Shown here: one piece after another, positions 1-64,000 of the stretch
How the letters are laid out: each line of letters opens with the position of its first letter
Numbering within the stretch: the stretch's first letter is position 1
Source: an uncultured Verrucomicrobiae bacterium
GTDB taxonomy: Bacteria; Verrucomicrobiota; Verrucomicrobiia; Chthoniobacterales; UBA10450
NCBI GenBank assembly: GCA_963726745.1
Contig: CAVSDR010000004.1
Span: 128,001-192,000 of the forward strand
Length of the DNA stretch: 64,000 nucleotides
Direction: 5' to 3'
The notes under the pieces: model-generated
Databases searched by the model: none
What the model was told of the DNA's origin: nothing
Seen by the model: only the letters and a program-made list of their open reading frames with translations
Made by a program: the position numbers and the translations under genes

Positions 1-490
1 GCAAACCGCCGAGCTGCGCGCGGATCGCCGCCGCCTCTTGATCCGGCACGATGAGCGCGGCCAGCACCTGCTGCGCCGCCGCGGCCACTCCGCGATCGTT
101 GATGCCCGGTCGTTCCTGCGCCAGGCGCCGGAGCGCGGCGTAGACTTCCTCCGGCCGGACCGCGCTTGCCAGCCGCGTCGCGCCGAAAATGTCGGTAAAA
201 TGCCACGGCTTCTCGGGCAAGGGAGACGCGCAGGGATCCGCGCCTTCGTCCTTCGGCGTGCGGGTGGAATCCGAGAGCAGCGGATCGCACAGGATGTGCG
301 CGGCCAGCCGATGCGCCCCGGGGCCGAGCGTGGGCGCGACCGTCTGGAAAGTCAGCGCGAGCGCGTTGGCTAAATTTTTCCCGCGCAAGCTGAGCGCCGC
401 CGAGCCCATCTGCACGAGCACGGTAACGAACAGACTCGCCACCGTCATGATGAGGACGAAGGCGATGAGGGTGTCCAGGCTTTGCAGCAT
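1..490 (-). CDS. Membrane-anchored hypothetical protein (3' end runs off the window)
   Basis: Manual translation from the ATG at 490: MLQSLDTLIAFVLIMTVASLFVTVLVQMGSAALSLRGKNLANAL... It has an N-terminal TM helix and stays open to the window edge. Absent from the ORF track because it has no stop. Confidence 0.75.
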   Translation of the reverse strand, partial: MLQSLDTLIAFVLIMTVASLFVTVLVQMGSAALSLRGKNLANALALTFQTVAPTLGPGAHRLAAHILCDPLLSDSTRTPKDEGADPCASPLPEKPWHFTDIFGATRLASAVRPEEVYAALRRLAQERPGINDRGVAAAAQQVLAALIVPDQEAAAIRAQLGGL

Positions 491-596
491 GGGGGATGCT
501 TTCCGGAGGCCCGAGATTGGCCGGAGAGGACGGCTTCGACAAGGCGGAAATGGCAGCGCGCCGTCCGGAGGCAACCGGCAAACGAATAGCTGGGCA

Positions 597-875
597 ATGA
601 AAGCTACCTGGAATGAGGCCGTCCTGGCCGAAAGCAACGACACCGTGATCGTGGAGGGGAACCATTATTTCCCAGCCGATTCCCTGCGCCGGGAACATCT
701 GCGCGCCAGCGCAACGCAGACGGTTTGCCCGTGGAAGGGCACCGCGAGCTATTACGACATCGTCATCGGCGACGCGGTGAACCGAGACGCGGCCTGGTAT
801 TACTCCGAGCCGAAAGCAGCGGCTGCGGAAATCCAAGGTCGCGTCGCCTTTTGGCGGGGTGTGATCGTGTCGTAA
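597..875 (+). CDS. DUF427 (nucleotidyltransferase-like) protein
   Basis: MKATWNEAVLAES...VEGNHYFP...CPWKGTASYY...AAWYY...GRVAFW family motifs. Confidence 0.9.
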   Translation: MKATWNEAVLAESNDTVIVEGNHYFPADSLRREHLRASATQTVCPWKGTASYYDIVIGDAVNRDAAWYYSEPKAAAAEIQGRVAFWRGVIVS

Positions 876-948
876 CGACCAAAATCCACGGGCGCGCGGA
901 GGAAAAGCGAGGCCTCATCCAACCTCGCCGCGGGGCAGGCGCGAAGTA

Positions 949-3900
949 ATGGTTAGCTCTCTCGGGAGCACAACCCAGCAACCCCTCCTTCCCATGCAAA
1001 CACCCCCCGTGTCTCGCGTCGGCGGCCAGCGTCTCCTTGCTGCCTGCCTCCTCTCCAGCCTGCTCCTCGGCAGCGCCTCGCTCTTCGCCGGTCCAGCGCG
1101 CAGCGCGCCGGATTCCTCCGCCCAAGCCCGCCGCGTCCCGACGCCCGAGGGCAATGTCGGCACGCAGGATGTGGCTGCCTGCTTGAACGCCCCGGTCGTC
1201 GTGGTGACCGATCCCGCGGGCGATCAAGGCGTGGCCAATCCCCCGCAATCCGACATTCTCTCGATCGCCCTCGGAGAGGACTACCGTTACATCGGCTCGC
1301 CGCGGCTAGTGATTGTCCTCAAGGTCGCGAACCTTTCCACCGTCCCGGCGAATGAGTTCTGGCGGGTCCGCTTCACGAACGGCGCGACCACCTACTACGT
1401 CTCGATGATGTCCGACGCGAGCGGCGGAACGAATTTCGAATACGGCACGCAAGCGGGGAACCTCGTCACCACGGTTGGCGGACTGGAGGCGGCATCGTTT
1501 AATGCCGACGGCACCATCACGATGGTGATCGCCCTGAGCAAAATCAGCGCCGGCCCCGGGACCGGACTCACTGCGATCAACGCCGTCACGCAAATGAATG
1601 TCGGTGGCACGCTTTTCCTGGGGCAGGATTCCACCAGCAACGGCACCTACACCGTGGGCAATCAGGCGGCTAGCTGCACGCCCATCCCGCTGCCTACCGG
1701 CGGCACTGCGACCTACCTTAAGGGCGGGATCACCTTCAGCCCCAGCTATGCTTTGCGCGCGCCCTACATCGGGCAGGATGTCGAGCCGAGCATTCGCACG
1801 GATAAGTTTGGCAACACCTACGTCGCCCCGATTCGCGGCGTTCCGGCCGGGACCGACCTCTTCTACTTCGACCTGCGGCCAACCGTCGGCGGCAATCCCA
1901 ACCCGAACTACGATCCCCTCATGCGGAACCCGCAATATCGCGGGCAACCGGACTCGATCACCGGTTCGCAAGACGTGGTCGTGGGCGGAGATGGCGGGGG
2001 CGATGTCGACATGGCGGTCGCCTTTCCGACCGAAGCGGTGGAGAACCCGGCGACGCCGCCAGCCTTGGCCTACAGCAGCCTGGTGCTGGCAAATATCTCG
2101 TCGCAGCGCTCGACCGATCGCGGCGCGACCTTCCTGAAAAATCCCTCGGGCAATGTCACCGGCGGCATTCCCGGGGATGACCGCCAATGGATGGAATTTT
2201 TCGGCAGCCAGTATTGTTACCTGATCTACCGCACGCTCGCGCCCGCCGTCGCGCAGGTGCAGCGCTCGGTCGACATGGGCCTCACTTACGGCAACACCAC
2301 CGTGGTCGGAACCATTGGGCAGGTCGGCGGCGTGGACGTGGATCAAAACGACGGCACGGTTTACCTGAGCGGGAGCAACGGCGTGGTCGCGGTCGGCATT
2401 CCGCCGGTCCCAGGGCCTCCGGGGCCGACCAGCCTTCCGCCGGCGAGTTACACGGTGCACAACGTTGCTGGCACCGGGAACGCGCACCTCTTCTTCACCG
2501 TGAAAGTCGCGAGCGACGGGACGGTTTACGCCTGCTACTCCAACGACCACGACATCTATATTAAGTTCTCGCAGGACAAGGGGAACACTTGGTCGCCTGC
2601 GATCCGCGTGAGCGACGGAATGGAGACTTTGACTGCGGTGTTCCCATGGCTGGAAACTGGGCCTACCCCCGGCACCATCGGCGTCGTCTGGTATGGCAGC
2701 GACAAGGCGACGACCGGCGACGATAGCGCCAACTGGCATGTCTTCTACGCCCTGGGCACCAATGTCCTCACAGCGCCGGTCTTCCGGCAGGCGGAAGCCG
2801 GCGATCATGTGATCCACGGCGCGAATATTTCCGAAGCCGGCTTGGTGGTCGGTGGGATGTCGCCGAATCGCAATCTTGCTGACTACTTCCAGATCTCCTT
2901 CGATCCTACGGGCGCAGCGGTGATCGCTTTTTGCGATGATCACAATGACATCAGCGGCCATACTTACGTGACCCGGCAGATCAGCGGGCCTGGAGTCAAC
3001 AATGGCGCCGCCGTTCCGACACCGGTCGAGGGTAGCGCGCTCCCCGGACCGGCCTATGAGCCGCTCCCGACTGCGGCAAGCGTCGGCGGCATTCCCGGCT
3101 CTCAAGTGACCGATTTCCGGCACGACGTGCGCACCGGCGGCAATCCCCAGACTGGCGGCATCGTCGTTCTGGCAGCGGACGACGCGACCGATATTCTCTC
3201 GGTGCTTTATTCAACCGAAGGGACCAGCGTCGCGCCTGTTTTGGTCGCAACCATGGCTGTCTCCGATCTCACCGCGATCCCCCCAACAACCAACTGGCGC
3301 ATCCATTTTGCCGCTAATGTTCCGGAATCGATCCTGAGTCCCACCGGCGAATACACTTTCGGCATCTCCGATCGGGGCGACCAATTTTACCTCCGTGCGA
3401 GCACCGATAGCGCGGGCGCGCAGACCTTTGTCTACGGCAAGGCGGTGCGGAATTTTGACGGCAGCATCACCTACACGGATCTGGGCGCGGCCGACAGCGG
3501 CGCCTTCGATCAAACCGCCAAGACGATCACCATGAAAGTCGCTGTCAGTAAGCTGAACGCCGCTCTTCCCAGCGGGCACAGCCCGCTGGCTCTCGGATCA
3601 ATCCTCGCCGGCCTGCGCGCGACCACTTACACCACGGCACAAGGCAGTGGCAATAATCGCACCGACACCGCGCGCGGCGGCACCCAATATCCGCTGAGCT
3701 TCCCAGTCCAGCCGGTTAGCGCCGCTTCCGTGAAGTCTCACACCGGCGGGGTGAACTACAGCATCGACCTGCCATTGACGGGCCCGCCGGGAATTGAATG
3801 CCGCCGCGGCGGCAGCACCGGCGACTACACCGTGGTCGTCACCTACCCGGAGAACCTAACGAGTGTAACCGGCGCCAGCGTCACTTCCGGTGTAGGCAAA

Positions 3901-4221
3901 GTCACCAGCGGCGCAGTCGGCAGCGATCCTCATACCTATGTGGTCAACCTCACGGGCGTCACCACCAACCAGGTGGTCAATATCGGGCTGCATAACGTCG
4001 CCGATGCCACCGGCCGCTTTAGCAGCTTGAACACGATCCCGCTGCGCGTCCTTGTAGGCGACACCAACGGCGATGGTTTCGTCAATGCGGGCGACACCAC
4101 GCAGACGCGCGATCGCTCCGGGCAGTTGGTTAGCCCCACGAACTTCCGCTCCGATGTGAACACCGACGGCGTGATCAACAGCGGCGATAGCACGATCGTG
4201 CGGAATAACGCCGGCGGCTAG
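949..4221 (+). CDS. Large secreted protein: sialidase-like/Asp-box propeller region with C-terminal dockerin-like domain
   Basis: Signal-like hydrophobic stretch; Asp boxes (RSTDRGATF, RSVDMGLTY, FSQDKGNTW); C-terminal GDTNGDGFVNAGD and SDVNTDGVINSGD Ca-binding repeats. True start uncertain. Confidence 0.75.
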   Translation: MVSSLGSTTQQPLLPMQTPPVSRVGGQRLLAACLLSSLLLGSASLFAGPARSAPDSSAQARRVPTPEGNVGTQDVAACLNAPVVVVTDPAGDQGVANPPQSDILSIALGEDYRYIGSPRLVIVLKVANLSTVPANEFWRVRFTNGATTYYVSMMSDASGGTNFEYGTQAGNLVTTVGGLEAASFNADGTITMVIALSKISAGPGTGLTAINAVTQMNVGGTLFLGQDSTSNGTYTVGNQAASCTPIPLPTGGTATYLKGGITFSPSYALRAPYIGQDVEPSIRTDKFGNTYVAPIRGVPAGTDLFYFDLRPTVGGNPNPNYDPLMRNPQYRGQPDSITGSQDVVVGGDGGGDVDMAVAFPTEAVENPATPPALAYSSLVLANISSQRSTDRGATFLKNPSGNVTGGIPGDDRQWMEFFGSQYCYLIYRTLAPAVAQVQRSVDMGLTYGNTTVVGTIGQVGGVDVDQNDGTVYLSGSNGVVAVGIPPVPGPPGPTSLPPASYTVHNVAGTGNAHLFFTVKVASDGTVYACYSNDHDIYIKFSQDKGNTWSPAIRVSDGMETLTAVFPWLETGPTPGTIGVVWYGSDKATTGDDSANWHVFYALGTNVLTAPVFRQAEAGDHVIHGANISEAGLVVGGMSPNRNLADYFQISFDPTGAAVIAFCDDHNDISGHTYVTRQISGPGVNNGAAVPTPVEGSALPGPAYEPLPTAASVGGIPGSQVTDFRHDVRTGGNPQTGGIVVLAADDATDILSVLYSTEGTSVAPVLVATMAVSDLTAIPPTTNWRIHFAANVPESILSPTGEYTFGISDRGDQFYLRASTDSAGAQTFVYGKAVRNFDGSITYTDLGAADSGAFDQTAKTITMKVAVSKLNAALPSGHSPLALGSILAGLRATTYTTAQGSGNNRTDTARGGTQYPLSFPVQPVSAASVKSHTGGVNYSIDLPLTGPPGIECRRGGSTGDYTVVVTYPENLTSVTGASVTSGVGKVTSGAVGSDPHTYVVNLTGVTTNQVVNIGLHNVADATGRFSSLNTIPLRVLVGDTNGDGFVNAGDTTQTRDRSGQLVSPTNFRSDVNTDGVINSGDSTIVRNNAGG

Positions 4222-5798
4222 TGCGCTGCGATCGGGCCGACCGGTCGGCGAACCTTCTTGAAGAGCAGCACCAGCGGCGCGCTTAGCAGGCAGGTCAGCG
4301 CGAAGAGCTGGAAGTTCTGCACGTAGCTAACGAGTGCTGCCTGTTGCTGGAGCAGGCCGTAGAGCACCCGCGGCGCCTGTTGCATCGCCTGCCAGTCGCC
4401 GCCGCTCCGGGCCAGCGCGGCGTGCGCCTGTTGCAGGCGCTCCTGCACCAGCGGGTTAAACGGCGACAGGTGCGACGAAAGGATCGCCTGGTTCGCCTGC
4501 GCCCCACGCGCCACCAAGGTCGTGATCATGGCAATGCCAACGCTCCCGCCAACGTTGCGCATGAGATTGAAGATACCGGAAGCGTTCCCGATTTGCTCCT
4601 GCGAGAGCGTCCCCATGGTAGCCGTGGTCAACGGAACGAAGATCAAACTAATCGCCACCCCGCTGATGATGATCGGGATGATGATGCTGCTCATGCCGAT
4701 GTTGAGATTGATTTTCCCAAGCATGAAACAGGCGTAGCCCAGCAGGAGAAAACCGGCCCCGATGAGCATGCGGCTGCTGACTTTGCCGACGAGACGGCCG
4801 ACGATCAAAGTCATGAGCAGAGCCCCGATGCCGCGCGGGCTCATGGCAATGCCGGCTTCAAGCGCGGTGTAGTGCAGCAGGTTTTGCATGAAGAGCGGGA
4901 GGATCGCGGTCGTTCCGTAAAGCAACGCGCCCAGCAGTAGGATCAACGCGGAGCCGACTGCGAAATTGCGATTTCGGAGCACGCGCAGGTCGACGATCGG
5001 GAACTTCGTCTTCAACTCGCGCACGAGGAAGCCGATGAACGCCGCTCCCGAAATCACCGCGCACCAAACGATCGTCCGCGAGCTGAACCAATCGAGCTCC
5101 TGGCCCTTATCGAGCAGGTATTGCAATGTCGCCAGCCAGATGCCGAGCAGGCCGAAGCCGACATAATCGATGTTCGTCGCCGAGATCCGCTTCAAATAAG
5201 CCGGGTCTTCCACGACCGCGTTCGCCATCAGGACCGCGAGCGCGCCGATCGGCAGGTTAATGTAAAAGATCCAGCGCCAGGAATAATTGTCCGTGATCCA
5301 GCCGCCTAAAGTCGGGCCGAGGATCGGCGCCACGACCACGCCCATGGCGAAGACCGCCATCGCCGCGCCCCGTTTTTGCGGCGGGAAACTCTCGAGCAAA
5401 ATAGCCTGCGAAATCGGCTGGAGCGCACCGCCGCCCGCGCCCTGGAGGACGCGCGCGAGGATGAGAAACCCGAGGCTGCCGGCCACCCCGCAGAGCGCCG
5501 AGGCAAAAGTAAACAGCAAGATGCAACCGATGAGGAACCGCTTCCGCCCGAAGAGTTGCCCGAGCCAGTTGGTCGCCGGGAGAATGATCGCATTCGCCAC
5601 CAGGTAGCTGGTTAAAACCCACGTCGCCTCATCGGTCGAGGCCGAGAGATTGCCGGCAATATGCGGCAGCGAAACGTTGGCCACCGAGGTGTCGAGCACC
5701 TCCATGAACGTCGCCAGCATGACCGCGATCGCGATCAGCCAGGGATTGTGCGCCGGAGGCGCCCACGGCGGCGCGGCACTGGAGGCGTTTGCCGCCAT
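4218..5798 (-). CDS. emrB: DHA2 family MFS efflux permease (EmrB/QacA)
   Basis: MEVLDTSVANVSLPHIAGNL, WVLTSYLVAN, WRWIFYINLPIG; about 14 TM segments. Confidence 0.93.
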   Translation of the reverse strand: MAANASSAAPPWAPPAHNPWLIAIAVMLATFMEVLDTSVANVSLPHIAGNLSASTDEATWVLTSYLVANAIILPATNWLGQLFGRKRFLIGCILLFTFASALCGVAGSLGFLILARVLQGAGGGALQPISQAILLESFPPQKRGAAMAVFAMGVVVAPILGPTLGGWITDNYSWRWIFYINLPIGALAVLMANAVVEDPAYLKRISATNIDYVGFGLLGIWLATLQYLLDKGQELDWFSSRTIVWCAVISGAAFIGFLVRELKTKFPIVDLRVLRNRNFAVGSALILLLGALLYGTTAILPLFMQNLLHYTALEAGIAMSPRGIGALLMTLIVGRLVGKVSSRMLIGAGFLLLGYACFMLGKINLNIGMSSIIIPIIISGVAISLIFVPLTTATMGTLSQEQIGNASGIFNLMRNVGGSVGIAMITTLVARGAQANQAILSSHLSPFNPLVQERLQQAHAALARSGGDWQAMQQAPRVLYGLLQQQAALVSYVQNFQLFALTCLLSAPLVLLFKKVRRPVGPIAAH

Positions 5799-7055
5799 TT
5801 AATGCGCACGCCCGACGCGCCCCAACCAAAGACCCGCGCCGATCACCACCGCGGCGATGGCCACAAACGCGATCCCCGCGACCACCAGCACCACACCCAT
5901 CCCGTCGCCTATTTTCACGTCCGGGACCGCAGACATTCCCGGCCCGAGCACACGCCCGATCTCCGGTTGATCGTCGAAGACGATCTTCACCGGCACGCGC
6001 TGGACGACTTTCACGAAATTCCCGGTCGCATTCTCCGCCGGGAGCAAACTAAAACGCGCCCCGCTGCCGGCCTGGATGCTCTCCACGTGCCCGCGAAATT
6101 CCTGCGCCGGGTAGGCGTCGACCGCGATCGTGGCCGGCTGCCCGGCGCGAATGTTCGCGAGTTGCGTTTCTTTGAAATTCGCGGTCACCCAGCGTTGCGG
6201 CGTCACCAGCGCGAGCAGGTTTTGCCCCACTTGCACATAGGCGCCGGCCTCCACCGCTTTTGTGGTCACACGCCCGTCTTCCGGCGCGGTGAGAGTCGCG
6301 TATGACGATTGCAATTCCGCCTGTCGCGCGGCCGCCTCAGCTTCCGTCACTCCGGCCTTCGCCGCGTCCACCTGCACGTGCGCGGCCTCGGCCTGCTTCT
6401 CCGCTTCCTTCAAGAACGCCGCGGCCGCATCCATCTGCTTTTTCTTCGCGCTCAGAGTCGATTGCGAGGCCTCGAGGTCGATCGATGAGTGCTCAAAGTC
6501 CTGCCGCGAGATCGCGCCGCTCGCGATCAGTTCCTGGTTCCGCTGGAGATCGCCGCGCTGCTTCTTTGTGTCCGCCGCAGCCGCATCGGTGCTCGCGCCG
6601 GCCGCTTCGTAACCGGCATGCAGGGTCTGCAGGTGCGCGTCCGCCTGCTCGGCACCGGCGACGGCATTGCGCTCCTTGGCCTTCGCTACCTCGACCGCGG
6701 CGCGGCGTTGCGCGAGCGTCGCCTCCGCATCCGCGGGATCGATCTCCACCAGCGGGTCGCCCCGTTTCACTTCCTGGTTGTCGCCCACCTGCACCGCGGT
6801 CACGCGCCCGGCAATCTTCGGCGCGATCGCAATGATGTGTCCGTCGATGAAAGCGTCGTCTGTCGACTCGTGAGTGAAGGAATGGACGAGCGCAAACGCC
6901 CCGCAAACGATTCCCACCACAAGTAAGGTCGCGGCCACGAGCACAAGCCACGGCCGATGAAACAACGGCACCTTCCCGGCCGGCGCGGGCGTTTCCGCGA
7001 GTGGCCGGCGGTTCTTCTCCGCCGGAGCTTCCACGGTTGTTTCGAGCACGCTCAT
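5799..7055 (-). CDS. emrA: HlyD/EmrA family efflux membrane-fusion protein
   Basis: ESTDDAF, ANFKETQL, GSGARFSLLPAENATGNFVKVVQRVPVKI; ATG overlaps the tetR stop (ATGA). Confidence 0.92.
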   Translation of the reverse strand: MSVLETTVEAPAEKNRRPLAETPAPAGKVPLFHRPWLVLVAATLLVVGIVCGAFALVHSFTHESTDDAFIDGHIIAIAPKIAGRVTAVQVGDNQEVKRGDPLVEIDPADAEATLAQRRAAVEVAKAKERNAVAGAEQADAHLQTLHAGYEAAGASTDAAAADTKKQRGDLQRNQELIASGAISRQDFEHSSIDLEASQSTLSAKKKQMDAAAAFLKEAEKQAEAAHVQVDAAKAGVTEAEAAARQAELQSSYATLTAPEDGRVTTKAVEAGAYVQVGQNLLALVTPQRWVTANFKETQLANIRAGQPATIAVDAYPAQEFRGHVESIQAGSGARFSLLPAENATGNFVKVVQRVPVKIVFDDQPEIGRVLGPGMSAVPDVKIGDGMGVVLVVAGIAFVAIAAVVIGAGLWLGRVGRAH

Positions 7056-7711
7056 TTGGCTTTTCCCTTCACTCCCGCAGTCAATCCGGCGGCGCAAAAT
7101 TCGATCATTCTTCCCAAGGTCTTCTCCACCTCGAGCACGCGACAGCGGCGGCCCGAGGACAACTCCAGCACCCGTCCGTGGGCCACGGTGTGCAGGAAAA
7201 CGCCGTGGGCAAAATGCAGCCGCCAGTGAACTTCATCGCTCGAGAGATACGGCAAGGCGCGTCGGATGGCCGCGTGGAAACGCCGATTTTTTTCCGCGAA
7301 TTCCTCCACCACCAGCGGCTCCAGCAGATCGCCCGGCTCCGATAATATTTGCCCGAGCAAGCGAATGAAAAAGCGGCCGCTCTTCGCCCCGCGCAGCGCC
7401 AACTCGGTCGGCGGGCGAAAGAGCGCCTCGAGAATTTTCTCCACCGGCAGCGCCTGCCCCCCGGCCGCCGCCTCGAAGCGGTCGAGCAGCGCCAGGCGTT
7501 GCGCATTCAACGGCTGCATCCGCCGGCGCAGGACCGCCAGGATAAGCGCATCCTTCGATTCGAAATGGTAGTTCACCGCGCCGAGGTTGGCCGCGGCCGC
7601 GCTCGTGATCGCGCGCAGCGAAGTGGCGCGAAAACCATGGGCTGCGAAGAGGCGCTCGGCTGCGTCGAGCACCGCGCGCTTCGTTTGGGGCTTCTCGCTC
7701 AGGACCGGCAT
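7052..7711 (-). CDS. TetR/AcrR family transcriptional regulator
   Basis: N-terminal HTH LDAAERLFAAHGF...NLGAVNYHFESK; first gene of the efflux operon. Confidence 0.92.
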   Translation of the reverse strand: MPVLSEKPQTKRAVLDAAERLFAAHGFRATSLRAITSAAAANLGAVNYHFESKDALILAVLRRRMQPLNAQRLALLDRFEAAAGGQALPVEKILEALFRPPTELALRGAKSGRFFIRLLGQILSEPGDLLEPLVVEEFAEKNRRFHAAIRRALPYLSSDEVHWRLHFAHGVFLHTVAHGRVLELSSGRRCRVLEVEKTLGRMIEFCAAGLTAGVKGKAK

Positions 7712-7725
7712 CAGGGCGCAGCCTA

Positions 7726-7745
7726 ATTCATACGTTCGTATGAAT
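7726..7745. promoter_or_regulatory. Palindromic operator, likely for the TetR regulator
   Basis: Perfect inverted repeat ATTCATACG-TT-CGTATGAAT about 15 bp upstream of the tetR ATG. Confidence 0.7.
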
Positions 7746-7792
7746 CAAATCCGGCCAAAGCGCCGCCCCGCTGCCTTCGTGCTCCCGCGGCA

Positions 7793-9388
7793 TTAGCCGG
7801 CCGCTTCGCCCGCGCGCACTGTTGCCAGCACTTTCTGCGCGGCGTTATGCCCCGGGATGCCGCTGACCGCCCCGCCCCGGCGCGCGCTCGAGCCGCACAG
7901 GAAAAGATTCCGCCACTCCGTTTCCACGCCCCAGGTGCCCGCTTCCTCCGGCTTTTCCGCAAAGGGAAAGCTGGGCGCATCCTGGAAGATATTCCCGTGG
8001 TAAAGCCCTAACGAGTCCTCCAGGTCGACCGGGCTCTTGCTTTCGAGGCAGAGGCTGCGGTCGCGCGCTTCCGCGAGGCAACTCTCGAGCGGTTCCTCCA
8101 GCCACTGGTCCATGCTCGCGAGGAAGCGCCGTTCCGCCAGCCGCCGCTGGTGGACGTTGTCGCGCGCAAACAGGCTCCAGGGCGTATCCAGCCCGAAGAG
8201 CGTGAGCGTGTGGAAGCCCTGCGCGCGCAGCTCCGGCGAGAGGATGCTGTCGTCCGTGAGCGTGTGGCAATAGACCTCGCCCGGCGGACGCTCCGGCAGG
8301 CGCCCTTTGGCCGCCTGCTCGTAACTCTGGTTCATCTGCTCGTAGCCTTCGTCCGTGTGGAAGGTGCCGCCAAAAGCTTCCTCCGCGGAATAGCCGGCAG
8401 CCTTCAGCTTCGGCAGCCGCCGCAGGAGCATGTTCATCTTGAAGACCGAGCCCTCATCCTCCGCCGCCGGCTGGTAGGGACGGCCGATGAATTTTGCCAG
8501 CACATTGCGGCCGAAGTTTACCAGGAGGAAGCGAGCCTCGACCGTCTGCTGCTGGCCTCGATGGAGGAATTCCACCGCATGCTTCCCGCCATTCACGTGC
8601 AAGCGCTGGAGCGCGATGCTCGTCTCCATCTCCGCGCCCGCCGCGCGCGCGACCCGCTCCAGCTCGCCCGCGACCGCGCCCATCCCGCCGACCGGCACCT
8701 TCCACTCGCCGGTCTTGTTCCCGATCAGGTGATAGAGGAAGCAGCGATTTTGCAGGAGCGAAGGATCGTGCGGATGCGTGAAGACGCCGATCTTCGCGTC
8801 CGTCAGCACCAGTCCGCGGACGAGATCGTCTTGCAGGTAGTGCTCGATCGCGCGCCCGAGCGGTTCCTCCGCCAAAGCTCGCCAGGCGGCGCGCGTTTCG
8901 TCGTTCGCAGCGAAGCGGCGCTCGCAATCCTCCCGCGAAACGAGCGGCTCGAGCAGGCCATCCCAGGTCTGTTCGGCGAAGAGCGCGACCAGCCGGTAAA
9001 AGCGCTTGAGCTGCTCGAACTCGGTCTGGTTGCCGGTGAGCTGATGCATCGAGTGCGCGCTCGCGCTTTCCGAGACGTTGCTCAGGAGCAAACCGGCGTG
9101 TTTGCCGTGACGCACATACGGAGTGAACGATCCGACCGTGCGCCGGCGCAATTCCAGGCGCAGCCCGAGGTCGCGGATGATCTTTTCCGGGAAGAGACTA
9201 ACGAGATACGAATAACGCGAGAGCCAGGCGTCGTAATCGCGGAAAACCTGCTGCGAAGTCGTCGCGCCGCCGAGGTAATCGTTCTTCTCCAGCAACAGCA
9301 CGCTCAAGCCGGCGCGCGCGAGATAAGCCGCGGCGACCAGGCCGTTGTGGCCGGCGCCGAGGATAACGACGTCGTAGTTTGTTCTCAT
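7793..9388 (-). CDS. Phytoene dehydrogenase-like FAD-dependent oxidoreductase
   Basis: YDVVILGAGHNGLVAAAYLA FAD motif, PVGGMGAV, C-terminal GGAVSGIPGHNAA. Confidence 0.88.
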   Translation of the reverse strand: MRTNYDVVILGAGHNGLVAAAYLARAGLSVLLLEKNDYLGGATTSQQVFRDYDAWLSRYSYLVSLFPEKIIRDLGLRLELRRRTVGSFTPYVRHGKHAGLLLSNVSESASAHSMHQLTGNQTEFEQLKRFYRLVALFAEQTWDGLLEPLVSREDCERRFAANDETRAAWRALAEEPLGRAIEHYLQDDLVRGLVLTDAKIGVFTHPHDPSLLQNRCFLYHLIGNKTGEWKVPVGGMGAVAGELERVARAAGAEMETSIALQRLHVNGGKHAVEFLHRGQQQTVEARFLLVNFGRNVLAKFIGRPYQPAAEDEGSVFKMNMLLRRLPKLKAAGYSAEEAFGGTFHTDEGYEQMNQSYEQAAKGRLPERPPGEVYCHTLTDDSILSPELRAQGFHTLTLFGLDTPWSLFARDNVHQRRLAERRFLASMDQWLEEPLESCLAEARDRSLCLESKSPVDLEDSLGLYHGNIFQDAPSFPFAEKPEEAGTWGVETEWRNLFLCGSSARRGGAVSGIPGHNAAQKVLATVRAGEAAG

Positions 9389-9526
9389 GGCCGTGGGAGC
9401 AGCCCACCTGCATACGCAGCGGCGCGCGCCGCGGCCAGAAAAACCCGGACCCGCCGCGGGAATTGACCGCGCGCAGGCGATCTGATATCCCTGCGGTTCG
9501 GCAGCGATATTGAAAAGGAGGTTCCC

Positions 9527-11557
9527 ATGCGGTTCCGATTTCTCGTCCTCGTCCTGGCGGCGCTTTGCATCCTTCCCGGTTGCAAAAAAAAGAAGCACCC
9601 CGGAGTCGAAATCGTCCTGAGCGAAGCCGCCACCTCCGTCTGGGACGACAACCTCACCGTCGGCACGCAGTTCGAACTCCGGAACGCCAGCGGGCACCCG
9701 GCCGGGCAACTCCGCATCACCGGCATCGAGGTGGAAGGCGGCACCTACGCGGGACCGGCCAGCCTGCCCACTAACTCGTTAGGCGATCTCCCCGCCGGCG
9801 GCTCGGTGCGCTTCGATGCCTTGTTAAAGATCGCCGGAGCGGATGGCAGCGCTCATCTCCTCACGGTCGCCGGGAATTATCGCGCCGAAGGCAAGGAGCA
9901 CGCCTTCCGCGCGCAACGCCCCATCAATCCCGACAACGCGCCGCCTGGCCCCATCCCGCTCCAGACCGGCACGACGGTAAAGCAAGACCCGAAGACCGTC
10001 CCCTATCCCACCGTCTCGCCCGCACCGCCGCCGTTCGGGCCGAACTCGGAGACGCCCGTCTTTGTGCCCATCGGCCCGCCGCGCCAGCTCTTCCCGCCCA
10101 CGCCCACAGGAACGCAGCTCGGCACTTCCGCAGGCGGCGCCGGCGTGCAGATCCCGCGCAATACCACGATGCGAAATGCCGGCACTCCGCCCGACCCAAA
10201 CGCTGCCGCGGCTGCCCCGGACGGAGTGGTCCTGGCGACCTACAACAGCAACATCAGCTACTCCACCAACGGCGGACAGACTTTCATCGATGTAAATCTT
10301 CTCAGTCCGCAGCCGGGTAACCCGGCGCGCACCACCTTTTTCCCGCAGAGCGATGGCGGCTTTTGCTGCGATCAAGTCGTCGTCTATTTGCCCGGCCAGA
10401 ATCTTTTCTTCTGGCTGCTGCAATACAATCCCATTACCGCGTGCGCGACCAATTGCCCGCCCCAGCCCCCACCGGCTGCGCCTGCCACTTTCCGGATCAC
10501 GCAGACCTCGCGCCTGCGCATCGCCTGGGCGACCCCGGCCGCGGTGGCCGCAGATTTCTGGAACGCCTGGCGCTTCGTCGATCTCACCGGCACCGCCCTC
10601 GGCACGACCAATGCCGAGTGGCTCGACTACCCCGACCTCGCCTTTTCCGACACCTTCCTCTACGTCGGGATCGACCATGGCTTCACCACTCCCGGCCGGG
10701 TCTACACCGGCCGCCGGATCATCGCGCGGATGAGCCTGGCGGATTTCGTGAACCCTGCTGCCGGCAGCATTGGTTTCGGCTTCGCCGAACTCACCGGCTC
10801 CAATGGCTTGAACAAAACGCATTTCATCCAGGGCGCGCCCGGCCGCATGGTCGTCGGCTCGCTCGACGATTCCAGCACGCTGCGCGTTTTCACCTGCCCG
10901 GATAACGAAAACGCCGTCACGCCGACGACCGTTAAAATCAGTCAAATTCCTCAGGGCACGAACTACACCTCGACCGCGCCCGATGGCGCCGATTGGCTCG
11001 CAGTTTCCTTCCCGGGCAACATCACCGGCGGCGTTTTTCGGCGCGTCATTCCCGGTCTCAACCAAGGCTCGCGCGACGAATACCTCTTCGCCTTTGATGC
11101 CGGGGCGAACAGCGGCGGCGGCCGCCCGCGCGCCTACTTGCGACTCGAGACGCTCACGCCCGATGGGAGCAAATACAAAGCGATCGCAGAGTACGACGTG
11201 TGGAATAACGACTACGCCTACGCCATGGGCGGGCTCGGCACCGACGGCAGCCAGATCGGGATCACCCTCGCGGTCGGCGGCGGGACGATCGGCTTCCCGC
11301 AATTTGCCGTCGGCTACAAGGATGATTTCGTCGTCTACCAGGTGACGAACAGCAACGCGACCCAGACGACGCGCTTCGGAGATTACGTCTGCAATCGCCC
11401 CGTCGCTGGCGGGACCTTGTTCGCCACCGAGGTCTACGATGTAGTGCTAAATCCGCTCCCGCCCGGGACCACCAGCGGCACCTGCGCCACCATCGGCTGC
11501 AGCGCGAACATGCGCTTCGTGGAATACGGCCGGCCGCCCGCTCCACCCATCCGGTAG
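9527..11557 (+). CDS. Putative secreted lipoprotein, unknown function
   Basis: Signal peptide with lipobox-like LPGC; beta-rich body, Pro-rich linkers, Cys pairs. Confidence 0.7.
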   Translation: MRFRFLVLVLAALCILPGCKKKKHPGVEIVLSEAATSVWDDNLTVGTQFELRNASGHPAGQLRITGIEVEGGTYAGPASLPTNSLGDLPAGGSVRFDALLKIAGADGSAHLLTVAGNYRAEGKEHAFRAQRPINPDNAPPGPIPLQTGTTVKQDPKTVPYPTVSPAPPPFGPNSETPVFVPIGPPRQLFPPTPTGTQLGTSAGGAGVQIPRNTTMRNAGTPPDPNAAAAAPDGVVLATYNSNISYSTNGGQTFIDVNLLSPQPGNPARTTFFPQSDGGFCCDQVVVYLPGQNLFFWLLQYNPITACATNCPPQPPPAAPATFRITQTSRLRIAWATPAAVAADFWNAWRFVDLTGTALGTTNAEWLDYPDLAFSDTFLYVGIDHGFTTPGRVYTGRRIIARMSLADFVNPAAGSIGFGFAELTGSNGLNKTHFIQGAPGRMVVGSLDDSSTLRVFTCPDNENAVTPTTVKISQIPQGTNYTSTAPDGADWLAVSFPGNITGGVFRRVIPGLNQGSRDEYLFAFDAGANSGGGRPRAYLRLETLTPDGSKYKAIAEYDVWNNDYAYAMGGLGTDGSQIGITLAVGGGTIGFPQFAVGYKDDFVVYQVTNSNATQTTRFGDYVCNRPVAGGTLFATEVYDVVLNPLPPGTTSGTCATIGCSANMRFVEYGRPPAPPIR

Positions 11558-11607
11558 GCGCTTTCCCCGCTCGACTTTCGGCCGCGCCTAACGATACCTT
11601 TCGGGAC

Positions 11608-11928
11608 GTGCGCGCGCGCTGCCTTGCCCTGCTCCTCACTGCGCTCCTCGTCCTGCCCTCCAGCGGTGCCGATCGCAGCGTGGCCCCGATCGTCTCGCGG
11701 ATGGAGCGCCTGCCGGTGGACTCGAGCGCACTCGCCGCTGTGGGCTACAGCCATCGCTTGCATGCGCTTGAGATCGAGTTCCGCGATGGCTTGATCTACC
11801 GCTACCTCGGCGTGCCCGCCTCGCTCCACCAGGCGCTCATGCAGGCGGAGTCGAAGGCGCAATTTTACAACCGAAAGGTGCGCGGCCGTTATCGCTGCCT
11901 GCGCGTCCGGCCGCCGGAAACGCCATGA
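11608..11928 (+). CDS. KTSC domain protein
   Basis: VDSSALAAVGY...LEIEF..G..YRY..VP...LM.AESK..FYN..VRGRY; alternative start at 11701. Confidence 0.88.
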   Translation: MRARCLALLLTALLVLPSSGADRSVAPIVSRMERLPVDSSALAAVGYSHRLHALEIEFRDGLIYRYLGVPASLHQALMQAESKAQFYNRKVRGRYRCLRVRPPETP

Positions 11929-12200
11929 AGCGACCGGTGCCGCGCCGCCAGATCTTCGTGCTCACGCCCGAGGAAAAGAAGGTGGTCGCCTGCGTGCTCG
12001 CGGCCTTTTGCCTGGGCCTCGCGACTCAGCACTACCGCCGCACGCATCCGCGCCCGCCGCCGCCGCTGAGCGCGCGTGAGCAATACGTCGCGCAGAAAAA
12101 TGCCCGGGCCACTGCTGCCCGCGCGCGTTCCGCGCGGGGCCAGGCGGCGGCGAAATTGGCTGCGCGCCCGCCCGCGCCGGAGGAAGAAGATGCTGACTAA
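11925..12200 (+). CDS. Small membrane hypothetical protein
   Basis: IFVLTPEEKKVVACVLAAFCLGLA TM segment; ATGA coupling with the KTSC gene. Confidence 0.65.
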   Translation: MKRPVPRRQIFVLTPEEKKVVACVLAAFCLGLATQHYRRTHPRPPPPLSAREQYVAQKNARATAARARSARGQAAAKLAARPPAPEEEDAD

Positions 12201-12252
12201 ATTCCTCGCCGCGACCGCCTGACTTCCCGCGGAAAACGCGCTATCTCCTCGG

Positions 12253-13293
12253 GTGGCGCGACCAACAGCCGACCAGATGTTCATGCGCGCCGCCTTGCGC
12301 GAAGCCGCCAAAGGCGCCGGTCTAACGAGTCCTAATCCCGCGGTCGGCGCGGTTTTGGTGCACCAGGGAAAGATCGTCGCGCGCGGGCATCATCGCGGCC
12401 GCGGCACGCCCCACGCAGAGATCGCCTGCCTGGAAAAATTCGGGCGCGCGCTGCCCGCCGCGGCCACGCTTTACGTGACGCTCGAACCTTGCTCGACGGT
12501 CGGCCGCACGCCCGCCTGCACCACCGCGCTGCAACGCGCCGGCCTGCGCCGGTTGGTCGTGGGCGCGGTCGACGTCAACCCCGCGCACGCGGGACGCGGG
12601 CTGGAGATTCTGCGACGCGCGGGCGTCGAGGTGGTCGCGGGGGTGCTCGCGGAGGAATGCGCCGCGCTGAACGAAGCCTTCAACAAATGGATCGTCACCC
12701 GACGGCCGTTTGTCATTGCCAAGTGCGGCCTCAGTCTCGACGGCCGGCTCACCCGCCCGCCGGCCGATCCGCGCTGGCTCACGAGCGCGGCGGCGCGCGC
12801 GCAGGCCAACGCTTTTCGCGCGCAAGTAGACAGCATTCTCATCGGCGCGCGCACCCTGCGGGCGGACAATCCCCGCCTGACCGCGCGCGGCCGGCCGGGC
12901 GCGCGCCAGCCGTGGCGCGTGGTCCTGACGCGCTCGGGAAATCTTCCGCGCGCGTCGCATCTCTTCACCGACCAATTTGCCAGCCGCACGCTGGTCTACC
13001 ACGACCAGCCGCTGGCCGCGGTCCTGGACTCGTTAGGCGATCGCGAAATTACCAGCGTCCTCCTGGAAGGCGGCGGCGATATTCTCAGCCAGGCTTTGGA
13101 TGAGCGCCTGCTCGACCGGGTGCACCTCTACTTTGCGCCAGTGCTCGTGGGCGGGCCGGTGGTCGCGTTTGCCGGCCGCGGCGCGGCGGCCACGCTCGAC
13201 GGTGTGCGCCTGCGCGATTTGCACTTCGCGCAGATCGGTGATGATATCTTTCTCAATGCGCGCGCGGATTATTCCGCCACGGGAAACGAATAA
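12253..13293 (+). CDS. ribD: Riboflavin biosynthesis deaminase/reductase
   Basis: TSPNPAVGAV, HAE, TLEPC..GRTPAC, SLDG, LLEGGG. Confidence 0.96.
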   Translation: MARPTADQMFMRAALREAAKGAGLTSPNPAVGAVLVHQGKIVARGHHRGRGTPHAEIACLEKFGRALPAAATLYVTLEPCSTVGRTPACTTALQRAGLRRLVVGAVDVNPAHAGRGLEILRRAGVEVVAGVLAEECAALNEAFNKWIVTRRPFVIAKCGLSLDGRLTRPPADPRWLTSAAARAQANAFRAQVDSILIGARTLRADNPRLTARGRPGARQPWRVVLTRSGNLPRASHLFTDQFASRTLVYHDQPLAAVLDSLGDREITSVLLEGGGDILSQALDERLLDRVHLYFAPVLVGGPVVAFAGRGAAATLDGVRLRDLHFAQIGDDIFLNARADYSATGNE

Positions 13294-13361
13294 TTAAGCG
13301 CAACCTGCCGTCTTAATTTCAGTTCAATCATCAGCAGCAACCAAAGGAGGAAAGACCAGAT

Positions 13362-13682
13362 ATGAATTGGAAAAAACTTCTCATCATTGCCGTGATCGCA
13401 GGCGGCTTCGCTTTCGCCGCGGCTCCGCGCTCGGAGGCTGGCTTGTCGGTCGGCATCGGCGTGGGCGTGCCTGTGGGTTACGGGTATGGATACAGCGGCG
13501 GCTATTACGGCGGCTACGGATACCCAGAGCGGGTTTACTATCCCGGGTCGGCCTACGGCTATGCGCCTTACGGGGGCTATTATGCGCCCGGCTACGTGCG
13601 GGTGGTCGTGCGGCCGCACTATCACTGGCGGAATCATCACCGCGTCTATTGCACCACGCGGCACGGCCGCGGGTGGCGCTAA
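13362..13682 (+). CDS. Small secreted Gly/Tyr/Pro-rich protein
   Basis: SD AAGGAGG, signal peptide, VGIGVGVP, GY-rich region, basic His/Arg tail; followed by a terminator. Confidence 0.8.
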   Translation: MNWKKLLIIAVIAGGFAFAAAPRSEAGLSVGIGVGVPVGYGYGYSGGYYGGYGYPERVYYPGSAYGYAPYGGYYAPGYVRVVVRPHYHWRNHHRVYCTTRHGRGWR

Positions 13683-13697
13683 GCGGAGATCGCCCAG

Positions 13698-13729
13698 AAA
13701 AACCGATCGGGAAACCGGTCGGTTTTTTT
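13698..13729. terminator. Intrinsic terminator, probably bidirectional
   Basis: AAAAACCGATCGG-GAAA-CCGGTCGGTTTTTTT between convergent genes. Confidence 0.85.
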
Positions 13730-13733
13730 GTGC

Positions 13734-14195
13734 CTACTTCGCGGGGGAAGCAGCGGGAGCCGGCTGGCTAAATTGCTGCTTCAAGCGCTCGATCACCGGG
13801 AGCAATTCCTTCTCCCGTCGTTCTTGCATTTCCTGGCGCAGCGCGCGGTCGATCCGGCGCCGTTCCTGCAAGTAAGCGCGCTGGAATTGCTGCCGCTGCT
13901 CGCCCTCCAGTAGCAGGCCCGCGGCCCGCATGGCGTCGTCTATTTCCGCGCGCATCCGTTCGCGGCGAAAATCCTCCCGGAAGCGCAGTTTCTGCCGCTC
14001 TTCCGGCGCCAGCTTGATCCAGCGCTGCATGTTCGCCTTAAACTCCTGGCGCTCTTCCGGCGACATGTTCCGCCAGCGCTCGCGGATCGGCCGTGCCTCC
14101 GGCGTGCTCGCCGCTGGCGACCCTGCCGGGGTCTGCCCGGAGGCGGCCGAGACCAGGTAAAAGCTCGCCGCTAGAGCGAGACCGAATCGTCCCAT
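13734..14195 (-). CDS. Secreted helical protein, DUF3106-like
   Basis: Signal peptide; ERWRNMSPEERQ and RWIKLAPEERQKLR repeats. Confidence 0.7.
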   Translation of the reverse strand: MGRFGLALAASFYLVSAASGQTPAGSPAASTPEARPIRERWRNMSPEERQEFKANMQRWIKLAPEERQKLRFREDFRRERMRAEIDDAMRAAGLLLEGEQRQQFQRAYLQERRRIDRALRQEMQERREKELLPVIERLKQQFSQPAPAASPAK

Positions 14196-14527
14196 AAGGA
14201 GTCGTCCTCCATCGCGAAGAGGTCATCCAGGTCGGCCACGACTTCGTAATCCTGCGGATCGACCGCGGCGACCAGAGCGGGCGGAATTTCCGCGATGGCA
14301 GGCGATTTCGCCTCGTGGAAAAGCGAGAGTGCGCCCACGAACAGGACCAGCGCGGAGGCGGAGATCGGGGCGAGCGCACGCGGCCGCAGCCAGCGCTTCC
14401 AAAAAGAGCCAGCACTTTCAGCCGTGCGGATAGAGCGGAGGACGTTGCGCGCGAAAAAGGGCGAAACGCCGGGCGCTTTTGCCTGGCCCAGCAAGTCCCA
14501 CAGTGGCTCGTCTTCTTCGCGTTTCAT
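14171..14527 (-). CDS. Single-TM hypothetical protein (anti-sigma-like architecture)
   Basis: DEPLWDLLG...SPFFARNVLR, one TM helix, acidic tail DYEVVADLDDL. Confidence 0.7.
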   Translation of the reverse strand: MKREEDEPLWDLLGQAKAPGVSPFFARNVLRSIRTAESAGSFWKRWLRPRALAPISASALVLFVGALSLFHEAKSPAIAEIPPALVAAVDPQDYEVVADLDDLFAMEDDSLWDDSVSL

Positions 14528-14577
14528 GCTTTCGGGAGATTCAACTTCCCGGCGCCGCAAAAGTTGCGCCGACGTCG

Positions 14578-16416
<1,839 letters not shown>

Positions 16417-16486
16417 AGGTTACGGTGGAGGAAAGTGCTGCCGCGTGCGCCCGGAAATATGCGGTCCCGCCGCCCGATAACGACGG

Positions 16487-18304
16487 CTAATTGTCGAGCA
16501 CGCGGGCAGGCGAAAACGCGGAAAGTTGATCGAGCTGTGCCTTCAGGTCAACAACTTGTTTCTGCAGTTGCGTCAGTTCCCCGGCACTGAGCTGCGGGAT
16601 GTGCATCCGGCCTTCCGCGATCTGCAATTGCCGCCGCACCGCGGCGCGTTTCAAGCCGCTCCACCAGTCGCGCGCCACGCCCGCGGCATTCGGCGGCACC
16701 TTCTGCAGGAGCCAGCCGGAGATGAGCTGTTCCTTCCCCGGCGCGACCTGCGTCATGAAAACATTAAGCGAGGCCGGATCGTCCGGGCGCACGTCCGCCG
16801 CGAGGATTTCCGCGAGCAATTCCGCGTCCGGCGTTTGCCCGAGGACCTCGCGCCAGTTCTCCTCCTGGAGGAAAGCGCGCGCCTCCGCATCGCGCAGCGC
16901 CAGCAGGCAAAGCAGCGCGATCTCGTGCCGCGGTGCGGGCGCCGGGAGCATGCGCGCCCGCTCCACCTCCGGGCGGTAGCGCTCGCGCGCCGGACGCGTA
17001 AGCAGCGCCTGGAATTCCCGCGCGGCCACGCCGATGCGCGCGCTCACTTTGCTGGCAATTTCGTCGCGCATGATCGGGTTTTGGATCCGCGCCACGGTGT
17101 CGGCTAATTTCCGCGCGAGCTGCATCTTCGCGCCCAAGGAATCGAGATCGCTCGCGGCTGCTTCCCGTTCGATCCAGTAATCGAAAAAATCGCGCGCCGT
17201 CTGGATGCGCTGCTCGAAGGCCTCGCGGCCCTGCTTGCGCACGATCGAGTCCGGATCCTCGCCCGCGGGCATCTCCGCGATGCGCACGATCAAGTCGTTA
17301 GCCAGCAAGCTCTCGAGCGAGCGCTCGGCCGCCTTTTGCCCGGCGGCATCGGCGTCGAAACACAGGATCACCTCCTGGACAAACCGCTTCAGGATGCGCG
17401 CCTGTTGCTCGGTGAAAGCGGTCCCCTGCGGCGCGACCACGTTAGTGATTCCAGCCTCGAAGAGCGTGATCAAATCGAGCTGCCCTTCGCAGACGATCGC
17501 AGCGCTCGCATCGATGAGCGCGCGCTTCGACTTGTGCAGCCCAAAGAGGACCGAGCCCTTGCGAAAAAGCGGCGTTTCCGGCGAGTTGAGATACTTTGCG
17601 CCTTCGTTCTCTTTCACCAGCACGCGCCCGCTAAAGGCGATCACTTCGCCGGTGTCGTTGCAGATCGGGAACATGATCCGGCCGCGGAAACGATCGTAGA
17701 CTTCAGACTCGTTAGGCCGCTCCTCGTCGCGTGGCTTGACCAGCCCGCTCTGGAGAATCTGCCCGCGGCGATAGCCCGCATCGAGCGCCCAGCGCAGGCA
17801 GGCCTCCCATTCGTTAGGGGCGTAGCCCAGCTGCCAGTTCTTCGCGATCCGCGCATCGATCCCGCGCTGCTTGAGATACTCGCGCGCAGGCGCGGCCCAC
17901 TCGCGCTTAAGCAGGTTTTCCTGGAACCACTCGGCCGCATCTGCATGGAGCGCGAGCAGGGTCCGGCGGATGTCGTGCTGCCGGTCGTCCTCGACACTGA
18001 AGCTGCGCTCCTCGATCACCGGAATGCCGACGCGCGCCGCCAGCTTTTTCACCGCGCTCGGGAAATCGAGATGCTCGTAATCCATCACGAAGCGAAAGAC
18101 GCTCCCGCCTGCACCGCAGCCGAAGCAATGGAACGATTGCCGTTGCGGGCTGACGCTGAAGGAAGGCGACTTCTCCTGGTGAAACGGACAGAGCGCCTTG
18201 AAGCTGGCGCCCGCGCGCTTCAGGGGAAAATACGAGCCGATGACCTCGACGATGTCATTCGCCGCTGCTACCTGCTCGATCGTTTGTGTGGGAATGCTGC
18301 CCAT
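16487..18304 (-). CDS. dnaG: DNA primase
   Basis: CPFHQEKSPSF...CFGC zinc domain, KYLNSPET, CEGQLD, FDADAAG. Confidence 0.98.
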   Translation of the reverse strand: MGSIPTQTIEQVAAANDIVEVIGSYFPLKRAGASFKALCPFHQEKSPSFSVSPQRQSFHCFGCGAGGSVFRFVMDYEHLDFPSAVKKLAARVGIPVIEERSFSVEDDRQHDIRRTLLALHADAAEWFQENLLKREWAAPAREYLKQRGIDARIAKNWQLGYAPNEWEACLRWALDAGYRRGQILQSGLVKPRDEERPNESEVYDRFRGRIMFPICNDTGEVIAFSGRVLVKENEGAKYLNSPETPLFRKGSVLFGLHKSKRALIDASAAIVCEGQLDLITLFEAGITNVVAPQGTAFTEQQARILKRFVQEVILCFDADAAGQKAAERSLESLLANDLIVRIAEMPAGEDPDSIVRKQGREAFEQRIQTARDFFDYWIEREAAASDLDSLGAKMQLARKLADTVARIQNPIMRDEIASKVSARIGVAAREFQALLTRPARERYRPEVERARMLPAPAPRHEIALLCLLALRDAEARAFLQEENWREVLGQTPDAELLAEILAADVRPDDPASLNVFMTQVAPGKEQLISGWLLQKVPPNAAGVARDWWSGLKRAAVRRQLQIAEGRMHIPQLSAGELTQLQKQVVDLKAQLDQLSAFSPARVLDN

Positions 18305-18490
18305 GGTTGGCCGCGGGCAAAATAGAGCGCGCCCGCTCTCCCGCCAACGCCGAGATGCACCAAGGCGTCGGCAATTTAGCCGACGACTTCAAAGGTGGGC
18401 CGGCCCTCAGTGACGACGCGGGGCCTTGGCCATGGCTCCCCGGCCCGAACCACGCCCGTGGAGATTCCCACGGACGTGGTGCGAGTGCCG

Positions 18491-20685
18491 TTAGCGCTGC
18501 GAATCGAGTTTCTGGACCGGAGGCGCGGGCGGGCAGTCGCCCTCGGCGTCGCCGTGATCCAAGTGGCGCCGCAACTCCAGGCTGCTGCACTGGAAGACGA
18601 GCGTCTGGGTCCGCTTGTGACAAACCGAGCAGTTCACCGGCGGCGTGGGTGAAGGAGTCGGAGTCGGAGTCGGAGTCGGAGTCGGAGTCGGAGTCGGAGT
18701 CGGAGTCGGAGTCGGAGTCGGAGTCGGAGTCGGAGTCGGACGTTGGCGTCGGCGTTGGCGTTGGCGTTGGCGTTGGCGTTGGCGTTGGCGTTGGCGTTGG
18801 CGTTGGCGTTGGCGTTGGCGTTGGCGTTGGCGTTGGCGTTGGCGTTGGCGTTGGCGTCGGCTGTCCGCTCCACGGAGCCCTTTTCGCAGGCCGCTTCCTG
18901 CGGGCGCGTGACGGCGTTCTGCGAGGTCGTGATCACCGTCCCGCAGTCGTTCGTGCCCCCTGGGATGGCGTTCACCACCGGACTCATCGGGTTGGGTTGA
19001 TGCGTCAGGGTGCTTCCGCCGTTGTTGGCCAGCGGCCCGAGTTGCGGGTCGGTGCCGGTGAAGTCGTTCGCTAGGGCGACGAAGGTGCCGCCCGAAGTGT
19101 TCTCGACGTGATTGAAGTCCTGCGACGTGATCGTGCCGGCAATGTCCGGCCCGGAAGTTCCGGCGGTGTTGTCGGCCACGATGCTGTTCTTCAGGTTCGT
19201 CGTTCCATTGGCGTCCTGGAAAAGGCCGCCGCCGGTGGTGCCCGCGGTGTTGGAAGCGATCGTCGAGAAGTTCGAGGTAAGCGTCGCCGCCGTTCCGCTG
19301 TTGTAAACGCCGGCACCGTTGTTGGCGCCGTTCCCGCTCACGGTGGAGTTCGTCAGGTTCACCGCACCGAGTCCAGTGGAGACGGCGAAGTTCTCCACCC
19401 CGCCGCCCAGACTGGTCGGCGAACTCACCGAGTTCCCGCTGATCGTGGAACGGGTGATGGTGGTCGTCGCGTTAAAGGTGGCCCCGGAGATGTTCACCAC
19501 CCCGCCGCCTTCACCGACGGCGGTATTCCCGCCCACCGTGCTATTAGTGATCGTAGTCGTCGCCGCCGCCGTCGTCGAAGCGAGCGTCCGGATGCCGCCG
19601 TGGAAGTGGCTGGCCGAGTTGCCGGAGACGGTGGAATTGCTGATCGAGACCGTGGCCTGCTGATTGTAAATGGCACCCGCGAAACCCGAGCCGGCGCCTG
19701 CGGTCACGGTGGAGGAATTCCCGGTCACCGTGCTGCCGGTGATTGTCGTTGTGCCGGCGGTCACGTGCACCCCGCCGCTGAAAGTGTTCGTACCCGAACT
19801 GGTGACGGAGTTCCCGGTGATCGCCGAGTCGGTGATATTCAAGGTCCCGATCGACGAGATGCCGCCGCCGCTGACAGACACGGTCGTGCTCGTATTCGAA
19901 CCGGCATTGCCGGAAACCGTCGAATTATTGAGCGCGATCGTGGCCACGCTATTGCCCATGATTCCGGCGCCGGTCGAACTGCCGGCGGCTGTTCCCCCGG
20001 CGGTGTTATTCGAAACCGTGCAGTTGTTCAGCGTGGTGGTCGAGCCGGTCGCGCCGGAAACCGCGATGCCGCCGCCGCTGGTCCCGTCGTCGTTCTCGGT
20101 AATGACACAACGGTTCAGGGTCAGGTTTGCAGCTCCCGCATCCACGCGGATGCCCGCCCCGAAAGTCCCGGCAGCGGTGGTGTAGCGGCCATACCGCACC
20201 GTGAGGTCATTCAAAACGGCGGTCGTCCCTGGCGAAACAAAGCGGACGTGGAAGACGCGCTCGACCGCGACACCGCGGCTGGTGGCCGCCTGGACGATGG
20301 TGGTCGCAGACCCGGCACCGTTAATCGTGATGTCCGAGTTGATGTCTAAATCGCCACTGGCGTTCGCGTTCTCGCCGGCTGCGGCCAGAGTGGTGGTGTA
20401 GGTTCCCGCCGGGAGAGTGATGATGTCAGCGCCAGCCAGGGCATTCGCCTCGGTGATCGCGGCTCGCAGGGTGCAGGTGCCCGTGCTCGTCGCGCACATG
20501 CCGTCGCCCGGGGCGGCATCGTTCGCGTCGTTGGTATCGTTAACCACAAAGGTCGCGGCGTGCGCGCCGGTCAACGCGAGGAGGGAGATTCCCAGGGTGA
20601 CGGCTCCCCGGAAGGTGTGGTGAAGTTTCTTTGGGCTCATGGGTGTTTGTGGTGGGTGGGTTGGGGGCTGCAGGAACGGCCACAT
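18491..20685 (-). CDS. CSLREA/choice-of-anchor-Q-like beta-helix surface protein with Pro-Thr linker and small Cys/His C-terminal domain (frameshifted in this assembly)
   Basis: Signal peptide, CTLRAAITEAN, GGG(I/V) beta-helix repeats, DPQLGPLANNGGSTLTH. A different frame after the repeat gives (PT)n-VNCSVCHKRTQTL...RRHLDHGDAEGDC...stop at 18491. Confidence 0.75.
18655..18860 (-). repeat. Two adjacent hexanucleotide microsatellites, (GGAGTC)n and (GGCGTT)n, encoding a (Pro-Thr)n linker
   Basis: About 14 copies of GGAGTC then about 20 of GGCGTT; the minus strand reads CCG ACT and CCA ACG = PT. Confidence 0.95.
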
Positions 20686-20939
20686 GAGCCGTCAGGGGGG
20701 CGGAGAGTGAATGAATGCGAACGAATTGTCAGCAATAATCTCCAGACAAGGTGAACGTCACCATACCGGCGAGGGCCGCATTCAGGGAAGAAGACGCACC
20801 CGCAGGAACAGGCCAGGACTGCCGCTGGTCGTGGCGGAAATCTGCGCGGGGCCAGCGCTGCTCGCGGTCAAGTCGCTCGCTGCGCCCGTGGCCGACCAAT
20901 GGGGCGTAGCCGGCAGCTCGGGAAATCCAAACCGTTCAC

Positions 20940-21150
20940 ATCAGCCATCCCCACGGCGATCCCCCGTATCGTCGATTTCATAAGCCCCGCCCGACCGAAC
21001 CCGTTGTCTCGCCGTTAAGTCCGCCCAGGTCCTTGTTCTTCGAGCCCGTGCCGCTAAAGCGCACCGGGTGCAGATTCGCGTTCCCCGCATCGAAAGCATA
21101 GCCGACCACCTGGCCAGAGTGATTCATCGCCGTCGCCGCCGCGATCGTCC
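20940..21150 (-). pseudogene. Fragment of an HAF-type extracellular repeat protein
   Basis: Manual translation ATAMNHSGQVVGYAFDAGNANLHPVRFSGTGSKNKDLGGL, then after a frameshift AYEIDDTGIAVGW; no complete ORF. Confidence 0.55.
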
Positions 21151-21600
21151 CACCTCACGTCCCCAGATCCGTCGCCAAGGGATACCTCGCCCGCTCCCGC
21201 CGCCCGTCCCGGAGCGGAGATGTTTTAAGCCAAAACCAACCCACCGACCCAGCGCCGCGTCCGATTCTTTCTTGGTAAGACTTGGGTGATCATGGGCGGA
21301 TGCCCCCGGGAAGTGTCCACCCGCGATAGGCCCGCTTACCAAAGTCGCCGCCGCCCGCGGCCGAGCATTGTCCCGCCCGCCACGCTCAAGGAAAAAATCC
21401 TCGCCTTTGAAACCGGGATTCACCTAATACCCGTTAGTCGGCTGAAGCGCGCCACCTCACCCACGCAGCCAATATACAGGCGGATGAAGATACCTCCACC
21501 CCTCGTCGCTTCGACTGCCCTTATGCTTACCCCTCGACGCCTCTTTCGCCTTCCACTCCTGCCCGTGATAGGTGTAAAAAATTACGCCTTTGAAGACGTA

Positions 21601-21623
21601 GTTACGTCTAATTCTCGTTAGGT
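21601..21623 (+). mobile_element. attI-like integron recombination site
   Basis: GTTACGTCTAATTCTCGTTAGGT: CTAA inner site plus GTTRRRY core just upstream of the first cassette ORF; no attC hairpin upstream. Confidence 0.6.
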
Positions 21624-21635
21624 CTCAACCGCGCC

Positions 21636-22058
21636 GTGGAAGTCTACGTTCACAAAGCTGGTCAGCAGCATGGCCCATTCACGGACGAAGAGGTGATCGC
21701 TTCGCTGCGCAATGGCGCATTCGCGGCTGACGATCTCGGGTGGCGCGAAGGCCAAGGTGACTGGCTTCCTCTTGCGCAGCTCTACCTGGCCGCTTCGCGA
21801 CCGGTGGGCGCAGCGCCTCCACCTGTGCTAACGGTCTCCCGCGCACAGAAGAAGTCGAAGGTTGAGTTCGCGGGATGGGGCGCGGCACTTCAGGCTATCG
21901 GCCTGCTACTTTGCTTCACTATTGTAGGCGCGCTTATGGGTATTCCACTGATGATTATCGGCGGGCGCATGTCACGCAAACTCATCTGCACACACTGTGG
22001 CAATCAAACCACAGCAGAAGCGAAGATTTGTTCGGCTTGTGGCGCACACTTCGCATGA
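21636..22058 (+). CDS. Integron cassette 1: GYF_2 (DUF4339) domain + 2 TM + zinc ribbon
   Basis: GQQHGPF...WREGQGDWLPL; TM hairpin; CTHC...CSAC. Confidence 0.85.
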   Translation: MEVYVHKAGQQHGPFTDEEVIASLRNGAFAADDLGWREGQGDWLPLAQLYLAASRPVGAAPPPVLTVSRAQKKSKVEFAGWGAALQAIGLLLCFTIVGALMGIPLMIIGGRMSRKLICTHCGNQTTAEAKICSACGAHFA

Positions 22059-22071
22059 AAACGCAAAAGAG

Positions 22072-22195
22072 ACCTGACCAGGCGATGCAGCGAACCGCTG
22101 GCCGCTCCGCGTTCCCACTTTCGATGACTTCCACATCCTACCTGCAGCGGCGTGCGCTCTCGCCAGCGGTCGCCTGATCTTGGGTCTCGTTAGGC
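22072..22195 (+). mobile_element. attC site 1
   Basis: R'' ACCTGAC to R' GTTAGGC, 124 bp; L arms ACCGCTGGC/GCCAGCGGT. The segment GAGACCTGAC complements the cassette start GTTAGGTCTC at 9/10 positions. Confidence 0.88.
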
Positions 22196-22205
22196 GGCTA
22201 CGCAC

Positions 22206-22935
22206 GTGAGCTACTTCATTTATCAAGAGAGCGAGACATACGGCCCGTACCCGCTTGAGCAGTTGCGAGCGCTTTGGGCCGAAGGGCGTGTTCAGACTGG
22301 CGCCCTCTTCTGCGAAGAGGGCGCCGAGGAGTGGCGAGATATTGCGGAGCTGCGATCGCGGCTGGAGCCGCAGCCGCGGCTGCCCGCCGCGGTTCGTGCG
22401 TCGCCACCATTACCGGTACAGCAGAAAAGCGCTGCGCCTCGCAAAAACACAGCTCTTGTCGCCGCTGGTGTCGTTGGACTATTCGCTTTCTTCATTATCA
22501 TTGGCGTTGTCTCGCAGAGTACGACACCGACGCCAGTTGTAGGCGGGCGTAGTGCCGCCGCCGGAGTGATGTACCGATGCAGAGTCGGCGCTTCGCAGCG
22601 CCGACTACAACCGGACCGCACAGCTATTGAATCGAATTTCCGACGAGTATCCCGACAGCTCGCAGGCACAGACAGTTCGCGACCTGGCGTCATTCCTTCG
22701 CAACCGGCAAGCGAGTCGCGAAGGCCCGTTCACGGCGGGCGAAGCGGAGCGCCTTCGCGCCGTAATGGATTCATGGGAGAAGATCCGTGCGAATTACCGC
22801 GTCACCACACCAGAGAAGCGTCGTGCCTTGGAAGCGATTTTCGGGCGTGAGACTTTCCAGACGACAGATGTCGGCTTGGAGAGCATCAGCACATCCGCTA
22901 CTAAGCTTCGAGATAGCGTGGACAGAGCGCGATGA
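22206..22935 (+). CDS. Integron cassette 2: GYF_2 domain + TM + helical (TPR-like) domain, frameshifted near 22545-22575
   Basis: ETYGPY...CEEGAEEWRDI; TM; another frame continues DAESALRSADYNRTAQLLNRISDEYPDSSQA to the stop at 22935. Confidence 0.72.
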
Positions 22936-22942
22936 CACCGCC

Positions 22943-23067
22943 GCCTAACCATGCGATGGAGCGAAACGGCGGACCGCTCTGCAATTCACTTTTGAGATGA
23001 CTACTTCTCTTCCACTTCGAGCGGCGCGAGCCCTCGCCAGCGGTCGCTCATCTTGTTCTCGTTAGGT
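22943..23067 (+). mobile_element. attC site 2
   Basis: R'' GCCTAAC to R' GTTAGGT, 125 bp, homologous to attC1. GCCGCCTAAC is the exact complement of the cassette start GTTAGGCGGC. Confidence 0.9.
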
Positions 23068-23260
23068 GCTGAGACGTCGCGATGAGATTGCTGGCTAATT
23101 TCTCCGAACGGCCGTCGCGCGGCGCGGTGGCCCGCCGGGCGGACCGCCCAGCCTCCGGGGTCAGAGCTTGAATCTCGGCAGTTTTGGCGCTCTTCGGGCA
23201 CTGGCGGCGCCCCCTTTTTTTCTTGCCTAACGGGCGCTGCCTTTTCAAACATCGCGGCCT

Positions 23261-23950
23261 ATGGACGACTCTCAAAGGAACACGCTGGCGATGTTTAAGA
23301 CGGTGCGGACTTACCTGGGCGAGCATCAGTCGGTTTGGCAGGGGGTGCCGGCGATTGCGACGGTGAAGTCGGCCTTTTCGACGGTGGTGGACGGGATCGA
23401 TGCGGCGGTCGAGCGGCAGGAACAGCCTTCGACCGGAATCACCCAGGAGAAGCAGGATCGGCGCGATGTCCTGGAGGGTTTGATCCTTTCCCTGGGTCAC
23501 ACGGTGGCGGCTTATGCGGAGATGAGCGGGAACCACGCGATGGCCGCGGAGGTGGATTACACCCCGTCGCGGCTGGATACGATGAATGAGGAGCGGCTGG
23601 ACGATGCAGCCACGCGGGTGATTGACCATGCCAGTGCCCATATCGCCGACTTAACTGCGCAATATAACCTAACGAGTGCAATGGTGACGGCGCTGACGGC
23701 GGCGCGCGATGCCTTCAAGGCGGACCAGCCGAAACCGCAGGCGAAGATTTCGGCCAAGGCCGGGGAGACGGCCTCGCTCCCGGAGAAGTTCCGGCAGGCG
23801 CGCACCCTCCTGCGCCGGCAGCTCGACAAGCTGATGATGGCTTTCCGCGCGACCAACCCGGAGTTCTATGCCGGCTACCTGAGCGCGCGGGTGGTGATCG
23901 ACCGGCGCGGGCCGGGAAAGCCGGCTCAACCCACGCCACCGACGCCCTAA
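23261..23950 (+). CDS. Uncharacterised alpha-helical protein
   Basis: 229 aa, amphipathic helices, C-terminal LDKLM..F....PEFYAGYLSARVVID motif. Confidence 0.8.
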   Translation: MDDSQRNTLAMFKTVRTYLGEHQSVWQGVPAIATVKSAFSTVVDGIDAAVERQEQPSTGITQEKQDRRDVLEGLILSLGHTVAAYAEMSGNHAMAAEVDYTPSRLDTMNEERLDDAATRVIDHASAHIADLTAQYNLTSAMVTALTAARDAFKADQPKPQAKISAKAGETASLPEKFRQARTLLRRQLDKLMMAFRATNPEFYAGYLSARVVIDRRGPGKPAQPTPPTP

Positions 23951-24030
23951 GGGCGCAAATCGCTGGGAGGGAGGCGTTTTCGGATGCTCGCGAAAGGGAT
24001 CGACCAGAGCGGGAGCCGATCTCGGCGGAG

Positions 24031-24387
24031 CCAGACAGCCAAATGGAGGCGCCAAGGTGCAGATCATCTGGCCCAAACGGCAACTCATCTTCGCCAAACG
24101 GCAACTCATCTTCGCCAAACGGCAATTCATCTTCGCCAAACGGCAATTCATCTTCGCCAGACGGCAATTCATCTTCGCCAAACGGCAATTCATCTTCGCC
24201 AGACGGCAACTCATCTTCGCCAGACGGCAACTCCTCTGCGCCAAAGTGCAGGCTATTTTCCCCAGACGGCATCTCGCATGGCCCGGACGGCAACTCCTTT
24301 TCCCCGGATGGCAACTCCCCGGGCCCGGACGGCAGCTCGTGTGGGCCTGAGCGCCTCTCCCCTTCTCCAGACGCCCAGCCGAACCTT
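24031..24387. repeat. Tandem array of 17 x 21-bp units (consensus CCARACGGCAAYTCATCTTCG)
   Basis: Exact 21-bp phase from 24031 to 24387; near-identical core units at 24073-24240, degenerate flanking units. Confidence 0.93.
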
Positions 24388-24405
24388 GCGGGAGGACGCC
24401 GCGTG

Positions 24406-24732
24406 ATGGAAACGGACGAGTCCCGACCGACGGCGGGCGCCGGCGAAGGGCTGGACCTCGACCGGGTGCTGGCCGCGATCGGGGATGGATCGCGCTGGCG
24501 CATCCTGGTGGCGCTGGCGGAGCGGGACAATGTGCTGGTAAACGAGCTGGCGGAGCTGCTGGGCCGGAATGCGAGCACGGTTTCGAAGCACCTGCGTTTC
24601 CTGCGCGAGGCCGGCCTGGTGGAAGCGGGCCGGGGGCGGCTCTACCGGATCGCGCCGCAGCTCGCACTCGACCGGGAGAAGGGCGAGCTGGACCTCGGCT
24701 TTGCCGTGCTGCGGTTCCATCCTGCTGGCTAA
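24406..24732 (+). CDS. ArsR/SmtB-type winged-helix regulator
   Basis: LAAIGDGSRWRILVAL...VNELAELLG...TVSKHLRFLREAGLV; may start at 24043 and include (PNGNSSS)n. Confidence 0.85.
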   Translation: METDESRPTAGAGEGLDLDRVLAAIGDGSRWRILVALAERDNVLVNELAELLGRNASTVSKHLRFLREAGLVEAGRGRLYRIAPQLALDREKGELDLGFAVLRFHPAG

Positions 24733-24898
24733 AAACGGCCGGGCGCGCCTGGAAGGAGGTGCCGGGCGGGCGTCGACGGTGGACCGGGAGCGTTCCGGTC
24801 GCGCGAGGCGCGATGGGGCACCCATGTCTCCTCCCTTAGGAAACCTCAAGAGAATGATTTTTCTGGCCATTCCGAAGCGGTCTCGTTAGACCAACCGA

Positions 24899-25666
24899 AT
24901 GAAATCCCCCCAAAACCTCCTGCTCGCGAGCGGCCTCGCGCTCCTCCTTCCCTTTCTGACCGCCACGGCGGTCCACGCCCAGAGCGTGGTGGTGCCCGGC
25001 GGAAATGCCGGCACCGAAGGAAATCAGAACAACCTCATCCCATTTAGCTTTAACAATAATCGCTACCAGCAGGTCTACGGCGCCTCGGCCTTTGCCGGAG
25101 TGCCGGCGGGCGGAGCGTATCTCACCCAGATCGCCTTCCGGCCAGATGCGGAATTCGGCGCCGCGTTTGCCAGCATCCTGCCGAGCGTGCGGATCGACCT
25201 GGCCGTGACCATGGCGGCGGTGGACGGTCTGAGCACGACGTTTGCGAGCAATCTCACCAGCGGGTCGACGATCGTTTACGGCGGGGTCAGTGGCGCCGCG
25301 CTTGCCCTCTCCAGTGCTTTCACCGGTCCGGCCGGCGGACCGAAAGCCTTCGATATCATCATCACCTTCACCACCCCGTTTTTCTACGATCCGGCATTGG
25401 GGAACCTGCTGCTCGACGTGCGGAACTTTGGCGGCGGAACGACGACCCTTTTCGACGCGCAAAGCATGCTGAACGACAGCATTTCCCGGGTGGGCACGTT
25501 TGGCGGCGGCGTGGGCTCGGCCACGGGGAACTTTGCGGACTCTCTCGGCCTGGTGACGAAGTTCACCTACGCGCCGGCGGCTGCCCCGGAGAATGCGGAG
25601 AGCGCACTGCTCCTCGGCCTGGGCGCGGGTGCTCTCTTTTGGCTGCGGCGGCGGGTGGCGGCGTAA
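24899..25666 (+). CDS. Secreted protein with PEP-CTERM-like sorting tail
   Basis: Signal peptide; C-terminus APENAES + hydrophobic TM + LRRR. Confidence 0.8.
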   Translation: MKSPQNLLLASGLALLLPFLTATAVHAQSVVVPGGNAGTEGNQNNLIPFSFNNNRYQQVYGASAFAGVPAGGAYLTQIAFRPDAEFGAAFASILPSVRIDLAVTMAAVDGLSTTFASNLTSGSTIVYGGVSGAALALSSAFTGPAGGPKAFDIIITFTTPFFYDPALGNLLLDVRNFGGGTTTLFDAQSMLNDSISRVGTFGGGVGSATGNFADSLGLVTKFTYAPAAAPENAESALLLGLGAGALFWLRRRVAA

Positions 25667-25754
25667 ACGCGGCGGGATGGCAGGGCGCGGGAGGTGATGG
25701 GCGCGGCCCGCGTTTACTCGTGCGCGCGAGACTGCGTGATGGCAGATTGCCAGC

Positions 25755-27149
25755 GTGATGAAGATGGCTCTCTGCCTCGCGTGCCTGCTCCTGGCTTTTT
25801 CCCCGGCAGCGCCGGGCCGCACTGAGATCGCCAAAGGCGACGTGGTGGTAGTGCCGCTGGAGGGGGAAGTCTCGCCCTCGCTCTTTTTCTTCCTCCGGCG
25901 CGCGGTGAAAAAGGCGGAAGCCAATGGAGCCTCCGCGATCGTCTTTGAAATGGACACCTACGGCGGGCGGCTGGACAGCGCGGAGGAGATCACCAAGCTG
26001 CTCAACCGCACCACGCTTCCGACCTACACCTTCATCAACACCAACGCCGGTTCCGCGGGCGCCTTGATCGCGCTTGCGACCCAGCACATTTACATGGCGC
26101 CGGTGAGTGCGATCGGCGCGGCCGCCCCGATCCAATCCGACGGCAAAGATCTCGGCGCGACTGCGAAGGAGAAGACGATCTCGTATTGGTCGGCGCTGGT
26201 CCGCGGGACCGCGAACCGCAACAGCCACAACCCGGACGTGGGCGAGGCGTTCATGAACAAGGAGAAGGAAGTGAAACTCGGCGACCGGGTGCTTCATCCC
26301 GCCGGCAGCCTCCTGACCTTGAACGCGCAGGAAGCGACCGCGCGGCACGACGGGAAGCCGCTGCTCGCGGAAGGCATCGCGGAGTCGGTCGCGGAAGTGG
26401 TGCAAAGGGCGGGGCTGAAGGGCGAGACCGTGCGGCTGGAGCCGGCGGGCTTTGAGCGGCTGGCGTTTTGGATCACCGCGCTCGCGCCCTTGCTCTTGTT
26501 AGGCGGCATGCTCGGGGCGTATCTCGAGTTCAAGCTCCCGGGCTTTGGCTTGCCGGGAATCGCGGCCGCGGTTTGCTTTGGGCTTTTTTTCTTTGGGCAC
26601 TATTTCGCGGGGCTCGCGGGTTGGGAGACGGTGGCGCTCTTCGGCCTGGGCGTGCTCCTGGTGCTGGCGGAGATTTTGTTCTTCGCGCACTCCACGATCA
26701 TCATCGGATTAGTCGGCGTCTTCTGCATTCTCGGCTCCCTGCTCTGGGCGATGATCGATCGCTTTCCGGGGCAGACTTTTCTCCCGACGAGCGCGATGTT
26801 GCGCGTGCCCATTATGAATCTCCTTCTCGCCATGGTCGCCGCCGCTTTCGCCATCGCGCTGCTCGCGCGTTACCTCCCGCGCACCAGCGTCTACCGGCGC
26901 TTCGTCTTGTCGGCTGATATCCCGAGCGGCCCTTCGATCCTGGGCGATGCGCCGCATTTCCCGCCGCCCGTGCGGGTCGCGACCGGCGCGGAAGGAACGG
27001 CGGTCACGTCCCTGCGCCCGAGCGGCAAGGCACGCTTCGGCGAGCACGTGGTCGACGTCGTCACCGAGGGGGAATTCATCTCCGCGGAAAGCGCGGTCGC
27101 GGTCGTCTCGACCGACGGCATGCGCGTGGTCGTGAAGGTGCGCGCTTGA
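25755..27149 (+). CDS. nfeD: NfeD family membrane-bound ClpP-class protease
   Basis: MDTYGGRLDSA, NAGSAGALIA, LEFKLPGFG, LRPSGKA C-terminal OB fold. Confidence 0.9.
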   Translation: MMKMALCLACLLLAFSPAAPGRTEIAKGDVVVVPLEGEVSPSLFFFLRRAVKKAEANGASAIVFEMDTYGGRLDSAEEITKLLNRTTLPTYTFINTNAGSAGALIALATQHIYMAPVSAIGAAAPIQSDGKDLGATAKEKTISYWSALVRGTANRNSHNPDVGEAFMNKEKEVKLGDRVLHPAGSLLTLNAQEATARHDGKPLLAEGIAESVAEVVQRAGLKGETVRLEPAGFERLAFWITALAPLLLLGGMLGAYLEFKLPGFGLPGIAAAVCFGLFFFGHYFAGLAGWETVALFGLGVLLVLAEILFFAHSTIIIGLVGVFCILGSLLWAMIDRFPGQTFLPTSAMLRVPIMNLLLAMVAAAFAIALLARYLPRTSVYRRFVLSADIPSGPSILGDAPHFPPPVRVATGAEGTAVTSLRPSGKARFGEHVVDVVTEGEFISAESAVAVVSTDGMRVVVKVRA

Positions 27150-27150
27150 G

Positions 27151-27948
27151 ATGTTCGGGAGCTTGAAGGAACGACGCCGACGCCGGCTGCGGGCGGAGCC
27201 CATCCCGGAAGCGTGGCGCGCGATCATCGGGCGGAATCTGCCCTTCTTCGCCCACCTCCCGCAGGCGGACCAGGCGGAGCTGCTCGGCCACGCGCAGGTT
27301 TTGCTGGCGGAGAAAGGCTGGGAAGGCTGCGGCGGCCTGGAATTAACCGACGAGATCAAGGTCACGATCGCGGTGCAGGCCGGCCGGCTCCTCCTGCATC
27401 GGCCGACTGACTATTATCCACGGCTGCTGACCATCCTGATTTATCCGTCCGGCTTCATCGTCCCGCAGGAGCAACCGTTGGGCGACAGCGACATTTGGCA
27501 GGAAGGAAAAGAAGGCCGCCTGGGCGAAACCGGACGGCGGATGGGCTCGCTCGTCCTGGCGTGGGACACCGTGCTGGCAGATGCGCTCGATCCCTCCGAC
27601 GGGAAGAATCTCGTGCTGCACGAGTTTGCTCATCAACTGGACTTCGAGGATTCCGTGGCCGATGGCGCGCCCGTGCTGGGCTCGCGGAGCGATCGACGCT
27701 CCTGGGCAGAGGTGATGCGGATCGAATACGCCACGCTTTGCGCCGCGGTCGATACCGGCATTCCGACGCTGCTCGACGAATACGGCGCGACCGATCCAGC
27801 GGAGTTTTTCGCGGTCGCGACGGAAGCGTTTTTCGAGCGGCCGCTGGCGCTGCGCCGCTGGCATCCGCGGCTCTACGGCGAGCTGCAACATTTCTTCCGG
27901 CAGGATCCGCTGCTTTCGTCGAGCGAGCCGGCGTCGTTTGACCGCTAA
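27151..27948 (+). CDS. M90 family zinc metallopeptidase (MtfA-like)
   Basis: NLVLHEFAHQLD, YGATDPAEFFAVATEAFFERP. Confidence 0.92.
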   Translation: MFGSLKERRRRRLRAEPIPEAWRAIIGRNLPFFAHLPQADQAELLGHAQVLLAEKGWEGCGGLELTDEIKVTIAVQAGRLLLHRPTDYYPRLLTILIYPSGFIVPQEQPLGDSDIWQEGKEGRLGETGRRMGSLVLAWDTVLADALDPSDGKNLVLHEFAHQLDFEDSVADGAPVLGSRSDRRSWAEVMRIEYATLCAAVDTGIPTLLDEYGATDPAEFFAVATEAFFERPLALRRWHPRLYGELQHFFRQDPLLSSSEPASFDR

Positions 27949-27952
27949 GGGG

Positions 27953-28153
27953 TCAGCCGCCGGCGACGACGCGGATGAACTCGATCTGGTCGTTCTCGGC
28001 TAACGAGTGCTCGGCCCACTCGCGTTGATGGAGCGCGGTGCCGTTGTGCTCGATCAGGATGCTGTTCGGATGCAGGCCGAACTGGTCGGCTAATTCCGCC
28101 ACGGTGCGCGCGCCGCGGGTCTCGGCGCGTTCGCCATTCACGCGCACGGTCAT
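27953..28153 (-). CDS. thiS: Sulfur carrier protein ThiS
   Basis: MTVRVNGE...EHNG...IEFIRVVAGG (C-terminal GG). Confidence 0.92.
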   Translation of the reverse strand: MTVRVNGERAETRGARTVAELADQFGLHPNSILIEHNGTALHQREWAEHSLAENDQIEFIRVVAGG

Positions 28154-29274
28154 GTCGCGAGCAGCGCCTGGTCCCAATCTTTCCACACCGGCTCAAGCCC
28201 GCGCGCGCGCAGCATGTCGGCTATTTCTCGCGGCGAACGTTCGTCGCTGATCTCGAATTGCCCGGTGGCGATCTGGTCGAGGCCGCCGTCGAACTCCGGC
28301 GCGACGATCCGGCCACGCACGGTCTGGTGAAGATTTTCGCGACCGAGGCGAGTGTAACCGCCGGGCTCGGTGTGGCTGCCGGCGCTCATCGTGGTGATCC
28401 CGAGCGGCACGAGCGCGTCGCGCAGCGGCGCCGGCTCCCGCGTGCTCAGGACAATGCCGACCTGCGGAAAGGTGATGCGCAGGGCGCAGATGAGCTGCGC
28501 AAGCTCGCGATCGCTCATGCCGTGGCTCGGCTGGAAACCGCCCGCCGCCGGACGAAGCCGCGGCAGGCTGACGCTAATCTGCGCCTGCCAGCAGCGCCGG
28601 AGTAAATAATCGACATGGGCTGCGAGCGCGAGCGCTTCCTCCCGCCAAGGCGCGAGGCCGAACAGCGCGCCAATGCCGAGACGCCGGAAGCCGGCTGCGT
28701 AGCCGCGTTCCGGGCAATCGAGGCGCCAGTTGAAGTCGCGCTTCGGTCCGGAGGTGTGCATCTCGGAATAGACCGCGCGATCATAGGTCTCCTGGTAAAC
28801 CACCAGCCCTTCCGCGCCCGCGTTTACGATCGGCCGGTATTCTTCCGTCTCCATCGGCCCGACCTCGATCGAAATCGAGGAGAACTCCGGCGCCAGCGCG
28901 CGCACGCAGTCGCTCAGGTAATCGCCGCTGACGAATTTCGGATGCTCGCCGGCAACCAGCAAAATCTGGCGAAAACCCTCGGCGGCCAGATGGCGCGCCT
29001 CGGCGATGACCTGCTCCTGCTCGAGAGTCACACGCAGGATCGGATTATCGCGCGAGAAGCCGCAGTAGCGGCAGTTGTTGATGCATTCGTTGGAAAGATA
29101 AAGCGGCGCGAAGAGCCGCATCGTGCGGCCGAAATTTTGCCGTGTGAGCCGACGTGCCTCCTGCGCGAGGGCCTCGAAGCTGCGAGCATCGTCCTGCGCC
29201 AGGAGTCGCTGGAAACCGGTCAGGCACGCGCTTTTTTCGAGCGCGAGCTGATCGAGAATGGGAGCGAAAGACAT
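28150..29274 (-). CDS. thiH: 2-iminoacetate synthase (radical SAM)
   Basis: APLYLSNECINNCRYCGFS, YQETY, STRE, QFEISDERS, PVWKDWD. Confidence 0.95.
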   Translation of the reverse strand: MSFAPILDQLALEKSACLTGFQRLLAQDDARSFEALAQEARRLTRQNFGRTMRLFAPLYLSNECINNCRYCGFSRDNPILRVTLEQEQVIAEARHLAAEGFRQILLVAGEHPKFVSGDYLSDCVRALAPEFSSISIEVGPMETEEYRPIVNAGAEGLVVYQETYDRAVYSEMHTSGPKRDFNWRLDCPERGYAAGFRRLGIGALFGLAPWREEALALAAHVDYLLRRCWQAQISVSLPRLRPAAGGFQPSHGMSDRELAQLICALRITFPQVGIVLSTREPAPLRDALVPLGITTMSAGSHTEPGGYTRLGRENLHQTVRGRIVAPEFDGGLDQIATGQFEISDERSPREIADMLRARGLEPVWKDWDQALLAT

Positions 29275-29326
29275 CGGGGAAAAGTGCGGCCAGCGGCAGG
29301 CCGGTGCAATCGGCAAGAGGCCGGCT

Positions 29327-29366
29327 AAAAAAGAAAACGCCGGGAACACATACAGTGTTCCCGGCG
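29327..29366 (-). terminator. Intrinsic terminator of the OM barrel gene
   Basis: CGCCGGGAACAC...GTGTTCCCGGCG stem with a U-tract on the minus strand. Confidence 0.85.
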
Positions 29367-29392
29367 CTCCTGTTTAAGCTTTAAGCGTTAGC

Positions 29393-30049
29393 TTAGAACG
29401 CGAAGTTCAGACCGGTGCGAACCTGCCAGAAATCATTCTGGCCGCCGTCGACTTGGTTGTAGCTCACGTCATTGGTCCAGCCGATGTGCTGGGTGATGCG
29501 GAACTCAAGACCGCCGCCGTATTGGGCGAAGAGCTTGCCGTCGTCGTTACGGTTGCTGTTCACGAACACGCCGTTGCCGTTGAAGAACAACTGCTCGCGG
29601 CCGCCACCGAAGATGCCACCCACACCAGCCCACGCGTAAGGCGCGAAACGGGTGCATGGGATCGGGTAACGGAAGGTGAACGTGCCGAGCGCGCCACCAG
29701 CGAAGTTATTGTTGTTGTCGTTGCGGCCGAAACGGTTGTTGTTCGTGGAATCGAGGCCGAGCCCGAAGCCCTGCACACCCACGCCGAAGAAGCGGCGGAA
29801 GAAGTACTTGATGTCAACCGCGCCACCGAAGGCGTGATCCACACCGAGATACTGGTCGTCGCGGTAGCTGTTGCTCGTGGGAGCATAGATGCCCGAGACG
29901 CCGATGTTCCATTCGTTGTCCGCATACCAGGTCGGGCAAGGCGCCGTCATGGTCTGCTTCATTTCTTTGCCAGAGTACGTTTCGGTACCTGCGTAAGCGG
30001 CCGAGACCAGGGCGGTCAGCGCGCACAAGGTTAAGGTCAGTTTTTTCAT
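29393..30049 (-). CDS. Outer-membrane beta-barrel protein
   Basis: Signal peptide, YSGKEMKQ N-terminal motif, amphipathic strands, terminal RTGLNFAF. Confidence 0.85.
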   Translation of the reverse strand: MKKLTLTLCALTALVSAAYAGTETYSGKEMKQTMTAPCPTWYADNEWNIGVSGIYAPTSNSYRDDQYLGVDHAFGGAVDIKYFFRRFFGVGVQGFGLGLDSTNNNRFGRNDNNNNFAGGALGTFTFRYPIPCTRFAPYAWAGVGGIFGGGREQLFFNGNGVFVNSNRNDDGKLFAQYGGGLEFRITQHIGWTNDVSYNQVDGGQNDFWQVRTGLNFAF

Positions 30050-30246
30050 ATCGTTGTTTCTGTTTTTTTGGTTAAGTCCGGCTCTTCGTCAACGGGAAAG
30101 TGCCGCCGGTTACACTCTCTCCTCCGCTCTACATTGCTGCAGAGGCGGCGAAGGTGACACAGAAATCTGCGATTTCCAGTGCTTCTTCAAATCATTATCG
30201 CTCAAACCCCCGGTGGCGGTTGCCTCTGTTTACCGGGCGTTCCGCC

Positions 30247-31821
30247 CTAGGCCTTGAGCTCGGCGCCGGAATTAGCGTCGGTGACGGTGAATTTCTCGTG
30301 GTGATAGCTCGGGTCCGCGCGGAACAGGAGCCGGCCAGCGTAGCGACGCTCGAGCTCCACCAGAAGCTCTTCGTCCTCTTCCTTCAAACGCTTGAGCACA
30401 TCGGGATTCAGGATCACCCGAATGTCATGCACGCTGTCCTGATACTTCCGCATCACGGTGTTCAGCGTCCGGTGCAGCTCGACGCTCGTGGTCATGGAGG
30501 TTTTCACCACGCCGCGTCCCTGGCAGTAGGGACAATTCTCGTAGATCGAATCGCTCAAGCTTTCCTGCGCGCGCTGGCGCGTCATTTCCATGAGGCCCAA
30601 GGCTGAGAGCTGGAGCACATGGGTCTTCGCCTTGTCGCGGCGGAGGCGTTCCTTCATCAAATTATAGACCGCCATCTGGTCCTTGCGGCTCTTCATGTCG
30701 ATGAAGTCGCCAATGATGAGGCCGCCGATATTGCGCAGCCGGAGCTGGCGCGCGATCTCGTCGGCTGCTTCGAGATTAGTCTGCAAGATGGTCTTCTCGA
30801 CGTCCCGCCCGCCCTTGTTCCGCCCGGTGTTCACGTCGATCGCGACCAGCGCTTCGGTCTCGTCGATTACGATGTAGCCGCCGCACTTCAGCCAAACCTG
30901 GCGATGGAAGGCGTCGTCAATCTGCTTCTGGATGCCGAAGGTCTCGAAGATCGGCGCGGCGCCGTCGTAGAACTGGATGCGGTTGCGCGCGCGGCGCGAG
31001 ATCTCGCCCACGAGGCTGTTCATCCGCTCGATCGCCGTGCGGTCGTCGCAAACTACTTCGTCGATCTCGTCGGTTAAAAAATCGCGCACGGTGCGCTCGA
31101 CCAGGTCGGGTTCTTCGAAGACGCGGCAAGGCGCGCGCTCGGTCTTCATGGCTTCTTCGACGCGCTGCCAATTTTCCACCAGGAAAGCGAGATCGCGCAC
31201 GAAATAGCGCGCCCGCTGCCCCTCGCCCACGGTGCGAATGATCACACCCACGCCTTCGGGGATCTCGAGCTCGCGCAAAATCTTGCGCAGGCGATCGCGT
31301 TCTTTCGGGTCCTCGATTTTGCGCGAGATGCCGCTGCGATCGCTGTAGGGCATGAAGACGAGATAGCGGCCGGCGAAGCTCAGGTTCGTGGTCACGCGCG
31401 GGCCCTTGGTCCCGATGGGACCCTTGGTTACCTGCACGATTACCTCGGCGCCGACGGGATAAATATTCGGGATATCCTTGGCCGTGATGCGTTTCTTCTG
31501 CCCGCGCTTATTCGGCCGGTCGATCTCCTCGATGTTGCTGTCTAAAGCTGCGGGGATCGCATCCCAGAAGTGGAGAAAAGCATTCTTCTCAAAACCGATG
31601 TCGACGAACATCGCCTTCAACCCCATCTCGATGTTCTTTACGCGTCCCTTATAGACGCTCCCGACGATGTTCCGGGTGCTGTTGCGCTCGACGTTATATT
31701 CTTCGAGGCGGCCGTTCTCCAGGAGCGCCACGCGACGCTCCAGTTTTTCCACGTTGATGATGAGCTTTTTGCCCGTCTTCTTCGCGGAGAGGCCAAGAAT
31801 TCGTTTCACTGTGTCGATCAT
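30247..31821 (-). CDS. rng: Ribonuclease E/G family
   Basis: S1 domain, AIDVNTG, NLEAADEIARQLRLRNIGGLII.DFIDM, CPYC. Confidence 0.93.
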   Translation of the reverse strand: MIDTVKRILGLSAKKTGKKLIINVEKLERRVALLENGRLEEYNVERNSTRNIVGSVYKGRVKNIEMGLKAMFVDIGFEKNAFLHFWDAIPAALDSNIEEIDRPNKRGQKKRITAKDIPNIYPVGAEVIVQVTKGPIGTKGPRVTTNLSFAGRYLVFMPYSDRSGISRKIEDPKERDRLRKILRELEIPEGVGVIIRTVGEGQRARYFVRDLAFLVENWQRVEEAMKTERAPCRVFEEPDLVERTVRDFLTDEIDEVVCDDRTAIERMNSLVGEISRRARNRIQFYDGAAPIFETFGIQKQIDDAFHRQVWLKCGGYIVIDETEALVAIDVNTGRNKGGRDVEKTILQTNLEAADEIARQLRLRNIGGLIIGDFIDMKSRKDQMAVYNLMKERLRRDKAKTHVLQLSALGLMEMTRQRAQESLSDSIYENCPYCQGRGVVKTSMTTSVELHRTLNTVMRKYQDSVHDIRVILNPDVLKRLKEEDEELLVELERRYAGRLLFRADPSYHHEKFTVTDANSGAELKA

Positions 31822-31889
31822 AAGAAAAGGCGATGCGCCACCGGCTGGCCGGGATTCGAAGAAGCTCGAGCGGCATGGCGGCTGGTTGT

Positions 31890-34163
31890 TTAGTTTCTGC
31901 GCGGCTGCGTCCCGGGACGGCGAGCAGGCGGCGGTGGTGGTTGGGCGGGCTGGCGCCCGCCGAAGATTCTCTGGAAGAAATTGGGTTTCGGTGTCGGCTG
32001 CGGCGCGACCACCTGCGGTTTGGTGACCTTCTGGGCGCGCTTGACCACGCGGCCGCGCGCATCGGATTCCGGCTCCACGTCTGGATCGGCCGGCGCAGCG
32101 GCAAGTTGCACGTTGGCGTTGTCGGATTGCTCGAGATTTTCCTCGTCGGTTCCGGGGACGTTCGGCCCGGAATCCTTGAAGTCGACCGCCTCGATCATGG
32201 CAAAAGGATTCGGCTTATTCGCCGGCGCGATCCAGGCGAGCTGCGGATCGTATTTCCCCTCCTCCATCGCGAGCGCGCGCTCAAGGATGCGGGTGGCGAT
32301 GGGCGCCGCGACCGAGCCGCCGTGCGCGCCGCCCTGCACCATGACCGCGATCGCATAACGCGGATTATCGTAGGGCGCGAAGCAGGCGAACCAGGCGATC
32401 GTGTCCTTCTTGCCATCGGTCATCGCCTGGGCGGTGCCGGTTTTGCCGGCAACTTGCACATTTGCGAGCCGCGCTTTCCCGCCGGTGCCGCCTTCTTCGT
32501 TGACGACCTTCCAAAGCCCGCGCCGCGCGATCTCGATCTGGTCGCGCGTAAAATCCGTGCGCAAGTCGCCGTGTAATTTCGGCTCGCGCGAGATCACCGG
32601 CTGGCCCTTGTCATCCACGATCGACTTGCCGTTGGCATCGACCACGTCCTTGACCAGCCGCGGGTAATACGAGACGCCGCCGTTCGCGACCGTGGCGTAG
32701 ACCATCGCGAGCTGCAGCGGACTCACGAGATCAAAGCCCTGACCGATGGAGACGTTCGCGGTATACGCCGAAGTCCATTTTTCGCGCGGGTAATTGATCC
32801 GCATCCACTCCGGGCCAGGAAGCACACCCGGTTGCTCCCCGGTTACCTCGAGCCCGGAGCCTTTGCCAAGGCCAAGCGTCTCGCCGGTCTCATCGATCGC
32901 GTTGATCCCGGCAGCGTTACCGAACTGATAGAAGAACGCATTGCAGGAAACCTTGATCGCATCCGAAAGGCCGAGGGTGCCATGCGCGCCGCCTTTCTCC
33001 GCGATCCAACATTTAAAGTAGTGGTCTCCATAGCTCACGCCGCCGGAGCAATTGAAGCGCTGGTTAGCCAACCCTTTGCGCAGGCCGGCAAGCGCGGTCA
33101 CGAGCTTAAAGGTCGAGCCTGGAGGAAAGGCGCTGATCGCGCGATTGATCAACGGGTTCGCCTCGTTTTGGCGCAGCGCTTCCCAGTCTTTCGCCTTGAT
33201 GCTGGGGATGAAAGTATTTGGGTCGAACGACGGCACCGAAGCCATCGCGAGGATGTTGCCGTTGTTTGGATCGACCACGACCGCGGCCGCGCGACCAACG
33301 GAACGGAGCGCCTCCTCGGTGATCGCCTGCAGGCGCGCGTCGAGGGTGAGGACAACGTTGTCGCCCGCTTGCGGTGGCTCTTCGCGAATCACGCCATCGA
33401 TCACGCCCTTGGCATTGCGCCGGAGATAACGCACCCCGGGCTTGCCGCGCAGGTAATCATCCATCGCCTTCTCGACGTTCGATTTTCCCTCCACGTCGCC
33501 TTGGTAGAAGGTGTATTTGCGCGCTTCCTCTTTGTTCGTGTCGTCGGGCGCGCCGACGTAGCCGAGGATGTGCGCCGCGAGTGCGCCGTAGACGTAGGAA
33601 CGCACCGGCTTGATCGCGATATCCACGCCCGGCAGGCCAACGTCGTGCTCGCTAAATTTAGCCATCGTCTCGAAGTCGATGTCCTTGAGATACGAGAACG
33701 GCACCTCGGTGTTCGTCCGGTAATGCTTCTGCAGGCGGTTGGCGTTGTAGTCGCGCGCCAGGTCGAGATCATCCAGCCGCGGAACGACACCATCATTCAC
33801 AATCTTGACGATGTCGGCCTCCTTCAGGTCCTTCGGCATGTTGTTGATCGTGGCGCGATACTCCGTAAGCGGCGGCGCCCCGAAACGTTGGCGGTATCCC
33901 TTGACCATCTCCGGCAGGTAGAAATCGACTTCGTAGCTCGCGCGGTTCTGCACCAGGGCGATGCCGTTGCGATCGCGAATCTCCCCGCGGATCGACGGAA
34001 TGCGCACCGTGGCCTCGGAGCTGCCGCGAATTTTCGAGGTCCACTCGGGCCCGTGCGCCACTTGCACCAGCCAAAGTTTACCCAGCACCGCGCCCAGGCC
34101 GAGGAGCATGAGCACACCGAGAATCTGGATGCGCAGGCGATGGCTGAGGCGGCGGCTTTTCAT
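31890..34163 (-). CDS. mrdA: Penicillin-binding protein 2
   Basis: RGEIRDRNG, PPGSTFK, SCN, KTGTAQ. Confidence 0.93.
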   Translation of the reverse strand: MKSRRLSHRLRIQILGVLMLLGLGAVLGKLWLVQVAHGPEWTSKIRGSSEATVRIPSIRGEIRDRNGIALVQNRASYEVDFYLPEMVKGYRQRFGAPPLTEYRATINNMPKDLKEADIVKIVNDGVVPRLDDLDLARDYNANRLQKHYRTNTEVPFSYLKDIDFETMAKFSEHDVGLPGVDIAIKPVRSYVYGALAAHILGYVGAPDDTNKEEARKYTFYQGDVEGKSNVEKAMDDYLRGKPGVRYLRRNAKGVIDGVIREEPPQAGDNVVLTLDARLQAITEEALRSVGRAAAVVVDPNNGNILAMASVPSFDPNTFIPSIKAKDWEALRQNEANPLINRAISAFPPGSTFKLVTALAGLRKGLANQRFNCSGGVSYGDHYFKCWIAEKGGAHGTLGLSDAIKVSCNAFFYQFGNAAGINAIDETGETLGLGKGSGLEVTGEQPGVLPGPEWMRINYPREKWTSAYTANVSIGQGFDLVSPLQLAMVYATVANGGVSYYPRLVKDVVDANGKSIVDDKGQPVISREPKLHGDLRTDFTRDQIEIARRGLWKVVNEEGGTGGKARLANVQVAGKTGTAQAMTDGKKDTIAWFACFAPYDNPRYAIAVMVQGGAHGGSVAAPIATRILERALAMEEGKYDPQLAWIAPANKPNPFAMIEAVDFKDSGPNVPGTDEENLEQSDNANVQLAAAPADPDVEPESDARGRVVKRAQKVTKPQVVAPQPTPKPNFFQRIFGGRQPAQPPPPPARRPGTQPRRN

Positions 34164-34166
34164 AGG

Positions 34167-34706
34167 TCAATAGCTCTCACGCGATGGGAGATAGGGATTG
34201 CCGGTGGCCTCGCCAATGGTGTGCAAAAGCCAGAAAAGAAGCGGCGCCATGATCATCGCGAGCACGCCCGGCCCGCCGATCTGCCACCACGCCTCCGGCG
34301 TGAAGACAATCGAGCCGCGGCGGAAAGTGATCATGAGATATTGCGAGAGAAGAATGAGGGAAGTGCAAACGCCACTCATGATGCAATGAATCTCCCACCG
34401 CCCCCGAATGAACAACGGCCGAAGGCCATGCATAATGGACGCCAGCACGGCGTAGACGATTATTGACCATCCCAGCGCAATTTCAACCTTCGGCCCCACT
34501 ACCTGCATGGTGAGCGCATCGAGCAAGAGCCCGGCGAAGAACGCCAGCCCGAGCACCAGCGGGAAAGGCAGCGCCATGGCGCCGTAGAAAACTACGATCG
34601 GCACCAGATAGATGTGCGCATTGTACATCCACTCCAGCGGCGGCAGGAAAAGCTCGATGATCTGCGCCACGAAGACGAGCACGAGCAGGATGCCGAAGAA
34701 GATCAT
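34167..34706 (-). CDS. mreD: Rod shape protein MreD
   Basis: Polytopic membrane protein (AFFAGLLLD) between mreC and mrdA. Confidence 0.8.
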   Translation of the reverse strand: MIFFGILLVLVFVAQIIELFLPPLEWMYNAHIYLVPIVVFYGAMALPFPLVLGLAFFAGLLLDALTMQVVGPKVEIALGWSIIVYAVLASIMHGLRPLFIRGRWEIHCIMSGVCTSLILLSQYLMITFRRGSIVFTPEAWWQIGGPGVLAMIMAPLLFWLLHTIGEATGNPYLPSRESY

Positions 34707-35506
34707 TTTTGCCCGGTGATCACGAAGACATCCTGAAGCTTGGCGAGATCAACCGCCGGATTGAGATGCGCTTGCCCGTCCAGTTCGCGCACCTTGTAGT
34801 CCTTGATCACGCCCACGAGCAGGCCCGAGGGAAAAACGCCGCCCACGCCCGAGGTGTAAACCTTCTGGCCGGGCTGGAGATTGGCCTGCTTCGAGAGAAA
34901 ATTCAGGTCGAGCAGTGGCGTCAATGCGCCGGCTACGCGCTCGCCGGCCACGATCCCCTGCTCGCGCGTGCCCTCGACTTTCGCAGCCACGCGGCAGTTC
35001 TCGTCCGAGACCAAAATAACCACCGAGATGTTGTCGCTCACCGTGGTCGTCTTGCCGACTAAACCTTCCTCGGTTACCACCGGCATGTCGGTTTGGATGC
35101 CGTCATCCTTGCCGCGATTGATCGTCACGGTGCGCCACCAGGTCGAAGTGTCGCGGGTCACGATCTCCGCGGGCACGAGCTTGAAGACCGAGCGCTCGCG
35201 ATAGCTCAAGGCCATGCGCAGCCGATTCACTTCCAATTCCACGTCGCGCAGTGCCTGGTTGGTCGCTTTGAGCGCGCGATTTTCCACCCGCAGGGTGCCG
35301 TTCTCGCGTTCCAACTCCTCGAGCGACTTCAATCCTTTTCGCATCGCCGTGATCTGTTGCTCAAGGCCCGATCCCGTCGTCAAAAACGGCGAGATCACCT
35401 TGTAAAAGGCAGACTGCAGATTGCGCGTGCCTTCCGGTCCGAAGCTCAGGAAATAAGCCAGGACCGCCGCGAGCACGAGCAACGCGATGATGCTCGAGCG
35501 ATTCAT
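34703..35506 (-). CDS. mreC: Rod shape protein MreC
   Basis: TM + coiled coil, INRGKDDGI, TSGVGGVFPSGL. Confidence 0.93.
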   Translation of the reverse strand: MNRSSIIALLVLAAVLAYFLSFGPEGTRNLQSAFYKVISPFLTTGSGLEQQITAMRKGLKSLEELERENGTLRVENRALKATNQALRDVELEVNRLRMALSYRERSVFKLVPAEIVTRDTSTWWRTVTINRGKDDGIQTDMPVVTEEGLVGKTTTVSDNISVVILVSDENCRVAAKVEGTREQGIVAGERVAGALTPLLDLNFLSKQANLQPGQKVYTSGVGGVFPSGLLVGVIKDYKVRELDGQAHLNPAVDLAKLQDVFVITGQK

Positions 35507-35524
35507 CGGAACCGCCGGCTCCTG

Positions 35525-36562
35525 CTATCGCCAGGAGCGATCAGCAGAAGCGACTTGGCGTAAAAATTTAAGTTCATTGAGGCACTTGCCCGTCCCTTCC
35601 GCCACGGCGCTTAGCGGATCTTCGGCCACATGGACAGGCAAGCCCGTCTCTTCGCTCAAAAGTTTATCGAATCCGCGGAGCAACGCGCCGCCACCCGCGA
35701 GCACCAGCCCGCGATCGACCAAATCAGCCGACAATTCCGGCGGGCAACGCTCGAGCGTAATGCGCACCGAATCCACAATCGTCGAGATCGGCTCGAGCAA
35801 CGCTTCGCGCACCTCCTGCGACGTAATCATGAGCGTCTTCGGCAATCCAGCCACGAGGTCGCGGCCCTTTACTTCCACGCTCGTTTCTTTCTCGCTCGGA
35901 TAGGCGCTGCCAATCTTGATCTTGATCTCTTCCGCCGTGCGCTCGCCGATCATCAAATTGTAAGCGCGCTTCATGTACTGCACGATCGCCTCGTCCAGTT
36001 CATCGCCGGCCACACGCACGCTTCGGCTAAAGACAATGCCCGAGAGCGAGATCAACGCGACCTCGGTCGTCCCGCCGCCGATGTCGATGATCATGTTGCC
36101 CGCAGGATCCTGCACCGGCAGGCCCACGCCGATCGCGGCCGCCATCGGCTCTTCGATCAGGTAAACTTCGCGCGCCCCGGCATGCGTGGCCGATTCGCGC
36201 ACCGCGCGCTTCTCCACCTCAGTGATGCCGGAAGGAACCGCGATCACCACCCGGGGCCGTGCGCGCACCCGGCGGCTGTGCACCTTGGTAATGAAGTGCC
36301 GCAGCATTGCCTCGGTCACCTCGAAGTCTGCGATCACGCCGTCTTTCAACGGGCGCACCGCCACAATGTTGGAAGGCGTGCGGCCGAGCATGCGCTTGGC
36401 CTCGTCGCCCACAGCCAGCACTTTGTTCGTGCCGGCCTGCACCGCCACCACCGAAGGCTCGCGCAGGACAATGCCCTGGTCCTTGACGTAGACGAGCGTG
36501 TTGGCCGTGCCGAGATCGATCCCGATGTCGCTGGAGAGCCAGCCGAAGATTCCGTTGAACAT
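35525..36562 (-). CDS. mreB: Actin-like MreB
   Basis: [33 protein letters not shown]. Confidence 0.98.
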
Positions 36563-36862
36563 GAATTAGAGTGAAATAAGTCGCCGCCGCGCGCCCGTTC
36601 TGTCGTCGGCACGCGGCCCTTGGCTTTTCAACTCAGCAGCGCTGGCGCTGCGAGCGCGGTGACGATCGGCGGAAACGCAGAGTATCTAGGAAGAGAGCTT
36701 CGTATCGTCAAGGGAAAGCTGGTGATGCGTCGCGGGAAGGGCAAGTTTTCGCCCCACGTCGCGTCCGATCTTCGTCGCCCCTTCCATCTTCGTCGCTGGT
36801 TGCGAGATTTAGCCAGCGAGATCACCGTCGACGCGCCCCGGAAATCCTGCTGAAAGGAGTGG

Positions 36863-38716
36863 GTGCGCACGATTCTTCGATTTCTCGCCGCGGTTCTGGC
36901 CTTCGCTCTCTCCGTCCAAGCCGAAACCACGCCGCCCGCGATCTCGCCTTCTCTCATCCTCCCACCCGCGCAACCGTGGAACGGCCAAAGCCGCGCGCTC
37001 GTGGTCCCGAAGGACGATCCGTGGATCACGCCGTCTGAGCGCGGCGACCTGAAGACTTCCCCCTCCTACGACGAAACCGTCGCCTGGCTGCAAAAGCTGG
37101 TCGCGGCCGCGCCGAACCTTTCCCTGCTTTCGCTCGGCAAATCGCCGGAAGGCCGCGACCTTTGGCTCGTCATCGCGGCGAAGGATAAAGTCTCCAAGCC
37201 CGAGGAGCTGCAGCGAAACGGCAAACCGACCGTCTTCGCCCAGGCCGGCATTCACGCCGGCGAGATCGATGGGAAGGATGCTGGCATGATGTTGCTGCGT
37301 GACCTGACCGTGCGCGGCACGAAGAAGGAACTGCTCGAGAATGCGAATTTCCTTTTCGTCCCGATCTTCAACGTCGATGGCCACGAGCGCGCCTCGCGCT
37401 TTAACCGCATCAATCAGCGCGGGCCCGAAGTCATGGGCTGGCGCACCAATTCCCAAAACCTGAATCTGAATCGCGACTACGCGAAGGTCGACACCGCCGA
37501 AATGACCGCGATGATCGGCGCGCTCCACCGCTGGTCGCCGGATCTGTATCTCGACCTCCACGTTACCGACGGCTCCGACCATCAATACGATGTCACCTTT
37601 GGCGGGAACGGCACGGACGCGAACGGCTCTTCGCCCGCAGGCGCGAAATGGCTGAACGAAGTGCTCCTGCCCGGCCTAACGAGTGCATTGCAAGCGCAAG
37701 GGCACATCCCTGGTCCGCTCGATGTCGCGAACCGCGCGGATCCTTACGATCTCACGAAAGGCCTGCGTGGGAGCCCGGGCGAGCCGCGTTACTCCACTGG
37801 TTATGGCGACACGCGGCACCTTCCGACAATCCTGGTCGAGAACCATTCGCTCAAGCCTTACGACCAGCGCGTCCTCGGGATGTATGTCCTGCTTGAGAAT
37901 ACCCTCCGCATCGCAGGCCAGCGTGGTGCCGAGCTGCGCACGGCGATCAAGGCCGATCAGACGCGCAATGCCAAGGCGGTCCCGCTCGTTTTCGGACCGA
38001 ATCCGGAACCGGGCCCGACCCCGATCGCCTATAAGGGAATCGAAGCGCGCGTCGCGCCTTCCGCGATTTCTGGCGCACTCCGGGTGGAATACACCGGCAA
38101 GCCGATCACGGTCACGATCCCGCATCAGTTCGACAACAAAGCGGTCGTCTCGGTCACGCGTCCAAAGGCTTACTGGATCCCGCCAGCCTGGAACGAGGTA
38201 ATCGCCCGCCTTCGCATCCACGGGATCGCGATGGAAACACTGAGCGCCCCGCGCGAGGTCAAAGTCGAGATGTATCGGACCGCGGACGAGAAGTTCGACG
38301 CGAAACCGTTCGAAGGCCACATGCGCGTCCAGGCCGCGACCAAGACCGAGACCCGAACCGAAAAATATCCGGCCGGTTCAGTGCGCGTGCCGGCCGATCA
38401 ACCGCTTGGCGATCTCGTGGTCCAGCTGCTCGAACCCGCCGGACCGGATTCGTTTTTCCAGTGGGGCTTCTTCGATCAAATCTTCCAGCAGACGGAATAC
38501 TTCGAGCCGTATGTGGTCGAGCCGATGGCGGCGCAGATGATGAAAGACGATCCAAAGCTGGCGGCGGAGTTCGAGGCCAAGCTGGCGAGCGACGAAGCCT
38601 TCCGCGCCTCCGCGCAAAGCCGGCTGCGCTGGTTTTACGAGCGCACGCCTTATTTCGATGAGCGCTGGCGCTTGTATCCGGTCGGGCGCGAGATGGCGGG
38701 CAGCGAAACGAAGTAG
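36863..38716 (+). CDS. Secreted M14 zinc carboxypeptidase
   Basis: Signal peptide; GIHAGEIDG, NLNRDY, DLHVTDG. Confidence 0.9.
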   Translation: MRTILRFLAAVLAFALSVQAETTPPAISPSLILPPAQPWNGQSRALVVPKDDPWITPSERGDLKTSPSYDETVAWLQKLVAAAPNLSLLSLGKSPEGRDLWLVIAAKDKVSKPEELQRNGKPTVFAQAGIHAGEIDGKDAGMMLLRDLTVRGTKKELLENANFLFVPIFNVDGHERASRFNRINQRGPEVMGWRTNSQNLNLNRDYAKVDTAEMTAMIGALHRWSPDLYLDLHVTDGSDHQYDVTFGGNGTDANGSSPAGAKWLNEVLLPGLTSALQAQGHIPGPLDVANRADPYDLTKGLRGSPGEPRYSTGYGDTRHLPTILVENHSLKPYDQRVLGMYVLLENTLRIAGQRGAELRTAIKADQTRNAKAVPLVFGPNPEPGPTPIAYKGIEARVAPSAISGALRVEYTGKPITVTIPHQFDNKAVVSVTRPKAYWIPPAWNEVIARLRIHGIAMETLSAPREVKVEMYRTADEKFDAKPFEGHMRVQAATKTETRTEKYPAGSVRVPADQPLGDLVVQLLEPAGPDSFFQWGFFDQIFQQTEYFEPYVVEPMAAQMMKDDPKLAAEFEAKLASDEAFRASAQSRLRWFYERTPYFDERWRLYPVGREMAGSETK

Positions 38717-38765
38717 CGCGCTTCGACGTTGAACCGCGGAGGCGTCGCATGGAATCTTCCCGCAC

Positions 38766-39432
38766 ATGACCACGCCCGTCCTGATCGCGCCTTCCATTCT
38801 CGCGGCGGATTTTTCGCGGCTCGGCGAAGAGATCCGCGCGGTCGAAGCGGCCGGCGCGGACTGGATTCACTGCGACATCATGGACGGGCATTTTGTCGAC
38901 AACATCTCGTTCGGTCCGGCCCTCGTGAAGACGGTTCGCGGCCTAACGAAGCTGCCGCTCGATGTCCATCTCATGATCGAGCACGCCGACCATTATCTGC
39001 CGCGCTTCCTCGAGGCCGGCGCGAACTCGATCACGGTCCACGTCGAGCCGGAGGCGCACCATGATGTCGGCAAAACCTTGGCCGCGATTCGCGCCGGCGG
39101 CTGCCGCGCAGGGCTGACGCTCAATCCGGCGACGCCCTTTGAAGCCCTCGAGCCGCATCTCGCTTCGATTGATCTGCTGCTGGTCATGACGGTGCACCCC
39201 GGTTTCGGCGGGCAATCCTTCCGCGAAGATCAGATGGCAAAACTGCAGCGCGCCAGTTGCCTGGCGCGCAGAACACGGAGCGAATTTCGATCTCGAAGTC
39301 GACGGCGGGATTACCGCCGAAACCGCCCCGGTCGCTTTGCAGCACGGCGCCAATGTGCTGGTTGCCGGGACCTCGATCTTTAAAAGCCCGGATTACGCCG
39401 AGGCGATCGCAGCCCTGCGTTCCACTCGTTAG
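38766..39432 (+). CDS. rpe: Ribulose-phosphate 3-epimerase (frameshift near 39260)
   Basis: IAPSILAADF, HCDIMDGHFV, MTVHPGFGGQ; the C-terminal LEVDGGI...LVAGTSIF is in another frame ending at TAG 39432. Confidence 0.92.
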
Positions 39433-41171
39433 GCGACAGCCGGCGCGCTTTCGAGCGAAGTCTCGGCAATGACTTCGTCGTTCTGCGTTACGCGCACCAC
39501 TTCCTCGACCGTCGTCCGCCCCTGGCCCACGCGGCGCCAGCCGTCCTGCCGGAGCGTCTCCATTCCCTGTGAAACTGCTGCCTGTTTTAGCTCGCCGCCG
39601 TCGCGCCGGCCTACAATCAAGCGACGCATCGCTTCGTTGATGATGCAGATTTCGTAGATCGCCATGCGGCCTTGGTAGCCAGTTTGCCGGCAATTATCGC
39701 AGCCCTGCCCGCGCATGAACTGCGTCCCCATTTCATCCACCGGGAAGCTGATCTCGTGCAGGTACTCGCGCGGATACTCGACCAGTTGCGAGCAATCCGG
39801 GCAAACCGTGCGCACGAGCCGCTGCGCCAGAAACGCGCGCACGGTCGAGGCGAGGAGGAATTGCTCGACGCCCATGTCGAGCAGGCGCGTGATCCCGCCG
39901 ACGGCGTCGTTCGTGTGCAGCGTGCTGAACACCAAGTGACCGGTCATGGCCGCGCGGATCGCGATCTCCGCGGTCTCGAAGTCGCGAATTTCGCCGACCA
40001 TGATCACGTTCGGATCCTGGCGGAGAATGTGGCGCAAGCCCTTGGCAAAGGTCAGGTCGATCTCCGGTTTGACGTCAATTTGGGAAACGCCGGGCAGCCG
40101 ATATTCCACCGGTTCCTCGATCGTGATGATCCGGCGCTGGACCGAGTTGATGCTCGAGAGGAAACAGTAAAGCGAAGTCGATTTGCCCGAGCCGGTCGGC
40201 CCGGTCACGAGCACGATGCCGTTCGGCTGCTCGAGGAGCGATTGGACGATGCGCGAATGCTTCGCGCTCAAGTCGAGCCGCTCGAAACCGAAAGTCGCGT
40301 TCTGCTGGTCGCGGCTCAGCAGACGCAGCGAGATCGATTCGCCGTTGACCGTCGGAATGGTCGAGACGCGCACGTCGATGTTCGCGCCGCTCGATTGCAA
40401 ATTGATCCGGCCATCCTGCGGCAGGCGGCGCTCGGCGATGTCCATGTGCGCCATGACTTTCAGGCGTGAGATGATGGCCGATTGCAGGAGGCGCAACTGC
40501 GGCGGGACCGCGACCTCATGCAGGATGCCATCGATGCGATAGCGAATCCGCAGGTCGCCCTCGAGCGGCTCCACGTGGATGTCGGTTGCGCGTTCCACGA
40601 TCGCTTCGCGGATGATCTGGTTGACGAACTTGACCACCGACGCCTCGGGATCGTCGGCGTTCAGATCCATCGCCAGCTCGGTGTCCTGCAGGCCTTCGAA
40701 CGAGCGGTTGGTCTTCAGGATTTCGTCGAACGTTTCCGCACCGACGCCGTAAACCGTTTTCATCACGCGCAAGATCTGCACGCGTGAGACCAGGACCCAC
40801 TCGACCGGCCGCTTCAGGAGCTGCGAAGCGAGCTGGCGGCCGACGGAGTTGAAGAGATCGTAGGTCGCGAGCACGACCGCGTTTTCCTTCACCTCCAGCG
40901 GCAGGATGTGGTGCTGGAAGACGAAGCGACTGGGTAAAAGCGAGAGCGTCTGGCGATCGATGCTCTTGGCGTCGATCGAGCGCATTGGAACGTCGAAGTA
41001 GTTCCCGATCGCCTGGAGGAAACGCGTTTCGTCGACTTTTCCGGAGTCGAGCACCTGCGCGGTCCAGGAGCCGCCGTTCAGGTTCGACGCCAGCGCGGCC
41101 GCTTCCTCATGCGAGGACACGCCGGCCGCGAGCAGCAGCTCGATTAATGACTGCCCGACGGCGGCGTTCAT
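39429..41171 (-). CDS. gspE: Type II secretion / type IV pilus ATPase GspE/PilB
   Basis: ATDIHVEP, GPTGSGKST, LRQDPNVIMVGEIRD, TGHLVFSTLHTND, Cys tetrad. Confidence 0.92.
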   Translation of the reverse strand: MNAAVGQSLIELLLAAGVSSHEEAAALASNLNGGSWTAQVLDSGKVDETRFLQAIGNYFDVPMRSIDAKSIDRQTLSLLPSRFVFQHHILPLEVKENAVVLATYDLFNSVGRQLASQLLKRPVEWVLVSRVQILRVMKTVYGVGAETFDEILKTNRSFEGLQDTELAMDLNADDPEASVVKFVNQIIREAIVERATDIHVEPLEGDLRIRYRIDGILHEVAVPPQLRLLQSAIISRLKVMAHMDIAERRLPQDGRINLQSSGANIDVRVSTIPTVNGESISLRLLSRDQQNATFGFERLDLSAKHSRIVQSLLEQPNGIVLVTGPTGSGKSTSLYCFLSSINSVQRRIITIEEPVEYRLPGVSQIDVKPEIDLTFAKGLRHILRQDPNVIMVGEIRDFETAEIAIRAAMTGHLVFSTLHTNDAVGGITRLLDMGVEQFLLASTVRAFLAQRLVRTVCPDCSQLVEYPREYLHEISFPVDEMGTQFMRGQGCDNCRQTGYQGRMAIYEICIINEAMRRLIVGRRDGGELKQAAVSQGMETLRQDGWRRVGQGRTTVEEVVRVTQNDEVIAETSLESAPAVA

Positions 41172-43522
41172 TTATAATCCCGCACCGGCGGGAGATCAGG
41201 CGGGGTCATGAACTTGTCGTCTGCGCCTTCGGCCTTCGGGCAATCCGGGCAATCGTCCTGGTCGAGCTCGGGGCCGAAGTGCGTTTTGTCCTCGTGCTTC
41301 GCGCGCAGGCGCACGAGGTCGAGCTTGGTCAAGGTCACCTCCGGCCGCATCAAGATGATCAGCTCCTGCCGCGTCTTGTTGTTCGTCGTGTTCCGGAATA
41401 ATCCGCCCACCAGCGGGATCCGGCTGAGCACCGGAATGCCGGCCTGGTTGCGGTCCTTCCGGTCCATGATCAACCCGCCAAGGATGATCGTGGAACAGTT
41501 CGGCGCGGTCACCGTCGTCTTGATGTAGCGCGTCGCGATCGTGGGGATCTGGTTGTTATCGATCGTGGTGCTGCCGGCGATGCTGTCGACCTTCTGCAGG
41601 ATGTCGAGCGTCACTTCCTTCTCGGAGTTAATCAGCGGCACGACCTCGAGCTGGAGCGCGATCTTCTTGAATTGGATATTCGATTGCTGCGCCAGGCCGG
41701 TGTTGATCAACCCGCCGCCACTAGACGACGAGATGGTGTTCACCGGGACCGGCACTTCCTGGCCGGAAGCGATAATCGCCTTCTTGTTGTTGCTCGTGAA
41801 AACCGTCGGCCGCGAGATCGTGCGGAAGCGCCCGGTGGAATCGAGCGCGCGCACGATCGCCGTCAGGCCATTGCCGGTGGAGAGAAAAATGTTCGTCCCC
41901 GTCGCCGCCGCGGTCGCGAGCTGGGTAAATCCGGTCAGGCTCGCGGGATTAACCCCGGCGATTCCCGTGTTGCCCGCCCCGCCGCCGATCCCGCCGTCGC
42001 CGCCGCGGAAGGAGGCGAACTTCGCGAAGTAATCGATCCCAAGTTGCTCGTTATTATTCAGCGTGAGCTCGCCGATGACCGTGCTCAGCGCGACCTGCGG
42101 CGCGCTCACGTCCATTTCGTTCAAGAGCTTTTGCACCTTCACCACGACCTCGCGATTACCCAGGATGATGATCGTATTCGCACGCTGGTCGGCGATGATC
42201 TTGGCGTTGCCGATCGTGACCGCTTTCGGCGTGGTGTCGACTGCCTGGGTCGAGAGTTCCTCCGAGAAATTCTGCGAGCCGCTGCTCCCACCGGAACCGA
42301 AGTCGCCACCGCTGGTGTTCGTGTTCCGGTTGCGATTCTGGTTGGGCACCTGCGGGTTCTGGCCGGGATTCGCGCCGCCGGCTTCGCCCGCGCCGCCGGC
42401 GTTGTTGCCACCCGGCTCGGTCAGCGCCTGCACGATCACCGGCAGCACGTCCGCCGCGGAGATGTAACGCAGCGGCCGCGTGACCGGTTTGGCAAAGTCG
42501 ACATTGGCGTCGAACTCCGCGATCAAGCGGCGGACAAACGGCATGTTCACCGGGCGCGTGATCACGTGGATGCGGTTCGTGCGCACGTCCGGCGCGAGCT
42601 TGATCTTGCCGATAATCACTGAGTCTTCCGAGAGGCCGGTGAGCGATCCGAACTCGTTATTCTCCGCCACGATCTGCGGCTGCGGCTGGCCCGGAGGAGG
42701 CTGCACTCCGGGACGCACCGCGCGGATATTTCCCGGAGCCCCGGGCACGCCCGGCTGGCCTTGCCCCTTCTCAAAGATCTCTTTCAGCATGTCCACCACC
42801 TTGCCGGCATCGGCCCGCTCGAGCTTGATGAACTCGCTGACTACTTCCGCCGGCGGGATGTCGACCTGGTTGATGATGTTCGCGAGGCTGCGAATGACGC
42901 TCGAGTTTTCGGTCACGAGAATGCTGGAGGATTTCGGGAGCGCGAGGAAGGAGGTGTAGGGCTGCGGCGGCGAAAGATATTGCCCGAGGACCTGCTGGAG
43001 CTCGGTCGGGTCGGCGTAGCGGAGCTTGAAGAGGAAACTGATCACCTGCTCGCCGAGCGGAATCTGCGATTCATCGGAAAGGATCGGGACGCCGGCGGTG
43101 CGCGGATTTTTCCCGGTGCCGATGACCTTGACCACGTCGTCTTCCGCCGGGACTAACGAGTAGCCGTTCATCAAGAGATTGATCTGAATGATGCGGATCG
43201 CTTCCTCGCGTGGGATTGGCTTGGCGATGAAAATGTTCACCTTTCCCTGCACGAAATTATCCATCACCAGTTTCTTCCCGGTGAGCTGCTCGTAAAGGCG
43301 GAGGACGTCGGTCACGTCGCTGTTTGGATATTGCAGCGTGACCATGTCGGGCGCGCCCGGAGGCGGCGTGGTGTTGCCGAGGGGCGCGGCGCCGGCCGAA
43401 CCAGCGGGACCGGCGGCGGCCACGTTTGGCAGCGGCTCTGGAACTTGAGCGGAAAGCAGCGAGGCGCCGAGCAGCGAGAGACACGCTCCGAAGGCGAAAG
43501 TGCTGGCTAAATTTTTACGCAT
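41168..43522 (-). CDS. gspD: Secretin GspD
   Basis: N-domains, ADQRANTIII, GQEVPV, IILGGLI, GIPVLSRIPLVGGLF. Confidence 0.9.
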   Translation of the reverse strand: MRKNLASTFAFGACLSLLGASLLSAQVPEPLPNVAAAGPAGSAGAAPLGNTTPPPGAPDMVTLQYPNSDVTDVLRLYEQLTGKKLVMDNFVQGKVNIFIAKPIPREEAIRIIQINLLMNGYSLVPAEDDVVKVIGTGKNPRTAGVPILSDESQIPLGEQVISFLFKLRYADPTELQQVLGQYLSPPQPYTSFLALPKSSSILVTENSSVIRSLANIINQVDIPPAEVVSEFIKLERADAGKVVDMLKEIFEKGQGQPGVPGAPGNIRAVRPGVQPPPGQPQPQIVAENNEFGSLTGLSEDSVIIGKIKLAPDVRTNRIHVITRPVNMPFVRRLIAEFDANVDFAKPVTRPLRYISAADVLPVIVQALTEPGGNNAGGAGEAGGANPGQNPQVPNQNRNRNTNTSGGDFGSGGSSGSQNFSEELSTQAVDTTPKAVTIGNAKIIADQRANTIIILGNREVVVKVQKLLNEMDVSAPQVALSTVIGELTLNNNEQLGIDYFAKFASFRGGDGGIGGGAGNTGIAGVNPASLTGFTQLATAAATGTNIFLSTGNGLTAIVRALDSTGRFRTISRPTVFTSNNKKAIIASGQEVPVPVNTISSSSGGGLINTGLAQQSNIQFKKIALQLEVVPLINSEKEVTLDILQKVDSIAGSTTIDNNQIPTIATRYIKTTVTAPNCSTIILGGLIMDRKDRNQAGIPVLSRIPLVGGLFRNTTNNKTRQELIILMRPEVTLTKLDLVRLRAKHEDKTHFGPELDQDDCPDCPKAEGADDKFMTPPDLPPVRDYK

Positions 43523-43655
43523 AAAGGGATCGACGTTGGGGCAGGACGAAGACGGTATCGGAAAAATGAATCCGGCGGAAGCGCAAGAAGTGTAGCAGCC
43601 TCGCCCGCAAATCGCTATCGCGCCTTTCGCCGGGAAAATTGCGCGTTGGCGGACG

Positions 43656-45054
43656 TCACCGCTTCGAGCGGAGCGCGGTCAGGAGCCGCTCGTGGATGCC
43701 GTCGAAGCCGCCGTTACTGAAGACGACGACGACGTCATTCCGGCTCGAGCAACGGGAGGAGCTGCTCCACGATGTGCGCGGCGTCCTTGACGTAGAAGGC
43801 CGGGCGACCGCTCTCGGCGATCGTTTGCACCACGGCCTCGGGATTGAGCCGGTCGCCCTCCGGGAGCTGATCAAGCCGCGCGACTTGCGCCAGGAAAACG
43901 CCATCGGCCAGCATCAAAGCGTCGGGTAATTGCTGCTGGAAAACGGCGCGCCGGGTGGTGTTCGAGCGCGGCTCGAAGATCGCCCAGAGCCGCTGCCCGA
44001 CGTAACGCCGGCGCAGGCCGGTGAGCGTCTGCGCGATCGCCGTTGGGTGATGCCCAAAGTCGTCGATCACGGTCACGCCGCCGACTTCGCCGCGCACTTC
44101 CTGCCGGCGCGCGATCCCGGTAAACGTCGCCAGCCCTTCGCGAATCTTCTCCAGCGGCGCGCCGTAGAAACGCGCCGCGCTGATCGCCATGGCGGCGTTG
44201 CGCACATTGAATTCGCCGACCAGCGGGAGCTGAAAGCGCTCCTCGCCTAACGAGAACTCGGAGCCCTCCGCGCTGTAGCCGATCTCGGTGATCCGCTGCG
44301 CGCAATTCTCCGAAAGCCCGATCTCGACGATCGGCGCGACCGCCTCCCGGCCGACTTCCACGCAATTCGGATCATCGCCGTTCAAAAGGACCATCCCGTT
44401 CTGCGGCACGATCCGCAGGAGGTGGCGAAAGCTGCGCTTGATTTGCTCGAGGTCGTCGAAGATGTCCGCGTGATCGAACTCGATGTTGTTCACGATCACC
44501 AGCTCCGGGAGGTAGTGGACAAACTTCGAGCGCTTGTCGAAAAAAGCGGTGTCGTATTCGTCGCCCTCGAGCACGAAATGCTTCGAGTCGTTAAAGAGCG
44601 CGCCCTGCCCGAGATTGCGCGGGATGCCGCCGATCATGAAGCTCGGGTCGAAGCCGGCCACGCGCAGGAGCCAGGTGAGGAGCGCGGTCGTGGTCGTCTT
44701 TCCGTGCGTCCCGGTGACCACGAGATTGTGCCGCCCGCGGAGGAACTCGTTCCGCAAAACCTCCGGGAGCGAGACGTAGTAGCGCTTCTCGTTCAAGGTC
44801 GCTTCGACCTCCGGGTTGCCGCGCGTCATCGCGTTCCCGATCACGATCACCGAGTCGTTAGCCGGCAAGTTCTCCGCGCGGAAACCTTCGCGCAGGATGA
44901 CGCCGCGGCTCTCGAGGAAAGTCGACATCGGCGGGTAGACGTTTTCGTCCGAGCCGGTCACGCCGTAGCCGCGTTCGCGCAATGCCGCCGCGACCGAGCC
45001 CATGGCCGTTCCGCAGACTCCGATGAAATGAAAACTCTTTTTGGCGCCGGTCAC
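43656..45054 (-). CDS. mpl: Murein peptide ligase Mpl/MurC family (frameshift near 43742)
   Basis: GVCGTAMG, TGTHGKTTT, EGDEYDTAFFDKRSKF, DDFGHHPT, FEPRSNT; the tail NDVVVVFSNGGF is in another frame. Confidence 0.88.
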
Positions 45055-45108
45055 GCCGCGTTCTTTAAATGCACGCAGGCCATTTGGCGAATGCCGAGAA
45101 GTGGTCGG

Positions 45109-47208
45109 CTATTTTTTGGTGAAGACTTCCGCGGCGCTCCAAGATTCGTCGGGCGGATGAAGCTCGTATTCCGCCGCGCGGTCCCGGTAAAGCTGCGAGA
45201 GGTAGTCCTTCGGGTAAAAGGCGAGGAAGCGCTCGAATAACTCCCGCGCGCTGGTGAACTCGCGGCCACGAAATTTCGCGATCCCCTCCTCGTAGCCTTG
45301 CAGCCGCTCGAGCAGTTCCTGGTCGTAGTCATCCCCTTTCGCGCAAAGCAGCGTCGACACACTAACGGGCACGGTCTTCCCCTTCACCTGCACGCGCGCC
45401 ACGCTCCGCAGGTGAAAGTCACCTTTGATCAACTCGGCGGCGGCTTCTCCGACGAGAATATCGACCCCATAAGTCCTGGTAAGAGCCTCGAGGCGCGAGG
45501 CGAGGTTCACCGCATCGCCGATCACGGTTAAGTCCGCGCGGTCGCCCGAGCCGATGTTGCCGGCAATCGCCTCGCCGTGATTGATTCCCACGCCCATTCC
45601 CAGGGTCATCCGGCCTTCCCCGCGCCACCCAGCATTCAATTCCTTCAAGGCCCGCCGCATCCCCAGGGCCGCGCGCGCGCACTCTTTGGCATCGGCCATC
45701 GCTCCTTTGCTCTGCACATTTCCCCAGACGGCCATGATCGCGTCGCCGATGAATTTATCGAGCGTGCCTTCGTTCTCGAAGACCACGCCCACCATCCGGC
45801 TGAGGTATTCGTTCAGCTGCCGGACAAGCTCCTCGGGATTGGCCCGCTCGCTCAAGGTAGTGAAGCCGATCAAGTCGGAGAACAGCACCGTCACGGGGAT
45901 GCGCGCTCCTTTCATCGTGCTGTAAAAGCTGCCCGGATTATCGAGGATATCCTTGACCAGGTTCCTCGAGACGTAACGCTCCAGCGTGCGGCGGGTCTTC
46001 AGTTTTTCGCGGCGCTCGAGGATGTAATCGAGGCCAAGCGAAAACGCGCCGCCGCCGGCAAAGGCTGCCAGCACCGGGACGGTCAGCAGGAGCACGCCCA
46101 TCTGATCGTAGAGGACCCGCGCGACTGCCAGATAGGCCGCGGCCAGGCCGACGATCGCGAGCAGCTCCCAAATTGGGCGCTTCACGAAGGCGATGACCAC
46201 CCAAGCGGCTACGCCGGCTCCTAAAATCAGCAGATAGGACCAAAGCACCGGCGTGAAATGGAGAAACTCCCCGCTGAGCGCCGCTGCGAGCGTGTGCAGG
46301 TGCAGCGCCGGTCCGTAGAAAGCGCTGTCTACCGGAGTGTCGACCACGTCGTGCAGGATTTGCGCGGAACCGCCCACGACCACGACCTTGTCTTTGAAAA
46401 ACGCGCCGCCGCCGAAGTTTGCCTGCCAGATCGGCTCGGCAAAAATCTGCCAGAGCGCCAGCGGCTCGTAGGCGGTAGGCGCGCTGAAGCGGATGAGATG
46501 TCGCTGGCGGTCGCCCGGCAATTTCCCTCCCTCGCCAAGCTGCAAGAGGGCGCGTCCGGCGAGCGAAAGATAAATCGGGTCGCCGGGAAAATAAGCCATG
46601 TTCACCAGCTCGCGCTCGGATACCTGAAAGCGCGCCTCGCGCACTTTTCCATCCCCGTTAGGCCAAAAATTAACCAATCCCACGCGGCGATCCTCGACCG
46701 CTGGCGGCGGGATCAAGGTGTCGTTAGGGACCACCAAGGTGCCCGCAGCGGTGTCGAAATTGGCCCCGATGACCACCTGGTCGCGATACTTCTCCAAGGC
46801 CGCCGCAAAAGCCGGGTCCCCCGGGTTTGGCGGGTTAAAGAGCACGTCAAAAATAACCAGCCGCGCGCCCGCCGCGAAGAGCCGATCAAGCAAAACAGCC
46901 CAGACTTCCCGCGACCACGGATACGGCTTCTCGGTCATCAGCTGCAGCCCGCGACTCCCCGCGATTTCCTCGGGACTCGCTGCAGTAAGCTGGAGCGACT
47001 CCTGGTCGATTCCGATGAAGGCGAAGTCCGGTCGCGTGGCCGTGAGGCGACCTTCGCGCCGGAGCAGATCCTGGAAAGCGAGCTCGCCGCGAAGCATGCC
47101 GGAGAGGAACGGCTTGTCTGGAAAATTGATCGCCAGCACAACCGCGCCGATCCAGAAAGCGCAAATAACTGCCAGGGCAAGGCGGCGATGGCGCGCGATC
47201 CAATTCAT
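45109..47208 (-). CDS. CHASE2-domain class III adenylate/guanylate cyclase
   Basis: PYPWSR CHASE2 motif, three TMs, LFSDLIGFT, DKFIGDAIMA, GDAVNLASRLE. Confidence 0.92.
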   Translation of the reverse strand: MNWIARHRRLALAVICAFWIGAVVLAINFPDKPFLSGMLRGELAFQDLLRREGRLTATRPDFAFIGIDQESLQLTAASPEEIAGSRGLQLMTEKPYPWSREVWAVLLDRLFAAGARLVIFDVLFNPPNPGDPAFAAALEKYRDQVVIGANFDTAAGTLVVPNDTLIPPPAVEDRRVGLVNFWPNGDGKVREARFQVSERELVNMAYFPGDPIYLSLAGRALLQLGEGGKLPGDRQRHLIRFSAPTAYEPLALWQIFAEPIWQANFGGGAFFKDKVVVVGGSAQILHDVVDTPVDSAFYGPALHLHTLAAALSGEFLHFTPVLWSYLLILGAGVAAWVVIAFVKRPIWELLAIVGLAAAYLAVARVLYDQMGVLLLTVPVLAAFAGGGAFSLGLDYILERREKLKTRRTLERYVSRNLVKDILDNPGSFYSTMKGARIPVTVLFSDLIGFTTLSERANPEELVRQLNEYLSRMVGVVFENEGTLDKFIGDAIMAVWGNVQSKGAMADAKECARAALGMRRALKELNAGWRGEGRMTLGMGVGINHGEAIAGNIGSGDRADLTVIGDAVNLASRLEALTRTYGVDILVGEAAAELIKGDFHLRSVARVQVKGKTVPVSVSTLLCAKGDDYDQELLERLQGYEEGIAKFRGREFTSARELFERFLAFYPKDYLSQLYRDRAAEYELHPPDESWSAAEVFTKK

Positions 47209-47467
47209 CGTGTCGACTCTAGAAACCTCCGGGCGCGCGACCAATGCGAAAATGAAAGCTGACGGCATCGTGCCGGGGCAAAATCCAGTTGCCATCCCGC
47301 GTCCTGCGCCTACTTTCCCGGCCCTGTCGCAACCCTGCGGCACGGCGATTGTCCCACCTGGCGGGTGAATTTTCCCTGCCAACTCAGCGAATGAGGTCGG
47401 GCCGATCCGGTGAAACCAAAGAACAATTCGCTGAAAGAGGAACCCGGAGCGATCCGGGAAACAACAC

Positions 47468-47857
47468 ATGCCAAGAGCAACCAACGCCCCGGCCAGCCGG
47501 GAGCGCCGCAAACGCGTGATCGACGCCGCCAAGGGCTACCGTGGCCGTCGTTCGAAACTTTTCCGCTACGCGAAGGACGCGACCATGAAGGGCAAATATT
47601 GGGCCTATCGTGATCGCAAGACGCGCAAGCGCACCTTCCGCTACCTCTGGATCCAGCGCCTGAACGCTGCCGTCCGCGCGCAGGGCCTGACCTACAGCCG
47701 TTTCGCCGAAGGCCTCAAGGCCGCGAACGTCGGCCTCGACCGCAAGGTCCTCTCCGATCTCGCGATCACCGACGAAGTCGCCTTTAAGGCGATCGTCGAG
47801 CAGGTGAAAACCGCGCTCTCGGAGAAGTCGAAGGCGAAGCAGCAGGCCGCGGCCTAA
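47468..47857 (+). CDS. rplT: 50S ribosomal protein L20
   Basis: AKGYRG, YRDRK.RKR.FR.LWIQRLNAA, LDRKVLSDLA. Confidence 0.98.
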   Translation: MPRATNAPASRERRKRVIDAAKGYRGRRSKLFRYAKDATMKGKYWAYRDRKTRKRTFRYLWIQRLNAAVRAQGLTYSRFAEGLKAANVGLDRKVLSDLAITDEVAFKAIVEQVKTALSEKSKAKQQAAA

Positions 47858-47890
47858 CGAACAGAACGCGCCGGCGCGCGTTCGCTCGCG

Positions 47891-48907
47891 ATGACGCACC
47901 CGTTGGAAGAACTGCGCACCCAAGCCTTGGGCGAAATCGCCCAGGCGGGTGACGCGGCGGCTCTCGAACAACTGCGCGTCCAATACCTGGGACGCAGCGG
48001 CAGCATCTCTGCTTGGAGCGAGCGCCTGAAAGCGCTGCCTAAAGAAGAGAAGCCGCTCGTCGGCAAGCTGCTCAACGAAACCCGCAATGCCGTCGCTGCG
48101 GCGATCGAGGAACGCGCGGTCGCGGCCCGCGCCGCCGCCGAGTCCGCGGCCCTGGCGAACATCGACCTCACCCTGCCGGGCACGCCGGCCGAGATCGGCG
48201 CGCTGCATCCCCTCACCCAGATGCTCGATCGCGCGATCGCGATCTTCCGGCGGATGGGTTTTGCCCTGGCCGAAGGGCCGGACGTCGAGACCGAGTGGTA
48301 TTGCTTCGATGCGCTCAACACCGCGCCTGATCATCCGGCGCGGAACGAGCAGGACACCTTCTTCCTGCCGGATGGCCGCCTCCTCCGCACGCACACCTCG
48401 ACCGTGCAAATCCGGACGATGCAATCCGCGCCGCCGCCCATCCGGGTGATCGCTCCCGGCGCGGCCTATCGTCGGGACGAAGTCGACGCGACCCATAGCG
48501 CGCAATTTCACCAGATCGAAGGCCTCTACGTGGACGAGAACGTCAGCGTGGCCGACCTCAAGGGCACGCTTGAGTTCTTCCTCAAGGAGTTGTTAGGCGC
48601 CGAAACCGAGATTCGGTTTCGCCCGCACTTCTTCCCCTTCACCGAGCCAAGTTTCGAGATCGATGTGAAATCGAAAGCGCTTCGCGGCGGTGAAAAATGG
48701 CTCGAGCTCGCCGGCTGCGGGATGGTGCATCCGGCGGTCTACGAAGCGGTCAACGGCGCCCGCGGCGATCTGGCTTACGATCCGGAAAAGTTCTCCGGCT
48801 TCGCCTTCGGCCTCGGGATGGATCGCCTGGCGATGATCCTTTTCGACATCCCCGACATCCGCCTTTTCTCGCAGAACGATCTTCGTTTTCTGCGCCAGTT
48901 CGCATGA
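47891..48907 (+). CDS. pheS: Phenylalanine-tRNA ligase alpha subunit
   Basis: HPAR, LLRTHTS, FHQIEGL, FPFTEPS, GFAFGLGMDRLAM. Confidence 0.98.
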   Translation: MTHPLEELRTQALGEIAQAGDAAALEQLRVQYLGRSGSISAWSERLKALPKEEKPLVGKLLNETRNAVAAAIEERAVAARAAAESAALANIDLTLPGTPAEIGALHPLTQMLDRAIAIFRRMGFALAEGPDVETEWYCFDALNTAPDHPARNEQDTFFLPDGRLLRTHTSTVQIRTMQSAPPPIRVIAPGAAYRRDEVDATHSAQFHQIEGLYVDENVSVADLKGTLEFFLKELLGAETEIRFRPHFFPFTEPSFEIDVKSKALRGGEKWLELAGCGMVHPAVYEAVNGARGDLAYDPEKFSGFAFGLGMDRLAMILFDIPDIRLFSQNDLRFLRQFA

Positions 48908-51252
48908 AATTTTCCGTCAATTGGCTGCGTGAATTCGTCGACCTCCCCGCGAGCACCGAGGAATTAGCCGACATCCTCACCTTCGCCGGCATCGAGATCG
49001 AAGGGATCGAGCCGCGCGGCTTGAACCTCGAGCATGTCGTCATCGGCCAGATCAATTCCTTCGCGCAACATCCGAACGCCGACCGCCTGAGCGTCTGCGA
49101 CGTGAACGACGGCACGAACGAGCATCGGCAGATCGTTTGCGGTGCGAAGAATTTCAAAGCTGGCGACAAAGTCCCGGTGGCCCTCCCCGGCGCCGCCCTG
49201 CCCAACGGTCTCAAGATCAAAGTCAGCAAGCTCCGCGGCGTGGAATCGCAGGGAATGCTTTGCAGCCCGAGCGAGCTCAAGGTTTCCGAGGATGGCGACG
49301 GTTTGCTCATCCTCTCACCCGATGCCCCGGTCGGCGCGCCCATTGGCGATCTCTTCCCGCCGGACACGATTCTAGACGTCGAGATCACGCCGAATCGGAG
49401 CGATCTCCTGAGCTACCTCGGCCTGGCCCGCGAGATCGCCGCGCTCACCGGCAAGACCGCGCGGCTCCCGCAAATCGCCGAGCCGGCCACGGTGCGAAAC
49501 GAGAGCGTGAAGCTAAGCGCGCCCGAGGCCTGCCCGTTTTATTCCGCGCGTCGGATTGCCCACGTCCGGGTCGGCCCCAGCCCCGCCTGGCTCCGAGCGA
49601 AACTCGAGTCTGCCGGGCTGCGCCCGATCAACAACATCGTCGACGTGACCAATTTCGTGATGCTCGAGCTAGGCCAACCGCTCCACGCCTTCGATGCCGA
49701 TAAATTAGACGGCGGGATCAACGTCCGCCTCGCGGCCGAGGGCGAGAAATTCCTCGCGCTCGACGGGAAAACTTACTCGTTAGGCCCGGACAATTTGCTG
49801 ATTGCCGACCACTCGCGCGCGGTCGCGATTGGCGGCGTCATGGGCGGCGAAGACAGCGGCGTCACCGAGTCGACGGCGAACGTTCTCCTGGAGAGCGCCT
49901 GGTTTCTCCCATCGAGTATCCGCCGCACCGCCCGCACTCTCGCCTTGCCGAGCGATGCCAGTTACCGCTTCGAGCGCGGCGTCGATCCCGCAATGACCTT
50001 GCGCGCCTCCGCGCGCGCCGCGCAATTAATCAGCGAGCTGGCCGGCGGTGAACCGGCGGCTGAGACGGCGATTGCCGGCGAAATTCCCGCTCCGCCCGCA
50101 GACGTGACCTTTCGCAACGCCCGCAGCAATCAGCTTCTCGGCATCTCCCTGTCCGAAAGCGCGTCGGCCAAAATTCTCGAAGGCTTTGGCCTCACCAAAG
50201 TGTCGGCTAACGAGGAATCGAGCACCTGGAAAATCCCGAGCCATCGCCCCGACTTGAAGCGCGAGGCCGACCTGATTGAGGAAGTCGTGCGCGCCCACGG
50301 GATCGACAAAATCCCGAGCCGCAACCGGAGCGTCTTCACCGCGATCAGCGCGGCCGATCGCAGCTTCGACTTCCAGGCGCGCGTCCGCCAGCGCCTAAGC
50401 GCGCGCGGTTTTTCCGAGGCACGCACCTCAGCCTTGATCGCGCGCGGCGCGGAGCATTTCGCCGAGGGGGCGGTGGCCCTGCGCAATCCGCTGAGCGAAG
50501 ACCATGTCGCCCTGCGGCCGAGCTTGCTGCCTGGCCTCTTGCAGGTGCTCGAGCGCAACCTGCGCGCGGGGGCGTCGAGCGTCCGCCTCTTCGAGCTTGG
50601 ACGCGTCTTTCAACCGCCGCAGGCGGAGGAAGCGCGGCATCTCGCGCTCCTTTGCGCGGGCGAACTGCAAGGCGCGCCTCATTGGCGGGGCGGCGAAAAG
50701 CGGCGGCTTGACCTCTTCGACTTGAAGGGCGCGCTCGACTCGTTAGGCAGCGAGCTCAGTTTCCGTCGTGCGGAAAAGCCTGGCCTCGCCCTGGCCGCAG
50801 AAATCCTCCAAGGCGAGCGCGTGCTCGGATTTGCCGGCCAGTTGAGCAACGCGGTCGCGACCAGGCTGGGCGCGAGCGCTCCGGTGTTTCTCCTGGAGGT
50901 CGAATTCTCTTCCCTGAACGCCGCCACGGCGGAGACGACCAAGTTCCAAGAGCTGGAGAAGTTCCCTGCGATCACGCGCGACATCGCCCTGATCGTGCCC
51001 GAAAACGTCGCCCATCGCGAGATCACGCAGACCATCCGGTCGACTAACGAGCCGTTGCTCGCGCAGGTGGAGCTGTTCGATTTGTTTGCCGGGAAAGCAG
51101 GCGCAAGTATCGGTGCCGGAAGAAAATCCGTGGCATATACGTTGACATACCGGGACAGAAACCGGACACTCACGAGCGACGAAGTTGCCGTGGTGCACGC
51201 GCGAATTCGCGAGCGGTTGCGGAGCGAGCTCGGGGCGGAATTGCGGGAATGA
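48904..51252 (+). CDS. pheT: Phenylalanine-tRNA ligase beta subunit
   Basis: MKFSVNWLREF, HPNADRL, ITPNRSD, RFERGVD, FDX-ACB tail. Confidence 0.98.
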   Translation: MKFSVNWLREFVDLPASTEELADILTFAGIEIEGIEPRGLNLEHVVIGQINSFAQHPNADRLSVCDVNDGTNEHRQIVCGAKNFKAGDKVPVALPGAALPNGLKIKVSKLRGVESQGMLCSPSELKVSEDGDGLLILSPDAPVGAPIGDLFPPDTILDVEITPNRSDLLSYLGLAREIAALTGKTARLPQIAEPATVRNESVKLSAPEACPFYSARRIAHVRVGPSPAWLRAKLESAGLRPINNIVDVTNFVMLELGQPLHAFDADKLDGGINVRLAAEGEKFLALDGKTYSLGPDNLLIADHSRAVAIGGVMGGEDSGVTESTANVLLESAWFLPSSIRRTARTLALPSDASYRFERGVDPAMTLRASARAAQLISELAGGEPAAETAIAGEIPAPPADVTFRNARSNQLLGISLSESASAKILEGFGLTKVSANEESSTWKIPSHRPDLKREADLIEEVVRAHGIDKIPSRNRSVFTAISAADRSFDFQARVRQRLSARGFSEARTSALIARGAEHFAEGAVALRNPLSEDHVALRPSLLPGLLQVLERNLRAGASSVRLFELGRVFQPPQAEEARHLALLCAGELQGAPHWRGGEKRRLDLFDLKGALDSLGSELSFRRAEKPGLALAAEILQGERVLGFAGQLSNAVATRLGASAPVFLLEVEFSSLNAATAETTKFQELEKFPAITRDIALIVPENVAHREITQTIRSTNEPLLAQVELFDLFAGKAGASIGAGRKSVAYTLTYRDRNRTLTSDEVAVVHARIRERLRSELGAELRE

Positions 51253-51365
51253 GTTCTTTGAAAGTGCCGGCAGTTTTTGTCTGAAGGCTGGGTGGAAACC
51301 AGCGTTTTTCGTCCAGTCTTCTGACAAGAGCTTCCGGCTCCGGCCTCACGCGAGGCTGTGCGAGT

Positions 51366-51544
51366 TTACCCTGCGGTGTTCGAGATTACAGGTGTGATTC
51401 CCGGACCGATATTTAGTTACAGAGGGGGCTTGTTCGTCGGTGGGAATGACATGCCTTAATTGGAAGTCAGACGTGCCGGCGATGGTTACCCGCCCGTTAC
51501 CGAAAGGGAACGGGATATCCTCCTAAACGGCATTGGCGGGGTAA
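51366..51544 (+). ncRNA. ssrS: 6S RNA
   Basis: About 180 nt; 5' TTACCCTGCGGTGTT pairs with 3' GGCATTGGCGGGGTAA; located downstream of pheT and followed by a terminator. Confidence 0.75.
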
Positions 51545-51552
51545 TATTTTAG

Positions 51553-51585
51553 AGGCCCGGATGGCGCAAGCTGTCCGGGCTTTTT
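51553..51585 (+). terminator. Intrinsic terminator after 6S RNA
   Basis: GGCCCGGATGGC-GCAA-GCTGTCCGGGCT followed by a T-tract. Confidence 0.85.
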
Positions 51586-51674
51586 CGTGCTCGTGGTCAA
51601 AATCGGACGCGGTGCTTCGGCGCGCACGACTTTCGCTTTCGCGCGCAGGCAATCCTGCTAACGGTCTCCCAGTC

Positions 51675-52812
51675 ATGAAAGCGCTCCTCGCCCTCGAAGA
51701 TGGACGAATTTTCCACGGCGAGGCCTTCGGCGACGCCGGCGACCGTCGTGGGCGAAATTTGCTTCAATACCTCCATGACTGGCTACCAGGAGGTGCTGAC
51801 CGATCCCTCCTATCGCGGCCAGATCGTGGCCATGACCTATCCGCACATCGGAAACTACGGGACGAACGCGCTCGACCAGGAGAGCGCCCGGCCGCACGTG
51901 CGCGGTTTCGTGATCGAGGAATTAAGCGACATCCCGAGTTCGTGGCGCTCGGAGCGATCGCTCGAGGATTACCTGCGGCATTGGAAAATTCCCGGTGTGC
52001 AAGGGATCGACACCCGCGCCCTGACCCGACACCTGCGCGAGCGTGGCGCGATGAAAGCCTGCCTAACGAGTGAAGCAATCAGCGACGAGGAAGCAGTGGC
52101 GCGCGCGGCGGAGGGCGCGGGCGTGATCGGGATGGATTACGTGCAGGAAGTGACCGCGACCTCGCCTTATCGCTGGGATCCGGAGGACACGGCCAGCCGG
52201 GTGTGGGGCACGGAAGACGAGCGGATGCAGCTCCCGCCGGTGCGCCACCAAATTGTCGCCTACGATTACGGGATCAAAGAAAACATCCTTCGGCGCCTGC
52301 GGCAGGAAGGGTTTGGCGTGACCGTGGTGCCGGCGCAGACGACCGCGGAGGAAGTGCTCGCGCTGCAGCCCGACGGCGTGTTCCTCTCGAATGGCCCGGG
52401 CGATCCGAGCGCGCTCCCGTATGCGCATGAGGCGGTGCGCGGCTTGATGGGCAAGACCCCGATCTTCGGCATCTGCCTTGGGCATCAGGTGCTCGGCTAC
52501 GCGTTTGGCGGCCGCACTTTTAAACTCAAGTTCGGGCATCGCGGGGGGAACCAACCCGTGAAAGACCTGCGTAGCGGGAAGGTCGCGATCACCTCGCAGA
52601 ATCACGGCTTCGCGGTCGACCCGGAATCGCTTCCGCCGGAAGTCGAGGTCACGCATGTGAACTTGAACGACGGCACCGTCGAGGGCATGCGGCACAAGGA
52701 GCTGCCGGTGTTTAGCGTGCAATATCATCCCGAGGCCGCGCCCGGCCCACATGATGCCGGCTATTTTTTTGCGCAGTTCGCCGAGTTGATCGACCGCCAA
52801 AAAAAGCCCTAA
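51675..52812 (+). CDS. carA: Carbamoyl-phosphate synthase small subunit (frameshift near 51735)
   Basis: [19 protein letters not shown], then in another frame [34 protein letters not shown]. Confidence 0.95.
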
Positions 52813-53519
52813 CGAGTCCGCAACTCCACGACCTCGCGGAACATCCGCAAGCTGTCGCGGGCGAAGCTGACCTTGCTGCCGTCGTGGTGATTCCAGCGCA
52901 CCGGGATCTCGCGCAGCCGCAAGCCGGCGGCCTGCGCCAGGTAGAGCCATTCGACGTCGAAGCTGAAGCCGTCGTGGCGCGATTGCTCCAGCACCGGCCG
53001 GAATGCCTCCATCCCAAAGGCCTTGAAGCCGCATTGCGTGTCCCAAAACGGCAGGCCGGTCCCGAGGCGCACGAGTAAATTGAAGACGCGCCCTCCCTGC
53101 TCGCGATGCCACGCCTGCCGCTGGCCGATGAGCCGCCGGTCGAGCGCGCGCGAGCCGAAAGCGATGTCTATTTCCCCGGCGTTAATCGGGTCGAGAAGCT
53201 TGGGCGCTTCCTCGATCGGCGTGGAGAGATCGGCGTCGCTGAAGAGCGCCACCGGCCGCGTGGCCGCGAGCAAGCCATCGCGCACGGCGGCGCCTTTGCC
53301 GCGGTTTGGTTGGTGGAACAGGAGCCGCGTCTCGCAAGCGGCGCCGGTAAAGACTTCGCGCACGACCGCGCTGGTGGCATCGGGCGAGCCGTCGTCGACC
53401 ACGATGACCTCGCTGCCCGGGCTTTCGCGCTCGAGGTAGGCCAGCACTTCGCGCAGCGTCTGGCCGATGCGCGCCGCTTCGTTGTACGCGGGAATGACGA
53501 GGCTGAAGGGCGGGAGCAT
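52809..53519 (-). CDS. GT2 glycosyltransferase (dolichyl-phosphate glucosyltransferase-like)
   Basis: [35 protein letters not shown]. Confidence 0.92.
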
Positions 53520-53534
53520 GCGCAGCGGCGCGGT

Positions 53535-54371
53535 CTAACGAGCGGTCGGTGGAGGCGTGGCCGGCGTGGTGCCGGTGGTGTCGCCGCCGAGAATGACGGG
53601 CAAGCCGTCCTTGCCGTTGCCGATGATGATGACCTTCGAGTTCCCGCTGAGCGCGAGTTCCTTGGTCGCCTCGATTCCTTTCCACTTCAGGAGATTTTCG
53701 TTGATCCCGTCGGTCACGATCTTTTGGAAACTGGAGATGCCCTCGGCCTCGATCGTCTTGCGCTCGGCTTCCTGTTTTTCCTTCAGGAGGACGAACTGCA
53801 TCCGCGAGGCTTCCTGCTCCGCGCTCAGCTTTTCCTGGATCGCCTGCTGGAGGCGCAGCGGCAGGGCGACATCGCGCAGGAGCACCCGCTCCACCGTGAC
53901 CCCGCGCGGCTCGATCGCGCCCACGATTTGGCGGGTGAGATCGCTGCTCATCCGCTCGCGCTCGGAGGAGTAGAGCGCTTTCGCCTCGTAAGAGCTGGTC
54001 GTCTCGCGGACTGCGCTGCGGACGTTGGGCCCCACGAGGACCTCGTCGTAGTTCAGCCCGACACTGCGATAAAGCTCCGGCGCCTTCTCGGGATCGAGAT
54101 GGAAAAGCACGCTGATGTCGAGATGCACCACCAGGCCCTCGCTTGAAGGCGTGTCCATCGCTTCCTTCACTTCGCGCGTTTGCACCGACATCCGATGCAC
54201 TCCGGCCAGCGGATTGATCAGGTGAAAACCGGCCGGCAACGCCTGCGGATAGACGCGCCCGAAAAGATCGACCACGCCCACGTGGCCTGCAGGAATCACG
54301 CGCGCCGAGCGAAACAACAACAGCCCGACGAGCGCCAAGAGGAAGAGGAAGGCCGTCGATTTCGGTTTCAC
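53535..54371 (-). CDS. SPFH/prohibitin family protein
   Basis: N-terminal TM, IPAGHVGV, VLLRDV, AERKTIEAEG. Confidence 0.92.
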   Translation of the reverse strand: MKPKSTAFLFLLALVGLLLFRSARVIPAGHVGVVDLFGRVYPQALPAGFHLINPLAGVHRMSVQTREVKEAMDTPSSEGLVVHLDISVLFHLDPEKAPELYRSVGLNYDEVLVGPNVRSAVRETTSSYEAKALYSSERERMSSDLTRQIVGAIEPRGVTVERVLLRDVALPLRLQQAIQEKLSAEQEASRMQFVLLKEKQEAERKTIEAEGISSFQKIVTDGINENLLKWKGIEATKELALSGNSKVIIIGNGKDGLPVILGGDTTGTTPATPPPTAR

Positions 54372-54477
54372 GGCGGCAGTCTACGGCCACCGCTGCGGGT
54401 GTCGAAATTTTTCGCGGCGCCGCGCCGGCCAGTTTCCCCTTTCCCGCCGGAGCAACTAAGGCAACTTCTCCGAGCGC

Positions 54478-55329
54478 ATGGCCGAGGCAGAGCACATCGA
54501 TCCCGAGAACGTCCCCATCCCGACCAATCCCGTGGTCGTGGTCCAGGGCGTGGGCGCGCTCGGCCGCAGCTTCCTGCACCAGATCGGGAGCATGTTCTGG
54601 TTCCTGATCAACACGGTCACGGAGACGGCCGACAACGTTCGCCGCGGCCGCGCGCCGTTCCGCGCCTCGAGCTTTTTCCGGCACACCGAACGCGCCGGCG
54701 TCGGCTCGGTGCCGCTGGTCGCGATGGTTTCGTTTTTCCTCGGGCTAACGATGGCGCTGCTAACTGGCTACCAGTTGCAACGTTTCGGCACCGAGCGGCT
54801 GGTGCCGGGGCTGGTGGCGATCGCGTTTACCCGCGAGCTCGGGCCGTTGCTCACCGGGATCATGCTCGCGGCGCGCATCGGTGCGGCTTTCACCGCGGAG
54901 CTCGGGACGATGCAGGTCTCGGAGGAAGTGGAAGCGATCGAGGCCATGGGCATCAGCCCGCTGCGTTTTCTGGTCGCGCCGCGCTTGCTCGCGCTCTTCG
55001 CGCTCATGCCCTGCCTCTCGATCATTTCCAGCCTGGCGGCAATTCTTGCGACCTCGCTGATCTCGCGCGCGTATTTCAACATCGCTTTCGTCTACTTCAA
55101 CGACCTTGTGCTCCACAGCCTGCTCATCCGCGACATCATTACCGGCGTGCTCAAGAGCTTCCTCTTCGGCTTGCTCATCGGCGCGATCGCCTGCTTCCGC
55201 GGCTTGAACGTCAAGGGCGGTGCCGCTGGCGTGGGCAGCTCCACCACCTCGAGCGTGGTCTCGGCGATCACCGCGGTGATCGCGTTCGATACCCTTTTCA
55301 ACGTCGTCTACGTGGTCTTCTTCCCGTGA
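54478..55329 (+). CDS. mlaE: MlaE family ABC permease
   Basis: RELGPLLTG, AELGTM.VSEE..A, GGAAGVG.STT..VV. Confidence 0.93.
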   Translation: MAEAEHIDPENVPIPTNPVVVVQGVGALGRSFLHQIGSMFWFLINTVTETADNVRRGRAPFRASSFFRHTERAGVGSVPLVAMVSFFLGLTMALLTGYQLQRFGTERLVPGLVAIAFTRELGPLLTGIMLAARIGAAFTAELGTMQVSEEVEAIEAMGISPLRFLVAPRLLALFALMPCLSIISSLAAILATSLISRAYFNIAFVYFNDLVLHSLLIRDIITGVLKSFLFGLLIGAIACFRGLNVKGGAAGVGSSTTSSVVSAITAVIAFDTLFNVVYVVFFP

Positions 55330-56129
55330 ACTTGCCGGCTAACGACAACCGCATCCCGCCGATCGTCGAGCTGCGCGACGTGGCGTTGCACTTCGAGAGC
55401 AAACGCGTGCTCGACGGCGTCTCGCTGCGGGTGGAACCGCTCGATCGCCTGGTGGTCATGGGCCAGAGCGGGAGCGGCAAAAGCACCCTCCTGCGCCTGG
55501 TTCTCGGGATTCTCTGGCCGACCAGCGGGCAGATTTTCTTTAAACAATTCGAGGTCTCGCGGCTCTCGCGCCGGAAGCTGCAAAAGATCCGCACGCAGAT
55601 CGGCATGGTCTACCAATACTCCGCGCTCCTGAGCTCGCGGAACGTGCGCGACAACGTCGCCCTCCCGCTCGAGGAATTAACCCGCAAGACCCGCGGCGAG
55701 ATCGAGGAAATCGTCGATGCCAAACTCGACCTCGTGGGCATGAGCGGGGTGAAACACCAGATGCCCTCGGAATTAAGCGGCGGGATGCGCAAACGCATCA
55801 GCCTGGCGCGCGCGCTTGTGATGGAGCCGGAGCTGATTCTCTTCGACGAACCCTCGGCCGGCCTCGACCCGGTGATCAGCTCGGTGATCGACGAGTTGAT
55901 CATCAGCCTGAGCGAGCAATCGAAAGTCACCTCGATCATCGTGACCCACGAGATGGACAGCGCTTTCCGCATTGGCACGAAAATGGCCATGCTTTACCAC
56001 GGCAAGATCATCGAGATGGCCGAGACGGAAGCTTTTAAAAATTCACAAAACCCGGTCGTGCGGCAGTTCCTCAGTGGGAGCACGGAAGGACCGATTCTGG
56101 AAGGAACCCGAGATGCAATTGCGACGTAA
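55326..56129 (+). CDS. mlaF: MlaF family ABC ATPase
   Basis: GQSGSGKST, LSGGMRKR, FDEPSAGLDP; GTG start overlaps the mlaE stop. Confidence 0.93.
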   Translation: MNLPANDNRIPPIVELRDVALHFESKRVLDGVSLRVEPLDRLVVMGQSGSGKSTLLRLVLGILWPTSGQIFFKQFEVSRLSRRKLQKIRTQIGMVYQYSALLSSRNVRDNVALPLEELTRKTRGEIEEIVDAKLDLVGMSGVKHQMPSELSGGMRKRISLARALVMEPELILFDEPSAGLDPVISSVIDELIISLSEQSKVTSIIVTHEMDSAFRIGTKMAMLYHGKIIEMAETEAFKNSQNPVVRQFLSGSTEGPILEGTRDAIAT

Positions 56130-57178
56130 CGAAATCCTCACCGGCCTGCTGGTGCTGGCCACCGTGGCCGTGCTCACCGGCGTGCTCATCCTCCTGGGCG
56201 CGCCTGGCCTGTTCAAACCGCTGGTGAAATACGAGATCTATTTCGACAACGCCGCGGGCATCAAATTGGGCGCGCCGGTGCTCCTCGCGGGCCGCAAGAT
56301 TGGGCAGGTCGAGAGCCTTTACTCGCCGCTCTCGAAGGAGGAGGAAGCGCGCGCCCGCGCCGCGGCCAACCGCGGCCGCATTCCGGTGCAGCCGGCGAAG
56401 GAAGACGGCCAGCCGTCGGAAGCGAAGTTCGAAGCGCGGGTCAACGTGCGCGTCGACAAAAGCGCCGTGGTCTACAAGGACGCGCGCGCGCGCCTGATCA
56501 CGCTTGGCTTGCTGGGCGAAACCGCAGTCGACTTTACCGAAGGCAACATCGACGCCGGGCTGGCGGAGAACGGACAACCCTTTGCGGGCGAACGCGTGCC
56601 CGATTTCGGCGAAGCCATCGCCAAGATGCTCGACATCATCCAGCCCGGTGGCCAAGGAAGCGACCGGCACCTTGAAGGAGCTGCAAACGACCGCGCAAAA
56701 CCTGAGCAAGATCACCGACGAACAGTCGCAGTTAAACATGGCCCTCGCGCAGATGCGCACCTTTGCCGAGAATCTCACCAGCATGACCGCGTCCGACAGC
56801 GCCCTGCAACTCGCGCTCAAGAATGTGGAGACGATCAGCACCAACTTGAGCAAGCTCACGACCGATATCTCGAGCAACAACAACATCGAGATCACGCTGC
56901 AAAACTTCCGCGATTCCTCCGAGAAATTGAAATCGGCGCTGAACGAGCTCACGCCGGATCTGCAGGCCACCGGGACCAACGTGAAGGAACTGACCGACAC
57001 CGTGAAACGCCAGCCGTGGCGGCTCGTGTGGCCCAGCACGAAGGCGTATCCGCAAGACCAGCCGCAAAGCGGCGACACTATCACCGTGCGAAAGTCGACT
57101 CGCTCACGCAGCAGCAGCAAACAGGAAAAACAGCCGGCAAAGCGTGTTCCGCGCGGAGTGCTCTACCAGGGCGAATAG
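56113..57178 (+). CDS. mlaD: MlaD/MCE protein (frameshift near 56645)
   Basis: TM, FDNAAGIKLGAPV..AG..IGQV; the coiled-coil tail and PWRLVW are in another frame. Confidence 0.85.
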
Positions 57179-57187
57179 TCAGCAAGC

Positions 57188-58306
57188 TCAGGCCGCTTTT
57201 TGCGCACTGCTCAGGCGTTCCTCGAGGAAATTCATCACCGCGACTTCGACGCTCCGCAGGTCCGGTGCGTTCTGCGCCAGCGCCTGGTCGGCCTTGCGCT
57301 TGAGCCCCTCGATCGTCCCGCCACGCAGGTAATTCTCGAAGATCTCCGGGTGCACGTAGCACTTCCGGCACACTGCCGGGGTGTTACCCAGCACTTTCGC
57401 CACCGCGGCCACGGCTTGCTTGATGTTCTTTTTCGCGGCCGCCTTCGTTTCGGACGCTTCGAGCGCGTTCAAGGCCACCGCCGCGAGCACCGTGCCCGCC
57501 CAGGTGCGAAAATCCTTCGCGGTAAATTCGCCGCCGGCGATCTCGCGCAGGTAGTCGTTCACGTCCTGCGAATCGATGTGCCGCGCCTCGCCCTCGTCGT
57601 CCACGTAGCCGAAAAGCTCCTGGCCCGGGAGCTCCTGCGCTTTCTTTACGATCCGCGCGAGCCGGCGGTCAGCCAGTTCCATCTGGTGGGTCACGCCGCT
57701 CTTGCCGCGAAACTTGAACGTCACTTTCGCGCCCTTCACGGCGGCGTGCTTGTTCCGCATGGTCGTTAGGCCATAGGACTTGTTTTCGCGCGCATACTCT
57801 TCGTTGCCGATGCGGATGAAGGTGCGCTCCATAATCGAGACGATCGTCGCGAGAACCTTGTTTTTCGGCAGGCCGGGCAACTCCAGGTCGGCCTGAACTC
57901 GCCGTCTAATTTTTGGGAGCGCCGCGCCGAACGCGAGCATCTTGTCGTATTTCGATTCGTCGCGCTGCTGGCGGAATTTCTCGTGATAGCGGTATTGCTT
58001 CCGCCCGCGGGCGTCGCGACCGGTGGCCTGGAGGTGGCCGTTAGGCGACGGGCAAATCCAGACGTCGGTGTAAGCCGGAGGCACCGCCAGCCGGCGACAC
58101 CGCAGAACCTTTCCTTCGTCGGTAATCAGCTTGCCGTGGGTGTCGTAAAATTCCCAGTCGTCGCCCTTTTTCTTGCGAGTGTAACCGGGGTGATCGTCGC
58201 TCACATAACGCAGCCCGGCTTCCTCCGCGGCCGCCTCCGGATCGAGGACCACACCCTCGAGCGACCCCGCTTTTCCATTCCCGTTCGCCGACCCTTTTCC
58301 AGCCAT
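57188..58306 (-). CDS. Bacterial DNA topoisomerase IB
   Basis: HLQATGRDARGRKQYRYH, RIGN, FRGKSG, KDFRTW, LGNTPAVCRKCYVHP. Confidence 0.95.
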   Translation of the reverse strand: MAGKGSANGNGKAGSLEGVVLDPEAAAEEAGLRYVSDDHPGYTRKKKGDDWEFYDTHGKLITDEGKVLRCRRLAVPPAYTDVWICPSPNGHLQATGRDARGRKQYRYHEKFRQQRDESKYDKMLAFGAALPKIRRRVQADLELPGLPKNKVLATIVSIMERTFIRIGNEEYARENKSYGLTTMRNKHAAVKGAKVTFKFRGKSGVTHQMELADRRLARIVKKAQELPGQELFGYVDDEGEARHIDSQDVNDYLREIAGGEFTAKDFRTWAGTVLAAVALNALEASETKAAAKKNIKQAVAAVAKVLGNTPAVCRKCYVHPEIFENYLRGGTIEGLKRKADQALAQNAPDLRSVEVAVMNFLEERLSSAQKAA

Positions 58307-58375
58307 GAAAACAGATACGTGCGCAACCGGCGAAAAGGCTGCACTGCGCTTCCTGAGCGCCTCGCTTGCCCCGAG

Positions 58376-58816
58376 CTACGCGCCGTAGCTCTTGGTGAAT
58401 TTCTTGCGCGACTCGCCTTCGCTTGGGGAAGGCGCGGCCGGATCGCTCGCGCTTGGAGACGGCGCGTTCTCGGCGGGCGCGGAAGATTTCGGAGCCTCGC
58501 TGGAGCTGGAGGGAGCTGGGCGGCTGCCGCCTTTCTGCTCCTGCGAAACCTCCACGAAGACCATTTGCAAATTAGCCAGCGCATTGCGCAGGACGGTGGC
58601 CTCTTCGTTGCTCAAGTTGCCGCGGGTCTTTTCCTGAATCATCGCCAGCTGATCGATGAACATCTTCGCGAACTCGAGGTTCACCTCGCCCTCGCCGGTC
58701 TGCGGGTTCGGGATTTGCCCGAGGAAAAGGGCCGCGTTCTGCGCGTGCATCATCACGAATTCGATGAAGCGCTGCGCCATCTCGCCGCTTTGGGTGGTGG
58801 TTTGAACTTCGGCCAT
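58376..58816 (-). CDS. DUF1844 family protein
   Basis: LFLGQIPNPQTG...AKMFIDQL.MIQEKTRGNL..EE. Confidence 0.85.
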   Translation of the reverse strand: MAEVQTTTQSGEMAQRFIEFVMMHAQNAALFLGQIPNPQTGEGEVNLEFAKMFIDQLAMIQEKTRGNLSNEEATVLRNALANLQMVFVEVSQEQKGGSRPAPSSSSEAPKSSAPAENAPSPSASDPAAPSPSEGESRKKFTKSYGA

Positions 58817-58817
58817 A

Positions 58818-61404
58818 TTAGTTTTCTCCCTGCGTCTGCGGCCGCACGGTCGCGAGGACATACGGTTGCGCAAAATATTTCGCGGCCACACGCCGCACCT
58901 CCGCGGCCGTGACCGCCTCGACTTCCGCTTCCAGCTTTCGGTAATGATCAAACCCGATCCCGTAGAGCTCATCAAGCGCGCTCATGTAGCCGAGGCTGTC
59001 ATTGCTTTGATTTGAGATCTGCTGCTGGCCGATGAGTTTTTTCTTCGCGCGGACGAGTTCTTCATCAGTCAGGCCCTCGCGCGCGAGCTGGCCGATCTCC
59101 TCGAGCAGGGCCTGCTTCACGGCCGGGACTTTCTGCGGATCGGTCCCTAAATAGAAGGCAAACATGCCAGGCACCAGTCCCTGCAATTGCGTGGAGCCGA
59201 CGTAATAAGCCAGCCCCATCTCCTCACGGATGCGGATGAAAAAACGCGAGCCCAGGTCGCTGCTCGCTTCATCGATCAACTCGAGCGCTGCGCGGTCCGG
59301 GCTGAACATGTCCGCGCTGCGGAAGCCCACCATGAGCACCGCCTGCTCCTTCTCGCGCAAGCTGCCAACTTCCGCCATGGCGGCGATCGGCCTGCTCGCA
59401 GCTACCTGCTCGAGCGCGAGCGCGCCCGGGCGCATCGTCGCGAGAACTTGCTCGAAAAGCTCCCGCACTTCCGCCGCTTTCACATTGCCGAAGACCGAGA
59501 GCACACCGTTCCGCGCGACCACATGGCGATCGCGAAAGGCGACCAACTCTGTGCGCGCGAGCTTTTGCACCGCCTCAGCAGAACCCTTCCCGCGCAAGGA
59601 ATAGGGATGGTCCCGGAAGAGCGCCTGCGCGCACGAGATTGCGCGCGACCGCAGTGAGGTGTTCCTCCTCTTCCTTAATGAGCGCGAGCTGCACTTCCCT
59701 TTCGCGCACGATCGCTTCCTCCGGGAAGTTCGCGTTCAGGAGAACATCGGCGAGTAATTCGCCGGCCTGGCGGAGATCGGGCTGGGTGACCTCGAGAGAA
59801 ATGCAGAAGCTGTTGTTGCCGGAATCGCTTCCCAAGTGGCCGCCTATTTCCTCGACCTCGTTGGCAATTTGCTCGGCCGTGCGCGTGGTCGTGCCCTTGA
59901 GCAGCACCTTCGCCATCAGGCGCGTGATTCCATTCGTCTCCGGCGTTTCCGCGAGCAGTCCGCCGCGGAAAACCGCGGTCATCGAAACCAGCGGCAGGCG
60001 CGCATCCTCCCGCACGAGCAGGCGCAGGCCGTTGCTCAACTCCAGCTTTTGAATCTCGCCCGCGGTGATCGTTTTTCCCGGCGAGATTGGTGCCGCGAAC
60101 GCCGCCTTCGGGTTGAGCGAAATGACCGTGAGATTGCCCGGGGTGAGATACTGCCGGGCGACGCGCTGGATGTCCTCCGCGGTCACCTGCTGCACGTCCT
60201 CGAGGTAGTCGCGGGTGAAATTGAGATTGCGCGTGAGGAACCAGCTCGAGCCGAGATCGGAGGCCTGCCCGCGCATCGTCGTGAGCGTGGCGAGGTGCTG
60301 GCTGAGCGACATCTTGCGCGCTTTTTTCAACTCCGCCGCGGTCACACCACTTTCCTGGATTTCCGCGACAATCTGCAGGATCAACGCCTGCGCCTCGATC
60401 CGCTTTTCCGGTTCGGTGGCCGCATCGATCCCGAGCAAGCCCGCGTAGCCCGGCGTGTAGGAATAAGCGGAAACGCCGTAAGCCAGGCCTGCTTCTTCAC
60501 GCACCCGGCGGTAGAGCCGTGAACTGCGGCCATCACCCAGGATGGTGGACAAAAGATCGAGCGCGGGGACGTCGGGATGCGTCAGCTCCGGCACATGCCA
60601 GGCTAACGAGAGCCGGGTCAGCTCGGTGTTAAATTCCTGGTGAACCTCACGCGTCCCGAGCTGGATCGGCTCCTCGGGAATGAAGAGCGGCGGCAGGGAG
60701 CGCGCTGGGTATTCCGCAAAAAATTCCTCGAGCTGCGCGCGCACTGCTCGCGTATCGACATCGCCCACGATCACAAAGGTGAGATTGTTCGGCACGTAGC
60801 GCCGGCGGTAATAGGCGACCACTTGTTCCTGCGTGAGCTGGTTGAAGAGATCGAGCCAGCCGATCACCGGCAGCCGATAAGGATGCCGTTGGTAAGCGGT
60901 CGCGAAAAGTAGCTGCCCGGCCATGCGATCGGGATCGTCAAAGCCCATCGCAAACTCGCGCCGGATGACTTCCTGCTCCTTATCGTATTCCTCCTTCGGC
61001 AGGGTGGAATTCATCATCGCGTCGGCTAAAACGTCGATCGCCTCCGGCACGCCGGCTTTCGGCACATCGATCCAATACACCGTGCGGTCGAACGAAGTGT
61101 AGGCGTTGATGTAGCCGCCCACGTCCTGCACCGCCTGCGCGATTTCATTCGCGCCGCGCCGCTTCGTTCCCTTGAAAAGCATGTGCTCCAGGATGTGCGA
61201 AAGCCCCGCTCCGAGCTGCTCGCCCTCGTCGATGCTGCCGGTGCCGCACCACGCCTGCACGCTCGCGACGGGCGCGCTGTGGTCCTCCTGCACGATGATC
61301 GTAAGCCCGTTGACCAGGGTCCATTGCTCCGCGGAATTCGGCGGGAAAGTGATCGCCGCGCCTTGCGTGGGCGGAATGGTTTTCAGCTGAGCCGTCTCGT
61401 GCAT
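58818..61404 (-). CDS. M16 (pitrilysin-like) zinc protease (frameshift near 59630)
   Basis: GLSHILEHMLFKGT, INAYTSFD, SRLY..VRE..GLAY; the second half continues LFRDHPYSLRGKG in another frame. Confidence 0.9.
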
Positions 61405-61442
61405 ATCGATGGAAAATGGCGCCAGCCGGGGCGCGGGCCGCA

Positions 61443-61881
61443 TCATGAGGCCTTTGGCGCGGGCAGCGCCGGCGGCACGGTTTTCGAGGCGGGCCTCGCC
61501 TCGGGCGCGAATGGCTTCACGAAGACTTCGTCGAAATCGTAGACATCCTTGAAGTCCTCGATCGAGTCCTCCTCGGTCTTCCCGAAAATGCCGGCGCCGA
61601 TGAGATTGAAGACCATGTGGCCGATGTCCTCGGAGCTGCGGATGCCCCAGTAGCTGAAGACCGTGGTCACCATCGGGCCGAATTCCTTGAGCGCGTATTG
61701 CCGCACGCCCTTCGAGCAACTCCGGGCCAGCCACGTGCCGCACCGCGCCTCCCTTGATCTTCTTCTGCTGCTTCGTGGTGTAATCCAGCGAGTCGCGCAG
61801 GAAGACGTAGGCCGCATGCGCATAGCGCGGATCACTGGCGGTGATAAGATCGAGAGCTTCGGCGAATCCAATTTTCTGCAT
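61443..61881 (-). CDS. Planctomycete/Verrucomicrobia conserved protein (Minf_1886-like; frameshift near 61710)
   Basis: DPRY...AYVFLRDSLDYT...HVAGPELLEG, then VRQYALKEFGPM...WGIRSSEDIGHMVFNLI...DSIEDF. Confidence 0.85.
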
Positions 61882-61944
61882 GGGCGTGCGTCCTGAGAGG
61901 CGCCTATGATACGCGTCCCGCGTGTTTCGGGCAACTGTCGCGCG

Positions 61945-63240
61945 CTAGAACTGCGACTCGAGCGCGTCGAGATAAACCGAGATCGCGTCGCGCCGCCGCA
62001 CCTGCCGTTCCTCCGCCGCCTCGGCTGCATGGTGATAGGCCTGGAAACTTCCGCTAAAGCTGCGCGTTTGTGTCGCCTCGTGCCAGTTCAGGTAATCCGC
62101 GATCGCGCTCATCCGCCGCACGATTTGCTCGCGGCGCGAGCGCAATTCCGCAAGGCGAGCCGGGAGGCGTTTGGGCTTTTTTTGGCGCGCGATCTCGCTG
62201 GCTATTTTCGCATACTCCGCCAGCACCGGGACAAAGAGCGGATTCGCGCGGCCGGAGAGGAGCAACAACTCGTCGACTAAATTCGACAGCGCTTTCGGCG
62301 CCGCCGGCAAGCCGGCGAATTTCGGGAATTCCTCGAGCGCGTAGCTTGCGATCGGCTTCTCGCCTTCGCGCAAATCCACTCGCAAAACCCGGAGCAATTC
62401 TCGCTCGGTCTCCTCGCAACTGAGCAGCCGATAGCGCTCGCTCGCCGCCGCCCGCGCGACCGCCAGCGCCCAGTGCTTGCGCATCGCTTCGAGATCCGCG
62501 CCTAACGAGGGAAAGTGCGCCCGCAGCTCGGCCAGCGGATCGTTTCCCGCCTGCGGCAAGTCGCCCAGATAACGCGCGAGCGCCGCCGGGCCGCCGGGCG
62601 CATCGCTGAGCAAGGTGACCAGCGCCGCGGCGTAGGCGCGATAGAGCGCACGCGACGGCGAGTCGAGCAGCTCCGGGCGTTGCCGGAGAAAATCCGCCAG
62701 CGGCAGGATGTTTCCCGAGGCCACCGGGACCGTGAGCGCGTCGGCTATTTTCCCGGAATCGTGCCCCGGCGCGAGCGCGAGCGTCCCCTCGAGGAGCCAA
62801 TCCGGCGGCTCGACATAAGCCGTGCCCGGCGGCGTGTCGGGCGCGGCGCGATACATCATCTCGAGAAAAATTGCGCGCAGGATCTCGCGTTCCACCACCG
62901 GCCCGGTGAGGTCCGCCACCAGGCTCAGGTCGAGTTGCAGTTTCAACCCAAAGCCGGTTTGGCTGAAGCTGAGCTGCGCCCGCGGAACATCCGGCAGATT
63001 TGCTTGCGGCAATTGCGCGTTGATCAGGATGGGCGTTTTCCAGGCATCGTTCTCGCCGAGCAAGCGCAGCGCGGCCGCCTTCGTCCGCTCCGCCAAATCG
63101 CAAACCGCGCCGCGCAAACGCGCATCGGGACCGTAGACGATGAACTGCCGGGAAACGCTGTAGCTCCGCGGCACCGGCGTGCTTTCGGCGTGGGTGATCG
63201 CCACCAGGAGAAGAAAAGCGATGAGCAGACGACAGTTCAT
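61945..63240 (-). CDS. Secreted hypothetical protein
   Basis: Signal peptide, SRQFIVYG, PDWLLEG, RRDAISVYLD tail. Confidence 0.75.
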   Translation of the reverse strand: MNCRLLIAFLLLVAITHAESTPVPRSYSVSRQFIVYGPDARLRGAVCDLAERTKAAALRLLGENDAWKTPILINAQLPQANLPDVPRAQLSFSQTGFGLKLQLDLSLVADLTGPVVEREILRAIFLEMMYRAAPDTPPGTAYVEPPDWLLEGTLALAPGHDSGKIADALTVPVASGNILPLADFLRQRPELLDSPSRALYRAYAAALVTLLSDAPGGPAALARYLGDLPQAGNDPLAELRAHFPSLGADLEAMRKHWALAVARAAASERYRLLSCEETERELLRVLRVDLREGEKPIASYALEEFPKFAGLPAAPKALSNLVDELLLLSGRANPLFVPVLAEYAKIASEIARQKKPKRLPARLAELRSRREQIVRRMSAIADYLNWHEATQTRSFSGSFQAYHHAAEAAEERQVRRRDAISVYLDALESQF

Positions 63241-63268
63241 CCAGCGGGCGCGCGATCGCGCGGCTGAA

Positions 63269-64000
63269 CTAATTAGCCGAACGCGGCGCAAAGGACACGG
63301 ATTTATCGTGCACCTCGAGCGCGCCAACTTTTCCGAGCGACTTCAGCTCGCGCTGAAACATTCCCAGCGCGTCGCCGAAAAGAAATTTCGTGTACGGCAG
63401 AAGCGCTGGCGTTAACGGCAGCCGCCCGATCCATTCCCCCTGCGGCGTCGCCGTGATACGGCCATCGCGCAGCGCCGGTAGAAAACGCGCCTGGGTCGAA
63501 AGCGAGATGCCGTAAACGGTTCGTTGCACCGTCAGGAGCGCACTGTTTTCCTCCAGGGTCGCGACCACACGTTTGACCGGAAGATAATCACCCAGCGGGG
63601 ACTTCCGCGACTTGCTCGCCGAGGCGAGATAGGCATTCACCTGGCTTTCGGTATAGCGCACGCCGGCGCTTTGGGGGTCGGTGGCGAGATTCTCCAGGTC
63701 GAGGTTTACCTGCGGGGCCAAGGCACCATCCAGCCCAGGAGCCGGCGGCAACGAGACCGGCCGGAAAATTTGCACAAGCGCAGCAACCAAGAGCGCGGCC
63801 AAAAGTACGCCGGCGAAAGACTTCGCAACGAGACGCAATCTAAACCCGCGGGGATTGAGCATCGATTGAAGATGACGTCGAGCCGCGACCTGCGGATCCT
63901 CGGGCTTTTGCCCCTTGCTCTTCGACAGGACGGAGCGGTCGAGGCGGGCGCCGCACTCGTGGCAATAGACGCGCTCCGGTTCGTTCTCGTGCCGGCATTC
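63269..64000 (-). CDS. Zinc-ribbon + TM membrane protein (start lies beyond the window)
   Basis: In-frame extension ECRHENEPERVYCHECGARLDRS... joins the 63862 ORF; one TM helix. Confidence 0.75.
   Translation of the reverse strand, partial: ECRHENEPERVYCHECGARLDRSVLSKSKGQKPEDPQVAARRHLQSMLNPRGFRLRLVAKSFAGVLLAALLVAALVQIFRPVSLPPAPGLDGALAPQVNLDLENLATDPQSAGVRYTESQVNAYLASASKSRKSPLGDYLPVKRVVATLEENSALLTVQRTVYGISLSTQARFLPALRDGRITATPQGEWIGRLPLTPALLPYTKFLFGDALGMFQRELKSLGKVGALEVHDKSVSFAPRSAN

What the first reader, a model, noticed from the sequence alone, without database searches (positions are those of the whole stretch)
3856..62509. Window-wide over-represented octamer CTAACGAG/CTCGTTAG embedded in genes: candidate uptake, Chi-like or protein-binding signal
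Seen, by manual scan (may be incomplete): CTAACGAG at 3856, 4327, 8008, 9198, 12322, 23669, 28000, 37676, 43153, 44247, 50207, 51044, 52063, 52809, 53535, 60603 and 62502. The reverse complement CTCGTTAG is at 9775, 13029, 17708, 21614, 22186, 23058, 24882, 39425, 49776 and 50739. About 10 further 7-mer copies occur (e.g. 11588, 17295, 38943, 46721, 47854, 57763). That is 27 octamers against about 1.3 expected under a simple 65% GC model. Most lie in core genes and use codons rare at this GC (TCG TTA GGN giving DSLG/YSLG/NSLG; CTA ACG AGT giving LTS). Several supply stop codons (carA/GT2 overlap, rpe/gspE overlap, SPFH). It is non-palindromic and in both orientations, unlike HIP1 or strand-polarised KOPS. 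Inference: a selected chromosome-wide DNA signal similar to Neisseria/Pasteurellaceae uptake sequences, a Chi site, or a nucleoid-protein or methylase site. I do not know of one described for this lineage.
Basis: partly seen in the sequence, partly recalled or inferred. Interest (0 to 1): 0.85.

Follow-up and report, generated by a model that had tools for sequence, protein, structure and literature searches.

The report
Self-spacing DNA tags in soil Verrucomicrobia
A soil bacterium and its family have written short, non-palindromic DNA words thousands of times through their genes, spaced so that copies of the same word avoid each other, which most resembles the DNA-uptake 'self' signals so far described in only two families of host-associated bacteria.

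Summary
The real unit is GCCTAACRA(G) (M1): 2025 CTAACGA copies in this 3.4-Mb Chthoniobacterales genome, 14-29 times synonymous-shuffle levels. It is strand-neutral (49% leading; KOPS control 79%), missing from low-GC islands, sits at variable residues, and its silent one-off GCCTAATGA occurs 0 times against 1312. It exceeds its control in 213 of 221 family genomes (up to 4633 copies) and has 0-15 copies in 147 other genomes of the class. Each motif avoids its own copies within about 300 bp but ignores the others, so they are maintained by selection or drive with diminishing returns, and act independently. Chi/KOPS and a site-by-site repair ratchet are not supported. Best reading (0.5): uptake-sequence-like signals driven by transformation; ComEC is in 209 of 221 genomes. 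No receptor was found, terminator pairs are absent, and chromosomal protein-binding sites remain a strong rival (0.3).

The parts
3856..3863 (+). M1 octamer in dockerin-ending secreted protein gene (N-LTS-V)
4327..4334 (+). M1 octamer, antisense to efflux transporter gene (LVS)
8008..8015 (+). M1 octamer, antisense frame DSLG
9198..9205 (+). M1 octamer, antisense frame LVS
9775..9782 (-). M1 octamer, frame NSLG
11588..11594 (+). M1 7-mer, intergenic
12322..12329 (+). M1 octamer, frame GLTS
13029..13036 (-). M1 octamer, frame DSLG
17295..17301 (-). M1 7-mer in dnaG (AND); also an M2 hybrid site
17708..17715 (-). M1 octamer in dnaG (PNE)
17811..17817 (-). M1 7-mer in dnaG (PNE)
21614..21621 (-). 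M1 octamer at the stop of a doubtful short ORF
22186..22193 (-). M1 octamer, intergenic
23058..23065 (-). M1 octamer, intergenic
23669..23676 (+). M1 octamer, frame NLTS
24882..24889 (-). M1 octamer, intergenic
28000..28007 (+). M1 octamer, antisense frame HSLA
37676..37683 (+). M1 octamer in M14 peptidase gene (GLTS)
38943..38949 (+). M1 7-mer, frame GLTK
39425..39432 (-). M1 octamer supplying the stop codon of the GspE/PilB-type ATPase gene
43153..43160 (+). M1 octamer in secretin (GspD-like) gene, YSLV
44247..44254 (+). M1 octamer, FSLG; absent at the aligned place in the 9 relatives aligned there
44855..44861 (-). M1 7-mer (PAND); M2 hybrid
46721..46727 (-). M1 7-mer (VPND)
47854..47860 (+). 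M1 7-mer supplying a TAA stop
49776..49783 (-). M1 octamer, YSLG
50207..50214 (+). M1 octamer, ANE; M2 hybrid
50739..50746 (-). M1 octamer, DSLG at a variable position; M2 hybrid
51044..51051 (+). M1 octamer, TNE; M2 hybrid
52063..52070 (+). M1 octamer in carA-like gene (CLTS); kept at the same place in 6 of 16 aligned relatives
52809..52816 (+). M1 octamer at the converging stops of the carA-like and GT2 genes
53535..53542 (+). M1 octamer supplying the TAG stop of the SPFH gene
54745..54751 (+). M1 7-mer (GLTM)
55339..55345 (+). M1 7-mer (PAND); M2 hybrid
57763..57769 (-). M1 7-mer in topoisomerase IB gene (GLTT)
60603..60610 (+). M1 octamer, LSLA
62502..62509 (+). M1 octamer, PSLG
360..62750 (.). 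Second dispersed motif M2 (A-N4-GYYG-N-CTAW; consensus SAWNKYGYYGGCTAAWW): 44 matches in the window, 28 on + (first A at 360, 5296, 5899, 10374, 12187, 13758, 13930, 17094, 22935, 23085, 24719, 28080, 28211, 29315, 31532, 43497, 45099, 48029, 50197, 51034, 52751, 55329, 57896, 59834, 61016, 62192, 62267, 62735) and 16 on - (7806, 8403, 17311, 18389, 21111, 26512, 26722, 33077, 36822, 44871, 48977, 49718, 50756, 57188, 58585, 60824)

Best explanation
M1, M2 and M3 are recognition words for sequence-specific steps in DNA uptake or recombination during natural transformation, in the manner of Neisseria DUS and Haemophilus USS. Shown: each word is held at hundreds to over a thousand copies per Mb by strong ongoing selection or drive, in both orientations, wherever coding allows, with little extra gain from a second copy of the same word within about 300 bp, and independently of the other words. 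Inferred: a DNA fragment carrying the word is more likely to be taken up or recombined, so alleles with the word replace alleles without it; the 300-bp range reflects short fragments or short tracts; because different words do not substitute for each other, they gate separate steps that multiply rather than alternative receptors. Not shown: competence itself, any receptor, any uptake bias.
For: Density 380 octamers and about 590 7-mers per Mb, similar to USS spacing of about 1 kb (PMC7811141, passages). Strand-neutral: 949 leading, 989 lagging, while the KOPS word is 249:65. Near-saturation of silent opportunities: TTA in TCG-Leu-GGC 448 of 496 against 24 of 1477 in control contexts; CCT in G-CCN-AAC-GA 219 of 269 against 33 of 901. 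Proteome footprint: PNE 2.7x, SLG 1.65x over shuffled proteins; residues at lineage-specific sites are 48-50% identical to relatives against 69% overall, and 23 of 155 aligned G000 sites are shared; both match what PMC2817400 (passages) reports for uptake sequences. Most of the longest stretches free of M1 and M2 are low in GC (20 of the top 25 below 0.625 against 0.636 overall); M1 is 0.33/kb in the lowest GC3 octile against 0.51-0.61, as for DUS in recently acquired genes (PMC2397512, passages). Self-avoidance: pair density 0.3-0.4 under 100 bp, 0.53 at 100-200, 0.66 at 200-300; encodable sites are occupied in 85 of 242 cases with another M1 within 200 bp against 638 of 990 at 400-2000 bp (P=2e-16); two USS within 100 bp give no extra uptake. 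Family restriction and a dialect of M2 in another genus (unpublished genome G051). ComEC in 209 of 221 family genomes; ComEC, DprA, ComM-like, ComF-like, two PilT-family ATPases and 19 prepilin-type matches in G000. A signal-SNase-HhH ComEA-like protein is found in 44 of 54 genomes with M1 of at least 200/Mb against 73 of 167 others (clade-confounded).
Against: No receptor: ComP_DUS is below cut-off in G000; the two DUF7305 minor-pilin cassettes are not found in four M1-rich genomes; no pilin among those fetched tracks M2. No inverted terminator pairs: 10 M1 pairs under 25 bp at 0.32 of expectation, whereas about half of DUES lie in terminators (bioRxiv 10.1101/2025.10.24.684340, abstract). 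Unrelated words in one genome do not repel each other (M1-M2 1.0-1.26; M1-M3 189 observed, 192 expected under 400 bp); alternative receptors should give cross-repulsion. ComEC is as common in motif-poor genomes, so it does not discriminate. The ComEA-like gene of G000 is split or truncated, and it is found in only 10 of 40 genomes with M3 of at least 200/Mb. Self-avoidance is weaker in G091 (dip only at about 50-150 bp, excess under 30 bp in all orientations) and was not seen for M3 in G077 (101 sites, low power). One-off variants of the core are at background (258 against 220 expected), where DUES one-offs are reported as over-represented (PMC1939737, passages).
Confidence: 0.5

Rival explanations
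1. Each word is the binding site of an abundant cytoplasmic protein (nucleoid organisation, repair loading or strand marking) that works over a few hundred bases, so selection spreads sites evenly; different words belong to different proteins with different jobs.
For: Explains independence of M1, M2 and M3 without extra assumptions, strand neutrality, the sharp core with graded flanks and the lack of terminator pairs. In large soil populations a very small benefit per site could give the observed odds (inference). A chromosome-structure role was proposed for HIP1 (PMC5861425, passages).
Against: No regional pattern along the contigs such as origin or terminus bias in 50-kb bins. A core chromosomal function fits poorly with 300-fold variation in density within the family, near loss in G067, and patchy gain of M2 in 4 of 221 genomes of two genera. 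No such protein was identified.
Confidence: 0.3
2. The words are methylated or otherwise modified 'self' marks read by a defence or uptake system, as with HIP1 or BREX-type asymmetric sites.
For: All-or-none core typical of an enzyme; the only tolerated core change is G>A, which would be C>T on the other strand (103 against 1.0 expected). An orphan N6/N4 methylase is in 204 of 221 family genomes and 4 of 147 others. M3 contains GATC and TCGA.
Against: That methylase is present in G067 and in four outside genomes that have 3-13 copies of M1; a 48% identical phage homologue lies beside an R.RsaI gene, pointing to GTAC (site recalled), which is avoided here (ratio 0.16) and is not part of M1. A Dam-like family was not found in the two most M3-rich genomes tested. 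M2 is 16 bases with graded positions, unlike a methylase site.
Confidence: 0.12
3. A sequence-specific repair or mutation ratchet creates the word site by site with no function.
For: Some transition neighbours are scarce (CCC 1 of 50 non-motif G-CCN-AAC-GA contexts; GCCCAACGA 7 against 17.9).
Against: A site-autonomous process cannot make occupancy depend on the distance to the next copy (35% against 64%), and core one-offs as a whole are not depleted (258 against 220).
Confidence: 0.04
4. A Chi- or KOPS-like polar signal for a recombination or translocation motor.
For: Non-palindromic, octamer-sized, genome-wide.
Against: 49% on the leading strand (P=0.38) where the KOPS word gives 79% on the same segments.
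Confidence: 0.02

Closest known systems
DNA uptake sequences: Neisseriaceae DUS (ComP) and Pasteurellaceae USS (ComN/PpdA predicted)
   Same: Family-restricted, non-palindromic 9-10 bp word at about one per kb, both orientations, in permissive coding positions with doubled tripeptides, scarce in acquired DNA, dialects between lineages (papers read in passages or abstract: PMC2397512, PMC2817400, PMC3630211, PMC7811141, PMC12616744).
   Different: Unrelated sequence; no terminator hairpin pairs; core one-offs not enriched; two unrelated words coexist and act independently; no ComP above cut-off; no uptake data. M2's GYYG-N-CTRA recalls the DUS layout, but the CTG core required in DUS is not enriched in G000 (GYYGNCTGAA 64 in CDS against 68 in a shuffle).
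Cyanobacterial HIP1 (GCGATCGC)
   Same: Hyper-abundant, lineage-wide, inside genes, under selection; function debated between chromosome structure and DNA uptake (PMC5861425 passages; PMC13756078 abstract).
   Different: HIP1 is a palindrome with two cognate methylases; M1-M3 are asymmetric and no cognate methylase was found; the spacing signal here is short-range avoidance, 10-90 kb periodicity was not tested.
Chi (RecBCD/AddAB) and KOPS (FtsK)
   Same: Over-represented asymmetric octamers.
   Different: Those are polarised by replichore (KOPS is, in this genome); M1 and M2 are not.

Membership tests
DUS/USS uptake sequences | Hundreds to thousands of dispersed copies, far above codon-aware expectation | tested here: met
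DUS/USS uptake sequences | No orientation bias to replication | tested here: met
DUS/USS uptake sequences | Scarce in recently acquired DNA; at variable residues; tripeptide footprint | tested here: met
   (low GC used as proxy for acquisition)
DUS/USS uptake sequences | Restricted to one family, with dialects | tested here: met
   M2 variant in unpublished G051
DUS/USS uptake sequences | Frequent inverted pairs in transcription terminators | tested here: not met
DUS/USS uptake sequences | Singly mismatched copies over-represented | tested here: inconclusive
   true for flanking positions and G8>A, not for the other core positions
DUS/USS uptake sequences | Competence machinery present | tested here: met
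   the ComEA-like gene of G000 is split
DUS/USS uptake sequences | Sequence-specific minor-pilin receptor (ComP or ComN) | tested here: not met
   PF16732 below cut-off; no pilin tracking a motif among those fetched; an unrelated receptor is not excluded
DUS/USS uptake sequences | Motif-dependent DNA uptake | not testable with these tools
   needs cells
Chi/KOPS | Replichore polarisation | tested here: not met
   with GGGNAGGG as positive control
HIP1 | Palindrome | tested here: not met
   sequence of M1, M2, M3
HIP1 | Cognate orphan methylase co-distributed with the motif | tested here: inconclusive
   family-wide orphan methylase exists but occurs without M1 and is probably GTAC-specific
HIP1 | Methylated base within the motif | not testable with these tools
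   no kinetic long-read data

The most novel reading that the evidence does not exclude
This family has evolved, independently of Neisseriaceae and Pasteurellaceae, a multi-word code for recognising kin DNA: an ancestral family word (M1) plus further unrelated words (M2, M3) gained by sub-lineages, each read by its own factor at a separate, multiplying checkpoint on short fragments, so that the combination of words defines who can exchange DNA in soil.
Probability: 0.3. Interest if true: 0.93.

Novelty: new variant of a known kind. Interest (0 to 1): 0.82.

Why it matters
Uptake sequences are described for two families only (bioRxiv 10.1101/2025.10.24.684340 and PMC7811141, as read). A third, independent case in a large soil Verrucomicrobia family would show that self-biased DNA exchange also shapes free-living genomes, and several words per genome acting independently has no parallel I found. 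Whatever the mechanism, the words end about 10% of this genome's genes (327 of 3199), account for much of its rare-codon use, mark native against acquired DNA, and give family- and genus-level signatures. The mosaic of gains and losses across 221 genomes makes the search for the reading proteins a direct phylogenetic-profiling problem.

Tried and rejected
Receptor hunt: PF16732 below cut-off; DUF7305 PilX-like cassettes had no full-length match in M1-rich G013, G042, G044, G045 and both occur in M2-poor G002; head domains of 18 G000 pilins against the pilin loci I fetched from G051, G011, G015, G013, G044 (30 loci plus regions; not every one of the 80 matches was covered) showed none confined to M2 genomes; 242 kb of G051's 2.3 Mb showed no gene with unusual identity to G000. 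Methylases: a 5mC methylase lies in a low-GC motif-free contig end, two type I M genes at contig ends; Dam-like family in 3 of 5 genomes, not the two richest in M3. Decay test: GCCTAATGA is 0-42 in all 221 genomes, so motif-poor genomes do not look like decaying relics. An apparent own motif of G067 was a local repeat; none was found in 300 kb. Reads: only two soil runs with 7-9% of words; laid contigs were mostly other organisms, no polymorphism test possible. Viral mimicry: two paired-motif scans gave 18 contigs with 2-5 copies each, none clearly rich; a weak test. GTAC avoidance is widespread in the class loci and unrelated. Integron attC resemblance (GCCTAAC/GTTAGGC, recalled) rejected: sites are single, inside genes, not paired. 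Literature searches that found no description of these motifs or of uptake sequences in this lineage; the library lacks most subscription papers, and no supplements were read.
Full report
Observation. The 17 forward and 10 reverse octamers are exactly as listed, against 1.24 expected; ten more 7-mers bring CTAACGA to 37 in the window. The window is part of contig C4 of a 3.41-Mb, 7-contig genome, G000. Its PheS is 75-92% identical to Chthoniobacterales/Spartobacteria genomes, a Ca. Udaeobacter record among them at 76%, and about 55-71% to other Verrucomicrobiota. The GTDB family name UBA10450 is my recollection, not a tool result; that the Udaeobacter record belongs to the same family is inferred.

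The motif. G000 has 1293 octamers on all seven contigs and 2025 CTAACGA. Flanks give GCCTAACGAGWNNW (M1). With my own gene calls (3199 genes, 87% coding), coding DNA holds 335 sense and 713 antisense octamers against 23 and 24 in 20 within-gene synonymous shuffles. The core CTAACRA is all-or-none: in a masked periodic Markov model GCCTAACGA is 973 against 2.2, G8>A 103 against 1.0, and all other core one-offs together 258 against 220. Silent opportunities are nearly saturated (TTA in 448 of 496 TCG-Leu-GGC; CCT in 219 of 269 G-CCN-AAC-GA; controls 24 of 1477 and 33 of 901), and 327 of 3199 genes take their stop codon from M1. The silent neighbour GCCTAATGA occurs 0 times against 1312, so maintenance is current and strong. 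PNE and SLG are 2.7 and 1.65 times over-represented. In 164 alignments to 22 loci of relatives, 23 of 155 G000 sites were shared with 106 sites of the relatives, and residues at unshared sites were 48-50% identical against 69% overall: sites arise and vanish at permissive positions, often with amino-acid change.

Geography. With replichores set from GC skew and GGGNAGGG, M1 is 949:989 and M2 1040:1060 leading:lagging, while GGGNAGGG is 249:65. The longest motif-free gaps are mostly low-GC stretches. Density is similar in genes (0.61/kb) and between them (0.62-1.04/kb), with a peak at stops. There is no class of inverted terminator pairs.

More words. A mixture model found a second motif sharing only G-N-C-T-A-A with M1: SAWNKYGYYGGCTAAWW (M2, about 2600 weighted sites; about 100-fold over shuffles; 44 matches in the window). 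A strict M2 pattern gives 1056 in G000, 213 in G051, 77 in G011, 59 in G015 and at most 26 in the other 217 of 221 family genomes; G051 shows a variant, GAKCGCGYYGNCTAW. A third word, AAGATCGACA (M3), seen first in loci, reaches at least 100/Mb in 50 of 221 genomes, up to 4653 copies, and is at background (22) in G000 (its reversed control contains CTAG and is near zero, so family lows are the baseline). M1 itself exceeds its reversed control in 213 of 221 genomes, three-fold in 152, and 200/Mb in 54; range 13-4633; forward fraction 0.475-0.527 where there are 500 or more. In 147 genomes of the class outside the family it has 0-15 copies. 83 of 221 genomes have neither M1 nor M3 at 100/Mb. These tallies include the unpublished genomes G001, G034, G047, G051, G165, G196, G220 (G008); the M2 dialect and its presence in a second genus rest on G051 alone. 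Kin are not independent, so the tallies are descriptive.

Spacing, the key result. M1-M1 pair density is 0.3-0.4 of baseline under 100 bp, 0.53 at 100-200, 0.66 at 200-300 and normal from 400; M2-M2 behaves alike; M1-M2 is 1.0-1.26; control words show no trend. Holding the protein context fixed, sites that could encode M1 do so in 85 of 242 cases when another M1 is within 200 bp and in 638 of 990 when the nearest is 400-2000 bp away (P=2e-16); a nearby M2 does not lower this (63% against 53%) (genes with GC3 of 0.75 or less were left out). In 141 kb rich in both M1 and M3 (six G070 stretches and locus L014) M3-M3 pairs at 30-300 bp were 86 against 126, M1-M1 under 400 bp 29 against 51, M1-M3 189 against 192. 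Against this: in 391 kb of G091, the densest M1 genome, the dip is confined to about 50-150 bp with an excess under 30 bp, and 101 M3 sites in G077 showed none. A site-by-site mutation or repair bias cannot produce distance-dependent occupancy; a benefit or drive that saturates locally can.

Candidate machinery. G000 encodes ComEC, DprA, ComM-like and ComF-like proteins (the last below its curated cut-off), two PilT-family ATPases and 19 prepilin-type matches; ComEC is in 209 of 221 family genomes. The family's ComEA-like protein is a secreted SNase-HhH fusion, split in G000 into an SNase gene and a distant HhH stub; the assembly has visible frameshifts elsewhere, so this may be real or an error. 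No receptor was found. An orphan N6/N4 methylase is nearly a family marker (204 of 221; 4 of 147 outside) but occurs without M1 and has a phage homologue beside R.RsaI.

Mechanism. Shown: strong current maintenance, strand neutrality, family restriction, local saturation, independence of words. Inferred: biased transfer of motif-bearing DNA (0.5). It matches DUS/USS in density, placement, proteome footprint and scarcity in acquired DNA (PMC2397512, PMC2817400, passages) and in the finding that close USS pairs add no uptake (PMC7811141, passages). It fails on terminator pairs and on a known receptor, and the lack of cross-repulsion means the words cannot be alternative keys to one gate. Chromosomal protein-binding sites (0.3) explain independence more simply but fit the mosaic distribution less well. 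A modification mark (0.12), a ratchet (0.04) and Chi/KOPS (0.02) follow. I do not file it as a DUS/USS member; it works most like one.

Novelty. Six library searches found no description of these words or of uptake sequences in this lineage; subscription papers are mostly outside the library and no supplements were read. Papers seen: PMC1939737, PMC2397512, PMC2817400, PMC5861425, PMC7811141, PMC3630211 in passages; PMC12616744 and PMC13756078 abstracts; bioRxiv 10.1101/2025.10.24.684340 abstract, introduction and part of methods. Earlier scan notes held nothing on the motif.

Verdict. Real, larger than reported, undescribed as far as searched, mechanism unproven. New variant of a known kind; interest 0.82.

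Noticed in passing
G000:C3:981251-982042 (L157): Orphan N6/N4 DNA methylase, 67-78% identical across the family (204 of 221 genomes) and found in 4 of 147 outside; a phage homologue lies beside an R.RsaI gene and GTAC is strongly avoided in G000 (ratio 0.16). Possibly a domesticated GTAC methylase.
   Followed up: partly
L082-L111; G000:C4:17150-17922 and C2:230127-230438: ComEA-like proteins of this family are signal peptide + staphylococcal-nuclease domain + HhH; in G000 the two parts lie on different contigs and the HhH part is a stub.
   Followed up: partly
window:18656-18852: Two 6-bp tandem arrays (13 and 16 copies) near the 3' end of the gene 18634-20640 (-), a CSLREA/choice-of-anchor Q protein, encoding NA and TP/DS-type dipeptide linkers; the same hexamer arrays recur genome-wide.
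   Followed up: partly
window:51365-51546: 6S RNA (Rfam RF00013) between pheT-like and carA-like genes.
   Followed up: no
window:57188-58252: Bacterial topoisomerase IB gene (PF01028, PF21338).
   Followed up: no
window:11937-12200: 87-aa membrane protein with no Pfam match whose start resembles the anchor of ComEA-type proteins (recalled resemblance), next to a KTSC-domain gene.
   Followed up: no
G000:C4:322912-324391 (L341): Frameshifted prepilin-type gene with a pilin head, an EF-hand-like stretch and a long extension; not found in the pilin loci fetched from five relatives.
   Followed up: partly
L009, L013: CGATCACGA and CACGAGCAC are over-represented in two loci poor in M1; a possible fourth word or a local repeat.
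   Followed up: no
G000:C3:1029966-1034730 (L154): Verru_Chthon pilin cassette lies in a 6.9-kb low-GC stretch free of M1 and of the M2 pattern used, suggesting exchange or diversification of the pilus tip.
   Followed up: partly
G000, 14 places: M2 sometimes forms overlapping head-to-head dyads sharing the AT-rich end.
   Followed up: no

Follow-up and report, generated by a model that had tools for sequence, protein, structure and literature searches.

The cassette array in the window, by which we mean the whole stretch of 64,000 nucleotides that was analysed, is the remnant of an integron that has no integrase, and its crossover sequence is the integron's own. The word M1, which repeats this sequence throughout the genome, is a separate signal restricted to the host family, and in that family the cassettes that stand free of an integrase mostly lie behind an attI of their own. 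We put the probability of this joint reading at roughly 0.85. It includes that M1 has been written into ordinary genes by substitution and that the crossover is common to relatives with and without M1, both of which were shown by comparison with these relatives. The host family is what we take to be UBA10450 of GTDB, the family of Ca. Udaeobacter.

The array lies on the plus strand between a beta-helix gene on its left (18634-20640, minus strand) and a hypothetical gene without a Pfam match on its right (23261-23950), and it consists of a leader, cassette 1, attC1, cassette 2, attC2, and the start of a third cassette. At its head is a solo attI (21565-21623, plus strand) with a distal box at 21565-21574, an inverted L box at 21605-21612, a spacer, and the crossover G|TT at 21617/21618; the octamer occupies 21614-21621 and no intI is beside it. 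A decayed second attI copy (21390-21440, plus strand), which matches the attI profile in nhmmer with an E-value of 0.009 and scores 18.2 on the attI matrix, has its crossover G at 21433, lies 184 bases upstream of the solo attI, and has no cassette behind it. The gene of cassette 1 (21636-22058, plus strand) codes for 140 amino acids with a GYF_2 domain and a zinc ribbon and is followed by attC1 (22071-22195, plus strand; crossover 22189/22190, octamer 22186-22193), which takes part in the covariation of its family and has an E-value of 6.5e-34 with a covariance model that was built from these same sites. The gene of cassette 2 (22206-22935, plus strand), also with a GYF_2 domain, is read in two overlapping frames, 22206-22850 and 22627-22935, and is probably frameshifted. 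It is followed by attC2 (22942-23067, plus strand; crossover 23061/23062, octamer 23058-23065) and by the start of the third cassette without its attC (23062-23160, plus strand), which bears a copy of another word, M2, on the minus strand at 23084-23100 and recurs in the array on contig C6 as a whole short cassette. Hypothetical genes adjoin three cassette loci of this genome, at 23261-23950 in the window, at L007:2530-3048, and at L006:2329-3402, and the first two look alike by eye. The beta-helix gene has a long low-complexity tail at 18634-19000 with its frame apparently shifted relative to a Pro-Thr repeat, and at 24070-24260 tandem 21-base repeats that encode PNGNSSS-like units lie upstream of a gene which is presumably ArsR-like.

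The initial annotation had described three integron crossovers, at 21614, 22186, and 23058, as identical to an octamer dispersed over the chromosome. The identity is confirmed: all three read CTCGTTAGG, in the form CTCG|TTAGG. That they are integron crossovers also stands, by the pairing of their cores, with the correction that the one at 21614 belongs to an attI and not to an attC. The inverse core of attC2, GCCTAAC at 22943, pairs exactly with GTTAGGC at 22189, and that of attC1, which is mutated to ACCTGAC, pairs with GTTAGGT at 21617 with one mismatch. Because of this internal evidence we regard the crossovers as real. The sites have the arrangement expected of attC, with the inverse core (RYYYAAC) on the 5' side and the core (GTTRRRY) on the 3' side, matched to the cassette's own start. 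A hairpin with an extra-helical base is conserved over 17 attC sites of this genome, in which 96% of the cells are paired and 11 pairs have changed on both sides, and this covariation was matched by 0 of 500 shuffles, the sequences being related and the structure having been derived from the same 17 sites. When folded alone the two attC of the window were no better than shuffles (z of -1.1 and 0.1), and an Rfam scan of 20500-24500 gave nothing relevant.

The 55-nucleotide leader that ends at 21617 also heads the arrays at C6:745356-745270 and C3:632263-632391, which makes three arrays, and in relatives it is found directly behind the 3' end of intact or long intI genes. Therefore, the first crossover site is an attI. 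Like other attI it stands at the array head, has an L and an R box that are inverted about a short spacer, and adjoins intI in complete integrons. A strict pattern of this leader is present in 15 of 151 host-family genomes. Over GTDB it was found at 31 loci, all titled Chthoniobacterales, Spartobacteria, or other Verrucomicrobia; five of these are directly behind a long intI match, in the direction of the cassettes, two are behind remnants, and 24 have no trace of intI in the 1.0-1.5 kb examined. Integrases that point in the same direction as their cassettes are already known, as is stated in one part of PMC4889954. The host family also has ordinary divergent integrons, so that both intI orientations occur within one family, and intI is present in 98 of 150 host-family genomes. 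The genome studied here (3.41 Mb, 94.7% complete) has 23 attC matches in five clusters. No intact integrase was found in it, that is, no match above the TIGR02249 cut-off, and its integrase-type genes are two of the Xer type, besides which another contig carries a short fragment of intI. The array in the window, which no intI adjoins, is not a complete integron.

In three relatives up to about ten attI-headed mini-arrays per genome were seen at unrelated intergenic places (L141-L151 in G326; L161-L179 in G275 and G137), with several attI types whose distal box is about 29 or 51 bases upstream. At another locus (L029, G269:C2:1794283-1797317) two copies of an attI, together with about 130 bases upstream that they have in common, are 3 kb apart; the second copy follows an attC within the array and resembles an attI-bearing cassette. 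Foreign sequence interrupts intI near its C-terminal TTMIYTHV motif at three loci (L079 in G063, L089 in G161, and L099 in G113). One soil sequencing run had a small share, and its contigs cover mainly att repeats of other organisms; no RNA sequencing runs were among the matches listed.

The initial annotation had offered the dispersed octamers as secondary integrase targets that would explain cassettes at sites with no integrase. The starts of such clusters were examined at 40 loci from six host-family genomes, which hold 43 attC clusters; seven clusters known to lie at intI/attI were left out and G014 was represented by only two clusters. Heads were scored with a matrix trained on intI-adjacent attI at a threshold of 12, a score that 3.5% of 400 random stretches reach. 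There were 31 clusters with a head scoring 12 or more, and since one of these heads is an attC remnant, 30 of the 43 start at an attI, two of them beside intI and 28 with no intI nearby. Of the 12 remaining clusters, one was judged by eye to have an attI whose core is mutated, two follow attC remnants, five have no clear head, three are cut off by a stretch resembling an insertion sequence, with intI beyond it in two cases, and one, L159, starts at the 9-mer TCGTTAGGC of M1, which can equally be read as a decayed attC arm. This last is the sole ambiguous case of a start at the bare word, and the expectation that isolated cassettes insert at the motif is thus not borne out. Of 42 solo attI, only 3 have an M1 copy in the 388 bases before them. 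The part of the proposal that stands is that 28 M1 copies in the genome mimic the full attI simple site; 25 of these are in genes, and no attC was found behind any of the 28 in the genome. Nor do the clusters have the appearance of attG-type insertion, at chromosomal GWT sites without an attI, because they start mostly at an attI. Insertion at attG is a known route that needs only GWT, according to the relevant part of bioRxiv 2022.09.11.507474, and therefore insertion targets would not be limiting. A comparison with empty sites at 18 loci met intergenic homology that was lost at 74% identity. Cassettes in clusters without an integrase can be served in trans (described in a section of PMC9668308) and attI pieces can move as cassettes (described in a section of PMC12901181), and in many integrase-less clusters the solo attI may be live landing sites and not relics. 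Unpublished genomes enter the tallies only (G168 with one attC, G314 with one of the 42 solo attI, and G300), and no conclusion is based on them.

The octamer is enriched genome-wide, as had been claimed for it. The window has 27 copies, 24 of them dispersed outside the array, against a mean of 0.82 in 100 shuffles (largest 4), and the genome has 1,293 where an order-3 Markov model predicts about 60. The claim that dispersed copies extend to GTTRRRY also holds, for 18 of 27 copies in the window and 911 of 1,293 in the genome. The examples at 13032 and 50742 do read GTTAGGC; they belong to M1 copies at 13029-13038 and 50739-50748 (both on the plus strand and within coding genes), the first of which is read as Ser-Leu-Gly. 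As a motif the octamer has to be redefined, for it is only a slice of the longer word M1, approximately ANNAC-TCGTTAGGC-RR, and the top-ranked 8-mer of the genome is TCGTTAGG. By our own gene calls, 1,046 of the 1,293 octamers (81%) are in predicted genes, in tolerated frames, and M1 is read there mostly as Ser-Leu-Gly, Pro-Asn-Glu, or Leu-Thr-Ser. TTA is a rare codon here and 695 of 2,903 TTA codons are preceded by TCG; the tripeptides SLG (763 against 466 expected) and PNE (253 against 97 expected) are the top enriched non-repeat tripeptides of the genome. The octamer provides the TAG stop codon in about 60-70 predicted genes. M1 has no strand bias (499 and 466 copies by local GC skew, 613 and 680 overall), and its density is 8 per 100 kb in atypical genes against 33-40 in typical ones, where the third-position GC class is only a proxy for recent acquisition. 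M1 copies repel each other below 200 nt, to 0.25-0.42 of expected, while 40 control words were never under 0.68, and inverted pairs are nearly absent, with 1-4 within 60 nt among about 1,300 copies. In 229 kb aligned with a congener at 74% identity, 25 of the congener's 128 copies are conserved; at 76 others the sequence here carries substitutions, and the remaining 27 fall in gapped columns. Gains and losses of M1 occur at aligned coding positions.

Enrichment of M1 is confined to the host family: per genome, TCGTTAGGC occurs 13-2,481 times in 53 family members, 1-40 times in 27 genomes from elsewhere in the order, and 0-18 times in 219 genomes drawn from the phylum outside the family, and a census of the octamer over 200 genomes of the order gave the same family-limited picture. 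A de novo search of 120-140 kb in each of five non-family genomes gave no strong word. In one genome outside the family, G149, a signal of GTTAAACA forms 13-15 blocks in 120 kb, many of them within one region. A dif-like site of the genome studied here, at G000:C7:77250-77290, lies in a low-GC, word-poor part of C7; the idea that dif arms are M1 was rejected, as the arms of this site read TTATG. No paper on M1 was found in the open-access literature, where motif tables in supplements could hold one.

If the integrons of this lineage had co-opted a host factor that recognises the octamer, which was the other mechanism put forward in the initial annotation, then attC ends should carry the octamer only in enriched genomes. 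This is largely contradicted. Within the host family 81 of 114 attC (117 matches less three short ones that were dropped) end in CTCGTTAG, and in G014, where the 9-mer occurs only 60 times, 5 of 6 attC are octamer-ended. In G149 (family f8), which has no M1 enrichment, the octamer is at 5 of 8 attC and at the attI as well; on whether this integron came from the host family the IntI tree (26 of 29 proteins, three short ones being dropped) is poorly resolved. In families f6 and f5, where M1 is unenriched, 12 of 22 and 9 of 14 attC respectively terminate in the 9-mer; in f16 the count is 0 of 31. Among attI that were read by eye, 15 of 17 adjacent to intI end in the octamer and none of six from other families does. 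Since TCGTTAGGC is enriched only in the host family and yet ends attC in f5 and f6, the cut site looks older than the word. The two also differ in detail, in that position -5 of octamer-ended attC is T in 96 of 97 and A in none, whereas M1 has A there in 44-64%, and the att sites of the window score only at the 14th-53rd percentile among M1 copies, which argues that a reader of M1 was not optimised on att DNA. Neither the presence of intI predicts M1 (13/16 against 28/37) nor do att ends change in relatives that lack M1 or have other words. The att sequence is wider-spread than M1 and was not shaped by it. In favour of both mechanisms of the initial annotation are the exact match at attI and attC, the 28 look-alikes of the attI simple site, L159, which may start at M1, the known attG route, and a higher share of octamer ends at attC in three word-rich genomes (42 of 49) than in three word-poor ones (39 of 65), for which the p of 0.003 is descriptive because kin are not independent and the covariance model was built from this genome. 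Against them are the same ends in unenriched genomes, att sites that are not polished towards M1, the 30 of 43 clusters that start at an attI, the rarity of M1 upstream of solo attI, the look-alikes without attC, the 81% of copies in genes, where insertion would harm, and the abundance of GWT targets. Largely, then, unenriched genomes have the same attC ends and insertion has no association with the motif, the outcome which the initial annotation itself had set against its proposal, and we consider it very improbable that either mechanism operates. As both fail the tests that were run, the likelier direction is the reverse, from the integron site to the word.

The match between word and crossover may also have arisen by chance, M1 being an uptake-like or other genome signal and one of several words. 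What speaks for this is that a third word, M3, is as strong as M1 and has no significant att match, that att sites and M1 differ at -5 with neither polished towards the other, and that the presence of intI does not track M1. Weighing against it, the match is exact over 8-9 bases and in register with the cleavage point, for which the rough chance is about 1 in 600 to 1 in 2,000 (0.0005-0.0016); only 0-1 of 300 column-permuted matrices score as well as M1 on att sites; attI and attC of the CTC form hardly occur beyond the family to which M1 is restricted; and M2 leans towards the attI boxes. We therefore hold a chance match to be rather unlikely. So exact a match would be most readily accounted for by a reader of M1 that acquired its target from the right half-site of att.

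The other two words bear on what kind of signal M1 is. M2, RAAWTAGMC-AG/GA-CRMNWTS with the core AAWTAGCCRRC, is about 19 bases long with its flanks, AG and GA alternating at two neighbouring positions. It has 622 copies in this genome, ten of them in the window (for example at 28085-28095 on the minus strand, which has the core, and at 17099, 48962, and 58570); a congener has 51 of them and the 78 remaining genomes 2-47 each. M2 is nearly private to this genome. M1 itself has 2,053-2,435 copies in five congeners, 160 in a sixth, and 1,312 here, so it looks thinned where M2 rose. M3, AAGATCGACAW (CAAGATCGACAW), was found in G014 and contains GATC; its carriers include G029, G242, G042, and G014, and it has a density of at least 150 per Mb in 14 of the 53 host-family genomes, with up to 4,514 copies, and in 1-27 copies outside the family. 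M1, M2, and M3 have no clear common core, two words co-exist in some genomes (M3 and M1 in two), and att ends follow neither M2 nor M3. M1 and M2 each repel their own kind and not each other, which suggests separate readers. Words that are patchy, that turn over fast, and that co-exist, such as M2 with 622 copies here against 2-51 in 79 others and M3, would fit the coming and going of modification genes, and the GATC in M3 and the lack of terminator pairs of M1 point the same way. HIP1-like and Vsr-like biases are models for such an origin by sequence-directed methylation or repair bias in place of uptake. The words are, however, non-palindromic, 11-19 bases long, and soft in their flanks, and plain mutation bias does not predict that copies of the same word repel below 200 nt while M1 and M2 do not, and we regard this origin as decidedly unlikely.

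A reader that is IntI, or a protein with its DNA-binding fold, would keep the words as half-sites for an integrase-linked role in recombination or repair. M1 is indeed the R half-site, M2 scores best on the attI L and distal boxes, and at +6 to +9 both words have C-R-R-M, M1 weakly and M2 strongly, like the CRGM of IntI1 attG hotspots that is reported in part of bioRxiv 2022.09.11.507474. But the likeness of M2 to attI boxes is weak (1 of 300 permutations), with M2-matrix scores of 4-11 for the boxes where genuine M2 sites have a median of 18, and that of M3 to att boxes is not better than with permuted matrices. The stronger version, in which all words are IntI half-sites, was rejected, M3 being unsupported and M2 weak. 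Moreover, this genome has M1 and M2 with only a short fragment of intI, many genomes have intI without M1, and the dif-like site does not have M1 arms. A stand-alone IntI DNA-binding domain was not found, the sole match above cut-off to the IntI-type N-terminal domain being in one of the two Xer-type genes. An IntI-type reader is therefore improbable.

We tentatively favour an order of events, at somewhat less than even odds, in which the integron site came first and an uptake-like word, M1, later took its target from the att site. In an ancestor of the host family, a sequence-specific step of transformation would have come to prefer the right half-site of attI and attC, which would have been the commonest repeat in the family's DNA. 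Such a preference would favour the import of cassette-bearing DNA, from which the integrase could capture cassettes. In Vibrio natural transformation supplies cassettes to IntI, as set out in a section of PMC12614218, and since this route is documented a bias for att-bearing DNA could pay at once. Biased uptake and homologous recombination would then, incidentally, have carried the preferred sequence into the whole core genome. Later lineages would have gained M2 and M3, which other specificities recognise, without a corresponding change in the att sites, since these are constrained by the integrase. The uptake-like traits of M1 and the presence of comEC and dprA, which this genome has along with pilin-like genes, speak for the uptake reading. 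Against it are the near absence of inverted terminator pairs, the commonness of comEC and dprA (10-11 of 14 control genomes), and a ComEA-like gene that here lacks its HhH end. This gene, a secreted fusion of SNase and HhH that is whole in congeners (L223-L225), ends here in its nuclease part before the HhH (G000:C4:17230-17904), with an HhH remnant at C2:230175-230279. The fusion is present in 15 of 16 word-rich and 17 of 37 other host-family genomes and occurs outside the family too; it is a weak candidate for the reader of M1, only a lead. In addition, since M3 has no significant likeness to att and M2 a weak one, words can arise without an att template and a causal link is less needed, and the sideways movement of cassettes blurs the order of events. 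The modest ranking of the window's att sites among M1 copies and the lack of a clear core common to the three words, two of which co-exist in some genomes, count against it as well. The uptake reading is based on one origin in one family. Its fullest form seems doubtful to us, namely, that this is a third independent origin of uptake-type self tagging, in a family of Verrucomicrobia common in soil, where the integron crossover was what the receptor first recognised, readers were swapped or added several times (M2, M3), and 55-base attI landing pads spread and are served in trans.

Uptake-type words are known from two proteobacterial families, and a passage of PMC2397512 regards the question of how they begin as still open. 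The host family offers three words at different stages, one of them rising in a single species while an older one thins out, and M1, the oldest, has a visible candidate template, which makes the origin of uptake words testable. If the reading as a third origin is true, DNA uptake would be coupled to cassette capture, and the case would show how a bias in uptake can be of advantage while its word is still rare.

Among known systems M1 behaves most like a DNA-uptake sequence, a class for which it is a candidate by its traits alone and in which we do not file it. It resembles the DUS of Neisseriaceae and the USS of Pasteurellaceae (whose traits are given in parts of PMC2817400 and PMC2397512) in having more than 1,000 copies, a non-palindromic core of 9-10 bases with soft flanks, and copies on both strands without replication-strand bias, mostly in genes with a bias of frame and enriched tripeptides, scarce in atypical genes, and restricted to a family with lineage variants. 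Unlike them, it is in another phylum, has another sequence, and, as the main word, is an integron crossover. About half of DUS and USS lie in terminators, according to a part of bioRxiv 2025.10.24.684340, whereas M1 has almost no inverted terminator pairs, and the dialects of Neisseria DUS share a core (stated in a part of PMC3630211) whereas the three words here, two of which co-exist in some genomes, have no clear shared core. With HIP1 of cyanobacteria and with Chi and KOPS, the words have in common that they are short and highly iterated in coding DNA. HIP1 is palindromic and contains a methylase site, and Chi and KOPS are strongly skewed to one replication strand; in contrast, M1 and M2 are non-palindromic and M1 is not skewed. 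M1 shares the G|TT core with attG and weakly fits CRGM at +6 to +9, but attG has no more than GWT as its consensus, the part of its source that deals with it does not speak of enrichment, and cassettes here start at an attI. As in the Delta-attI cassettes of class 1 and 2 integrons, where pieces of attI can bound cassettes and travel with them, an attI is inside an array behind an attC in one relative, but those cassettes are inside mobile arrays, while here whole attI stand alone in the chromosome. Finally, the array is like a CALIN or SALIN, as defined in parts of PMC4889954 and bioRxiv 2022.09.11.507474, in being bounded by attC without intI nearby, and differs in that the arrays here retain an attI that can be recognised; a single genome often has many of these, at places unrelated to one another. 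IntegronFinder, as its source in part describes it, seeks only attI of classes 1-3, so the solo attI found here would be missed. The integron part is a CALIN with a solo attI, which is a new variant.
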